DNA of 64,000 nucleotides, taken from positions 1,240,001 to 1,304,000 of the forward strand of contig CAUYUJ010000001.1 of NCBI GenBank assembly GCA_963575745.1, read 5' to 3'. Position numbers and translations under genes: made by a program. Within the stretch, counting starts at the first letter, position 1. Every line of letters begins with the position of its first letter. Below the pieces are notes generated by a model. The model saw nothing but the letters and a program-made list of their open reading frames with translations. It did no database searches and was not told the origin of the DNA. Of the stretch, positions 1-64,000 are shown in pieces. Origin of the DNA: Prorocentrum cordatum. Its lineage: Eukaryota.

Positions 1-2629
1 AGGCGCATCCTGTGCGCGTGTTGGCTTCTCCTCCCGTGAGGCGGGCTCTTTTGGGGCTGCTGCCGCAGCCCCCGGCGTGGCTGGTGCATCTTGTGCACTT
101 CACAGCCCCTGGTCCCGCTGCCCCTTTTTCCTCCTCCGCCTTTGTGAACACGCCTGCGATTCAGGCGGTCTGGAACCGTCTCCTTGCGGAGGCTGTTTCT
201 TTTGTTCAGGAGGAGATCGGATCCGACGGCTTTTCGTCGGGATCCGATTAGGTGGCAGTTATTATCATGGTGATGCCATATATATAGATATCGAACGCTG
301 CGCGCTCGGCCTCTTCTGCAAAACTCCGCCGCCTTTCTGGGCATTCCGCCTGCCCCCCCCCCAAGAGTTTTCGACCCCTCCCCCTGACTGGTTCCGAGTA
401 GATGGCCTGGCCATATTGTGTTTTAAAGGAGCGGGCGCAAGCGGGTCGAAGCCAGCGCAGGCGCCGGTCGGGCTACGGGCGGGACGCGCCAGGAACGAGT
501 TGGGGCACAGGAAGGCAGGCAGTAAAACTCGAGGAAAGGGGAAAGAGTCATTCAGAACGTGTACAGATTCGCGGGCGTGCCAACGGTGTGCAAGACCGCG
601 ACAGCGCGGCTGCTTGACAAGCAGTGGGTGGAGCCCACGGAAAACAGGCCGCGGCAGGAAATTAGAATCACCGGGGTAGCCTCTGGGGGCGTCAGACTGG
701 AGATCGTACAGGATTGACCGCTGCACGAGGTGCCAGAAGCTACGGCCCACGTCGTGAGGCAGAAATGTCCGCAGGGCGCCCTGACTTCGGATCCGCCGTA
801 CTTTGGCTGATGCTCCGATGTATTGCGACATGCACCCCCCGCACGGCTCGAAAAAGCGGAGCGGAAATTTCCGCCTCGGAAGAGTGGGGCGGGCATTTCC
901 ACAAAAGCACGGCGGAAACAGCGACGGCAAAGCAGGGTGGAAATCGGCATCAAAGGACCCTGAAAATCAGGGCGGGCAATTGCGCTTTGACATCGCCCAA
1001 AATACGGCGGCTCCGAAGTCAGAGTGTCCCCGAGGGCGCCTCCCCCTCGAGGGCATCGACAGGGGCTCACCTCTTTCGCTAGGGGCGGACGGCCCGCGAG
1101 AGCCTTGAATCGAGGCCGGCTCTGCTGGCGGAGACCCGTCATAAGGTCGGTTCGGTCTGTGGCCGTTCAAGCGCATCGAATAACGAAAAACCGCACGAAT
1201 AAACATTTAGAATAAGTCAATGTATAGAAAAATGGCAGACAGAAGTTCAGTTCATGAAGGAACATAGCCCTTCACGGAGGTCCGCGCGGATTTCTTGAAT
1301 CGGCGCTCGGCCACTCTGGAAGCGCCTCCGGCGCCGTTCCTGGCGCGTTCCGCACGCCAGGGAGAGGGGGGTCCAGCGCCGACTCAAGAAGTCCGTACGG
1401 GCCTCCGAAAGTCTATGTCCATGCCGTTTGCTCTCCCTCTGAGTGATGCACGGGCCGCCCCGTTCCGAGCTGGGCCTCGGGAGAGGATAAGATACCAATA
1501 CCGATACCACTACCCTTCCCTCGTCGCCACGGCTGGATTCACCTCGACAGGCTGGTCAGATCGCACCCCTGGAGTCCAGGGATCACCCTGGATGGGATAT
1601 TTATCAGGGGGGGAGGAGATCAATCTTTCCGACGGAGCTTGCCCATTCCCCCCCCCCTTTCCTCCTCCTCCTCCTCCTCCTCCTCCTCCTCCTCCTCCTC
1701 CTCCTCCTCCTCCTCCTCCTCCTCCTCCTCCTCCTCCTCCTCCTCCTATTCCTTCCCCTCTTTCTCGAACCCCCACTCCGCCCGTTCTGACAGCAGCGCC
1801 CACCCCCATCCCCCGAATCCAAGGGGGAGGGGGCGATGCTTGCCCTATCCAGAGCAGCGGTATCGGTACCTTCTTGCCTCCCGAGGATCGCGATTCCATT
1901 CCCAGCCCTCCGCAGCTTCGCGTCGGCGAGATGGGCTCTCGCGGGCCGCTGGGCCCGTGTGAGTTGCGCCGCGCAACCTGATGTGTGCCTCTTGTGGGCG
2001 GAGGCCGGGCGATCGGGAGACCGTAGGCCGGAGGGGGGCAGCGTGCCAGCGCGAAGGTGGCCACAGGTTTCCGTGCTGTTTCCGTGCTGTTGGCGACGGC
2101 TTCGGTGTGGATTCGACGCGGAAACGACGAGTCCGACACGGATTCACACGGATTCGACGCGGACAGGGGCGGCGACGAGACGGGCAAAGCCCCTCGAAGA
2201 TGCAACATTGGCCAGATCTGCCGCAGCTCTTTTGCACACCACGCACACACTCTTCTTGCGCCACGCGCCTGCACCTGCTGGTCACAGACGGCCTGAGGAG
2301 GCGTAGCATTCGACGCGCACGCACGTGTGTTCAGCGTGCCGCCGTCGGCTTTGCATCACTTGCGACGGTTGCGCCGTGCGGCCGGAAGGCAAAGAGTGCC
2401 CGCTGTTCCTCGCGATATGCGGCAAGTACGCCAAAAACAAGGACGGCGAGGGCAACGCAGCGCCATAATAGATATGATACGTGTATGTTCCCTTCCTGGT
2501 CCTCCTGTTACCCATCCTGCTCGCATCCTTCTCGGCGACTGTTTTCGCAGCCTCTCCCATCACTGAGCCACCTCGGCCGTCGATGCGCCCTATTCCCCTG
2601 ACCACTCCCCCTCCTCCCTCTCTCCTTAT

Positions 2630-2672
2630 CACTCTCTCTGTCTCTCTTTTGCTCTTTCTCTCTCTGTCCCTG

Positions 2673-2716
<44 letters not shown>

Positions 2717-2717
2717 G

Positions 2718-2784
<67 letters not shown>

Positions 2785-2927
2785 ATATTTCTCTCTCTCT
2801 CTCTTTCTCCCTCGTTTTTTTGTCTCTCTCTCTCTCTCTCTCTCTCTTTGTCTCGCTCTCTCTATTTCTCTCTGCTTATATGTATAGCTCTCTCTCTCTC
2901 TCTCTCGCTCTCTCTGCGTCACTCTAT

Positions 2928-2967
<40 letters not shown>

Positions 2968-3182
2968 TTTATGTGTATATATACATATACATATATATAT
3001 ACATGTGTCTCTCTTTCTCTCTCTCTATTTTTCTTGTCAATATAGCTTAATTCATCGCTCGATGTATCGCTATATCTGTCTGCATCTAGTTTGTGTTAGC
3101 ATTCTCTCTGTCTCTATGCACATATATAGGTATATATTTATATGTATATATATGTGTGAGTGTGTACAAATTTATGTGTATG

Positions 3183-3221
<39 letters not shown>

Positions 3222-3530
3222 CGATCCCTGTCTCTTTCTGTATAAATTTGTATACATATATGTATACATTAAAGATATGTATATATTTGTATGTATGTAT
3301 GTATACATTTCCCTGTCTCTGTCCCATTATATGTATGTAAATGTTTGCATGTATCACGACGCAGCCTTTTTTTTTATCTAAATGTACACATGCATACCTA
3401 CATATAGACAGAAACGCATAATTACACATCTACAGGCTTAACGACATAACCAACTATATATATATGTATATATATATACACACATACATACATACATACA
3501 CACACAACAATAGTTATATCGTTATATACA
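2630..3530. repeat. (CT)n and (TA/CA)n microsatellite block
   Basis: Directly visible. Confidence 0.95.
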
Positions 3531-3559
3531 TAAAAAAAAATCCCCCCCCCCGCTGTCCA

Positions 3560-5474
3560 ACAGGTCGACGAGGGCCCGACCGTAAGCGGCCGCCGGTTAC
3601 CTGACGAGGCGGCGATCACGCGAACGCTCACCCGCGCCGCTCTGTGGACTCGCGCCAGCAATGCCCCGAGCGCAGAATACCTCCGACTCGTGGCGCGGCT
3701 GCGGCTCGAGGGCGTGGCAGCGGGTGACAAGTACCACGCGTACCAGCACGTGGAAGACGTCACTTTCCTGGCGGCGCGCTGCGCGCGGCATTTCGATGCG
3801 CTGGACTTTGGGGCGCCTCTGGGCGGCTTGGGGATGCCCAGCTCCTGCGCGCTCCTCGTCGACGGCGCGCCTGTCGGGGGGGGGGGGCGCGCGCGGGCGG
3901 CACGGCAACGTCGAGGTGATATGCCTGAGCTCCGTGAGCCCGCGCACGCACCGCTTGCATTCTTAGCTCGCCGGCTGGTGGCCCCCCTCCGCGGGCCACG
4001 GAGGCGACGCCCCAGCGGTCGGAGCCCTGCAGGCTTTGGAGCACTCGCCTTTGGCACTGAAGCTACCCGAGTTGCGAGCGCGGCTGACGCTCGCGGCGGG
4101 CGACGGGGCCGCGGTCCGCGGGTGGCCCGACCGGGCGAACCCGGCACAGGCGCCGCAGACATTAGATGGGGCATTGCCCATCCCCGGGCCGGCGGGCCCC
4201 GAGTCAGCGCTGCGGCCGCGCCCGGGCCGCCCGAGTCCGCGCTGCCCCGCGCGACTACCGTCGCCATCTGCACAGAGTCGGACAAGATGCATCGAGAAGA
4301 TATCGCCATGGCGCGCGCGATTAAAGGGACACCCATGGCAGAAGAACTTTTCTTGCTCGCCAGCATGATGGACAAAATGTTCCACCTGGGCGATGGAAAC
4401 GCGCTTCTGCGGACAGCAGCGCAGGAGGCTGGCGCGGTGACCCTTCGGAGTGCGCGAATGCCGGGCGGCGCGCGCAAGGCAGTGGCCTTGACCCGAGAGC
4501 CTGGCCACCTCCTCGACAATTTCCAGGCATGCGCCAACGGCTTGCGCTCGAGGGACAAGTGGCGCCGTCGCAACAAGACCGCAACGCACAGCGCCAATGC
4601 CTCGGTGGACGCAGGTCGGCGACTTACGGCAGTGGAGTTCGCGGCGTTTGCCCTTCTGTTCCACGACTGCACGCGCCGGGCGGCGGCGCCGTGGACTGCG
4701 GTCGCGCAGAGCGAGGCTTCGAGCCATGGGTCCTGGAGGCGCACAAACGCAGACGCGAGATATGTCTGCGCGCAGCCCTTTCCGCAGCGCGGCGGCTTCG
4801 AGAGTTCGCCCGCGTCGCGGTGCCACTCTGCCAGCGCGCAACGCCGGGCGAGCGGCGGCGCCTCATGGAAGCCGCCTTCCACGCCAAGCCGGGCGATTTC
4901 TTCCAGGTCGACGGCTGCGACGACAGCGCTCAGCACCAGTGGGGGGGATTGTTCCTTACGTTTCTGTCGGCGCTGCCCGCGCTTCTGCGCGGGGGGCGCC
5001 CCCACTTTCCAGAACTTGGAGTTGGCGCGTGCCCCTGCGCCACCCGGGCAGGAGCACCTGCAACGTCTCGGGCCCCATTGCCAACGCAGCTTCGTGGCGA
5101 GAAACACGCACGGGCGGCTACTCTGGAAAGGGAGGCCGCGCCAGGTGCAGATGCCTTGCTGGGTGGCCACTGCGCAGGCAGGCGGGGCCAAGCCGCTCCC
5201 CGATTCCAGGCCCGACGGCGAGCGAAGGGGCGCAAGCCGGGGGGGGGGGGCAGCGTCGCCGTTTTTGGAGGCTCGCGCCCGTCCGCTTCCACTACCGGGA
5301 CCCCGCGAGCCGGCCGCCCCCGGGCGTGGACATGGCCGGCAAGTTTCGCAATCGCTTTCACCAAGTGCAGGTGCCAGGAGGTGGGTTGGGTCGGGTGGGT
5401 CGCTGCCAAGCGCCGCGCGGGCTGCCGCTCGTCCTCGGCGACGCGGACGCCGGGCTTGCGGCCATCGAGGGCTA
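3560..5474 (+). pseudogene. 5' part of a decayed hAT-like transposase gene, interrupted by the 22.6-kb element
   Basis: Frameshifted protein-like segments (LRLEGVAAGDKYHAYQHVEDVTFLAA, ELFLLASMMDKMFHLGDGNALL, …GDADAGLAAIEGY) that continue in frame at 28077. Confidence 0.6.
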
Positions 5475-5690
5475 CCTGGGGAATCCAATTCTCCGGCGCG
5501 TCATCAAAATTTTGACACGTGCACCCAATTTTTCGACACGGTGCTCAATTATATGACACGTCTGTTTTATGACACATCCTGGTGTGGTGGTTTTGTTCGC
5601 CGGGTGGATTTATGAACCGGGCATCGCTGTGATGTTTGCCGGGCACGATTTACGCTACATCGCCGGCCCGTGTATCATAAAACCAAAGGT
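5475..5690 (+). repeat. Left TIR plus subterminal repeats of the 22.6-kb element
   Basis: CCTGGGGAATCCAATTCTCC followed by TTTTGACACG, TTTTCGACACG, TATATGACACG, TTTTATGACAC and an inverted GTGTATCATAAAACC (~5670-5684). Confidence 0.85.
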
Positions 5691-6642
5691 GTGGGTCTCC
5701 TCGGTGGCGCGTAGCTTGCTTTTGTCGTCCCGTGTTGCTCGGCTTGCGGATTTTGTGCTGTCGGTTCTTTCGGTTGCGCTCTCCCTTGCGCTACGTGTTG
5801 TTGTTTTTTCAAGGCCCTGTGCCTCAGTTTGCCGCCCGATGTGTGCAGAAAAAATCTTCCTCTTGTCCTCCTTCGCCTCGCCCCCCCCCCTCACCTCCTC
5901 GCGTCGTTCTCGTCGTCGAAGGATTTCCAGGGTAATCCAAGGGCTTCCAGGCGCCCAAGGATCCGAGCGTTTTCATTGAAAGATTTCCAGGGACTCCAGG
6001 GAGGACTCAAGGAAGTCCAGGGATTCCAGGGATTCCAGGAGGACGGGGACAGAAGAGGGAGGAGAAAGGAGGAGGAGGAGGAGGAGGACGAGGAGGAGGA
6101 GGGAGGAAAGGAGAAGAAGGTGAAAAGAAAAAGAGAGGAGGAAGACGACGACGATTCCGTCGCCCGTCGCATCGAGCTCCCCGCCCCGCCCCGTGGGCCC
6201 CGGGCCGCGCGCGGCACCGCCACGCCGGCGCAAATGAAGCTTGGATGGCTGGTGCGCCCCCCTCCCTCGCGCGCGCCCGCGCGCTTGCAATTGCGATCGA
6301 GGGGAGGAGAAGGAGCAACAGCAGGAGAGAGGATGAAGGAGGAGGAAGAGGAGGAGGAGGAGGAGGAGGAGGAGGAGGAAGATAAGGAGGAGAAAGAGGA
6401 GGAGAAAGAGGAGGAGAAGGAGGACGAGGGGAAGGAGGGAGGAGGGACGACTTGAAGGCAGAGGTTTCAGAAACGCCCAGAAATAATATGCGGGGGGGGC
6501 CCAGGATCCCATGAAAAGAACGGCGTTAGCTTCAAGACGCGCCCCGAAAGTATCAAAAGAAGCTCGCCCCCCGCCCACCCACCCGCCCCGCTCCCAACAC
6601 CGCGCCGAACTTTTGGTCCCTCACCCACTCCCTTCATAACTG

Positions 6643-6704
<62 letters not shown>

Positions 6705-6917
6705 CTCTCTCGCTCCAATTGTATTCTCGCTATCCCTTCATCTCTGCCCGCCCCATCCCACTCTGCCCCTACTCACTCCTTCCCTCCCTCCCACCCCTCC
6801 CACCGTTTTCATTGCCATGGCCATTTTTTGTTCAGGGCCATCGTGCTAGATATGATGATGCCAATCATCGCGTTTGTATTGTCCGTGCTTCTCATTCCAT
6901 ATTATCTCATCGCCCCG

Positions 6918-8112
6918 ATGGGGCGCGTTAAGTGCAGCGATGTGAGTTGCGATGACATGAAAACTGTTATCAAAAGTGTTTGGACGTCTATGGACCACGA
7001 TCGGTGCCGCAAGACTCATCGATTCTTGAACTACGAGAAGCCATCCAAAAAGAGCGGATACTCGTGCCAGGATGCTGCCAAAAATGATGCGATCGTGATG
7101 ACTGCTCTGATTAAGCTCAGCCCGTCCGCCCCGCCATACAAGCCCGAGGTTATGAAGTGTCTCAAGGTTCTGAACGATGACCTCGGAAAAACGTTTAGGG
7201 ATCCAGACACGGGCCTGAACAACTGGGCTGATGGTCAGGCCGAGGACCCGCGGGCGGAGACGAAGAGGAGGAAGAGGAGGAGGAAGAGGAGGAGGAAAAG
7301 AAGGGGGAAGAGGAGGAGGGAGAGGAGGAGGAAAGAAGGAGGAGGAAAAGGAGAGAGGAGGAGGAGGAGGAGCAGGAGGAGGAGGAGGAGGAGGCGGAGG
7401 AGGACGTTGAGGATGAGGAGGGCGAGAAGGAGGAGGAGGTTTCGCCCCAGCAGGAGTTGCTCAAGTTGTGGCGGATGATTCTGAAATGGCCCAAGCGCGG
7501 GGAGACGTCAAAGACCCCGTGGTTAAACGAGATCAAGCGGATGAGGCGGGAGCTCATCGGCGACGATGATGATGATGAAGACGATGCAGAGGAGTCCCCG
7601 GGCATAACGTCCGCAGCCTCCATGCATTCTCCCAGGAAGGCCCCGAGAAGGGCCACGACTTGAAGCCCTGGGCCCTGAGAGGAGCCCCTTATACGTCCTC
7701 CTTCCCCGCATCACCCTCCCCCTCCCCTTCCCGCTTCGGCGCTTGCAGGTTAAGCCGACGCGGGAAGGAGATGGAGGACGATGCTGAGGAGAAAGATGAA
7801 AACCCCATCCTCTCTCGCGACTTGCTCGTATCCGTAACAGGACTCCCAGCCCGTCGGCGACTCCCAGACCGTCGGCGACTCCCAGTGCGTCGGCGACTCC
7901 CAGCCCGTCGGCGACTCCCAGCCCGTGCCCGTCGGCGACTCCCAGCCCGTCGGCGACTCCCAGCCCGTCGGCGACTCCCAGCCCGTGCCCGTCGGCGACT
8001 CCCAGCCCGTCGGCGACTCCCAGCCCGTCGGCGACTCCCAGCCCGTCGGCGATAGCAAAGACTCGGCGCGGTACGATGGCTGCAACATCGAGGACAACGT
8101 GCATACCCTCCA

Positions 8113-8147
<35 letters not shown>

Positions 8148-10717
8148 CCTTTCTCTCTTCTTCTCCTCGTGATCCTCCTCCTCCTTCTTCTTCTGTTCAC
8201 ATTCATCTCCATCCTCCTCCTCCTCCTCCTCATTATCCTCCTCCCTCTCCTTGTCCTCGTCGTCCTCCTCCTCCCCCTGCTCCTCGTCCTCCTCCTCCTC
8301 CTCCTCCTCCTCCTCCTCCTCCTCCTCCTCCTCTGCCTCCTCCTCATTCTCGATCCCCCTCCTCCTCCTCCTCCTTTCAGGCTCCCCCAAAGCCCACGAC
8401 GTATACCGATCAGCGCATCTGCAACGTGTTTTACACCAGCCCGCGGTCGAGGCATCTTGTGAAACTGGCAAAGCTCAAATTCCTTGACGACTACATGGCG
8501 TGGAGACGCAAACGACGGGTACCCCTGCTGCTTCTGCTGCTGCTTCTGCTGCTGCTCTCACACCTCACACACGCATGTCCCCCCATGTGGCCAGGATGGC
8601 GAACCAGTGCCTGGCGATTTTCTGGACACGAGCTACAACCCACCCAAGTACACCAGAGACTCGCGTCATCGTTTTGTTGATGCTCACCGAGCTTGGAAGG
8701 GCTTACCGCCCATTTATGCCACGGAGGTACCCTTCCCATGCACGCTCTCCTCCTGATAATTGCTCCTCCTCCTTCCTCTTCGGTACTCTTGCAACCGACA
8801 GCGCCTCCTACGCGTCCATCGTGCCTTGACAATTTCGACCTCCAGCCGCTTCTGGACGCGCTTTCCGAAATTGGAGAGAGTGTAGATACGGTCCCCGGCT
8901 CCTCCTCTCCATCCTCATCCTTCTCATCATCATGTTTCTCCTCTTCGTCTTATCTCCCCCTCGGTCGAGTACATCGGCAGAGCGATGCCCAAGTATGCGC
9001 TCTCTGCAGCAACTCTGGCCGCGAACCTTAAGGGCATCAAAGAGAAACTCGTAGAGGCCATCGGCGTCGAGGAGCCACCCCCAGAGGCCAAGAAGCCGAT
9101 CGCTCCTGCTCATCCTTCTCGATTTCCCTCTTCTCCTACTCCTGCCATCGCGATGTCAGGAGGATAGCTTCAACCTGCCGCCGCATTTCGATCACAAAGA
9201 CTTGTTGGGTTTGGAGGATGCGCATCCTGCTCCTTCTGCTAATCCTCCTCCTCCTCCTCCTCCTCAGCCTCGTCCACTTCCCTCCTCAAACCATCCGATT
9301 CTTCCCTCTCGATCCCTGTCGCGCGCAGGAGACTGCGGGCTTGCCATTGGTTGCTGCTCCGCCCGCTCCGCTTCAGCCAGCACTTCCAGGTCCGAACGCC
9401 GCTCAGCCAGCAGTTCAGCCAGCACTTCCAGGCCAGGCTCAGCCAGCACTTCAGCCAGCACTTCCAGGTCCGAACGCCGCTCATGAGCCAGCAGTTCAGC
9501 CAGCACTTCCAGGCCATGCTCAGCCAGCACTTCCATCAGCACTTCAGATAGCAGCTCCCAGCGGATGGCTGACACCAGCAGCACTTCAGTCAGCAGCACT
9601 TCAGCCAGCGCGGCGCTTGAGTCGCAAACGCCCGGTGGAGGTCATTGATTTGCTGGAGGCGGACGGGACCCCTGAGAAGGTGAGGGTGGCGACGCAGCAG
9701 GCGCGCGCTGCTGCTGGGGCGCCAGCCGCGATGAGGCGCCCTGCTGCGGCTTCTGAAGGTTCGGCAACCAACGGAGGTGGAGGATGAGGAGGAGGAAGAT
9801 GAGGAGAACCCTCTCCACCTCCTCCCCCTCCTCCCCCTCCTCCCCTTCCTTCCTCCTCTTTCCTCCTCCTCCTCCTCCTCCTCCTCCTCCTCCTCCTCCT
9901 CCTCCTCTATATCCGTCGAGACCCCTGCAGTTTTGTCCAGCTGTTTTGCCCTGGGACCCATGAGAAAACTTGGTTCGGCCTTCATCTCCCCACGCCCAAC
10001 ACGCCCCCCAGCGGTGCGCTTGCATCTCGGAAAGGCACGGCAAATATCGGCGGCGCACCGAGGGGGTTAGGGGAAGGGTAAAGGGCCCCAAGCAGGCGCT
10101 GTGTTCTCAGACGCCCTGGAGGCTTCTAAAGAGCACAACGCCTTCTAGACAACCCTCCCTCGCCCTCTCCCTCTCCCCCTTGGGCGCCGCCGTCGAGAAG
10201 CCAGCCGCTGCCGTCGCGGACACCGATGGCGAGACCGAGCCCAAGGCGGAGGTCAAGGCCTACACGGATGAGCAGCTGGCTTTCATCTCGACGCTCCCAG
10301 CCGAGTGCAGGCCTCCAAAGGCCATGGCGTGTCGCCGGACGTCCTGCTCCTCCTGCTCCTCCTCCTCCTCCTCCTCCTCCTCCTCCTCCCTCCTCCTTCT
10401 CCTCCTCCTCCTCCTCCTCCTCCTCCTCCTGCTCGTCCTCCCCCTCCTCCTGCTCCTCCTGCTCCTCCTCCTCCTCCTCCTGCTCCTCCTCCTCCTGTCC
10501 AGAGGCTATCATGGAGAGAGCCCAGAACAGCTGGAGGATCGCCCTGGAGCGAGGAATGGTCATTGAAGCGAACCTGAAGAAGCATGCGTTCTGGGTCATA
10601 AAATTCAATGAGGCCCTCAAGGAACCGTGGCCGAGCAGGAATATCTCGTGGCACGGGGTGAACCCCGCCGAGGCCTGGAAGCGTGCTGTGGATCGTGCTA
10701 TGACGAAGGCGGTGTAG
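6918..10717 (+). CDS. Multi-exon gene of unknown function (transposon cargo 1) with DSQPVG and QPALPG repeats
   Basis: Coding-like exons (MGRVKCSDVSCDDMKTVIKSVW…NNWADGQ; LLKLWRMILKWPKRGETSKTPW…; APPKPTTYTDQRICNVFY…; DGEPVPGDFLDTSYNPP…; EAIMERAQNSW…RAMTKAV*) separated by CCT/GGA-rich introns with GC/GT donors. The exon structure is approximate and could represent two genes. Confidence 0.6.
7841..8050 (+). repeat. 18-bp coding tandem repeat (GACTCCCAGCCCGTCGGC, ~11 copies) encoding DSQPVG
   Basis: Directly visible, preceded by an AG acceptor (CCGTAACAG). Confidence 0.9.
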
Positions 10718-11419
10718 GAATCTGTTCACGTGCATCTCGCGCGGTCTGCACTCTGGGGAGCATACATATAACAACCACAGAAAATTAAGTCGAACATGCA
10801 TTGACAGGGTGGGAGAGGCTGAGAAGAATGACGAGGATGAGGAGGAGGAGGAGGAAGAGGAGGAGGAGGAGGAGGAGGAGGAGGGACAAGGACGATCAGG
10901 AGCACGAGAACGGAATACGAAACCGAAGCTGAATCCAGGGGCTGCGAAAGCAATTCAGGCTCGAGAGGTCAGCACCCAGATGACGTCTCGACGCGAGGGG
11001 GGGGATACGCCAACTGCCAAGCGGAATCGCGATGGAGGCGAGCAGGATTGCGAGGAGCCCCCGATTTCGAAAATACCTCGTGCTCCCCGGGCTGTCAATA
11101 AGCTGCTGTTCGTGCTCGCGCCGTTGCTGGCGTTGTTAGAGTCCGATGCTAGCCCGGTGCAAATAGAGGAGCTGGCGGATCAAAACACGATCTGCCGAGC
11201 TCAGCCCTGTCTGCATTGCGATACGGTGGGGGGTGGCATTGGCTAAAGAAACGTTCCTGAAAGCCAGACCTTGGCGTGCCTGGCGGAACCGCGAAGCGGG
11301 CGGCCCGCGACGGGCCGCCCGTCTTTCCCGAGACCCAAGGTTCATTATCCAAACTGTCTTTACCCAATGCCTCCACCGTAAGCCAGGCCTCCATAGTGCA
11401 TGTATACATACCCTCCTCC

Positions 11420-12600
11420 GAGGACCTACGAGGAGTGGAAGTATTTAGTGGGGTGAAGTCGGTATGCAATGGATTTCAGTTTCTCGGCATGCCCTGTGCC
11501 GCCATCGATAAGACATACTCACTCGACAACGATATCCTTACTGCAGCAGGAGCCTGTATAAACGCCCTCTTCTTCAGAGACTGAGAAAGAAGGAGGAGGA
11601 GAAGGAGAAGGAGGAGGTGGGGAATCGAGTGGGAGCTAGGGGGAGACCCCCGTCCCCTCCCCACGACCAGGATTCATGACAATACTACAAACGATACGGC
11701 GGCTCCGTCCATCAAGCCTCACCTGGTGGGCGCCGCCGCGCAGCACGCGGGTGTATATGAGTCGTGGCAGCACACAGCGGAGATCTGGGAACCAAGCGTG
11801 GTCGGGGGTACTGACGACGACGACGACAAGTACGAAGGCGAATGTGAACACGAAGACGAACACGAAAACGAGTCCATGTTTGAGGAATGTTATGTTTATG
11901 TTCTCGCCTCTTAGTTGCTTCGGCCCAGGACCACCGATGACCCAGAGGGTGATACATCTATCGAGTGCGTTAGGGACGCGAATCGGCTGATCGCGAGAGT
12001 TCTCGTCTTGGTGGAATTGGCAGTTATTTGGGGTCACTACTGGATTCTGGAGCAGCCTGTGTCGTCCTTACTTCGAGAGTACCCACAATTCACAAGGACC
12101 GTATCACTCAAACAAACATGATCCCTATAAGTTAATTTCCACGGGGCCCAATCATGATGCCACCCCCTGCCCACAAATCTTGAGATGACGCCCTCAGGAA
12201 ATTCAAGCGTCTCGGAGCGAAGTACACGTTCTTGTGGATGAAATCATATGGAGCCGACAGCCCCAAAGGGAGTGCGCTTTGGGGGAATGCTCCCTACTTG
12301 GAGAAACTGAGTACCCGGCTGCCTAAATCTGAAATACGTTCCGATCCCAGTTTAGATATAACTCGATACTACATGGACTCTCGTGGTGACATGAAAACGA
12401 CTGGTGGGTCAGGACTCAAACCTACACAAGCATACCCCCCAGAGCTAGGGCTAGAAGTTGCGCTGCTACATCGCGAGTTGCTTCAGAATGGCCCGTCTTA
12501 TTTCGAGCAGAAGCGTGATGAACACGACGGGAGTGACCACGACGACTCAGCATCTGACAGTTCGTACTCGTGTATTGATGATCTGGTCTGCATGCAGTGA
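11420..12600 (+). CDS. C5 cytosine DNA methyltransferase-like gene (spliced; catalytic PC appears mutated to PR). Probable extra 5' exon(s) at ~10800-11230
   Basis: Spliced product DLRGVEVFSGVKSV (motif I) … NDILTAAG/FMTILQTIRRL…WWAPPRSTRVYMSR (motif IV) … HYWILEQPVSS (motif VI) … WMKSYGADSPK … LKPTQAYPPELG (motif X-like). Introns ~11550-11670, ~11780-11928 and ~12098-12197 have GA-type donors and AG|G acceptors. Confidence 0.72.
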
Positions 12601-12641
12601 CTGATGTAGCTGCGCTCAAATAAGTTTTGGGCTCTGCTGTA

Positions 12642-12811
12642 GGGCGACGAAATCTATACATATCCACTGCCCCCAGGCCAGGCCCATCCTCAACCCCGCA
12701 GCGGTGTATACGCCACGCCCTCCTGGCTTGGCCAGGAGGGCGCATGCCCAGCTCCTGGGTTCAAGATGGCCATGGTCAAAGAGCAGTGGATATGTATAGA
12801 TTTCGTCGCCC
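12642..12811. repeat. 170-bp unit bounded by a perfect 29-bp inverted repeat (MITE-like or hairpin)
   Basis: GGGCGACGAAATCTATACATATCCACTGC (12642-12670) and its exact reverse complement (12783-12811). Confidence 0.9.
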
Positions 12812-13379
12812 GATGCTGGAAATTCATATTTTGAAAGGGGCCTGACAGTGCTCAGGGTGTCTAGTTGGGGAAGCAGCGCCTATATAGGCTGGCGCGCTGC
12901 TGCTACCAAGTCAAGTAGTGCGTGCTATCACCCTTCGCTTGCCGTTCGCACACTCCGAGCTTGCTCAACGCCCGGCGGCATCGCACATGCGAAAGACTTG
13001 CGAGGGCTTTGCGAGGATGTAAGGGAGGAGGAGGAAGAGGAGGAGGAGGCGAGGCAGAGGAAGGGGATGAGGAGGGGGAGGAGGGGGCGATGAAGATGAG
13101 GAGGGGATGTGCACATCGATATTTCACGTGCGTGCTTCGGTGGGAGCGCGGGCAAGCCGCTGTGGGAGGGCGGGCGGGCGGCTGTCATTGCAAACGGAGG
13201 GCGGGCAGGCGGGCCAGATCAGCATCCTGAGATTCCTCGAAGGCTTGGAAAAACAAGGGTCATCAGTCGGGTCCTGCGCCGATGCTAGCACATGTGCCTG
13301 AAGCAATCGTTGTATTTCAAATCGTGAGGCCTCTTGGACTAAGTACGCATAGCGTGGCATAGCGTGGCATAGCGTAGAA

Positions 13380-15750
13380 TATCTCAGTCGGCCTCGTTAA
13401 AAAGACCCAGGAATGTTTCAATTCAGTGTTTGATCTCCCTAAATAATGTTGCATACGTCTGTCGGCCCCCATAAAGAGCCCCAGGAATTGTTCGGCCTCC
13501 TTAAAGAGCTCCAAGACTGATTCACTTCAGCTTTTGAATGTCTGTCGGCCTCCTAAAATAACCTCCAGGACTGTTTCGATTTAGTTCCCAACCATCCTGT
13601 GGTGTTGGGCTTTCGTTTTGAAGAGACGGCCCCCGCGTTCCTCCTCTTCTCCTCCTCTTCCCCCTCCTCCCTCCTCCCATCAGCATCATCATCATCATCA
13701 TCGTCATCATCATCATCATCGTCATCAGCATCATCAGCATCATCACCATCATCACCATCATCATCATCATCATCATCGTCATCACCCACCATCATCGTCA
13801 TCACCACCATCATCGTCACACCTCTCACACGTTTCGTGGCCCCGTAGGGAGCTCCACCGAAGGCCCCAGTGCTGCCGCCCGCATGCGTCAGCCACACCCA
13901 ATTCGGCATACCCCTCACACGCTTCGTGGCACCATAGGGAGCTCCACCGAAAGCACCAGAGCTGCCGCCCGCATGCGTCAGCCACACCCAGTTCGGCACA
14001 CCCCTCACACGCGTTTCGTGGCCCCATAAGGAGCCCCACCAAAGGCCCCAGCGCCGCCGCCCGCATGCGTCAGCCACGCTCAATTCGGCACACCCCTCAC
14101 ACGTTTCGTGGCCCCATATGGAGCTCCACCGAAGGCCCCAGTGCTGCCGCCCGCATGCGTCAGCCACACCCAATTCGCGCACACCCCTCACACGCTTCGT
14201 GGCCCCATAGGGAGCTCCACCGAAGGCCCCAGCGCTGCCGCCCGCATGCGTCAGCCACACCCAATTCGGCACACCCCTCACACGTTTCGTGGCCCCATAG
14301 GGAGCTCCACCGAAAGCCCCAGCGCCGCCGCCCGCATGCGCCAGCCACACCCAATTCGACACACCCCTCACACGCTTTCGCGGCCCCATAGGGAGCTCCA
14401 CCGAAGGCCCCAGCGCTGCCGCCCGCGTGCGTCAGCCACACCCAGTTCGGCACACCCCTCACACGTTCCGTGGCCCCAGAGGGAGCTCCACCAAAGGCCC
14501 CAGTGCCGCCGCCCGCATGCGTCACCCACACCCAGTTCGGCCCCTCACACGCTTCGTGGCCTCATAGGGAGCTCCACCGAAGGCCCCAGTGCCGCCGCCC
14601 GCATGCGTCAGCCACACCCAATTCGGCATACCCCTCACACGCTTCGTGGCCCCATAGGGAGCTCCACCGAAGGCCCCAGTGCTGCCGCCCGCATGCGTCA
14701 GCCACACCCAATTCGGCACACCCCTCACACGCGTTCGTGGCCCCATAGGGAGCTCCACCGAAGGCAGCAGTGCCGCAGCCCGCATGCGTCAGCCACATCC
14801 AATTCGGCACACCCCTCACACGTTTCGTGGCCCCAGCCCGCATGCGTCAGCCACGCCAACTTCGGCACACCCCTCACACGGTTCGTGGCCCCTCCACCTA
14901 AGGCCCCAATGCCACCGCTCGCATGCGTCCGCACACCCATTTCGGCACCCCCACCAAACACAGCGTTTCGTGGCCCCACAGGGACCTCCACCTAAGGCTC
15001 CAGTGGTGCCGCCCGCATGCGTCACCCCCACGCCAGCACAGCATGTCGTGGCTCCATAGGGAGCCCCACCTAAGGCCCCAGTGGTGCCGCCCGCATGCGC
15101 CACCCCCACCCAGCACAGCGCTTCGTGGCCCCACGGGGAGCCCCACCGACGGCCCCAGTGGTGCCGCCCGCATGCGCCACCCCCGCCCAGCACAGCGTTT
15201 CGTGGCCCCACAGGGACCTCCACCGAAGGCCCCAGCGGTGCCGCCCGCATGCGTCACCCCCCACCCAGCACAGCGCGTCGTGGCCCCACAGGGAGCTCCA
15301 CCGAAAGCGGCACCCACAATGCGATATTCACAACTGCACATGGTTGGGTCCTTCGCCAGGATAAGTTTTGGAATTCTGTCGGCCTCCTTAAAGAACTCCA
15401 GCATTTGTTCAACTCAGTTTTGGATTTATGTCGGCCTCCTTAAAGGGCTCCAGGGTTTGGGAGTTCTGTCGGCCTCGTTAAAGAACACCAGTATGTTTTC
15501 AATCCAATGTTGGACTTCTGTCGGCCTCCTTAGCGAGCGCCAAGATTTATCAACTCAGTTTTAGATTTATGTCGGCCTCCTGAAAGAGCTCCAGCATTGT
15601 TCAATTCAGTTTTCGATTTCTGTTAGCCTCCCTAAAGAGCTCCAGCATTTGTTCAACACAGTTTTGGATTTCTGTCGGCCTCCTTAAAGAGGTACAATAA
15701 TTTCAAACTCAGTTTTCGATGTTTGTCGGCCTCCTTGAAGAGCTCCATGA
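13380..15750. repeat. Degenerate ~50-bp tandem repeat (TCTGTCGGCCTCCTTAAAGAGCTCCAG…) split by a satellite element
   Basis: Units at 13380-13575 and 15370-15750 on both sides of the 13585-15362 insertion. Confidence 0.8.
13585..15362 (+). mobile_element. Non-autonomous satellite-bearing element, copy 1
   Basis: Head TTCCCAACCATCCTGTGGTGTTGGG…TTTTGAAGAGACGG, a microsatellite, ~90-bp tandem units (GGGAGCTCCACCGAAGGCCCCAG…CGCATGCGTCAGCCACACCC…) and tail ATGGTTGGGTCCTTCGCCAGGAT. Confidence 0.8.
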
Positions 15751-15762
15751 TTTTTACATGTA

Positions 15763-16271
15763 TTCCCGACCATCCTGTGGTGTTGGGTCCTCGTTTTGAA
15801 GAGACGGTGCCCCGTGTTCCTCTCCTCTCCTCTCCTCTCCTCCTCTTCCCCCTCCTCCCTCGTGCCCGCGCCCGCATGCGTCAGCCACATCCATTTCGAC
15901 ACACCCCTCACACGCTTCGTGGCTCCATAGGGAGCTCCACCGAAGGCCCCAGTGCTGCCGCCCGCATGCGTCAGCCACACCCAATTCGGCACACCCCTCA
16001 CACGCTTCGTGGCTCCATAGGGAGCTCCACCAAAGGCCCCAGAGCCCGCGCCCGCATGCGTCACCCACACCCATGTCGGCACACCCCTCACACGTTTCGT
16101 GGCTCCATAGGGAGCTCCACCGAAGGTCCCAATGGGTGTGCCCGCATGCGTCCCGCACACCCATTTCGACGCACCCCTCGTACTTTTCGTGGCCCCGTAG
16201 GGGGCTCCACCGAGAAGATGTTCACGATTGCAGTATTCACAATTGCATATGGTTGGGTCCTTCGCCACGAT
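15763..16271 (+). mobile_element. Non-autonomous satellite-bearing element, copy 2
   Basis: Same head, 90-bp units and tail as copy 1. Confidence 0.8.
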
Positions 16272-16329
16272 ATTGTTGTGAAAAAAGTACAGAAACAAAA
16301 ACAACGATACTTTCAAAATCAGTTGTTTG

Positions 16330-16865
16330 CAATGTTAACGTCAAAATCAATTTTTTGTCGCCTTAGGGTTGCCGCTAGAGTTCTGAGGCCAACATGTGGG
16401 TTTTTGAAAATGCTCAAGAAAACGCCATGTTAACTTCCAAATCAATTTTTTTCCTTCGGGTTGCCGCTGGAGTTCTGAGGCCAACATGTGGGTTTCTGAA
16501 CATGCCCAAGAAAACGCCATGTTAACTTCAAAATCAAAATTTTCGCCTTAAGGTTGCCGCTGGAGTTCTGAGGCCAACATGTGGGTTTTGAACATGCTCA
16601 AGAAAACGCCATGTTAACTTCAAAATCATTTTTTTCCTTAGGGTTGCCGCTAGAGTTCTGAGGCCAACATGTGGGTTTTTGAAAATGCTCAAGAACACGC
16701 CATGTTAACTTCAAAATCAAAATTTTCGCCTTAAGGTTGCCGCTGGAGTTCTGAGGCCAACATGTGGGTTTTTGAAAATGCTCAAGAAAACGCCATGTTA
16801 ACTTCAAAATCAATTTTTTGTCCTTAGGGTTGCCGCTAGAGTTCTGAGGGAACACATGCGGGGTT
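16330..16865. repeat. AT-rich ~92-bp tandem repeat (~6 units)
   Basis: Recurring AAACGCCATGTTAACTTCAAAATCAA…GGTTGCCGCT(A/G)GAGTTCTGAGGCCAACATGTGGG. Confidence 0.9.
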
Positions 16866-16883
16866 TTGAATTCCATCGACTAT

Positions 16884-17030
16884 GGCATAGCGTGGAATAG
16901 CGTGGAATATCGTGGAATATCGTGGAATCCCGTGGAATCCCGTGGAATTCCGTGGAATTCCGTGGAATCCCGTGGAATCCCGTGGAATCCCGTGGAATCC
17001 CGTGGAATCCCGTGGAATCCCATGGAATCC
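16884..17030. repeat. 10-bp minisatellite (CGTGGAATCC)n
   Basis: Directly visible. Confidence 0.95.
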
Positions 17031-18124
17031 GATATAATCCCTTAGGAAATACATACTCCCTCCTCCTCTACATACAAAACGACTCGAAAACCAAATCAGT
17101 ACTCCAGAACTCAGCGTCGAATTCGCCATGTCGAGCCCACCTGTCTCATACTCGCTGTCCTGCGGACCTCTCTCACTTCACGTTTCTCAGCCCCGCTTCT
17201 AGTGTGTGTCCTGGTCTGGCCCAGAAATCCCGTTGGCGCCCTCAGGAGGGGATGATGATGAGGAAGAATTGTATGCCTAGCTGCTTGTCTGCCTACCTGT
17301 TTCTCCGCTCCGCAGGTGCCTCGGACGACGAAGACCGATCTCGTTCACCGGACCGAGGCTCCGTGCCGCCAGCGCGCGCTTGCACGGAGGCAGTTGGCGA
17401 GGATATGCATATGAGGAGGAGGATGGGACGGATGAGAATGATGAAGAGGAAGGCGAGGATGATGATGAGGGACAGACGAGGAGGATGAGGGGGCGGATTA
17501 GGAGGACGAAGGGAGGAGGACGATGACCAGCATGAGGGGTGAGAACATATGGAGGCCCAGAGAATCAGCAAGAAGAGTATGAGGAACAGAGAGATGACTA
17601 TAAGCAGAAAGAGGAGGTGCCTGTAACAAAGCAAACGCCACAGCTAGCATGTTCAAGCCACTTGGAGGGGGGGCCGACGCAACCCCTGAATGACCCCAAG
17701 AGGCTCCCGTGAGGACCCCGCGAGAGATCCAAGATGCTCCGACGAGCTTTCCAGGGCCCGTAAACGCCTCAGGCTACGAATGGTTCGTCGCAGCCTCTAG
17801 GGGCCGCTGTCGCATTTTATGTTGTCTTCCTTGGATGTCATGGGGCATGACAAACATAAAAGATCAGGGGGGCCGCCGCTCCGCATCTGGAGGTCGATGT
17901 TGACCCAGAGAAAATAAGTTCGGTCGTGTAGCTAACCCTGTGGGGGGCAAGGTGCGTGGCCTCTTGAGGCCACTGTCGACAAACACTTTCGGGTGAACCT
18001 GGTGCGACTCGCGGCCTCCAAGGCCGCCGCTCGCTTTCGTTACTTTTTTTTTCCTGAAAGACCCTCCTGGACCTCCTACCCCTGTCATCTGACCGCCGCC
18101 TCCTTAGCCGTTTTGGCTCCAATA

Positions 18125-21100
18125 ATGTTAAATCCAGATTCAAACGCCCCTGCTACTCGCGCAGAGATGGCCGCGTCCAAGGTGCCGTCGCATGAGATCA
18201 TGCTGGTGGATCAGGCTTCGGGCGACGCGTTCGAGCTGGAACTGCTGGAGACTGAGACGGTGGGAGACCTTCAAGAGAACATCAAAAAAGAGCTCGCGCA
18301 GGATGAGCTGCCTCTGATTTTCTTCCCCCACTCCAATGGGAAACCGCACACCAAGAAGGGCAGCAAGGTGATCGCCACGTTCAAGCCTGATTGCACTGAA
18401 CGGGCCATCATCTTCAAGCTGGCAAAGCCGCCCGACTGGAAGTTCGAGAAGATGCCTCACATGACCGCCCATGGAGTCCTTCTGGAGCAGCAGGTCAAGA
18501 TCGAGCAGGAGGCGACCCAAGCGTCCGCTGCTGCTGTTCCTGGGCCCGTCGTCGCTGCTGAGGGGGCCGCTCCTCAGGCGGCCGCTCCTGGGCCAGTCGC
18601 AGCCGCCACTCCTGAGGAGGCCGCTCCAGCTGAGGCCGCTCCAGCTGAGGGAGCTCCAGCTGAGGAGGCCGCCCCAGCTGAGGAGGCTACTCCTGAGATG
18701 GCCCCTCCTGCAGCCGCGGCCGCTCCTGTGCCCGCTGCCCCTGACGCGATCGCTCCAGCTGAGGAGGCTACTCCTGAGATGGCCCCTCCTGCAGCCGCGG
18801 GCGCTCCTGTGCCCGCTGCCCCTGACGCGATCGCTCCAGCGGTGACGGCCACTCCTACAGGAGCTACTGTGGATGCGCGCGCGGAGGACACGTTGCCGGA
18901 CGTCTTGGCCACGCCTGCGTCTCCAGCGGCGACCGAACCTGAGGAAACGCTCCCTGTCGACATCCCTGTGCAGATCCCTGCCCAAGACCCACAGCCTGCC
19001 ACGACACCTGCCGAGGACGACGACACCGAAGCGTTCTGCTACGAGGACCCCTACGCCTCCGAGCACAGCGACGGCGCGCACATGGACGACTCCCAGCTCG
19101 TGGGCGACAGCGACGTCGAGATGGACGACGCTGAGTTCCAGGACGCCTTCTTGCGTGTCTCCCTGCTGCAGGCTGCTAGCGCCACGCCCCCCGTGCTGGC
19201 GTCACCGGCGCTCAAGCCTCCCGCGGATGAGACCCCGAGCACGGAGATGATCGAGCCCGCGTCCACAGCCGCGGGGACCCCGACCAAGCAGCTGATCGTA
19301 CACGAGCCCGTGTCCACAACCAGGGAGCCTCCTCAGAAGCGGATGCGCGCCGCGTTCGCTGGGACCGATCAGGCAGCGGCTGCAGTACTGGCGAAAGTAG
19401 GCGTGACGGACCTCGCCGTGTACCAGCCCCCCACGGCAGAGGACGAGGCCAAGGCTGAGAGGAAGAGGGAGCTCGCCAGGCTGGGCAGGGCGGTCCAGGC
19501 TGCACCTCCAGAAGTGCATTGGGGATCCAAACCACTATCCACCCCTCCTCCGCCTCCTCCTTTCCGTGATCCTCCTCCTCCTCAATATCCACCTCCTCCT
19601 CCTCAGGAGGAGGAGGAGGAAGAGGATGGAGGAGGAGGAGGAGGAGGAGGAGGAGGAGGAGAAGGAGGAGGAGGAGGAGGAGGAGGAGGAGGAGGAGGTG
19701 CAGCAGCAGCAGCAACAACAGCCAGCGGGATGCTCGAAGGTCGCCCGCCTCCCTCCCTCCCTCCCTCCCCCCCTCACTCCTCCCTCCTCCTCCTCCTCCT
19801 CCCTCCTCCCTCCTCCCTCCTCCCTCCTCCCTCATCCCTCCTCCCTCCTCCTCCCTCCTCCCTCCTCCTCCCTTCCTCCCTCCTCCCTCCTCCCTCCTCC
19901 TCCCTCCTCCCTCCCTCCTCCTCCCTCCTCCTCGTCCTCCCTCCTCCTCCGCCTCTTCCTCCTCAACCTCATCCTCCTTTGTTCCCAACCATCCTGTGGT
20001 GTTGGGTCCTCGTTTTGAAGAGACGGTGCCCCGCGTTCCTCTCCTCTCCTCTCCTCTCCTCTCCTCCTCTTCCCCCTCCTCCCTCGTGCCCGCGCCCGCA
20101 TGCGTCATGCGTCACCACACCCATTTCGGCACACCCCTCACACGTTTCGTGGCTCCATAGGGAGCTCCGCCGAAGGCCCCAGTGCCCGCGCCCGCATGCG
20201 TCACCCACACCCATTTCGGCACACCCCTCACACGTTTCGTGGCTCCATAGGGAGCTCCACCGAAGGCCCCAGTGCCCGCGCCCGCATGCGTCACCCACAC
20301 CCATTTCGGCACACCCCTCACACGTTTCGTGGCTCCATAGGGAGCTCCACCGAAGGCCCCAGTGCCCGCGCCCGCATGCGTCACCCACACCCATTTCGGC
20401 ACACCCCTCACACGTTTCGTGGCCCATAGGGAGCTCCACCGAAGGCCCCAGTGCCCGCGCCCGCATGCGTCAGCCACACCCATTTCGGCACACCCCTCAC
20501 GCGTTCCGTGGCCCCATAGGGAGCTCCGCCGAAGATCCCAGTGGGTGTGCCCGCATGCGTCCCGCACACCCATTTCGGCACACCCCTCACACGCTTCGTG
20601 GCCCCATAGGGAGCTCCACCGAAGGCCCCAGCGGGTGTGCCCGCATGCGTCCCGCACACCCATTTCGACACATCCCTCGTACGTTTCGTGGCCCCGTAGG
20701 GGGCTCCACCGAGAAGATATTCACGATTGCAGTATTCACAATTGCATATGGCTGGGTCCTTCGCCAGGATATGTTTTGGCGTTGCTCTTCTTATCCCCCA
20801 AGGTGGTTGCCAAGTACTTTCGCGAGAGGCGGAACCAGAGGCTCCTCGGCTGCTTCCTGGAGATGTGGAAGGAAGATCCCAGCTGGGGTTCTTTGCAGGT
20901 GCGCGAGAGCAAGCGGATCGCGCATCTCCAGACTCAGACTCGGAGGTACAGGTGGATGATGGAGTGTCAGCTGCTCAAGGAGTTCCCAGACGAGGAGTAC
21001 GTGCATCATTTGATGAAGAGCAAGCTGGCTACGAAAGGTATGCACAAGCCCAACCCCGAGGCCCCGAAAGAACCCAAATGGTCCCTTGTCAAAATCTTCG

Positions 21101-21765
21101 AGGACGAGATGACGGACACCAAGCAGCAGATCGCTGAAACGGCATGGGAACTCGACATCCCCGTGGGTGTTCATAGCAAGGAGCAGGCTGGCATTGTCGC
21201 CGCGGGGATGAAGCACCTTGTCTTGGAGAGCACCGAGACGTGCAATCCAGAGGACTGGGCGGAGGAAGAGCCTGCAGGTGATGACGGCTCTCATGCTGAG
21301 GGCACGGGCAAGGGGAAGGGCAAGGACAACGACCGCAGGAAGCGCCGCCGTGGGCACGACGAGGGCGGCGCAGGGACTACGCCCACCGCCAGGCCTACCA
21401 AGGGCAAGGGCAAGGGCAAGGGCAAGCCGACCCTGAAGAACAGCGACGGCAACCTGGACGAGAAGGCGGCGCTTGCATTCATCAAGAAGCTTGCCGGAGA
21501 TATCGCTGAGGCCGACGCGAACGCAGCGAAGGCCAAGGGGATCAAGGTCATTGGCATGGAGATCTCCAAAGCTACCGAGGAGAGCGCTGAGAATCTCAAA
21601 TCAATGAGGGAGGATATGAGCAAGCAGGTTGGCGCTGGTGACCACGTGGCTTTCTTCGCTACCTACGAGAAAGCGAAGGGCCTTGTGACCGAGTACTACA
21701 CTAACCTTGGGCTGGTGGTCAAGAACACTCCGAAGAAGCCCAAGGTAGAGTCCAAGACGGACTGA
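18125..21765 (+). CDS. Two-exon gene (18125-19513, 20803-21765): ubiquitin-like N-terminus, Ala/Pro/Glu-rich linker, globular domain and Lys-rich coiled C-terminus (transposon cargo)
   Basis: GT donor at 19514 and AG acceptor at 20801-20802 join …RAVQAAPPE to VVAKYFRERR… in phase 0. FELELLETETVGDLQENIKKEL resembles a ubiquitin-fold signature. GC3-rich codon usage. Stop at 21763-21765. Confidence 0.78.
19982..20771 (+). mobile_element. Non-autonomous satellite-bearing element, copy 3 (inside the intron of 18125-21765)
   Basis: Same head and tail. Near-identical 90-bp units (ACACCCCTCA at 20131, 20221, 20311, 20401). Confidence 0.85.
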
Positions 21766-23174
21766 TCAACTGGTGATTCTTGGGTTCTGGGAAGGCGAGC
21801 GCATCCCGCTGGGTCCTGCGGCACATGCACGGGGAGTGTGAATGTTGCGAGCAGGAATGCACTTGGATGTCAGCGCCAAAGCACTTGCAATTTACCACGA
21901 GGATGTTTGCTGCGAAGCAAAATCGTTACCCTTCTTCAGTCTCGTCCTCCTCCATCTTCGCCCCCTCCACGCCCTATGTGTGATTCCCTTCCTCCTCCTG
22001 TCCTCTATCCTGCTCCCTCTCGTTCAACCCGCCATCTTGCTACACGCACCTTCCTCCTGCCCTTCCTGAGGCCGCCGCATCCTGGAACATCGCGCTTTCT
22101 ATAAACATGCTGGTCCTCGGAACCATTCGACTCGAGTCGGGAGCTCAGAGGCCCCCCCCGGCCTCATACGAAGAAGGAGCAGGCGGAGGAGGATAAGGAG
22201 GAGGAGGAGGAGGAGGAGGACGAGGAGGAGGAGGAGGAGGAGGAGCATGAGGATGAGGAGTGGGAGGGGGATGGAGGAGGAGGAGGAGGAGGAGGAGGAG
22301 GAAGAGGAGGGGAGGAGGAGGAGGAGGAGGAGGAGGAGGAGGAGGCGGAAAGGGGGAGGAGGAGTAGGAGGAGGAGAGAGGAGGAGGAGGAGGAGGAGGA
22401 GGAAGGAGAGGGAGGAGGAGGAGGAGGAAGAGGAGGATGATGAGGATGAGGAGGAGGAGGAAGAGGAGGAAGAGGATGAGGATAGCAGATTCCTGCTGCC
22501 CCCCCATTTCGTGAGGCCGTTGCGTCCTTGATCAATCCGTTTTCGACGACCTCCCAGGGCCTTCGAGGGAAGAGCAGCATGAGGACGAGTATGGCAGGAG
22601 GAAAAGAGAGGATGGAGGATGAGGATGAGGAGCAGGAGCAACAGGAGGAAGGATGAGGAAGGAGGAGGAAGGAGGAGGAAGGAGGAGGAGGAGAAAGAGG
22701 AGGAGGAGGAGGAGGAGGAGGAGGAGGAGGAGGAGGAGCTGCAGCAGCAGCAGCAGCCAGCGGGATGCTCGAAGGTCGCCCGCCTCCCTCCCTCCCTCCC
22801 TCCCCCCCTCACTCCTCCCTCCTCCTCCTCCTCCTCCCCGGCGGCATCGCACAGTCAGTGAAAGACTTGAGAGGGCTTTGCGAGGATGTAAGGGAGGAGG
22901 AGGAGGAGGAGGAGGAGGAGGAAGAGGAGGAGGAGGAGTAAGACGATGTCACAACGATAGCGGAGAGAACTGCCGCGCCCCCGCAGATGCACCTGTACCC
23001 GAGCTTCAACAACACTTCCTTTTTCGCGGACCAGGGAAATGCCGTGCTGCTGGTTCGAAGCGAGGGCCCAAGCCTCGCAAGTTGTCTTTGCGAGAATGTC
23101 CTGTTGCCAAGGACTGCACGATGGAGTGAACGCTGAAACCTTCAGACCAGAGGCGTAGCACTTGCCCGACGCAT

Positions 23175-24977
23175 ATGCCCCCAGTCGAGCTTGGGGCATC
23201 ATGGGCGGGTGCTGCGCTTCAGGGCTATCGGATTCAACGTTCGCCCATATGCCATTTCCAGGAAATCTATTTCGACTATCTCAAGGGCGTCTAGTCTGCA
23301 GAGACTGTTCGGAAGCACGCATACGCAAATGTGCTTAAGTATGGTGAGGCTGCTGCTGGCCCGAGTCTAGTTGCTCTTTCTAAGTTAGGAGACTCTGGAA
23401 AATATATTGGAAATGTAGAGCGAGATCTTCACAAACTTGAGATCCCAGAGGATGAGGTGGTGCCCGTTCCAGAACCCTTCTTTATCACATTGACTGCCAA
23501 GCATCCGAGCAAATTGGGGGCAACAGAAATCGAGCTGCCTGCATTGATGCCGCATGAATGGCTGGCCGCAATACACGCAGGAGGACAAAAGCTGTTCGAA
23601 TACATTTTGGTTGACAGCCAACTCTCTCTTGAAGAATACTGGGCGCACGAGTCGACATTCCCCCATCATTTGCAACATCCTGATTGCAGCAGTGGTAATT
23701 TCAGACGCTCTATACCCTGTATTTTCCATGGGGACGACGCGGGTGCGTTCAAGAAAGAGAAGTGTTTGCTTGTTCAGTTCAGAAGCTTTCTTTGCGATAA
23801 CACAACGATAGACAGCAATCTCATCATTGCAATCTTACCCTACACCTTGATTCTTGACACCGTGACGCTGCCACAACTGTATACGTGGATTGCTTGGTCA
23901 TTTGTGTGGGCAGGCAGGGGGGTGCATCCTTCGATGGACCCGTTCGGTAATGAGTTGACAGGTTGGCGAAAACAAGCAGGTGACAAACGAACTCCTCTTG
24001 CTGATGGGTGGAAACTTGCTTTCGGAATGCAGACTGGGGATTGGAAATGGTTGAAGGAAACGTTTGGTTTCCGGGCGTACGGTCACGAGAAATGTTGCCA
24101 TCGTTGCATTGCCAGTAAGAGCGACCCAGCAACCATCTACACGGATCACAGTCCGACTGCAGGATGGCGTGGGCATCGAGTGACAGATGCTGAATACAAG
24201 CGTGAGGTTGCAAATAATCAAAAGCTCAATGCCATGGTGACGGTCCCTGGATGGGTTCTTGAAAAAGTGTGGGTGGATGAATTGCATGCTGCGTCGCAGG
24301 GGCACGGCTCGCGTGCAGTAGCGAATATCTTAGTGTTTCTTTGCGAAGAAGAATATTATGGATCAGGGGGCATGTCTTTGAGGTTTGCGTCAATGTACGA
24401 CGACTATCGGAAATGGTGCAAATCAACTGGCAAAAATAGCTGGTGCGAGAAATTCAATGAAAATACGCTTGGCTACAGAGCAAAATTCATAGTCCTGGCG
24501 TCCAAAGCAGCTGACTGCCGGGACGCTGCCACGTACGCTTGGGAGTCCTGTCGAAAATACTTGCATGACAAAGAAGATGACAAAAGTAAACACGTGTACA
24601 GTGTTGCCTGGGGATTGTGCAGATTTCATCAGTTGTGTAAAACTAGTGGTAAGTACCCTACTCAGAACGAATGCGATTCTATGGTAAGAGCTGTGCGTGC
24701 AACACTTTTGAATTTCAATGCGATGAGATTGCTACATCCTGATTCTCGGTACTGGAAGCCGAAACCGAAAGATCATCAGTATTTGCATCTGGGAGAGGAT
24801 TTCGTTGCCGTGTTCAGAATAAACCCTCGCTTCTTGGCTTGCTACAAGGAGGAGGATAACATCAGAATTTTCAAATCTATGGTACGACATCTGCAGAGGG
24901 TAACTTTGTGCATTCGTTTCATTGTGCACTATAGGGCGGCGCTCGAGGGGGCGGGAGGATGGAGATGGTTTCTTTGA
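23175..24977 (+). CDS. CMC (CACTA/Mirage/Chapaev)/Plavaka-like DDE transposase, intronless, with one in-frame TAG at 23292-23294
   Basis: 548-aa ORF with FHGDDAG (D1), TGDWKW (D2), CHRC [C(2)C], VDELH [LH], PKDHQYLH [H(3)H] and YKEED (E), matching the CMC-type DDE signature order. The frame is open upstream to ATG 23175 except for one TAG. Confidence 0.8.
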
Positions 24978-25734
24978 AAGCTGGGCACCTTTCGCGTCCG
25001 CCCGAAGGTGCCCAGCTTTCTTCTATAAGAAACCCTTCCTCTCCTCCCCCATCCTCGACGCGCCGCCGAACATGTTCAGCGCATTGCTTTTCGATGGGCG
25101 GACATTCGCCGAACGCTTTGACAGGGGTCATGTTTGGAAAAAACAAATCCCCAACACCAGAATCTGGAGGCCACCAGAATCTTGGAATCTGAGAGAGTCT
25201 CCGGGAGGCTTCGAGGTGAGGCAAGCGTGGGCCCCAACCAGTGAATTAAGGGAGAACGCCTTTGCAAGAGGGGCAGGTAATTCAAAGTGCAACCACTGCT
25301 TGGAGAATTTCTTACAAGCTCTGATTTGCCTCCTCCTCCTCCTCCTCCTCCTCTTCCTCCTCCTCCTCCTCCTCCTCCTTCTCCTCCTCCTCCTCCTCCT
25401 CCTCCTCCATCCTCCCTCCTCCCTCCTCCCTCCTCTTCTCCTTTTTCCTCAATCCTCCATCTTCCCTCCTCCCCCTCAACCTCCTCCTTCTCCTCCTCCT
25501 CTGGTTCCTCCTATTCCTCCATTTCCTCCTCCTCCTCCATTTCCTCCTCCTCTTCCTCCTCCTCTGTTTCCAAGTGCCACGCAGTACCTACCGTGACGGT
25601 CTTGTCTGAAGATGTCTTGCGACCAAGTTGCGGGTGGGAGGGTGGGATGTTTGCACGAGCAGTGGAGAGGACAGTGGAGAGGACAGCTCCAAGACAGTCG
25701 AAGTGGGTTTCCTCCTCTTACTCCTTTAGGAGCA

Positions 25735-25872
25735 GGGCTTCGCCCCCTCCGCTGATCACCGATCGCAGATGCAATCGGTGATATGAAGTAATACACGGCT
25801 TAGCCCCGCCGCCGACGTTCTTAGGAGCAGGGCTTCGCCCTTTCGCCGATCACCGATTGCCTTTGCAATCCG

Positions 25873-25917
<45 letters not shown>

Positions 25918-26005
25918 ACGCGGCTCTGCCTGTCATCCGACGCCCTTAGCAACAAGGCTTCGCCCCCTCTGCTGATCACCGATTGCAATTGCAATCGGTG
26001 ATATA
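25735..26005. repeat. Three palindromic units GGCTTCGCCC…ATCACCGAT…TGCAATCGGTGAT
   Basis: Includes a perfect 28-bp palindrome ATCACCGATTGCAATTGCAATCGGTGAT at 25975-26002. Confidence 0.85.
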
Positions 26006-26344
26006 TCCGACGTCCTCAGGGCTTCCGCCCCCTCCGCCGACTTGAACGAGGGAGGGAGGAGTGAGGGGGAGGAGGAGGAGGAGGAGGAGGAGGAGGAGGA
26101 GAAGAGGAAGAGGATGAGGAGGAGGAGGAGGAGGAGGAGGAGGAGGGAGGATGAGGAGGAGGAGGAGGAGGGGGAGGAGGAGAAGGAGGAGGAGGAGGAG
26201 GAGAATGAGGAGCAGAAGCAGCAGCAGCAACAACAACAGCAAGAAAAGGACGCGGAAGAGAAGGAAGAGGAGGAGGAGAAAGAGGAGGAGGAGGAGGAGG
26301 AGGGAAATGAGGAGGAGGAGGAGGAGGAGGAGAAGGAGGAGGGG

Positions 26345-26645
26345 AATTCTTCACGCTTCGCGTATCCCCACCAGCCCATCTCAAAACAGCAACGCTTGCG
26401 AACCATGCCGACAATCGTGTTTTTCAGGCGTGTGTCCGCTTGCCCCCGCATTTCCTCCTTCCTCCCGCCTCCTTGTACATCCTCCTTGTGGTAGGAACGG
26501 GAGAAGGACGAGGCGGAGGAGGAGGGAGAGAAAGCGGTGGGAGGCAAGAGGGATTTAGCGGAGACGACGACCACAACGATGATCCTAACAACGACGACGC
26601 ACCCGACGACGACGACGAAATCGACCGCAACGACGACGACGACCA

Positions 26646-26699
<54 letters not shown>

Positions 26700-26707
26700 A
26701 GGCGGCG

Positions 26708-26741
<34 letters not shown>

Positions 26742-27785
26742 TCGGGACGACGACGACGGACGACTGACGAGGTGTTGGAGTCGTTCGGGCTCCTCGTGGT
26801 GTGAGTCGTTCGGGCGCCTCGTCCTGGTGTGAGTCGTTCGGGCCCCTCCTTCCTGGTGTGAGTCGTTCGGGCTCTTCGTGGTGTGAGTCGTTCGGGCCCC
26901 TCGTCCTGGTGTGAGCCGTTCGGGCTCCTCGTGGTTTGAGTCGTTCGGGCCTCTCGTCCTGGTGTGAGTCGTTCGGGCCTCTTCTTCCTGGTGTGAGTCG
27001 TTCGGGCTCTTCGTGGTGTGAGTCGTTCGGGCTCTTCGTCCTGGTGTGAGTCGTTCGGGCTTCTCGTGGTGTGAGTTGTTCGGGCCCCTCGTCCTGGTGT
27101 GAGTCGTTCGGGCCCCTCCTCCTGGTGTGAGTCGTTCGGGCTCCTCGTGGTTCGAGTCGTTCGGGGCCCTCGTCCTGGTGTGAGTCATTCGGGCTCCTCG
27201 CGGTGTGAGTCGTTCGGGCGCTTCGTAGTAGTAGTAGTAGTAGTAGTAGTGGACGCCTTTGGGGGCGTCTTGGGTGCCTCTTGGCGGCCCCAGGGGCTTC
27301 TAGGAACGTCTTGGGTGCCTTGGGGGAGCCTCTTCGGGCCTCTTGGGAGCCTCTTGGAGGCCGTGGCGGGCGTCTTGGGGGCCTCTTGGCGGCTCCAGGG
27401 GCTTCCAGGAACGTCTTGGGTGCCTCGGGGGAGCCTCTTGGGGCCTCTTGGGGGCCTCTTGGGGGCCTCTTGGGGGCCTCTTGGAAGCCTCTTGGGGCCT
27501 CTTGGGGCTCTTTGGGGGGTGGTCTGGGAGGTATATGGGGGCCATCTTTCGGGCGATCGATCACAACTGCATGGGGCGAGCACTTTTCTGCCTCCCCCCG
27601 TCGGGGCCAGAATCCTCGTGAGGGGTGTCGAATTTTAGTCCTCCCAGGGATAGAAAAAGTACCCTCTGACCACCCGCGAAACCCCCTCTCCAGGTCCAGG
27701 GGGAGGGGGTAGGGAGGGGGCAAACCCCTCCCCGAAGGGGAAGAGCTCGCTAAACCACTCACGCCCAAAGGGCTGGTGGGATTTT
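26345..27785. mobile_element. Probable non-autonomous repeat element with internal tandem arrays
   Basis: CCCACCAGCCC near the left end and GGGCTGGTGGGA at the right end. Contains (GAC)n, TGGTGTGAGTCGTTCGGGC tandem units and GCCTCTTGGGG units. The right-end motif recurs at ~37236-37270 and ~62545-62570. Confidence 0.55.
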
Positions 27786-27819
27786 TAAGGATGGAAAAAT
27801 TCGGAGGAGGAGGATCGCA

Positions 27820-28074
27820 GTCCGGCGAACACACCGAAAGTCCGGCGAACACACCGAAAAGTCCGGCGAACACACCGAAAAATTGAATGCAGTCCGCCGA
27901 AATTAGCGATCGCATTCAAAAATAAGCCTCGCTCCGGCTCACCCATGACCAGTTCGCCGGGATGTGCTGAAAATTTGAGCACGTGTCCGGCGAGCCGGGT
28001 TTTATGATACACTCCGGTTTGCCGGACCATGTGCTATAATTTATGACACGCCCTGGGGAATTTGATTCCCCAGG
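27820..28074 (-). repeat. Right TIR plus subterminal repeats of the 22.6-kb element
   Basis: Three copies of TCCGGCGAACACACCGAAA (~27821-27880), then GGTTTTATGATACAC, TTTATGACACG and the terminal hairpin CCTGGGGAAT-TTG-ATTCCCCAGG (28052-28074). Confidence 0.85.
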
Positions 28075-28076
28075 TA

Positions 28077-29930
28077 CAGTGGGTGCCTGATGGCGGCAGA
28101 GCAGCCCATCTTCGGCCGCCAGGGCCAGAACGACTCCACGCGCGCCCTCACTGCCGCCATGTGTGCCCGCTTCGACTGGGACCGCCTGTCGTCGACTGTG
28201 CCCTCGGCCCACGACGCCCGTCAGTTCGGCGCGCTCGCCCGCGGTCTGCAGCCGTTCCTGCGCCACGCGCCCTGGCCGGCAGAGGGGGGATTCCCCGGGG
28301 TGGCGGGGGCCGTGCCAGGGGAGGATCGAGGGGGTTTGGCCGTCTCGGCGCCTTCCTGTGGCTGGCCGTCTGCGGGGTCTCCGGGGGCCACCTTGGGCCG
28401 TCTGGGGGTTCTTCAGGCCGTCTTGGGTTTCCCTGGGCCTTCTCGGGGCTCTCGCGGGGCTTACGCGGCCTTTTTTGGGGTCGCTCTTATTCCCTGGGGC
28501 AGCGGTTCTGGAGTAGAACGGCGCGGCCCCAGAGTAATGCGGGGCGGCTCTGCCCCCGGGGTGCGGCGGTTCTGGCGCGCAACGGGCCGTCTCGGGCTGA
28601 GGGGAGGTGCCCTCGCGCCGTCTGCCCCTCAGGCGGCGCGCTTGGCCCGCCGAGATAGACTTGCTGACGCAGCACGTCCTTCTCATGCGGAGGGCGCGGG
28701 CGCGGGCAGGCCAGACCGGGCCCGGACGGCGGCGCGTGACCCGCTGCTATCCGTCCGCGCAGCGATTCTTGCACCTCTGGGCCCAGTCCCGCGGACCTCC
28801 GCCTGGGGCCCTCGCCTCGCGTCCGCGACGCCGACGTGGCTTGCGTCGAAGGCGGCCAGCTTCCTGGGTGACGCGCTGGTGCCGAGGCCGGAGCCGCCAT
28901 CCGCACCGTGGGAGCCGGGCAAGCGCTTTGCCGTGTTCTCGAAGGCACTGGTACCGATCGGCAGGCGTCGTGGCCCGCGCGGTGATCCCTGGCGGCCTGG
29001 CCCCGGCGGCCTTGCCCGCGCGGTGATCCCAGGGCGGAGGGGCGGCATCGTGCACGTCGAGTCCGTGCTGCGGGAGATCGACGGATCCGCGGTCAGCGCC
29101 GCTCTGGACTCGGATCCATATTTCGCCACTGGCGGCCGCGCGGCGGCGGACGCGAGCCAAGTGGGCAGCGCCATCGCCTGGCACGCGGTGCGAATTCACC
29201 ACCACTGCCGGACCGCGGGCTCGGCGGAAGCTCCCTGCGAGCGCGCGGGCAGCCTAATGTGGTCGAAGGGCCGCGGCCACAATCCGGGCGCTCTGATGGA
29301 CGAGGTCGCGCTGCGCGACGCGAAGGTCACCGTCGTCGGGGGCGCCCGGGGCGAAATGATCGCGCAGGAAGCGTCGGACACCTTGCCCGCGATTGGACGG
29401 CGGCCGCTGGCGAAGCCCCGGGCGGCGAAGCGCCGCCAGACCGAGGAGGCGGCGGACTCGCTGCCGATCGACCGGACGCGGGCCGAGGCATGGCAGAGGG
29501 CGCCCTGGCAGTTTCTGGCCGGCGCTTTCGCAAGCCCGAAGTTTTCAGCAGCGACGAGGGTTCTGGGCCGGGCGAGATGGAGATAACCCGCGGGTTGGCG
29601 TTGGGCGCAGCGGGCGCTGCGTCGCCCGCGCCAGCATGGTCTGCCCCGCTCAGCCAGCCCAAGGATGTCGCGGAAGGGAGGAGGGCGCGCCAGGCGGCAG
29701 TTTTGCCAGCCACGCGGCTGCCACCAGCCGCATTGGAGGAGATGCGGCGGGCAACGCCCGACGGACGCGTGCAGCAACTTCCGCTGTTTGTCCAGGACCC
29801 CCGCGCGGCGGCGCGACCCCGCGCCGGTTCTGCAGCGCGCGCCTCCATGGCGCAGTGGCTGGACAGCGCGGAGGGCCGGCGATGGCAAATTGAGCGGAAG
29901 GAGCGGTACGATTGCGCAGCGCAGAGAGAA
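28077..29930 (+). pseudogene. 3' part of the decayed hAT-like transposase gene
   Basis: SGCLMAAEQPIFG… continues the left part. RIHHHCRTAGSAEAPCERAGSLM resembles the hAT C-terminal S.A..ER.FS motif. Several frameshifts are present. Confidence 0.6.
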
Positions 29931-29939
29931 CGTCGGCCG

Positions 29940-30780
29940 CCGCCATGCCGATGCCACGCCGTGGCCGTGATGATGCCATGCTGATGCCGCGCTGCTGCCC
30001 TGCCGATGCCTTGCTGCTGCCATGCCTCTGCCATGCCGCTGCCGTGCTGTTGCCATGCCGCCGCCCTGCAGCTGCCATGCTGCCGCCATGCCGTTGCCTC
30101 GCAGATCCCGCGCGGACGCCGCGCAGATGCCACGCCGTCGCCTCTTTGTCGCCACGCTGCCGCCGAGTTGCGGACGCGCCGATGCCGGGCCTCTCCTATG
30201 CTGGTGCCGCGCCGATGCCTTGCTGCTAACATGCCGCTGCCCTGCTGCTGCCATGCTGTCTCCGTGCTGCTGCCGCGCTGTTACCGAGTTGTTGCCGCGC
30301 TGCTGCCGCCCAGTCGCTATGCAGCGGCCGCGCGGTCGCCTTGCCATGCCGAGCCGCGGCCGCGCCGCTGCCAGGCAGTCAGCATGCAGTTGCCACGCTG
30401 CTGCCGCGCTGTCGCCTTGCCGCTGCCGCGCCGAGCCGTTGCCATGCTGCCGCCGGGCCCTTGCCTCGCTTCAGCCGCGCCGATGCCAGGCTGCTGCCAT
30501 GCCGTCGCCATGCGGTTGCCATGCTGACTCAGGGCTGCTGCCATGCCGTCGCCATGCCTCTCCCATTCCGATGCCATGTTGTTGTCATGCCGTTGCCATG
30601 CCGTCCATGCTGTTGCCATGCTATTGCCATTCCGTCTCCATGTTGTTGCCATGCTGCTGCCATGTTGTTGCCATGTTGTTGCATACCGTTGCCATGCCAG
30701 CCATGATGTTGCCATGCCGTTCCCATGCCGTTGCCATGCCGTTGCCATGCCGTTGCCGTGCTGCTGCTGCCGCCGCTGCC
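29940..30780. repeat. Degenerate GCCATGCCGTT/GCTGCC minisatellite
   Basis: Directly visible low-complexity repeat. Confidence 0.85.
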
Positions 30781-31088
30781 TGTCCTTCTGCTCCCCCTCC
30801 TCCTCCTCCTCCTCCTCCTCCTCCTCCTCCTCCTCCTTCTCCTCCTCCTCCTCCTCCCCCTCCTCCCCCCCTTCCTCCCCCCCCCCTGCCTCCTCCCCCG
30901 CCTCCTCCCGCGATATCGCACAGCTTTGAGGATTTCGTCCCAGGGGCGGTGGACGCGTAGAAATCCCGACCTTGCAGCCCCCCCCCGCTGGATGGGGAGG
31001 AGGAGCAGACAGGATAATGTGCGAGGGCAGCCTGCTCCAGCGCTCGCGCCGCCGCCGCCGCCGCCGCAACCGCTGCCACCGCCGCCGC

Positions 31089-31119
<31 letters not shown>

Positions 31120-33252
31120 TTCGTCGTCGTCGTCGGTTCTTCGCCGGCGTCGCGGTCGTCGCCGCCGTCGTCGTCAGCGTCGTCGTCGTCTGCGCCGCCG
31201 CCGTCGGAGCAAGATAGGCTTCGACTTGCTCCCCGGATCACCCCGCCGGGGCCCCTGGGGGGCGGCCTCGCCCAGGCGCGACTTCCGACCGCCCCGGGGC
31301 TCCGCCCTCGCCGTCGTCGCCGTTGCCATCGCCGTCGTCGACGCTGTCGTCGCCGGACCGAAATCGACCAAGGATCCGGCCCCCGGACCTCCTTTCCCTG
31401 GGACCATTTGGGACAGTCCTTGTCGGATCGATCTCCGACGGTCCTGGAGCCCGACATTTCGACGACTCCAAGATACAAGATAGAGCCCCTTTGTCGATGC
31501 CGCCGCCGCCGCCGCCGTCGCCGCCGTCGCCCCGCAGGCTGACCAGCCGACCTCCCCCGCGGGGGCTCGGGCGCCGACGCGGCAGATGTGGGGCGCCGAC
31601 GCGATCGGGCCCCTGGAGACGTCGACGACGGTGGAGGCCCCGCCTGCCTCTCAGACCCGATTCCCGTCGAAGTTCCGAAGTCGTCGAGGTTCGCAGATGG
31701 ACCCTCGAAGATCGCGGCTCGAGGCCCTTTGGATTTCGGCCCCCCCCTCTTCGCTGTAGCTGGACGCAGATTGGCCAGTTTGCGCGTTCTGCCCCAGGGA
31801 GGGGCATGGGAGCGCATCTGCAGCCTCCGAGGGCCGCCCCCCGGCCCCGGGACTGTCCGAAAATCGATTCGCGCCCGGGGGGGTCGTCGAGACCTCTGGG
31901 GGGGGCCCGTCGGGAAGAAATCGCGACGTCGGGGGAGAGGCCCCTCGCGCTGGGTCGACCCCCGCGGTCTTCACCTGCGTGCCAGCAGCAGCAGCACCCC
32001 ATGGCATACCAACAGAAATAGCATTGCCGAAAGCATTCAGCAATACAGACAGCACGGCAACAGCATTCAGCATAGCATGAAGCTGCCAGCAGGATTCAGT
32101 TCAGGGGCCGTGTAAGACCTTCCGGCCCCACGCAGCGGTTTTGGCCCAGGCCTCTGATTCCGTCGGCCCGCCCCTTTCAAGACGGCGCCATGGCGCCGAA
32201 GAAGCGCGGCGCTCCTCCAGGCCCCCGCGGGCCCCGGCCGGCCGCGGCTCATGCGCTGGCCCCGCTTGCGCCGCCCGTGCCGACGCTGCTGACGCTCGAG
32301 CCGGCGAAGGGGGTCAAGGTGAAGCAGAAGATGCGCAAGATGCGCCGCCAGGTCGCCGCGGAGAAGCTGAAGAACAGGCTGCTGATGAATAGGCCGAGGT
32401 CAACGCGCACGCGCATGGCTCGGATCGAGGACGCGGCGGCGGCCGCGCTGCAGGGCGATGAGAGGGCCGCCGACCAGCATAACGGCATCGTCAAGGCGGC
32501 GAAGAATACGCCTTTCCCAGGGCGCTGACTGCCAGTCCGCGCCGCCCCTCACGGCTATCCTCGGGCATCGAGTGCCAGCTTGCGCCTTTCCCAGGGCCGC
32601 GCGGGAACAAGGAAACTGGCCGCAGAAGAATTCTTCCTTTCCTCCATTAGGTGTTGCTTCCAGGCTAGGGCCGAGGGCCCTCGCGCGCCATTCACCCAGG
32701 AGGTCGCGCAGGGTTGGCCCAGGCACCGTCTTTCGCACCCTGAAGGTCTGCCAACCCAAGTGCTGGCGAAGAGCCCAACCACGAGCCCAACCTTTGAGAT
32801 CGTCATCGCCAGATCGTCGTCGACATAGTCGCGACGAGCCCAACCAAAGTGGCGGTGAAGAGCCCAGGCGGCGGACGCGGCTGCAGGTGCAGGCGGCTAG
32901 GTCTCCCGGCCGTGCTGTCCCTGATTATGACCACGCAGTCTGCTGCCAACATCAGGTCTCGCCTGTCGACTTTAAGGCCTGGGCGCCTAGGGGCCAGGCA
33001 GGAAGCCTCTCCCTCATCGGGGTCGGGCAGGGTTGCTGTCGGCGAAGAGCCCCTCCTGAGCCCCGTCGTTCCAGGTGCCCTGGAAGTTCGTTTCCCAAGT
33101 GGCAGTGGGACCGCGGCCCGAGACCCCAGCCCCGTCCGCCCCCGGCCGCTCTCAGCGCTCGCGGCTGCCCGTGACCATTTTGGCTCAAGTTCGGCCGCGC
33201 GGTCGCAGTCTCTGCGCGGGGTCCGCACCTGCCCCCCAGACATCCGATGCCG

Positions 33253-33290
<38 letters not shown>

Positions 33291-34092
33291 TTCCTAACGG
33301 GTGCACTTGCACCTGGTGGTTCGTTGTAGCGCGTGGTTCGTATCCGCGGCGTTGTGCGTCGTTACTAGCTCGTTGCGGCTGGGCAGTTGGACAAGGTTGT
33401 AGTTGGTAGTGCGTCGTACATGCTGGGATATGAGGGATAGGATGGGTAGGAGGGACACATGATATCATGCACATGGGGTATATGATGGATAGGAGGGATG
33501 CGAGGGCAAAGGGGGACAGGAGGGATATGCCGGATATGGGGGATACGCCTGAGCAGAGGCATAGGCCTGAGCAGAGGCATGGCAGGGAGAAGAGGGACAC
33601 ACAATGTCCAAACAGCGAGCGTTCGAAGTTGAACGCCGCCAGCAGCCATTCGTTCAACATTGAACGGCATGCGCTTTCGGCGAGCCGCGATCGTCAGAGG
33701 TTGAACCAGTCGCGCAAAGTCAGAGACCAACGCCGAGGTCGTCGCGGCACGAACCTACCGTACTCCGATCTTGGCCAGGCCCACCTAGGGCCCAGAGACC
33801 GATGCGATCCCTCAACGAGTTGCGCCTCGAGGCGAGACCAGACGTGCGATGCCCGGATTTCTTCTACTGTAGGGAGGGGTCCGTGGCTGCATCTCCTGGT
33901 GATCTACAGATTGGCATGGTGACCACTACCAAAAAGCACTGTGCTTGTTGGTGCTGTTTTCTGCATGGTTCTTGCACTTCATTCATCCATGCGAACATCG
34001 CACTTCAATGATTCCTGCACTTCTCCACATAGCCGTTTGGCACATAGCCGTTTTGGCCCAAGGCCCAGAGGCTCCCAGCGGGCCATTTTGGC

Positions 34093-34404
34093 ATGCCCAG
34101 GTGCGACTACTGCAGGTCTCCTTGTGGCTGGCACTCGTTTCCGGGGCTGCAACGCAGCCCTTCCGTGGTAAGTTGCCTCCACTGCTGGTTCGACCCCGAC
34201 CACAACTGGGAGTTCGACAACGAGGACGACCCAGTGACGGACTGGCTGGCCGACGAGGAGGCCAGCGAGAGCGAGGAGAGCAGCGTCGCGCCAGACACGG
34301 AGCCCGACAGCGACGAGGAGGCAGAGGGCCCCGTGGAGGAGCCAGAGCCCGAGCCAGAGCCCGAGCCAGACTCTGCGACTGCTAAAAGGCGCCGCTTGCA
34401 GTGA
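34093..34404 (+). CDS. Small CxxC…CxxC zinc-binding, acidic protein ending in an NLS-like KRRR
   Basis: MPRCDYC…SCLHCW…acidic…AKRRRLQ*. GC3-rich codons. Its stop overlaps the next ATG (TGATG). Confidence 0.5.
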   Translation: MPRCDYCRSPCGWHSFPGLQRSPSVVSCLHCWFDPDHNWEFDNEDDPVTDWLADEEASESEESSVAPDTEPDSDEEAEGPVEEPEPEPEPEPDSATAKRRRLQ

Positions 34405-36280
34405 TGCCGAAGCTTCAGCAGCGAGTGCGCCAGCACTGCAGCAAGGCTGGCCACAACCTCAGGAGCTGCCCCAAGCTCGCCCAGCAGCTCCTCCGCAGCG
34501 CGCAGAAGGCCCACTCCCCAAGCGCCGTGGTGGACGCGCTCAAGGCAGGCGGGTCGGGCCTCAAGGTGACGGGGACACAGGCGAAGTTCATCCACCGCAA
34601 GGCCCACAAGCTGCAGCGCAGGGTGTCGCACAAGGGCAGCCGCAGGGTCCACGCGGGCACGCCTTCCCCCCTGGGAGACACACGTGGAGGAAGAGACGAA
34701 GAGGGGGAGGCGGAGGAGGAGACGGAGGAGGAGGAGGAGGACGACGACGACGGGAGGGGGGAGAAGGAGAAACAGGAGGAACACCTACTTGCCTTCATCG
34801 CCGCGGACGGACAAGGCTCGACCAACTAACTAGACACAGAGGTATCTCCCATCGGGCACGGCGCGCCTGCGAAGGTCTCCACGGCCAGGAAGGCAGCGAA
34901 GGGGCGCAAGAAGGCGGCGAACGAGAGGCGCCGCTGCTTGACCAGGAGCACCATGGACGAGGCAAAGCTGGCCTTGGCAGCAAAGCAGAGCATGGCCAAA
35001 GCGTGGAAGACTCTGGCCAAGTGGCTCTTGGCCAAGGCGGGTGCGCGCGGTAGCAGCAGGAGCTACCCTTGCCCTCGGCGCCACGCAGGCTGCACCTGCA
35101 CCAAGCTCGACGGACACGGCCAGACAGGGAACGGCCCGCAGACCAAGCGGAAGAAGGCGCTCCAGGCCACGCTGGCGGTCAAGAAGAGAAAGCTCACCTC
35201 GGTCTTCTTTCGGGGCAGCAGATGCGGTGACATCTACAATGGCATCAAAGTCTGCGTTCTCCCCCAGGTCAAGTACCCGTTCCCACTGCCTGCGCTCGTG
35301 GAGTTTGTAGAGAAGTACCATGCAGCCACCAGGCCCGAGCTGCAGCAGCTCTGCACGGATGTCGGCATGTCTCGCTCTCGCTCCATCATGGAGCTCCGTC
35401 GCTGGCTCCGCCGGCAGGAGGTGGACCTCGGCTACGAGGAGACGCAGGCCATGACGCTCAAGGGCGTCGTCGAGGGCGACGGCACTGGCCTGAAACTCCC
35501 CAAGCACAAGGGGGGGAACTGCCACGTGGCACTGCGGGGTTTGGCGAAGCGGTCCCGCTGTTCGGCCGTGCCGCGAACAGTGGTGCACTTCGTGCCCGTC
35601 AAAAAGGTTGCGCCCAATGCCGTGCGCCCGGTAGTGTGAGGAGTAAAACAAGACAGGCCAGCTCTCTTGGCCCTCCCCCCCCCCCTGCCTTCGTCGGATG
35701 GAGGAGCGGGGGTGACAGGAGGGAGGGGCGGGACAGAGGAGGAGGAGGAGGAGGAAAAGGAAAAGGAAAAGGAAAAGGAGGAGGAGGAGGAGGAGGAGGA
35801 GGAGGAGGAGGAGGAGTGGGGGCGACGAAGGCAGGGAGGGTGGAGGGCCAAGGGAGCTGACCTGTAGTGATTCCCTCCTCCCAGGTCGAGTGCCGCGAGG
35901 ACGTCTTGGCGTCGGGCGGCCTTGGCCACGTCGCGAACAAGTCGGTGCTGGTCTCTGACGGTGCTCGTTTGTACGCTGGCCTGGCTCGTGAGCATGGCCT
36001 ACCCCATCGATTCTGTGTACGTTCCAAGGGGATATAGAATGAGAAGACGCGTGTGCGCGGGCATGGCACACTCGATGTGAACACAGGTCTGATCGATGAG
36101 CGGCGGCCTCGCATCACGGAGTGGATTCCGAAGGGAATCTGGGGGAGCGACGGCGAGGGCAACCTGAACGTGGAGCTCTGGAGCTACGTCTACCAGTGGT
36201 GGTTTCGATGCCATCATCCTTTGAAAGCGGACAGGCAGGCGCGCTTGGCCGAGTACTGGGGGCGCGGGGCACCTAGGCCT
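34404..36280 (+). pseudogene. Merlin/ISXO2-like transposase, spliced and decayed
   Basis: N-terminal zinc knuckle (R/C)QHCSKAGHNLRSC, LKGVVEGDGT (D1), VLVSDGARLYAGL (D2), HRFCVRSKG, VNTGLID (third acidic residue), LWSYVYQWWFR. GGA-rich introns at ~34646-34840 and ~35635-35884. Internal TAG near 36035. Confidence 0.7.
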
Positions 36281-37299
36281 TGCGAGCAAAAAGAGCAAAA
36301 AGAGCAAAGCGCTCTGAGGCTCCCTGAGCCTCCCTGGGCCTCCCTGAGGCTCCCTGGGGCTCCCTGAGACTCTCGGGGGCTCTCCGCGGCTCCCTGAGGC
36401 CCCCTGAAGCTTTCTGAGGCTCTCTGAGGTTCTCTGAGGTTCCCTGAGGCTCCCTGAGGCTCTCTGAAGCTCCCTGAGGCGCACTGGGGCTCACTGAGGC
36501 TCCCTGAGGCTCCCTGAAGCTCTCTGGGCCTCCCTGATGCCCCTCTTCACTTACACAGATGTACACATACACACATACATACACATCTACATATACCCTA
36601 TGCACATATGTATACACATACACCTACTTACAAACACAAAGAAACAGATACGCGCATGTACTACACATATCATACATCGTGCACCAGGTGCAAGTGCACT
36701 CGCAGGGATATATTTCTATTATATTTGCGTTTCCAATTCGGGTCCCCGGCGGCCCCCAGAGGCCCCGACACCTTCCCGCCTGAGACGACTTTTGACGGCC
36801 CCGGCGCCCGCCCAGGGGTTCCGGACGCCGACAATAGAGAAAAACATGTGGTTCGAAAAATCACGACGTCGGTCCCTTCAAGTTTCTGCAAGTCCTCTTG
36901 GAGCGGCCCGGATGCCGCTTGGCGGTCTTGGGGGCTTCTTAGAGCGTCTCGGGTGCATCGGGGGAGCCTCGTGGGAGGCCTCTCGGGGGTCTCTGGGAGC
37001 CTCTTGGGGGCCTCTTGGGAGCTCGCGGGAGCGGCGGGGGTCATCTTGGGGCAATTTTGGAGGAGTTCGATCACAAAGGCGGCGGTGAAATTAGCCCCCC
37101 CCCCCCCAGGAGGCCGAAATGGGCCCAAAACCTAAGTAAAATCAATGAATTGCCGAGGCTTTGCACGCTCCAATCTGCAGCGGGAAACCCCATCCAGGTG
37201 GCCCAGGGAGAAGAAGGGTGATGGAAGAGGAATCGCTAAACCACTCACGCCTTGAAGGGCTGGTGGGATTAGGTGATGTTCGGGAAATGTATTCATTTC

Positions 37300-38640
37300 A
37301 ATACTATTGGTTGCAGGTGGAAGTTCAGTAGTAAGTCTAGCATAACGCAATACAGAAGGCTGTACTACTGGCTGTAGTCGGAATTGCAGTAACAGTGGCG
37401 TTTAGGCACACAAGTGCGCCATACATTGCAGTAGGAGTTGCAGCAAGAGTTATAGTGAGAGCTGCACTGTTGGCTGTTGTATGGGGCCGTAGTCAAAGCT
37501 GTAAAAAGAGCTGTTGTATGGGGTTGAAGTCGAAGCTAGAGTGAGAACTGTAGTAGGAACTACCATACGCATATGCTATATGAGCCTCAATGTGGCAGCA
37601 GTAAGAAGATTGTAGTGAGAGCTGCACGACTGGCTGCATAGTAGAGGGTGTTACTGGAGTTGTACGAGTGGCCGTGTCAAGCAAAGGTAGTACGAAATGG
37701 GTTGCGATATGATGTATGTGTTGTAGTAGAGGCTCTAGCGAAAGCTGTACTACGGGCTGCAGTAGGAACTAGTATAGGAGCTGTAATAAGAAGTGACTTG
37801 AGAATTAGATTGGGATCTGCACGGCCCTTTGCAATTGGAGTGGTAGTACAATTTGTATCCCGAAAATGGCAGAAAGTTGTACTAATGGCTGCACTTGGAA
37901 TTACAATAAGAGCTGCACTCGGATATGTGGTGGGATGTGCACCATCAACTGCAACAGGGCCTGCATCAAGAGCTGCAGCGAGAGCTGTACTCGTGGCTGC
38001 AGTGGGAACTGTTGTAGGGGGTGTATGAAGGGCTGCTGTAGGATACACACACACACATATAGTCGAAGCTGTAGTAAGAGCTGTCGAAGGAGGAGCTTTG
38101 AGGGACTGCACTACTGGCTGAAGAGGGAGCTGTCATGTGGCCTTATATGGAAGTTGTCGTAGGGGGAGCTGTTCCTCTGGTTGCACTAGGAACTACGTTA
38201 GGGGTTGTAGTACCCAGTGCAGTGGGAGCTGTGTTGGGCTCTGCGGTCTGGTTGTAGTTGGGGTTATAGTGGGGATTTTGATCGGGACATATGTGTGGTT
38301 GCACGGGCTATTGCAATAATATTTGCGCTGGGATGTGTAGAAGGATGCGCAACATAAATTGCATTAGAAACTGTAGTACGGTTTCTGGTGAAAGCAGAAC
38401 AGCACGGATTGAAATGGCATGTGTAACGCGATGTGTGGTATCGTTGTGGTGGAGATCGCAGTAGTAATTGTAGTACAACGCGTGGTATGAGTTGTAGTGG
38501 GAGCTGTGGGGAGTGTAGTACTGGCTGTAACATCAGCTGACATAGGAATTGTATTGAAAGCTGTACTACGGATTCCAGTCGGATCCGCAGTAAGATTTGT
38601 CGCAAGAGTTGGTGTAAGACGTGTAGTGGGAGGGGCTCTT
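37300..38640. repeat. Degenerate GTAGTA/GAGCTG low-complexity tandem region
   Basis: Recurring TGTAGTAGGAGCTGC-like units; more AT-rich than the flanks. Confidence 0.7.
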
Positions 38641-38694
38641 GGAGCCTGGAGGAACGCAGGGGGGGGGGGCTGACGTGTGCACGTCCAGGTTTCT

Positions 38695-38719
38695 CTGTCT
38701 CTCTCTCTCTCTCTCTCGT

Positions 38720-38783
<64 letters not shown>

Positions 38784-38855
38784 CTCCCTCTCTCTCTCAT
38801 TCACTCTCTCTCCACTTTCTTTCTCTATCTCTCTATCTCTCTCTCTCTCTCTCGT

Positions 38856-38920
<65 letters not shown>

Positions 38921-39146
38921 ATATATATATACATACATACATATATATGTATGTATCGCTAACTCTCTCTCTCTCTCTCTCTCTCCCTCCCTCCCTCCCT
39001 CCCAGACTCACTCTCTCACGCATGCTATCTCGATTTAGTTGTATGTGTCTCGCTCTCTCGTTGTTTCTCTCCCTCTCTCTTCCTCTATGTCTAACTCTCT
39101 CCCACTCTCTCTCTCTCGTTCTACCCCTCTCTCTCGATCGCTATCC

Positions 39147-39179
<33 letters not shown>

Positions 39180-39185
39180 GCGCTC
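38695..39185. repeat. (CT)n microsatellite block
   Basis: Directly visible. Confidence 0.95.
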
Positions 39186-42100
39186 GTGTATTCCCTTTCA
39201 GACGCGTATACCTGTATGTACAGATGCATATATCATACCACTTAGTATACATAAAAGTATATATGGCTGGGTTCCTTTAAAGCTTAGAATCACACGCTGT
39301 AGCGGCGCCAACACAGAGACGCGAATGCTACAATGAACAGTATTGCTGGAACGTTGGGTATCTTGGTGTTGTGGGATTGTTGCGCGCTCTCTCTAGGTGT
39401 GTTATTAGATCACCTCGGCCTGACACCGACTCGCCGCCGCCTCGTCATCCACTCTCTTTCGGGCTGTGGGGGGTCTGAACGACGAAAATCGCCTCGTAGC
39501 TTCCAATTCCCCGGAAGCAGGCTGTGAGCTGGATTTGCCCGAAATCAAAACGCATCCCCAGGAGGAGGAGGAGATCGGAAGAGGAGGAAGAGGAATCAGG
39601 AAGGAGAAGGAAGGAGAAGGAAGGGGAGGGCTCAGGGACGTTGAGAGCTAGTTACTTTGCAGTTTGAGATATCTATCCTGCGGTCTGCCACCCTCCTCAA
39701 TTGCAGCATAGTGGAGAGGTCTGTCATGCTTTTTTTGTTATGATGCATGCGGAGTCATTCCTCGGTGGCGTCGACAGAAGAAGGAGGGGGGAGCAGGAGG
39801 AGAAGACGAAGGAGGGGAGGAGGGAGGAGGAGGAGGAGGAGGAGGAGGACAGGACAGGATAGGACATCCGCATGAGGGGGTCAACGTCAATGCGCCCGCT
39901 AAGGTGCAGTGTAGAGCGTATGCGTGGTTCCCCTGCGTGAGTGTTATGCAGCAAGTACTCGACAGCCCTTCGACATCTTATCGAGGGAGCTGCCAAGGCG
40001 TGCGCAGAGGCGTGCACGCTGCCCTCCTCACCCCAAGCCCCCACCTGCCCCCCTCCACCACAGGCGAGCGTGCGGCCCATTCGCAGGGAACCCTGTATTA
40101 CCAGTCAGTAGCTCTCCGATGAAGCCAGGGGGTGCGGCACCGCTGGCTCTGTGTTGCCAATGGCGCGTGCGAGCGAGCCTGCAACGGGCAGAGAGGAGGG
40201 ATGAGGGAGAACCTTGAGATCCAACATTACAAGAAATGTGCGAAACACCACGAGAAATCGCGACAGGAGCCCTGGCCCCTTCTTTCTGCTGCATTTTGCG
40301 AGCTGGGTCGATCTGTGATGGTCCTGGAGCCCGAGATTGGGCGAAAGCGCCCAGCGCGAAAAAGTTGCACCGCACGGATCTCAGGGAAGGACGAAGATTG
40401 CAGTTGGGGGGAAGCTGGGGGGCGAAGGAAACGACGGGGAGATTGAAAGCCCGCACAGGACGACTGGCTCGACCTCCTCCGGTGCACCCTGCGCTTCGGA
40501 CCCCGCCTTCCTGGCCTCCTACAGGGGCGCGCCCAGCACAGTTGCAGCCAAAGACGCTGGAAGAGCAACAAGATGGCGTGGATGACCAGGGCTCGAGAGG
40601 AACAAAAGAGTACCGATACCGCTGCTCCCCAGACATCTCCTGGGGTGCGTTCTGACCAGGATCTCGAGTGGAATGGGGAGGAGGATTTTCCATGACGAGC
40701 AGCGGTATCGGCACCTTTCCTCCATGAAGGACTGCCTTTTTGGACTCGGGGACTTCCAGAGGCGTCGCGGGGACCTCTGGAGAACTCTGGGGGCCGGGCG
40801 CTCGCCGCAAGAAGGGGCGAAGCTGGGGCCGCAGAGAAGGGCCCCGCTCACGGGCCTCTCGCGGGAAGGACGTGGTTGCACAGAAGAGGATAAGGATTCA
40901 GCCATGATTTGTGTCTTGACGCTTCGGTACTTCTCGAGGGCGCGGCATGTGAGGTAGCTTCGTGGGATCTCGTCTGGGTCGCCCAGGTTGTCGTCGTGCT
41001 GCGGTGTCCGCTACCACTCCTCCCCTTCAAAAAACCAAACCCCTCCCAAAAACCAAACGGTGGAGGAGGAGGAGGAGGAGCAGGAGGAGGGGAGGAGGAG
41101 GGCTCTGATGGCCTTTTCGGAGTCGGGGGTCTCCAGGTGCTTCGTGGGGACCTCTCGAGGCACAGACAGCCGACGAAGCACGGCTTCCTCAGTGCGCGGC
41201 CCGGGAGATCCCGACCCCTTCCCTGGGGGCCCGGGAGCGGAACCCAGAGGCCGAAATCGGGGAAAATCAGCCACGCGCAGAGGGGGGCGGGGGTAGGGGG
41301 GGAGGGCTTCTTAGAAGCACCCCTGCCTCTTAGAAGGCGCAGGCCTTATCTATCTATAGATGCGAGGCTGGCGTCTAAGAAGCAGCCTCCTCCCAAGAAG
41401 CCCTCCCCCCTCCATCAACTCCCCCTTGCAGGCGTTCTCGGCGCGCGGCCCAGGAGGGTCGCGACCCCTTCCCCAGGGGGCCAGTCCTCCGGCCCGGATC
41501 CCGTGTTGAAGGCCCCGAGGCCCGAAAATGGGACCCAGAGGCCGAGATCGGGGAGAAAGGCGTTCTCGGCGCGCGGCCCAGGAGCTCGCGACCCCTTCCC
41601 CAGGGGGCAGTCCTCCGGCCCGGATCCAGTGCGGAAGGCCCCGAGGCCCGAGAGCGGGACCACACCGAGCGCGGGGGGGGAGAGCGCCTGGACGGAGGAG
41701 GCACCTCACCGAGGAGCGGAGGCACTCCAGGGGAGGGCCTCGCCCTCGAGGATCGAACGAGTCGATGTCCCTTCCACGGTGGAAGGCGGCAGAGGTAGAA
41801 CGAGGCCGCCTCCGCCGGCGGCAGCTCGGCGGAAGGCGGCGGAAGCAAACATCGGCCTCCGAAGAGGTGGCAGGCCTGTTGGGGTGCAGGGTTTCGCACC
41901 CGCCATATGCGGACCTCTGGGGGCCAGGAGGGGGCCTTGGGGTTCCTTGCGCCCTTCCCTCGGGCCTCTCCCCCCAGCCACCGCTGCGGGAGTGCGCAGC
42001 TGGGGAAAATCGGGCGGGACCGGGACAGGGATGAAGCACAGTCAAAGCGCACAGTAAGGAGGAGCAAATGTCCTAGGTTACCCTTGCGTCCTTGCCCCGT

Positions 42101-45100
42101 CGGCGCATCCTTGGCGACTCTCGCTGGCCAGCCCCGTTCAAGAAACGCCAGCATGGCCTTCCAAGGCTCTGGCATCCTGGCTGCGCGTCCTGATCATGCG
42201 TTTTGACTTTACTTCCAGAGCATTCCGGAGCGCTCTCAGGGCGTTCCGGCCCGCTCTGAGAAGGCCACGGCGCCCGATGCATCTTCCAGAACCTCCGCAC
42301 CTCAAGGACCCCCCATTTATCCCTGTCCTTTTTTCCCCTGTTCTGGCGTCGACTTACCAAAATCAGGGCCTCGCTCGGGGACTCATCGCGGCAAGTGCTT
42401 GGCTGCACGGGAGTGGGCCAGCACCACTTGGAGGCCCACGGGCTTCTCATGGTTTGAGGGTACTTCCCTGAGGCCCACCTGACAGAAATGTTCGGCTCTA
42501 GTTCTACTCTAGTCCGACTCTACTTCGACTCTGGTTCGACTCAAGTACGATTCGAGTTCGACTCAAGTCGACGGACGTTCGACGCAGCATCGACGCATTA
42601 GTGGAGGGAGTGGCTCCTGGAAGGACCTCAGATCGAGCATCCAGCCTATGCTGCTGCGCCCGCACACTGGCGCCGAGGCGCCAGGGGAAGGCCAGACAGA
42701 GCCGCGGGCCTTTGGGAGGCTCCAGGAGAGCCACGAGAGGTCTCCCAAGATTGGCCCCTTGACCGCCACTGTACTGAGGAGGCGGGGGAGGGCGGAAGAG
42801 GTAGACGGAGGGCCCAGACATCTGTTGCCGTCTGTTGTTCCATTGCGTGGCCCTGGGCCTCTCCACCCCCAGGACCAGCGTCTGCTCCTGGATGGTGTTT
42901 GTTGACGGCCCTGGAGCCCGAAAAGGGCCCCGTAGAGGGTGAGAACGTCGAAACTTGACATCCGCCGACGTGATTTGTCCAATTCGCGGCCCTAGAGATC
43001 CCGACCGCCTTCCAGCGGATAGGTTTGCGACCTGGATCAATGTCTGGTCGTCCTGGGGCCCAACAACCAACACCGGGCCCCAAAGGCCGAGATCGAGGAA
43101 AGCCCGCCTGGATTCAAAGAAGCATATCGTTGGAGATCCGAGCGGGAAGAGGAGGGCCCGCCAGTGGCGCACCGCCGACTTTTGCAGCCACTGGGAGTGT
43201 CACGCTCTACGGTCGGGTCAGAGACCCCGGCGGGTTGGGGCCCCACAGGGCCCCCTGGGCCTCGCGAGGGGTGCTCCGGACGTGGTGGATTTCCTGGAGA
43301 AAACTGGGGCCCTCCAGGGCCGAGGGCACCTTCTGCGACTCCCGCTCCTCCTCCTCCTCCTCCTCCTCCTCCTCCTCCTCCTCCTCCTCCTCCTCCTCCT
43401 CCTCCTCCTCCTCCTCCGCGTCGCCACCCTCTTCCTCTGGACTTTCTGCGCGGTCGTTAAGCATTGTTCCGGCCACCTCCATCCTCCCTCCACCTCGTTC
43501 ATCTTCCCCTCACCGTCTTTCCCTCATCATGCTGATGCTCCGTCCTCCGTCCTCCTCCCCACCATCCTCCCTCGTCCTGCCTCCTGGTTGACAGTCTCCC
43601 CTGCCTCTGTGAGCGGAGCCTCCCGTCTATCCTCATCCCGTTTGTCCTCTTTCCCCTCCTCGACCTCCTCCCTCCTCGTCCTCACCTGAACTGCTCCTCC
43701 CCCTCTGCTCCTCCCCGTGCTTCCCTTCCCTCCTCCCCCCCCCGCATCCTTCCTCCCGCTGCCACTTCTGCTCCTCATCGTCCCGTTCCGCATCTGACCC
43801 CCGACCCGCTCCTGGAGCATGTCCTGGCCAGGATTTCGGATCGGGTCCAGCCGTGGCGAAGCGAGGGGCCCCCGAAGGCCCACATGAGGAGGAGGACCTC
43901 ACGAGCCCCACGTAGTTGAAATAGTCAGGGTTTCGAAGGTCTCGACCCCTTCCCTGGAGCCAGTCTTTTGCCACATCCTTTTTGTTGACAGTCCTGGAGC
44001 CCGAGCCCAGGACCCCGAGGCCGAAGTCGACAGGGGAGCGGGGGGGGAAGGAAGGCAAACGAGGAGAACGAGGTCTCCCTCCACCTTCACTGCACTTTGT
44101 TTCTGGCCGAGGCGTTCATGGGCTCGAGCTGCATTGGTGCGGGCTCCCTTTGGACGGCCCAACAGCATCTCGGCTCGACAGGTCCCTCTGCACGCAGGCC
44201 GGTCGTCCTAATCCACCTGCTGCTACTCTTCTTCGTGCTCCTCCAGGGGAAGAGACGGCGCTCCGATGCGTTCATGATTGTCTGGTGGCGTTCGGTTGGT
44301 TGCAATGATGCTCGATTGGGTTAGATGGTAAAGACGTGTTGGACAGTAGCTGATTGTGAAAATGTGAATGGTTCTGTGCAGACACATGCGCAGCCCACCA
44401 CTCGCTACGACAGGATTCGGTGTGCCCTCGACCGCTTAGCGCCCTCCGCGCTGCATGACAAAGAGCCGGCATTGCAAGTGAACAGCCTGGTGTTGAAGAT
44501 CAGGACTAGAGCATTCTTACCTGCCTCTAGTCCGCACTCCCATCGCATGAAAAAGGCCAGTGTCATAAACATGTTCTTGCTAGTGCTTCGCCAGGTTGCA
44601 GGCCACATTGCGACCTCCCGGCCTCCACAAAAATTGCAGGCCTGAAAAACAAAGTGTCGTCGCGAAGTTGGCCGTAGTAAAGAATGCCGTCTTCGCGGCA
44701 CATTCCAAGGCGAAGCGCAAAAGGAGTCTCGGCCGTATTGTAAAGTACCAGATATGAGACTCCCCCACTGCAGTACAAACCCGTGCCCATGCCGCGAAGT
44801 ACCTGACAAACGAAAAGGTGTGTGTGTGTGTCGAAGTCGTCAGACACAACGGCCTCTTGATTGCAAACAATGCCCGACGATAAGGGCGGGAATTGCCAGT
44901 CGGTCTTCATCGAAGGGTATAGATGTTTTTGCTCTAGGGAATCAGAATGTGTTCGATGGTTTGCGAGGAGATGGATCGTTCTGGAAGATCTCGGGGGCTT
45001 GGCGGGGTCTCAAGCCTCAAGTATCATTATCATGCTTGTTCTGCGTTGGTCCCTCAGCCTCCTCGTTTTCCACCTCACTCCTACCCCCTCCCTCAATCGT

Positions 45101-47459
45101 GATCCTCCCTCTTCTCCTCCCTCTTCTCCTCTCCCTTTCTCCATCGCCCCCTGGTTCCCAATGTTGTTTCTGTTCCTCCTCCTTCACCTGCCACTGGTCA
45201 TCATTATGCTCCTCATGTTCTCCTCCCTGCTCCCTGCATACGCTGATGATTATGTTCCTGCATTAATCTTCTTGTTCACCCTCATCATCAAACTTTCCAC
45301 CTCCGCCCCGCATCACCATTGCCAATGATCCTCGAACTCCTCCTATTATTCAGTTTTCACGTCACTCCTACTTCCAATGCCTATTATTTCCCCTCATCTT
45401 CTTAGTAATTCCTCCTCGTCTGCATTGCGCCGCCCATCATCTGTGTGTTGCGGCTCATCTCATTAATTTTGTCCTCTCCTAGAAACACACCTCCACTATC
45501 CTCATCCCATTCTTTATATCTCGTCCATCTGCCCTTTGTCTTCCTCGTCATCCTCACTGTTACGAACCTTTCCCCTTTCTCAGGATCCAGCATGAGATCC
45601 CTCCTTCTCATGATTGTTCACCCTCACCCTTGTTCAGCTATCCGTCATCTTATCTCCATCCCTCTCATTTCAGATTCCTCATCTTCTGTTCAACCTCCAC
45701 CTTCATCCTATTCCTTGTCCTCCGCCTTCTCCTCCGCCACTTCCGTCCTCCTCCTCCTCCACCTCCTCCTCCTCTTCCGCCTGTGCTCGCTCACCACACT
45801 CCTCCCGTTCTTCCTCTTCTGCCTTCTCCTACCTCTCCATCCCTTCCTGCGTCCGTCTTTCTTCTCGTCCTCCTCCCACCTCATCCTCCCGCCTCCCCAC
45901 CTCCCTCATCACATGCCTCATCCTCGTCTTCATGTCAGGACAACGGCAGTTCGGCTTCTTATACCCTTCGTCCTTCCTCCTTCACAATCCCTCCTCATTG
46001 TTCCCCCCACCCCTCCGCCTTCCTCGGGAGGCCCACTCGCTGAAATGGCGCGCATGTGGTCCACGAGCTTGCTCGTCCTGGCCCTGGCGGCAAGGATTGC
46101 GTCGCCGTCGCCGAGGGGAGACAAGGAGTAGGATGAGAAGGCGAAGAAGGAGGAAGAGGATTGTTAACCTGTACCTGCCCCGGCCCTCAGCTTACTCGAG
46201 AGCCGAGGATGACGGCCTCGAAGAATGAGGCTCCACCCCTTCCTGCTCTTTTCTCTTGGCCTCATGCCGACACTGGCCGCCGAGCAAAACAAGCAGGCCT
46301 ATCGTGGTGCAGACGTTGCACCAGAGACACGAAAAGCGGAGATTTCCTCGGAGCAGTCGATCGAGAGGAGAGGAGGAGTAAGAAAAGGACAAGGAGCAAT
46401 AGCGGATGGCGTCGCGGACGATCGCGGCATCACCAACCAACGTCCACATTTTAGGTTGGATCCGCCCTCGGGCCTCCTCCCCCAGCAGTCACTGGGCCCT
46501 GAGCGACACTGACTGGGCGCTCTGTGGCACGCTCGCGGGTTCAGAGTCCAAGATCCTCAAGAATTTCAGGAGACCGAAATGCCACGATCGGGCCCCACGG
46601 TACGACACGCACGAGTGCCCGAAGCTGCGGCACACAGGCTCGACGAAACAGACCGCGAGCATCGTTCTGAGCGGCGACGGGCCGGGCACACGAGCGTGCC
46701 GTCTGCGTTCTTGCCGTGTGGGCCGGAGGCCCACGTTGAGGGCCTGCCGTGGGGTTCAGCTGTATAGCATCAGGTCCTCCGACGGCGCCCTGGCACAGCA
46801 AGTCTTCACACAATCAACGCCGCAGTCCGATGCTGCGGGTTGTCGTGGCACCCGAGGACCCGATCGTCGTGGGATGAGGGTCTTGGTCGCTGTAGGGCGC
46901 ATTGTCCAGGGCGCCCCCGCTGCCACCGCTGGATGCAGGTCGAGCGGAAAATCGGGCAGGATAGAGGCAGGAGGGAAGAGACAAGGTGCCAGGATAGAGG
47001 CAGGAGAGAGGCAGGCAGGCCGGCAGGATACCAGCACGACAGAGGCAGGCAGGCAGGATAGAGGCAGGACAGGAGGAGAGGCAGGTAGGCAGGAGGATCG
47101 GGGCAGGATAGAGGCAGGGTTCAGGTTGGGGGCTCAGCCAAGGGAGTTCCGGTGCGGAGAGGGGCCCCAGAGACCTCGGGAGGCTCGGGGGCCGCAGGTG
47201 GGCCGCACGCAGGGGCAGCGGGGCAGACGCTGAGTCTCTGGGCGCACCCGAAGGCCAAGACGGACAGGGCATGGCTCGCTCGGCGGGCCAGCTCCGCTCG
47301 CATCTGGCTGCCTGCTCCGAGTTTGAGCGTCACCCCCGCCGACAGCCCCACATCGACCCCTGTCGCGGGCAGCCACCGCGCGCCACAGGCGCTCCGACCC
47401 CCGTCGCGGCGCGACGACGAGGCGAGGTCGACCCCCGTCGGAGGGGTCCCCCCCCACGC

Positions 47460-50400
47460 TAATTAAGAAACCCAGAGTACTCCTGGCAGCGCGGTCGTCA
47501 CGACTCTGCACCGCCATCTTGACGGCCAGCGGTGGGCCCCCCCGGCAGGGGAAGAGCCCCTTTGCCAGCCGAGAAGGGTTTTCCGTTTTTTTTGTCGCGC
47601 CCTCGGAGGACATTCTGAAATCAAGGTGGCACGGGTCAGTCGTCGACTTCTGACCGCAGGCGTGACAGAACGTGCAGAAATATTGGTCCACCCTCCCGAG
47701 CGTCTGAGCGGGCTGGATCCCCACTCCCTGCAAGTTAAGTCTTACCCCTGGTGCAACACGGGCGACCAGGGGAGGTTCGGCAACAGCAGCAGGCGGGACA
47801 GCAGGAAGAGGGTTACAAGGGCTCACGCACAGCTCCAACACCCTCGAGGCTGGGGAGGTCGTGAGGCAGATCTCGCATGTCCACATCTTGCTCCTCTGGT
47901 GAAAGCTGTGGGCTGAGGCCTCGATCGCACGAGCCCAGACGGGCTCTGGGTACCAAAATTGGGTGGGCGCCTCCGCACGGCCAGCCTTCGAGAAACTCTC
48001 AGCGGCCGCTGCATCGATCGACGCGCGTCTGGCCCGCCGTCTGATCATGGCCGCAGCGGAGTCGACTTCGTCGGTCCGATGCAATGTCCCCACCATCCCC
48101 CTCTCTCACGCCAACTCCGCCGCCCTCTCCGCCCAAATGTCAGCAGCCATGCTACCTGTGGCCGCGGTTGCTTCCTGCTCGCTCGCAAAACTTGCACGTT
48201 CGTCCGTGTGCGGCGGGGCCCATCGCATTCGAATTTGACCAGGCCTACTGCCCCAGCTGATTCTCGCAAGCTCCAGAAGATCCTCTTGGGGACGACTGGC
48301 AGAGGGAGGGTGGAGAGTCTGGTCCCAGGACCTGGCGATATTCATATGATCATTCATGAACTCTACATGTCTCCAGGTCGGTTCAAGAATCAGGCACAAC
48401 GCTACCATTTCGGCCATCGGGGCAGTTTGCTTGGGGCCAGTGAGCGGGACCGCGACAGCGGCATGCGCAGACAGGCCCCCATTCGACATCGGGGGCGAGC
48501 GCAACGATTGCAGCCCCACGACGCCCCCGACGGGGATCCGAAGAGCGCTTCCCTCCCGACCTGCCCTCGTAAACCACCGCCCACCCACCCCCCTGCCTCA
48601 CATCCAGAAAAAGCTCGCGGCGGGAAAAGCCCGAGCCCCGCCGAGAGAGCTTCATCAAATTTCGGAGCGTTCATGTCCATTGCCGGCACGCCTCGAAGCC
48701 AAAACGCAGGCTGGTTTTCATGCTGGGCGAGAGCTGCAGGGACTAGCGACTGCGTCGAAACATAATCGTCGTGGCCCACGTTGCATTCGCACAGCAAGAA
48801 TCGGTGGACGAGTGGTTCGCGGGCTCGCTTGCAGCGCGGGCAGACCGTGGAATCCAGCGTGTAACCGTGAGTCGCCCCACCGAGAAGGTGGTGCCGTACA
48901 CGTCGTACTGATGTTGATCATGGTTGCGGTTGAGTTCCCTCACGACGCGGTAGAAGCCCCCGCCCGACTCCAGACCACCATGCTCATGTCTGGAAGCCGC
49001 CTCCCACGGGCAGGAAGGCACGTCATCTATCAAATCATCGAGCAGCTCCGCGGTCGATCCGAAGCGCGGGAACGACTCCTCCCCAGTCGCAGGGATGCCC
49101 CACTCATCGGCACCAGCGGACGCGGGGCGGATCCAGCACAGCGCAGACTGAGGACCCCAGCCCACATCCATCAAGGTCGCCGTGAGAGCCGGGACAGGTC
49201 CTCGAACAAATTACCATCACTTGAACGCAGCTTTGACCGACATGCTCTTTATCGCACACCAAACCGTTTAGAAACGCTCGCGAATTGAAGGGTTAGTTTG
49301 CCACAAGCAAAATAGCAAAAACATTACATGACCAGCTGGCGTCTCAAACCCCAACTCTGGATCCTTGACGCCGAAAGACGCAGCCAAGGTTCTGGCGAGG
49401 CAGCGCCCTCCGTGAGCTCCTGCCACTGACGCCAACGCCTGCCTCCCGAGGGCGAGCGTGGCCGACGGTGCCAGGCCGTTCAAATGGCGCCCGCGGGTGG
49501 CCTTCAGGCAGGCACCAGTAGCCCGCGGCGCTTGAGCTGCACGACCAAGAGCTGCAGCGCGACGTTGCCGCCTGACGCGGACAGCTCGGTTCCTGCCATT
49601 GATCCGCCCACTGAATGCTTCGGCGCCGACTCGGCTTCCCCTGGCAGCCGCGGCGGCACCGAGATCAATTGCCTGCGTCACGCTCTCGACTGGAACCCCA
49701 TCGGGCTCTGAGTAGACGAACCGACTGGATCGCCAGCGTGCTCGAAGAACCAAGAATGACCGACTTCGGGGACACGACCAGACGCTGCTCCTTGAGGCCT
49801 TCCACCAGCGAGGTGCCGACGTCGTCCACCACTGGCAGCACCTGGGTTGCCGTGCCCTCGCATCTTCCAACTGCGTCGCCCACGAACGCCCAGAGGCCCG
49901 CCGACGGGGCCACCGCGCGCACCTCCTCCAGCATGGAGCACAAGGCCAACTTCGATAAAGGGGGCCCGCGACGGGAGCCAGCCACGAAGCCCCTGGCGGG
50001 ATAGATGGCCTCGCTGAGCCGCACTCGCTCAAGAAGGCGCCGCGGGCGAAAGTAGACCTGAAGCTCGAGACCCATGGCCGCCAGTCTGAAACCGAAGTCC
50101 AGGTCCGCCCGCAGCAGCCCCGCCAGCGACGCGCTGTCGTTGAACTTTTCGACGTCGAGGAGGATGACCAGGAAGCCGAGCTGCTGGCCCTGCGCAGCCT
50201 CGCCCATGCCGGCATTGAGCAGGGCCGCCCTGAGGGCAGGCGACTCTCGGATAGCTGCGTCCCAGAACGCTTCGCGCTTGGGGCACCACAGGTTGGCGAA
50301 GCTCTGCAGGATTCGCAACCAGAACTTCACCGCCAGGGGGACCAATCCAAGGACGCGATCGCCGTCACCCGAAGGCAATGGGGCCAGGGCGGGGGGCGCG

Positions 50401-53400
50401 GCCGCCACCTGCAGCGGCCAAACCATCTGTCTCTCGCACTCCTGGGGAGATCGCACAGACCTCGCAGACCAGCCTCAGCTACCCGATCCAGACCTCCAGC
50501 TCCAAGCCCGTCGACTCCATGCGCCTTCTTCCAGCCCGCGACATGTGCGCCTGCGAGCTGCTCCAACCCGAGAGGCTGGATCTCCTCCTCAGCAGCTCGT
50601 CGTCGCATTTTCAGCACGTTGACACGGTCATTCTGGGCATCGACTGCATCTGTCCGCACAATGCGCCACGCATCCGATTTGCGAGCCATGAAGGTGGCAG
50701 GGTCTCCCACCGACGTCGTCGCCATCGAGGACGTAAACCCTTGACGCAGCGGCGCAGAGCTCCAGGCGAGGTCCTCCACGCCCTCCGAACCCATGCGGCG
50801 CTGGCCCTGCCGGAACGCCCGATGCCTCGAGCCACCTCGCATGATGCTACCATCTCAACAACAACCACCTCCTGACACACGCCCATGACGACCAGGTCGC
50901 TGGCGAGCTGGTCGTGCCCAACTTAGATGGCCCGCAGGTGATCAAGCGCCACGCGCGCGGTCCTTCTAACGCAGGGCGCTGGTCCAAGTGATACTGCCTC
51001 AGAAAGTAAGCCACGCCAGCCGCCTGACCCAACAACTCGAAAATGGCGCCCCATCCTTGTCACGAAGGAAGGGGGCCAGAACACGCCTGCACAGAGTATC
51101 AAGGATCGCCCAATGCTCAGCTCCATCAAGCTGCCGGTGCGCACGACCAGGAGATCTCACGACATCTCCCATCTGACACCGCAGCCGTTGCAGCGGCAGC
51201 TGAACGCCTTGCCCTCCTCGGGGGCCGCGCGGCGCCCAGCGCGGCAGCCTCCACGCGAGCCACCCGTTCGCCGCGGGCGACCGACAGGCGCTGCCGCCCT
51301 TGGAGACTCCAGGCTACTACCAGCGACTCAGCCACCGCCGCGAGCTCCAAGGCCCACTGGAAATACGCCCGATGACACACGTTCGCCCCCCCAGAGCTCG
51401 AGCGAAACAAAGTGCTCGCCCCGTGGCCCCTGGGGCTCTGCGGGCCCGATGATCTCGAGACACGTCCTACTTCCTCCTTTCCAAAGCCGCCCGCCAACGC
51501 GCGCGCGACTTGCCGGCGGGCCGAGCGATGGCCATTAGCGGGCGAGGGAGTAAAAGGGCACGGCGCGGCCAAACCGTCGAGGCTTTTTTCACGTTGACAT
51601 GAAGTCTGCAGCGCAATTTCCAAGGAATTGCTGCAACTCCCTTGACCGCGATCAGCTCCGCCACGCCAGCGGGCGCCACCACGTAGTCGATGAGAGAGCC
51701 TGGGCCCTCATCGCACGCGATTCCGAAGCCAGGGAGAACGACCCCCCCCCGACGCCCCTGAGGAAGGCGCCGCGCTTCAACGCAAGCGGGCCCAAATTCC
51801 AATCAGCAGCGCTACACCATGGGTCCGACACTGGAGACAAGAAGGCTCGCAGCGAAGCCCATCTCCCTGAGCTTGCTCCTCCGAACCCCTGCGCCGGGAG
51901 AAAACACGCTGAAATCACAATGAGGTTGCCAGCCTTGGGGCGCCAAATTGTGGGGACTCATCCTCGACGCGGGCCCTGACGCAGTTCCTTGACCAACAAG
52001 GCCCGATCCTTCTCCAGGGCGTTGGCGGCAAGATGACAAAGCGAGAGGGTCCTCTCTCCTCTGCGATTGCCTTTCTCTGAGCGACCTGCGCCAACTGCTC
52101 GGCACGCTGCCAATTTCCACCCATCAAAATCCAAGCTCGAGCGAAATTGGTGGAGGCGATATTGCGCGACGTGCGTCTCAGCAGACGCCATCACCCCGTG
52201 CCGAAACCTATTCTCCATTGCATCGTCGCGAACGCGCGGGGCCCACTCGGCGACGCCAGCGAAGAATAAGTTCGCTACCGTCGTCTCCTGCTGGGGTCCG
52301 CCCTTGCTGCCCTCAACGCGCATCGCCAGGTGCTTGGAAGTATCATCCACGCCCACTGAAGAACCACGCACGATGCCATCTCCACCCCGCGCGTCGCCCT
52401 TCTTCGCGGATCCAGGCAAAATCGGTGACGCTGAACCTGAAGCGCGCCCCATAAAGGGGTCTTCAGGATTCGCTCTAACGCCTGAATCCAGTGGCGACGG
52501 TGAATTTGACCGTTTCCCACAGCGGCTTCCTCCGGCTTGCACGAGAAGCAGGTTTCGTCACACTTCGAGCCCGTCCAGGGCGAGCCGAAGGACCCGCTCG
52601 GCGCGCAAAAACTTCTCCGAGCCGTAGAAGTTAGCCCGCCTGAGGCGCAAGTGGGGGGTCGAAGGAGTCGGCGTCGCAGCCTGCGCGGGCCCGCTGACGG
52701 CATCGCCCGCGTAGATCACGCCCTCGCAGGGATCGAAGCCAACATCCACGGCGCTGGGGCCCACGCCCCCCATCGCGCCGCCGCCCTCCCAGGCTCGGGA
52801 GGGGCGGCCTGGGCGGCAGGACCTGGGGGAACGCCAAGAGGGCTGCCGGCTGCCTTGGGCGGGGCGCCCTCGGGGGCAGCGCTGACCGCCGCCCGATCGA
52901 GCTGGGCCCTCGCCCCCCTGGCCCGCCTCGCTCTGGCCGCCGCCCTCGGGCCCTCAGCTTGGAGCTCAGCCGCCGAGTCCGCCGACGCCGAGCGCACTGC
53001 AGCTGCACTCGGCGCCCCCGGCGCAGCACCTCCCGCGGCAGAGCGCGGCGTCGCCTGCCCGGGGGCCGCCATCGCTGTCCGCAGAGGTCGAGGCGCCACC
53101 TCAGCCCGCGCCTCAGGCTCACTCTCCATGCGACGCCACTGAAGTGAAGCCTGAGCCTCCAGACACTTCATTCACCCCCATCGGAGGCGCGGTGGCCCTG
53201 GTCGACAATGGGCTTCGCCTGGTCCTTCGTCTCCCCCAGGAAGGCGACGGCGGCCTGGAAATTGTTCCTGTCCTCGGCGTCGAACACATCAGCGGTCGTC
53301 TACGACTTAGACATGTCCAGGTTCGTGACACATGATCGGCTGTTCCTGATGTACATCTACGGCGAACAGTGACAGGGGATCTTGCCGCTGCTGCTGGACA

Positions 53401-53800
53401 GCCCTCGCTGGGCCCTCCGACTGGTTGCAGGCCATTCCCCGTGGGCCTCCTCTGCCTCCGCCAGCTCTTGGGCAGCATTGCCGCAGTCATCGCGCGCCTT
53501 CTCGAAACGCAGCCCAAGAGCATTTCCGCGAAGAAAGTTGTGTGCGCGCGCGTCGCCGCCTGCTTCGCCTTGGTCTCCGTGGACTGGAGCTGCTCCAAGA
53601 GCGCGCGAGACTTGGCGACCAGCAGGGCCTCCGCTGCGTGCTAGATGGCCAGGACTGACTCCGTAACCGAGGGCTCGCGCTGCGAAAGGGCCTCAGGCTG
53701 GCTGAAAAAATCGTCTTGCCCCACGGGGTAAGGATCGCAGGCGGCGCAGCGGCAGGGTCAGCACTTCCCCCTTTGCCCTGCTCGCGACCACCACCCGAGG
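47460..53800 (-). mobile_element. Decayed non-LTR retrotransposon (LINE): ORF1-like coiled coil, APE endonuclease, reverse transcriptase, RNase H, C-terminal Cys motifs
   Basis: Minus-strand fragments in the expected order: ASAETH, ADWN, SLIDYVV (APE); LLDVEKFNDS, RGFVAGS, FVGD (=YxDD), SPKS (RT); TGSMAADIWAERAA (RNase H GN..AD); WTCEIC and FCTFCHAC. Many frameshifts. Confidence 0.8.
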
Positions 53801-54573
53801 GGTACTGCACCTTCTCATGGCTCTTCTGGTAGAGTGGCTGGTTCTGCCCACGGACTTTGCAAGCTCCTCCATTCTTCTCAGCTCTCCAATTCTAATCCCA
53901 GTGCCCGTTGGCCTTGCACGACGGAGTAGTGCATGACATCCGTTACTTGCGAGGCGGCGCCATGCTGCTGCTTGCACACTGGCCGGCAGGAAGTGGAAAT
54001 GCCTCGGTTTACCCACCGCCCAATGCACTTGGAAAGTGGAACGACAGTAGTACCCCGACAGGAGCTCACCAAGAAACTGGGTCTGGCCGCGGAACAGCGG
54101 TATCCACGTCGTTCCCACGGAAACAAACAGTTTGAGCCAAAATTGTTACAGAAGAGGCCAGGCGCAGGGGAACACGAAGCAGGAGGAGTTGACGAGGGGG
54201 GAAGATAGTGGATCAGGAGTCGGATAAGGATAAGATTCATGCTCGGAGTAATTACGGGGATGGCTCTACAGCGTCCAGAGCGACAGGGCGCACCCAGACT
54301 GGGAAAGATGTATCGGGCTCTGCCGTGGCCGCCGCTCGCTTCGGGCGGAATATTTTGTTTGTCAGAGCCCCCGCCAGGCTTCCTTTCGCTCTGGCGGAGT
54401 GGCGGGGTATAGCTGTCGTGGTATTCGCATATTGGCGAAACGGAATGGGAAGTCGAAGCAGAAGGGGAGCAGGAGCAGGAGGAGAGCGAGAGGAAGGGAG
54501 AGAGGGGGAGCAAATGAGATGAGGAACGGGAGGAGGCGTTTGGGGGGGTGGGGGTTGGCACGAATCCGCAGAG

Positions 54574-54699
54574 GTGTTTGTTGACCCCCGCCCGTGGGAA
54601 GCTGCGCCGAGGACCGCAGAGGCAGTCACCACGGAGACGACCACTGTAAGTGCATACAGCGAGTCGTGGGTCTGCGACGAGTGCTGCTGGAATGTTGAG
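54574..54699 (+). CDS. Probable upstream exon of the iron permease gene
   Basis: …SAYSESWVCDECCWNVE joins in phase to DDEPFLHNPGYMDC at 56421. GAGGACG occurs at both junctions. Confidence 0.4.
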
Positions 54700-55639
54700 G
54701 ACGGCATACCAACGAAAAGAAATGGTGACCACGTTTCCCAATATCAGAATTGCTTCCATCTCCGAAGTGTGTTGTTGTTCTTCGTGGAATCAGACCGCCT
54801 CATTCCTCCTCCCCCCTTCCCCCGATACTATTCAGGCGCACCCACATCCGCACCCATTCACAGTCACCCAGACCCAGACCCGTTCATTATCGGACGCACT
54901 CGCGCTCAGACACACCCATGCCCAGACCTAGTCAGACCCAGGCTCGGTCATACTCAGCCTCAGTCGCATTCAGGCGCACCCACACCCGGCCTCACCCACA
55001 TGCAGACTTCGCATACTATGGCCACACGCGCTCGGACCTGCGAATGCACATACATCATAGATTACCCTTTCTGGTGATGGGGACGCCATATGTGATAATC
55101 ATTGGACGCGCAAGTCAACGCACAAGTTGACACCCAGCTGAATATTAAGGTTGAGTTTCATCTATCCATATTTATGTATAGCATGTGTATATAACTATAA
55201 GTATATGTATCTGTATAAATATATGTGTATGCGTCTGTCGGTCCATCATTCTACCTGCTGGTGTATCAGGAGGCCTGCCTGTGTGTCCACGCGCACGTCT
55301 ACCTCAATGTCGTTACATATATATACATATATGTATATTCATAAAGGTGTCTGTATGTGTAGCTGCCAATTTGTCTTTCGTATATACCTATGTGTGGGTA
55401 ATATACCTGCCGGTCTGACCGATCAGTCCCAATTTCCATTCACCGCTCCCACTATCAATATCTCCGTAAGGGCTTGCCGCTGGCCTCCTTTCTAGCAGAA
55501 TGGGATATAGAAGAGCTGGAGCAGGATTTATTAGCGCTGTCTTGAAGAGATGCTGATGTTGACGCCAATTATAATAGTGATGGAGATACTGCTCATGATG
55601 CTGCTGCGGGCGCTGGTGTTGAGATGGTGAATGTAATGC

Positions 55640-56380
55640 TGATGGTGATGAAGATGATGCTGGGGACGCGAATACGGCGTAATGCACGTAGGATCGTGGC
55701 TTCGAGGACGCAAATATGGCGTAATGCACGAGGGATCGTGGCCTCGGGGACGCGAACATGTTGTAATGTTCGAGGGATCGCGGCCTCGAGGATGCGAATA
55801 TTGCATCTGTTATAAAAATCGCGGCCTCAGGATTCCAAATGTGCGATAGATGATTGCTTCGGGGTCGCGAATATAGCGTCATCTAAAAGAGTTTACGGCT
55901 TCGGGGGCGCAGACACTATATGATTTACGATGGGCCGTGGCCTCGAGGACGTGAACATACTATAATGTACTAGGGTGTATGGCTTCGGGGACGCTGTTAT
56001 TGAACAGAATACACCGGATTCTGGCCTCGAGGACGCAATTTTTGAACAGTGTCTTACCGATGATGGCTTCGGGGACGCGAACACAGCGCAATTTGCCAAA
56101 ATTACGGCTTCGGGGGACGCGCATAGCTCATAATTCTCGATGGATTATGATGTTGGGGATGCGAATACAATATAATTCACGTGGGTGTATGGCTTCGGGG
56201 GCGCAAGTTATCATATGATGTGCAAGCGAGTGTGGTTTCGGGAACGCAGTTGTTGCGTAATGTACGAGGGTGTATGGCTCGGGCACGCAAAAATCATTAT
56301 TTTCGAGGGAGTATGGGTCCGGGGACGCGAATACAGCATACGTCACGAAGGTTGATGGCCTCGGGGATGCAAATATGATG
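55640..56380. repeat. ~42-bp degenerate tandem repeat (…TGGCTTCGGGGACGCGAATA…)
   Basis: Directly visible. Confidence 0.85.
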
Positions 56381-56420
56381 CAATCCTCCTCCACATCCTC
56401 CTCCTCATCCTCGCTCTGAG

Positions 56421-58735
56421 GACGACGAGCCCTTCCTGCACAACCCCGGATACATGGACTGCATGTCGATCTACGGCCACCGCGAGTGGAAGAGCGGCTT
56501 GTGGATCCCGGAGGGCGGCGACTGCCCCACGTGCACACCTTTCTGCGGTTGCAGGTGGTGTGGTGCGGAGGAGGGGTGCGTTTCGGATGCGACGGCAACG
56601 GATGCGAATATCTATTTCTCGGTGCCTGCCTTTGTCGTGTTGTTCCGGGAGAGCCTCGAGGTCGTTTTGGTCTTGGTCATCATTTTGCAGTTCCTCCAGA
56701 AGAGCCAAGCGAATGGGACCATCTCGACCGCGCAGCACACAACTTTCCGGCGTGAGGTGTATGTTGGAGCCAGCATTGGTTTCCTTGCTTGCGTTGCGTT
56801 CGGTGTAGGCATACTTGCTCTGATCTCGTTTGCCCTCAAGGACGTCAAAGGCGAGACTCACTTGATATTGGAAGCCGCTCTGATGCTGATCACGTCGTGC
56901 ATCCTCAGCTTCATGGCAGTGAACTTCTACAAGATGATGTACGCCAAGGAAGCTCACGAAAGAAAGTTGGCTAAGATCATGGAGCAGACGCTGGAAGCTA
57001 GCACCGCTGCACAGGATGAAGCTGGACAAACGAACGCTTCCTTCGCCAAAAAGCACACGTTCTTCATGTTTGCATTCATGACCGGGTTGCGTGAAGGCTT
57101 GGAGTCGATCCTCTTCTTATCCGCCATCGTGGTTGACGCGAAGGCCATCATCTTCCATCTTGCCCCATCTACAGCCCACTCCTACCCAAAGAGCATGCTG
57201 CTCCCCGTCCCTTCTCGTCTGCCGCCCCTCCTCCCTCCTCGTGCTCTGGGTGCTGTTGCTGCTCCGTGTCGTCGCCTCCCTCCTGCGACCGCTTTTCTTC
57301 GTCCCCCTCTCTTCTCCTCCCTATTCTCCCTCGTGCTCCTCGCGCCGTCCTATTTCTCCTCCTCCTCCTACTCCTCCTCCTCCTCCTCCTCCGTCCTCCT
57401 CCTTTCTCCCTTTATCCTCTCCTCTCTGGTCCTCGCCCTTCTCCTCCTCCTCCTCCAGGACCTGTCCTCGCTCCCGATCCCCATCATCAGTGCGATCATC
57501 CTGGCCCGGATCGTGGGCTGGTTCTTCTTCACAGGGACAAAGAGGAGTGTCTCCTCCTGCGCCTCCCCCCTCATCGTCCTCGCTCTCCCGCTCCTCATCC
57601 TCGCAGGATGCCCGTGGCTGTGTTCATGAAGTTCTCTGCGGTACTCCTGCTATTCATTGCGGCCGGATTCTTCTCCATGTCCACGCACAATCTCCAGGTG
57701 TTGCCTTCCTCCTCCCCCTCCTCCTGCTCCTGCTCCTCCTCCTCCTCCTCCTCCTCCTCCTCCTCCTCCTCCTCCTCCTCCTCCTCCTCCTCCTGCTCCT
57801 CCTGCTCCTCCTGCTCCTCCTCCTCCTCCTCCTGCTCCTCCTCACCCTGCTCCTCCTCCTGCTCCTCCTCATCGTCGTTTCTCGCTTCCCCCGCGAGCGA
57901 TGTTCAGGAGCTCGGCGTGTTCGGGACGTGGACCCCGAGAGAGGAGCGCCCGTGGCAGAACTCGAGGCCGGACGCCGACATAGAACCGTCCCTTGGCCCA
58001 AGGGCGTCCCTAGCTTCGGGCAGTTCTTTGGCAGTGCCAAGGGGGGTCACCACCTCCTCCTGGAAATCGAAGATCGAGGAAGAGAGAGAGAGAGAGGGAG
58101 AGGGAGAGAGAGAATCGAGGATGCAGGTTTTGTTCACGTTTGCGGGAGTCTTTTGGGGAGGCGATCCCCCTTGGCGCTGCATGGGGTTCTGGGCGACTCG
58201 GGCGCCCTTGTGAGGAGCTCGTCCCCAGAAATCCGTTTGCTGCGACACAACCACGACGGAGGGTTTTCGGCCAGGGGGAACTTGCCAGGCCCTAGGGCGG
58301 TCAAGAAGCGGCCCGTGATGAGAAAACCATCCCGAGTGAGAGGTCGCTGGGTCTGTCCGTATCCATATCTTGAGCTCCGCGAGCTCCTTTGCGGCACATG
58401 TTTCACAATGGCGGATGTGAGTGATTCCCCGGCGTGGAGCATCGGGCGATTTCCAGGCTGGACATGCCAAGAAGGGTGCCTATTCCACGGCTTCGGTCCC
58501 AGGAGCCTTTTCCAGGCCCCGAGATGGACAACAAAAGATCCAGGACGAAGGGCCAATGTTGGGGAAGGGCTCGCGAGCTCGGAGGTCTCGGCCCAGGGCC
58601 GCCAGGGACACCTTGGCGCCAGGGTCTCTTTTCTGTGGGCGCCCGGCGAGGGTGTTCGATGCCAGGGCGTGTTGCGACGACATGGGGAACAAGTTCTGGG
58701 TGCTCATGCGGGCCATGTTCGGCTGGCAGGATCCC
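56421..58735 (+). CDS. FTR1: High-affinity iron permease, FTR1/EfeU family (exons 56421-57143, 57459-57544, 57607-57697, 57908-57966, 58651-~58735; 5' and 3' ends unresolved)
   Basis: Two REXXE motifs (VVLFRESLE; TGLREGLE), multiple TM segments, LLLFIAAGFFSMSTHNLQE and VFDARACCD…LMRAMFGW. Introns have GC, GA, GT and GC donors, and all joins are in frame. Confidence 0.92.
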
Positions 58736-58849
58736 AGTGGTCCGCTGAGGGGGGGGCACGGCTAAAGGCGGAGGAGAGAAGGGTAAGGATCTAGTCGTTG
58801 GGAGTCTGCTGGTCAACTTTTGCTGAGTTGACCGACCCCCGGCTTAATT

Positions 58850-60586
58850 ATCCTTGCGAAAGACCCAACCTTATACAGCTGTGAGTACCGCGTTGTGGGT
58901 ACCGTTTCTGGTGGAGCCCCCTGTATGGGGTCAACGAAACGCGTGAGGGGTGTGCATGCGGCCGCGGTCACCAGGGCGTTCGGTGGAGCTCCCTAGGGGG
59001 CCACGAAGCGCTGGACTGGGTGGGGGAGATGCATGCGACCGCGGCCACTGGGGCCTTCGGCGGAGCTCGTTATCGGGCCACGAAGCGCTGTACTAAGGGG
59101 GGGTGAGCGCATGCTGCCGCGGCATTTGGGGCTTTCAGTGCAGCTCCTTATGAGGCCACGGAGCGCTGCACTGTACGAAGGAGACGCATGCGGCCGCGGC
59201 CATTGGGGCCGTCGGCGGAGCGCCCATGTGGGGCCACGAAGCGTTGGGTGAAGAAGACGCATGCGGCCGCTGCCAGTGGGGCCTCTGGCGGAGCCCCCTA
59301 TGAGGCCACGAAGCGCTGGACTGGGTGAAGGAGACGCATTCTGCCGCGGCATTTGGGGCCTTCGGTGGAGCTCGTTATCGGGCCACGAAGCGCTGTACTA
59401 AGGGGGGTGAGCGCATGCTGCCGCGGCATTTGGGGCTTTCAGTGCAGCTCCTTATGAGGCCACGAAGCGCTGGACTGGGTGGGGGAGACGCATGCGACCG
59501 CGGCCACTGGGGCCTTCGGTGGAATTCCCTAGGGGAGCATGAACCGTTGTACTGGGTGTTGGAGACGCATGCGGCCGCGGCCACTGGGGCCTTCGGTTGA
59601 TTTCACTATGGGGCCACGAAACGCTGCATTGGGCGGGGCGGTCGCATGCGAGCGTCGCCGCCGAGGCCTTCGGCGGGTCGCCCTGGATGGCCACGAAACG
59701 CCGTACTGGGTGACGCGGGCGCATGCCAACGTCGCCTCTGGGGCCTTCGGTGGAGATATACATGAGGCCGCTCAACGTTGTACTGGGTGGTGCGCACGCA
59801 TACCAACGTCGCCTCTGGAGCCTTCGGTGGAGCTCCCTATGGGGCCGCGAAACGCTGTCCCGGGTGTCGTGGGCGCATGCCAACGTCGTTATTGGGGTTT
59901 TCGGTGAAGCTCCTGATAGGGCTCGAAACGCTGTAATGGGTGGTGCGGACGCATGCCAACGTCGCCTCTGGGGCCTTCGGTGGAGATCCCTATGGGGCCA
60001 CGAAGCGCTGTGCTGGGCGGCGCGGACGCAGGCCAACGTCGCCTCTGGGGCCTTCGGTGGAGTTCCCTATGGAGCCGCTAAACGCTGTCCTGGGTGTCGC
60101 GGGCGCATGCCAACGACGCCACTGAGGCCTTGAAACGCTGTACTGGGTGGCGCAGACGCATGCCAACGTCACTTCTGGGGCCTTCGGTGCAGCTCCCTAA
60201 ACGGCCGCGACACGTTGTAATGGGTGGCGCTGACGCATGCCAACGTCTCCTCTGGGGCCTTCGGTGGAGATCCGGAAGGGCCGCGAAGCGCTGTATTGGG
60301 TGGCGCGGATGCATAGCAACGTTGCTTTTGGTGCCCTCGGTGGAGCTCCCTATGGGGCCGCTCAACGCTGTCCTGGGAAGCGCGGTCGCATGCCAACGAC
60401 GCCCCCGGGGCCTTCGGAGGAACAGTTATGGGGCCACGAAGCGCGTGAGAGGTGCGCCGACATGGATGACATGCGGAGGGCAGAGGAAGGGATGGAAGGG
60501 TGGGAGGAGGGGGAACAGAGAGGGGAAGGAGGCACGGGGCACTGTCTCTTCAAAACGAGGATCCATCACAACAGGATGGTTAGGAA
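58850..60586 (-). mobile_element. Non-autonomous satellite-bearing element, copy 4 (inverted, diverged)
   Basis: Reverse-complement tail ATCCTTGCGAAAGACCCAACC at 58850 and head …CAGGATGGTTAGGAA ending at 60586, with GGGGCCTTCGGTGGAGCTCCC units between. Confidence 0.8.
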
Positions 60587-63500
60587 AAATTGGTGCGTAC
60601 CCTGAACGCTGCTACGCGGCAAGGAGATGAGGAGGGAAGAGGAGAAGAGGAATGGAGGAGGGAGGAGGTGAACTCGTGTTTTGATTGCCCCCTTGTCCGG
60701 CCGTCGTGACCACGGCAAGCGCAGCTCGAAGACACCCATGAGGCTGCATGCTGGGGGGTGCTCCGGAGGTCGGTTTTAAGAGGAAGCGGGGCGACAGTAG
60801 CGGCCTGCTGAGAGGACACGCCACTCCTTAGGATAACTCCCGCCTTCCAGAAGATCTTCATAGGAGCTCCCGAGATCGTGACCACTGCAGGGCGCAGTTC
60901 GAAAAACAGTCATGGCTGCACGCTGGGGGAGCTCTGGAGGTCGGTTGTGAGGGAAAGCGGGGCGAGAGATTGGCGGGGACCACACAGGGCATACCGCTCT
61001 TGAGGATCCATCCCGCCTTGAGGCCTTCATGGAGGCCCCCGAGATGGGGCAGAGACCCACTGTGCGAGACCCCCCTGCCTCCCGAGAAGTTGCCCTCTCG
61101 AAATCGGCCTCTGGAGCCAGAGAGCTCTGCCGGAGTGCGTCCAGGCAAGCTGCTCGGGCCGCGCCCCGCCGTGGCCGGCAGGCAAGTCCTTAAGCAGACT
61201 CCCGCCTCACCCCCTGCTGTGGAGGTCGATGAAGAAAAATTATCGGAGGTTGATGGAACTTTACAAAAGGGAGGTTTGTCCACTGCCGACAGTCGTACAA
61301 ACATAAATAATCGGAGCTCCGCGCGGATGTCTTGGGTCGGCGCCCAGGCCCCACTGGCGGCGCCTCTGGCGCCGCCCCGGGCGCGCTCCGCGCACCAGGG
61401 AGGGGGTCCCAGCGCCGACCCAAGAAACCCGCGCGGGCTCCCAAGAGATTATGTTTATGCCGCTTGATGTTCCTCGACAGCTGGCACGAGGATTCAGAAC
61501 GATCATACTTTGGGAGGGGCACCCTTGTGTTCTTCGCCGTTGCGCTCTCCACCTTGGAGTACTCTTCGTTTGGGATACCTCCATGGAGCCTTGGGCTCTC
61601 GGCGAAGGGGCCCATGTTCTTGATCCACATTCTTGTGACCTTGCTTCGATTATACTGAGCGCTCTGACCACTCGCGGCAGGAGCCCCGTCCAGACCCAGG
61701 GGGTGGGGTACGTGGGGATGGGGGAGCGCCGTCCCGAGGGGCAAGAAGGGGAATTCGCAGCCTCTTGGTAGGTCAGGGAACGCGGAGAATGCAGCAAGTG
61801 TTGAGGAGATTACGGTGCACCTTGTCTATACTCTCATAGATTTGCCTTGGCAGAAGCCCTTCCTAAGGATCCTTAGAGGGTGGTCTCAGGGCCATGTATT
61901 GTTCCGATGAGGCCAAAACCCCCCTCGACACAAAAATGGTCTGGACGTCCGTGGCTTGGGGGGGCTGGGACAGGGAGGGACAGTTTGCGCCCAGCGAGCC
62001 GCCCTCAGGCAGGTTGCGTTTTTGTCCCGGCCCATAACCTTCCCAACACAAGCCCTTCTCGCTCGAGCGCGAAGTTCGTTCCGCCGTGTGCATTGTGCGC
62101 AAGACGCTGGGGCCGAATCGGACGCCGCCGCGATATCCGCTGGGGCCCGCTGCGGTGCACTCGTGTGCGCCGGTGGCCTCGGTGCCCAATCGTTCGCCTC
62201 CCGAGCCGCTAAGCTCCAGGGCGGGCGGGGAGGCACGGTCTCCACCCTCGGCGGGCGACGGGCACGCTGTGCGGCCCTCTTCCTCGGCGAAGCTCCCGGC
62301 CAAGGGGCTTCCTCGGCGAGTCGCCTGCCGGGCGCAGGCCCATTGGGCCTCGCCAGCCCGGTGCCGGCCGTTACCTCCAGGGTCGGACATTCGGGTGCAG
62401 TGTTCGGCGTTGCGGGGTGGGATTTTCCGCAGCGCTTGTGCGCGCAGACCCGAGTCGCCCAGCGCTCCCCGTGTTCACCCTTCCTCTCCGAGCCCGAATC
62501 CCAATCAACACTTGAAAGGCTTGACTCTCTGAGCCACTGAGCACCTGCGCCCAGAGGGCTGGTGGGATTTCCCGTTCGCTATTGCGGGGCGAGGGCCCAC
62601 ACGACCGATTTCGGAAGCGCGCCCGCACGATGCGCGGTACTCTGCTCGGGATTCTTGTTTCCCTCATGCAGTGGCCAGTCAAGCTTCCCCGAAGGGCAAG
62701 CAGGGGATTGGAAGGTTTCACTTTCTGAACCACGGAGAACCTGCGCCCCGAGGGCTGGTTGGAGCGTACCCTCCCCGCCTCCTCTCGGCGGCGAGCGAGG
62801 GAGGAAGTGAGAAAGAGAAGGCCTTCTCAGAAGGCGGCGGGACTTCTCAGAAGCCCTCACGTCTTCTGAGAGGTTGTTTGTGTCTTCCGGGAAGGCTTTG
62901 AAAACTTCTCAGAAGGCCGGGAGGCTTCCGAGCCTTTTGAGAAGGCCTTCTCCTTCTCATTTCCCCCCCTCGCTCGCCGATCCTCGTCCTTCCTCCCTTT
63001 TCTTCGCCATGGGGGAAGCAGGTCCTGAGGGAAGCGGGCCCCGAGGTTTCCCCCCCGTTGTCGAGCTATCGAGGCCTTTCACAGGCCCCAGGACTGTCAG
63101 AAGACGGTTCCGGATGAAAAACCTGTCTTGGGGGAGGGCCCCGGGGTCCAGGACCCGTTTCCCTCAGGACCCGTTTGCCCCATGTTGACTCTCCCCCCGA
63201 GGAAGGGCAGACAAGTGGAGCCCCTGGCTCGGCCCCCGCACATCCCCCAGATTCGACAGTTGTCTGTGAGCGTTGGGCAGCACAGGCGAGTGGACAGCAA
63301 AAAGAACAGTGGAATCCCCTGGGCCCGCGCGAATCCGAAGCCAACTCTGAACCTGGGGCAGGGACTTTTTGGTCCTCCTGCGGCCAATCCTCCTCGGCAG
63401 CGGCAACCGCATCGCGGCTGCGGCTGCACTGAGTCTGGTAGCCCATCGCATTTGGGGCCATCATGTCGGGCCGGCCAGGGGCAACGACAGCGTGACGACC

Positions 63501-64000
63501 GAGGTCCCGGCGCTCCAGCTCTCTCTTTCTATTTGGGCTCCTCCTTGGCCTCCAGGGCTGCTCGCGGCAGCTCCCGCACTGTTTCTGCACCTGTTTTCAC
63601 CCACATGATGCTGCACGCAGCCTTGTTGTTTTGCTGCCCCCCCCTGCAGGTAAATGGTGGCTCAGCGCGCACCAGTCCCTCGAATCCGGCGGCGCGAAAC
63701 AATGCATCGTCGCAGGAAATCGCGACCGTGGCCCTAGGCCCAAAACTTTCTGCGGCATTCCTCGAGTTCAATCGGTCCGCGAGAGCCCCAGGGCCCAAAT
63801 CCAGACGACAAAAGCGCCCTGCGTGAACAAAGATGCATAAGTCAGACTCCCCCTCCTTTCCTGTCGACGGCCTCATGGGTGATTGCCCTGACACCGTCAC
63901 GTTGCTGGTCCCATTCCTACGGCGTGGTGTTTGGACAAAGCCGGAGGGATGTCTGGGAAGCTGTCTGGCAGTCCCATCGTGTTACTCCACAGTTGCGCTG

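What the first reader, a model, noticed from the sequence alone, without database searches (positions are those of the whole stretch)
5473..28076. 22.6-kb gene-carrying DNA transposon with precisely recoverable ends, inserted into another transposase gene
Seen: TA|CCTGGGGAATC…GATTCCCCAGG|TA ends lie 22,600 bp apart, with shared subterminal repeats. Deleting 5475-28076 gives GCC ATC GAG GGC TAC AGT GGG TGC CTG ATG GCG GCA GAG (AIEGYSGCLMAAE), fusing ORF 4597.. with ORF 28090.. in frame, which independently supports the boundaries and a 2-bp TA duplication. Inside are a DDE transposase, a DNMT-like gene and at least two spliced unknown genes, all on the + strand. Established: CMC-superfamily elements make 2-4 bp TSDs and have subterminal repeats. 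Inference: this is a large cargo-carrying CMC/Plavaka-type transposon family, possibly undescribed as a unit in this lineage.
Basis: partly seen in the sequence, partly recalled or inferred. Interest (0 to 1): 0.95.

Follow-up and report, generated by a model that had tools for sequence, protein, structure and literature searches.

The report
Large RAG1-like DNA transposon copy
A 22.6-kb stretch bounded by matching inverted ends holds a cut-and-paste transposase with the same fold as the RAG1 recombinase; it is a real but fairly ordinary mobile element, and the claim that it split another transposase gene does not hold up.

Summary
The two ends exist as described: TA|CCTGGGGAATC at 5473-5485 and GATTCCCCAGG|TA at 28064-28076. 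The exact repeat alone is at chance level. The pairing is convincing for three other reasons. The inverted repeat extends imperfectly to about 45 nt. Two subterminal motifs occur almost only at these ends; GTTYGCCGG matches 7 of 7 times within 255 nt of a terminus. GC content breaks sharply at both junctions.

Inside, a 600-codon gene (23175-24977, +) encodes a DDE transposase. It has no Pfam match, but its model aligns to the RAG1 core (Z 16.4) and to Transib. [quoted passage not shown] This copy has an in-frame TAG at codon 40.

Not supported:
- The in-frame fusion proves nothing, because 2 of 3 frames stay open across the deletion.
- No hAT or other transposase domain lies in the flanks.
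- No tool confirms the "DNMT-like" gene.
- TA is palindromic, so it may be a duplication or part of the repeat.

I found only this one copy, held no genome and could lay no reads, so mobility, the TSD and the cargo status of the other four ORFs are inferred.

The parts
5473..5474 (.). TA flanking the left end: a candidate 2-bp target-site duplication, or an extension of the inverted repeat because TA is palindromic
5475..5519 (+). Left terminal inverted repeat: 11 nt perfect, about 45 nt imperfect
5504..5683 (+). Left subterminal repeats: TTTTGACAC / ATATGACAC / TTATGACAC at 5510-5575, the inverted copy at 5672-80, and GTTYGCCGG at 5595 and 5634
6852..7250 (+). ORF core of 133 codons (MMMPIIAF...) with coding-like GC1-3 of 0.50/0.39/0.65; no family match
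11402..12600 (+). Candidate spliced gene in pieces at about 11402-11554, 11702-11815, 11915-12100 and 12184-12597. Only a motif-I-like FSGxxS stretch aligns to C5 methyltransferases, and not significantly
13813..15305 (.). 90-bp and 77-bp satellite arrays; related arrays lie at 15868-16213 and 20106-20712, and outside the element at about 58.9-60.5 kb in inverted orientation
18125..19516 (+). Long ORF segments (MLNPDSNA... to ...AAPPEV) with strong GC3 bias (0.75-0.80); no family match
20947..21765 (+). 272-codon ORF end (YRWMMECQ...KVESKTD) with GC1-3 of 0.58/0.40/0.77; no family match
23175..24977 (+). Transposase gene of 600 codons with TGA stop. RAG1/Transib-like DDE enzyme with D147, D249, C268, C271, H494, H498 and E520 (numbering of the 560-aa ORF 23295-24974)
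23292..23294 (+). In-frame TAG at codon 40 of the transposase gene, at a position that is a sense residue in four homologues
27819..28049 (+). Right subterminal repeats: three perfect 20-21-nt units AGTCCGGCGAACACACCGAAA (which hold GTTCGCCGG on the - strand), GTTYGCCGG at 27952 and 28017, and TTATGAYAC at 28002 and 28041
28030..28074 (-). Right terminal inverted repeat; it contains an internal palindrome CCTGGGGAAT-N3-ATTCCCCAGG
28075..28076 (.). TA flanking the right end

Best explanation
Window 5475-28074 is one copy of a cut-and-paste (class II) DNA transposon, sitting at a TA dinucleotide in GC-rich host DNA.

Its transposase is a compact, roughly 600-aa RNase-H-fold DDE enzyme. [quoted passage not shown] That places it in the CMCT clade (EnSpm/CACTA, Mirage, Chapaev, Transib, Plavaka, ESTA, Lanisha).

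Inferred mechanism: transposase multimers bind the subterminal GTTYGCCGG and TTATGACAC repeats and the 11-45-nt terminal inverted repeats, pair the ends, cut the element out, and reinsert it with a 2-bp staggered cut at TA.

This copy is probably disabled, or depends on other copies, because its transposase gene has a TAG at codon 40. The four further + strand ORFs and the satellite arrays (39% of the interior) travel inside the boundaries. It is not shown whether they are family accessory genes, captured cargo or later insertions.
For: SHOWN
- Ends and TA.
- Extended TIR, and its rank among 602 inverted 11-mer pairs.
- Motif confinement: GTTYGCCGG 7 of 7 hits at the two ends, with 0 of 100 shuffles reaching 7; TTATGACAC 6 of 9 hits at the ends.
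- A GC break at both junctions, with equal flank GC of 0.73 on both sides.
- No smaller TIR pair around the transposase gene.
- The transposase is a real protein family: 1947 representative clusters at E<=1e-3 and 690 at <=1e-10.
- The AF2 model has pLDDT 93.2.
- Foldseek ranks RAG1 first (E 4e-7), with BbRAGL, Transib and P element lower.
- VIA-align gives RAG1 Z 16.4 (428 aligned, rmsd 4.7, model 1-560 against RAG1 477-1004), BbRAGL 14.4, HzTransib 13.6 and P element 11.7.
- Residue conservation among the 152 stored hits: D147 138/139 covered, D249 144/144, C268 144/144, C271 142/143, H494 103/103, H498 96/102, E520 99/99.
- Spacings D-102-D-19-C-3-C-223-H-4-H-22-E match mouse RAG1 D600-108-D708-19-C727-3-C730-207-H937-5-H942-20-E962. 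The RAG1 residues come from PMC4914335 (passage read).
- The CMCT definition, its 2-5-bp TSDs and the TA-TSD lineage ESTA come from PMC12730594 (passages and supplementary table rows read).

INFERRED
- The catalytic assignment rests on spacing and fold, not on a residue-level superposition.
- The binding sites and the mechanism are inferred.
Against: - Only one copy was seen. There is no second copy or solo end in the remaining 41 kb.
- No genome is held and no reads could be laid. Mobility, the TSD and the empty site are therefore untested.
- TA is self-complementary, so it may be part of the inverted repeat rather than a duplication.
- The termini are CC..GG, not the CA..TG that most CMCT elements have (PMC12730594).
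- No Pfam transposase family matched the protein or any of 50 aligned homologues.
- The extension score of the TIR is only a little above the best unrelated pairs: 23-25 against 21 and 20.
- The transposase gene has a premature stop.
- Satellite DNA related to that in the interior lies outside the element too, so part of the 22.6 kb may be secondary.
Confidence: 0.72

Rival explanations
1. The ends and the transposase gene belong to a much smaller ancestral element. Most of the 22.6 kb (satellite arrays, low-complexity tracts and some or all of the four extra ORFs) arrived later through nested insertions and repeat expansion. On this reading it is a bloated, decaying copy and not a 'cargo-carrying family'.
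For: - 39% of the interior is TRF-masked tandem repeat, against 17% outside.
- The 90-bp satellite and its 45-nt flank recur outside the element at 58.9-60.6 kb.
- The extra ORFs have host-like GC3 bias (0.65-0.80), while the transposase has none (0.53/0.43/0.50).
- The transposase has a premature TAG.
Against: - All five coding-like ORFs lie on the + strand, which would be unusual for random accretion.
- No internal TIR pair or second mobile-element protein was detected.
- CACTA-type elements are known to be large and to encode more than one protein (recalled, not checked here).
Confidence: 0.4
2. The two ends belong to two different copies or solo ends of the same family, and they bracket ordinary host DNA (a composite or macrotransposon arrangement). 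The 22.6 kb was then never one element.
For: - Only one copy was seen.
- The interior is heterogeneous in GC content (0.51-0.65 per 2 kb).
- Interior ORFs have host-like codon bias.
Against: - The GC break coincides with both termini, and both flanks have the same GC of 0.73.
- There are no further end motifs anywhere inside or outside.
- The ends are in correct inverted orientation with identical flanking TA.
Confidence: 0.1
3. The inverted repeat is fortuitous, and the RAG1-like gene is a host (domesticated) gene in a repeat-rich region. On this reading there is no transposon.
For: - Exact 11-13-nt inverted pairs are expected by chance in 64 kb; 602 pairs of 11-mers were found in unmasked sequence.
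- The protein family is large with conserved catalytic residues, which fits active transposons and domesticated genes equally well.
Against: - Two independent subterminal motifs are confined to the two ends.
- The GC breaks fall exactly at the repeat.
- The gene carries a premature stop.
- It lacks host-like GC3 bias.
Confidence: 0.08
4. An assembly artefact at one or both junctions.
For: - The region is highly repetitive.
Against: The junction sequences are unique and non-repetitive, and the two ends are symmetric.
Confidence: 0.05

Closest known systems
CMCT clade of DDE transposons (EnSpm/CACTA, Mirage, Chapaev, Transib, Plavaka, ESTA, Lanisha; Kojima 2025, PMC12730594)
   Same: [quoted passage not shown]
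- Short TSD, within the 2-5 bp range.
- TIRs with subterminal repeats.
- Multi-gene elements above 10 kb.
   Different: - The termini read CC..GG instead of the usual CA..TG.
- No Pfam model of any member family matches.
- Placement within the clade was not determined.
ESTA (EnSpm-like transposons with TA TSDs; fungal, Pucciniales)
   Same: - TA flanks.
- The transposase is recognisable as RAG1-like only by structure or profile methods.
- Large elements: the listed consensus sequences run from about 8 to 14 kb.
   Different: - ESTA consensus sequences start with CACCAC (supplementary table rows), while this element starts with CCTGGGG.
- The host is not a rust fungus.
- No TET/JBP gene was found.
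- No sequence comparison was made, because the ESTA sequences could not be entered into the tools.
Transib transposase / RAG1 core
   Same: - Whole-length fold match (Z 16.4 to RAG1, 13.6 to HzTransib).
- Near-identical spacing of the catalytic and zinc-binding residues.
- A compact protein of about 600 aa.
   Different: - Transib makes 5-bp TSDs and has CAC termini (recalled). Here the candidate TSD is a 2-bp TA and the termini are CCTGG.
- About 11% sequence identity.
- A profile of 50 homologues found no RAG1 chain in the PDB by sequence.
Mirage (CMC superfamily, 2-bp TSD)
   Different: Not compared at sequence level here.

Membership tests
[quoted passage not shown] | RNase-H-fold DDE transposase with three conserved acidic residues | tested here: met
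   Fold match to RAG1, Transib and P element. D147, D249 and E520 are conserved in 138/139, 144/144 and 99/99 covered homologues.
[quoted passage not shown] | [quoted passage not shown] | tested here: met
   C268-x2-C271 in 144/144 and 142/143 homologues; H494-x3-H498 in 103/103 and 96/102. The definition comes from PMC12730594.
[quoted passage not shown] | Target-site duplication of 2-5 bp | tested here: inconclusive
   TA lies on both sides. There is a single copy and no empty site, and TA is palindromic, so it could extend the TIR.
[quoted passage not shown] | Termini 5'-CA..TG-3' ('in most cases') | tested here: not met
   The termini are 5'-CCTGG..CCAGG-3'.
ESTA | TA TSD together with a RAG1-like transposase | tested here: inconclusive
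   Both features are present. The termini differ from the ESTA CACCAC, and no phylogeny or sequence comparison could be run.
Transib superfamily | 5-bp TSD and CAC..GTG termini (recalled definition) | tested here: not met
   Beyond the flanking TA, the next flanking bases do not match between the two sides, so there is no 5-bp duplication. The termini read CCTGG.
EnSpm/CACTA, Plavaka, KDZ (Pfam transposase models) | Match to the family's Pfam model | tested here: not met
   No Pfam family at E<=0.1, other than chance hits, for the protein or for any of 50 aligned homologues.
hAT transposase (claimed host gene) | hAT transposase or dimerisation domains in the flanking ORFs | tested here: not met
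   No Pfam match in the flank ORFs 4492-5472, 28078-29583, 3534-5612 and 3425-5500(-). None in 148 further ORFs of >=139 aa outside the element, where the only hit was FTR1 at 56379-57626. One flank ORF, 4325-5512 (+), was not scanned.
C5 DNA methyltransferase (claimed cargo) | PF00145 match; motifs I, IV (PCQ), VI (ENV), VIII and X in order | tested here: not met
   No Pfam hit on the exon ORFs, and none in the PDB or the protein database. hhalign of the joined pieces against a 5-sequence Dcm/phage profile gave score 17.9 and P 0.16, with 3 of 60 shuffles as high; only a motif-I-like stretch aligns. I saw no PCQ.

The most novel reading that the evidence does not exclude
The transposase stands for an undescribed lineage of the CMCT clade, distinct from ESTA, Mirage and Transib. 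It is a large family (about 1,900 clusters at 50% identity in public protein data) that no Pfam model recognises. It keeps the complete RAG1-type catalytic and zinc architecture in a compact 600-aa protein. It moves large elements with non-CA termini, TA duplications and a fixed set of accessory genes, including a degenerate methyltransferase-like protein.
Probability: 0.3. Interest if true: 0.6.

Novelty: new member of a known kind. Interest (0 to 1): 0.45.

Why it matters
RAG1 and Transib sit inside a wider clade of transposases, and that clade is still poorly sampled outside animals, plants and fungi. This is a well-delimited element from a GC-rich eukaryote. Its transposase is RAG1-like over its whole length, and it belongs to a large protein family with no Pfam annotation. 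It therefore adds a data point for how the RAG1-type active site and zinc module are distributed, and it offers a usable seed for annotating this family. The element itself behaves like known large CACTA-type transposons. Nothing here calls for a new kind of mechanism.

Tried and rejected
NO GENOME, READS OR ATLAS
- Whole genome: none is held.
- Reads: the look-up of sequencing runs listed 22 runs. Nothing was laid, so these shares say nothing about copies, expression, habitat or strain.
- Protein atlas: unavailable, or the sequences were not held.
- The listing of cluster members: the database was switched off.

SEARCHES FOR RELATIVES AND OTHER COPIES
- The search for homologous proteins found 2 hits with the single protein and 2 with the profile.
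- The search for related loci: the alignments had no conserved stretch to search with. The single protein found no relative in metagenome contigs. The viral-contig scans with the window ORF, P0003 and P0001 returned no locus.
- TIR pattern scan of metagenome contigs: 5 loci, all unrelated beyond 20-24 nt, so chance matches.
- Earlier findings of this scan: nothing.
- Flank paralogues or an empty site within the window: none.

MOTIFS AND OTHER FEATURES
- The TIR core TGGGGAATC is not enriched in the window (12 hits against 21.9 expected).
- Rfam and tRNA scans found nothing.

DNMT HYPOTHESIS
- See Membership tests. The genome search for PF00145 was not possible, so I built a small profile from E. 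coli dcm and four phage genes.

THE TAG-BEARING SEGMENT
- I considered whether the 72-nt segment that holds the TAG is an intron. The closest fragment, P0037 (70% identical), skips exactly those 24 codons. However, the boundaries would be GG..AG, and four other homologues read through the segment. I treat the question as open.

LITERATURE
- Two searches aimed at algal relatives returned nothing relevant: 'huxleyi' + 'EnSpm' + 'transposon' (2 unrelated papers, listing only) and 'CMC-EnSpm' + 'haptophyte' (1 unrelated paper, listing only).
- I cannot say whether Repbase already holds this family.
Full report
1. WHAT IS AT THE COORDINATES

The left junction reads ...GAGGGC TA CCTGGGGAATCCAATTC..., with TA at 5473-74. 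The right junction reads ...GATTCCCCAGG TA CAGTGGG..., with TA at 28075-76. The 11-nt inverted repeat is exact. The right end also holds a + strand near-copy at 28052-62, so that terminus is a small palindrome.

Read inward from each terminus, the two ends align over about 45 nt with two indels.

An exact 11-mer inverted pair is not remarkable in itself. After masking tandem repeats, the window holds 602 such pairs. This pair has the best 45-nt extension apart from pairs that flank satellite arrays, but the margin is small: 23-25 against 21 and 20. TA is also its own reverse complement. The flanking TA can therefore be read as a 2-bp duplication or as two more bases of the repeat.

2. WHY THE ENDS ARE STILL A GENUINE PAIR

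Three independent observations support the pairing.

- A first subterminal motif. TTATGACAC with up to one mismatch occurs 9 times in 64 kb, and 6 of those lie within 210 nt of a terminus.
- A second subterminal motif. GTTYGCCGG occurs 7 times, and all 7 lie 49-252 nt from a terminus: two on the left and five on the right, three of them inside a perfect 20-21-nt triple repeat. About 1.5 hits are expected by chance, and none of 100 shuffles reaches 7.
- A composition break. GC content changes exactly at the repeat: 0.76 outside against 0.45 inside on the left, and 0.53 inside against 0.70 outside on the right, in 100-nt windows. Both flanks are 0.73 over 200 nt.

No smaller inverted pair brackets the transposase gene.

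3. THE TRANSPOSASE

ORF 23295-24974 (+, 560 aa) is a real protein. An exhaustive phmmer search found 1947 representative clusters at E<=1e-3, 690 at <=1e-10 and 61 at <=1e-30, mostly 550-630 aa long. The word-indexed search found only two hits, at 35% identity.

Sequence libraries do not recognise it. Neither the ORF nor any of 50 aligned homologues matches a relevant Pfam family. A profile of the 50 homologues finds nothing in the PDB by sequence.

An AlphaFold2 model built on that alignment is confident (pLDDT 93.2, pTM 0.90). The fold searches gave these results:

- Foldseek ranks RAG1 core chains first (E 4e-7), with BbRAGL, HzTransib and the P-element transposase further down the list.
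- VIA-align gives RAG1 Z 16.4 (428 residues aligned, rmsd 4.7 A, model 1-560 against RAG1 477-1004).
- The other VIA-align scores are BbRAGL 14.4, HzTransib 13.6, P element 11.7, ISCth4 8.2 and Hermes 6.1.

The conserved residues fit a DDE enzyme with a zinc site. Among the 152 stored hits the counts, over the hits that cover each position, are D147 138/139, D249 144/144, C268 144/144, C271 142/143, H331 137/138, H494 103/103, H498 96/102 and E520 99/99.

Their spacing (102, 19, 3, 223, 4, 22) parallels mouse RAG1 D600, D708, C727, C730, H937, H942 and E962 (108, 19, 3, 207, 5, 20). The RAG1 residues come from PMC4914335 (passage read). I infer that D147/D249/E520 are the catalytic triad and that C268/C271/H494/H498 form the zinc site. 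I could not superpose coordinates, so this rests on fold and spacing.

4. STATE OF THIS COPY

The same reading frame is open from an ATG at 23175. It is interrupted once, by TAG at 23292-94 (codon 40), and ends with TGA at 24975-77.

The upstream 39 codons align with the N-termini of homologues, and four homologues have a sense residue at the TAG position. So this copy carries a nonsense change.

There is one oddity. The closest database fragment, P0037 (70% identical), runs from GAALQ straight to (D/S)(C/A)ETVR. It omits exactly the 24 codons that contain the TAG. An intron there would have GG..AG boundaries, so I leave this open.

The gene shows no GC3 bias (0.53/0.43/0.50), unlike the FTR1 host gene (pos1-3 of 0.51/0.36/0.71). 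Only one copy of the gene is in the window.

5. THE REST OF THE INTERIOR

Tandem repeats make up 39% of the element, against 17% of the rest of the window. They include 90-bp satellite arrays at 13.8-15.3, 15.9-16.2 and 20.1-20.7 kb. Relatives of those arrays, with a shared 45-nt flank, also lie outside the element at 58.9-60.6 kb in inverted orientation.

Four more + strand regions look coding by amino-acid make-up and GC1-3:

- 6852-7250
- about 11.4-12.6 kb
- 18125-19516
- 20947-21765

None has a Pfam match. I scanned 89 of the 90 + strand ORFs of >=70 aa that overlap 5400-28200 (not scanned: 4325-5512). I scanned all 105 - strand ORFs (4, 101).

By eye, and against motif definitions that I recalled rather than tested, I see an FSGxxS...G motif-I-like stretch and looser resemblances further on, but no PCQ. 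The formal tests fail:

- There is no homologue for the largest exon.
- There are no PDB matches for three exon pieces.
- hhalign of the joined pieces against a profile of E. coli Dcm plus four phage methyltransferases aligns only the motif-I stretch, with score 17.9 and P 0.16. Three of 60 shuffles score as high.

I therefore report this gene as unconfirmed.

6. THE CLAIMED HOST GENE

It is not.

- The flanks are 70-76% GC, and all three + frames are open up to the left junction.
- The removed length, 22,602, is a multiple of three.
- Two of three frames stay open across the joint, for 327+502 and 647+193 codons.

No hAT or other transposase domain is found in the flank ORFs. Outside the element the only Pfam hit is FTR1 at 56379-57626.

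GC by codon position does favour + frame 1 as coding at 28077-28376 and 28977-29576, but it does not favour that frame for most of the left flank. Whether a host exon was hit cannot be decided. The flanks have no paralogue in the window.

7. COMPARISON WITH KNOWN FAMILIES

Kojima 2025 (PMC12730594; passages and supplementary table rows read) groups EnSpm/CACTA, Mirage, Chapaev, Transib, Plavaka, ESTA, Lanisha and RAG1 as the CMCT clade. [quoted passage not shown] The paper also describes ESTA: fungal elements of about 8-14 kb with TA TSDs, whose transposases were recognised as RAG1-like only by HHpred.

The present element meets the catalytic-motif criteria, and its TA flanks fit the TSD range. 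Its termini (CCTGG) fit neither the usual CA..TG nor the ESTA CACCAC.

I could not place it by phylogeny, because reference sequences from Repbase or the paper's supplement could not be entered into the tools. It works like a CMCT transposon and is best filed as a member of that clade with its lineage undetermined.

8. VERDICT

The evidence offered for precision (the frame fusion), the target ('another transposase gene') and part of the cargo ('DNMT-like') does not stand.

Mobility, the TSD and the unity of the 22.6 kb all rest on one copy.

My confidence that 5475-28074 is one TIR-bounded CMCT-clade element is about 0.7. Interest is moderate. The useful new point is that a large family of RAG1-architecture transposases has no Pfam annotation.

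Noticed in passing
window 56379-57626 (+): This ORF matches the FTR1 iron permease family (PF03239, E 5.5e-23). It is the only Pfam hit among the scanned ORFs outside the element (148 ORFs of >=139 aa, plus the flank ORFs).
   Followed up: no
window 58848-60581 (-) versus 13492-15371, 15675-16273 and 19978-20779 (+): Related 90-bp satellite arrays with a shared flank (AACCATCCTGTGGTGTTGGG...) occur three times inside the element and once outside it in inverted orientation, at 64-67% identity (arrays inside the element are 72-91% identical to one another). They may be a separate repeat or mobile unit nested in the transposon.
   Followed up: partly
window 23223-23294: The closest database fragment of the transposase (P0037, 70% identical) lacks exactly the 24 codons that hold the in-frame TAG. 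This could be a deletion in that relative or an unconventional (GG..AG) intron.
   Followed up: partly
window 5475-5519 and 28030-28074: Both ends read as a 7-nt terminus (CCTGGGG), then a 23- or 25-nt spacer, then an A/T-rich 9-mer (CAAAATTTT / AAATTATAG). This loosely recalls the heptamer-spacer-nonamer layout of Transib ends and RSS. It may be coincidence.
   Followed up: no
window 2629-3034 versus 38690-39048: A second repeat family, 77-80% identical over about 300-350 nt, lies outside the element.
   Followed up: no
window 3000-3600: An A/T-rich island (GC 0.26-0.40) sits in otherwise 60-70% GC DNA, just upstream of the GC-rich left flank.
   Followed up: no
window 16891-17030 and 5913-6041: There are arrays of a 10-nt unit CGTGGAATCC (14 copies) and of TCCAGGGATTCCAGGG-like units. 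They resemble the TIR core (GGGGAATCC), but the core motif itself is not enriched in the window.
   Followed up: partly
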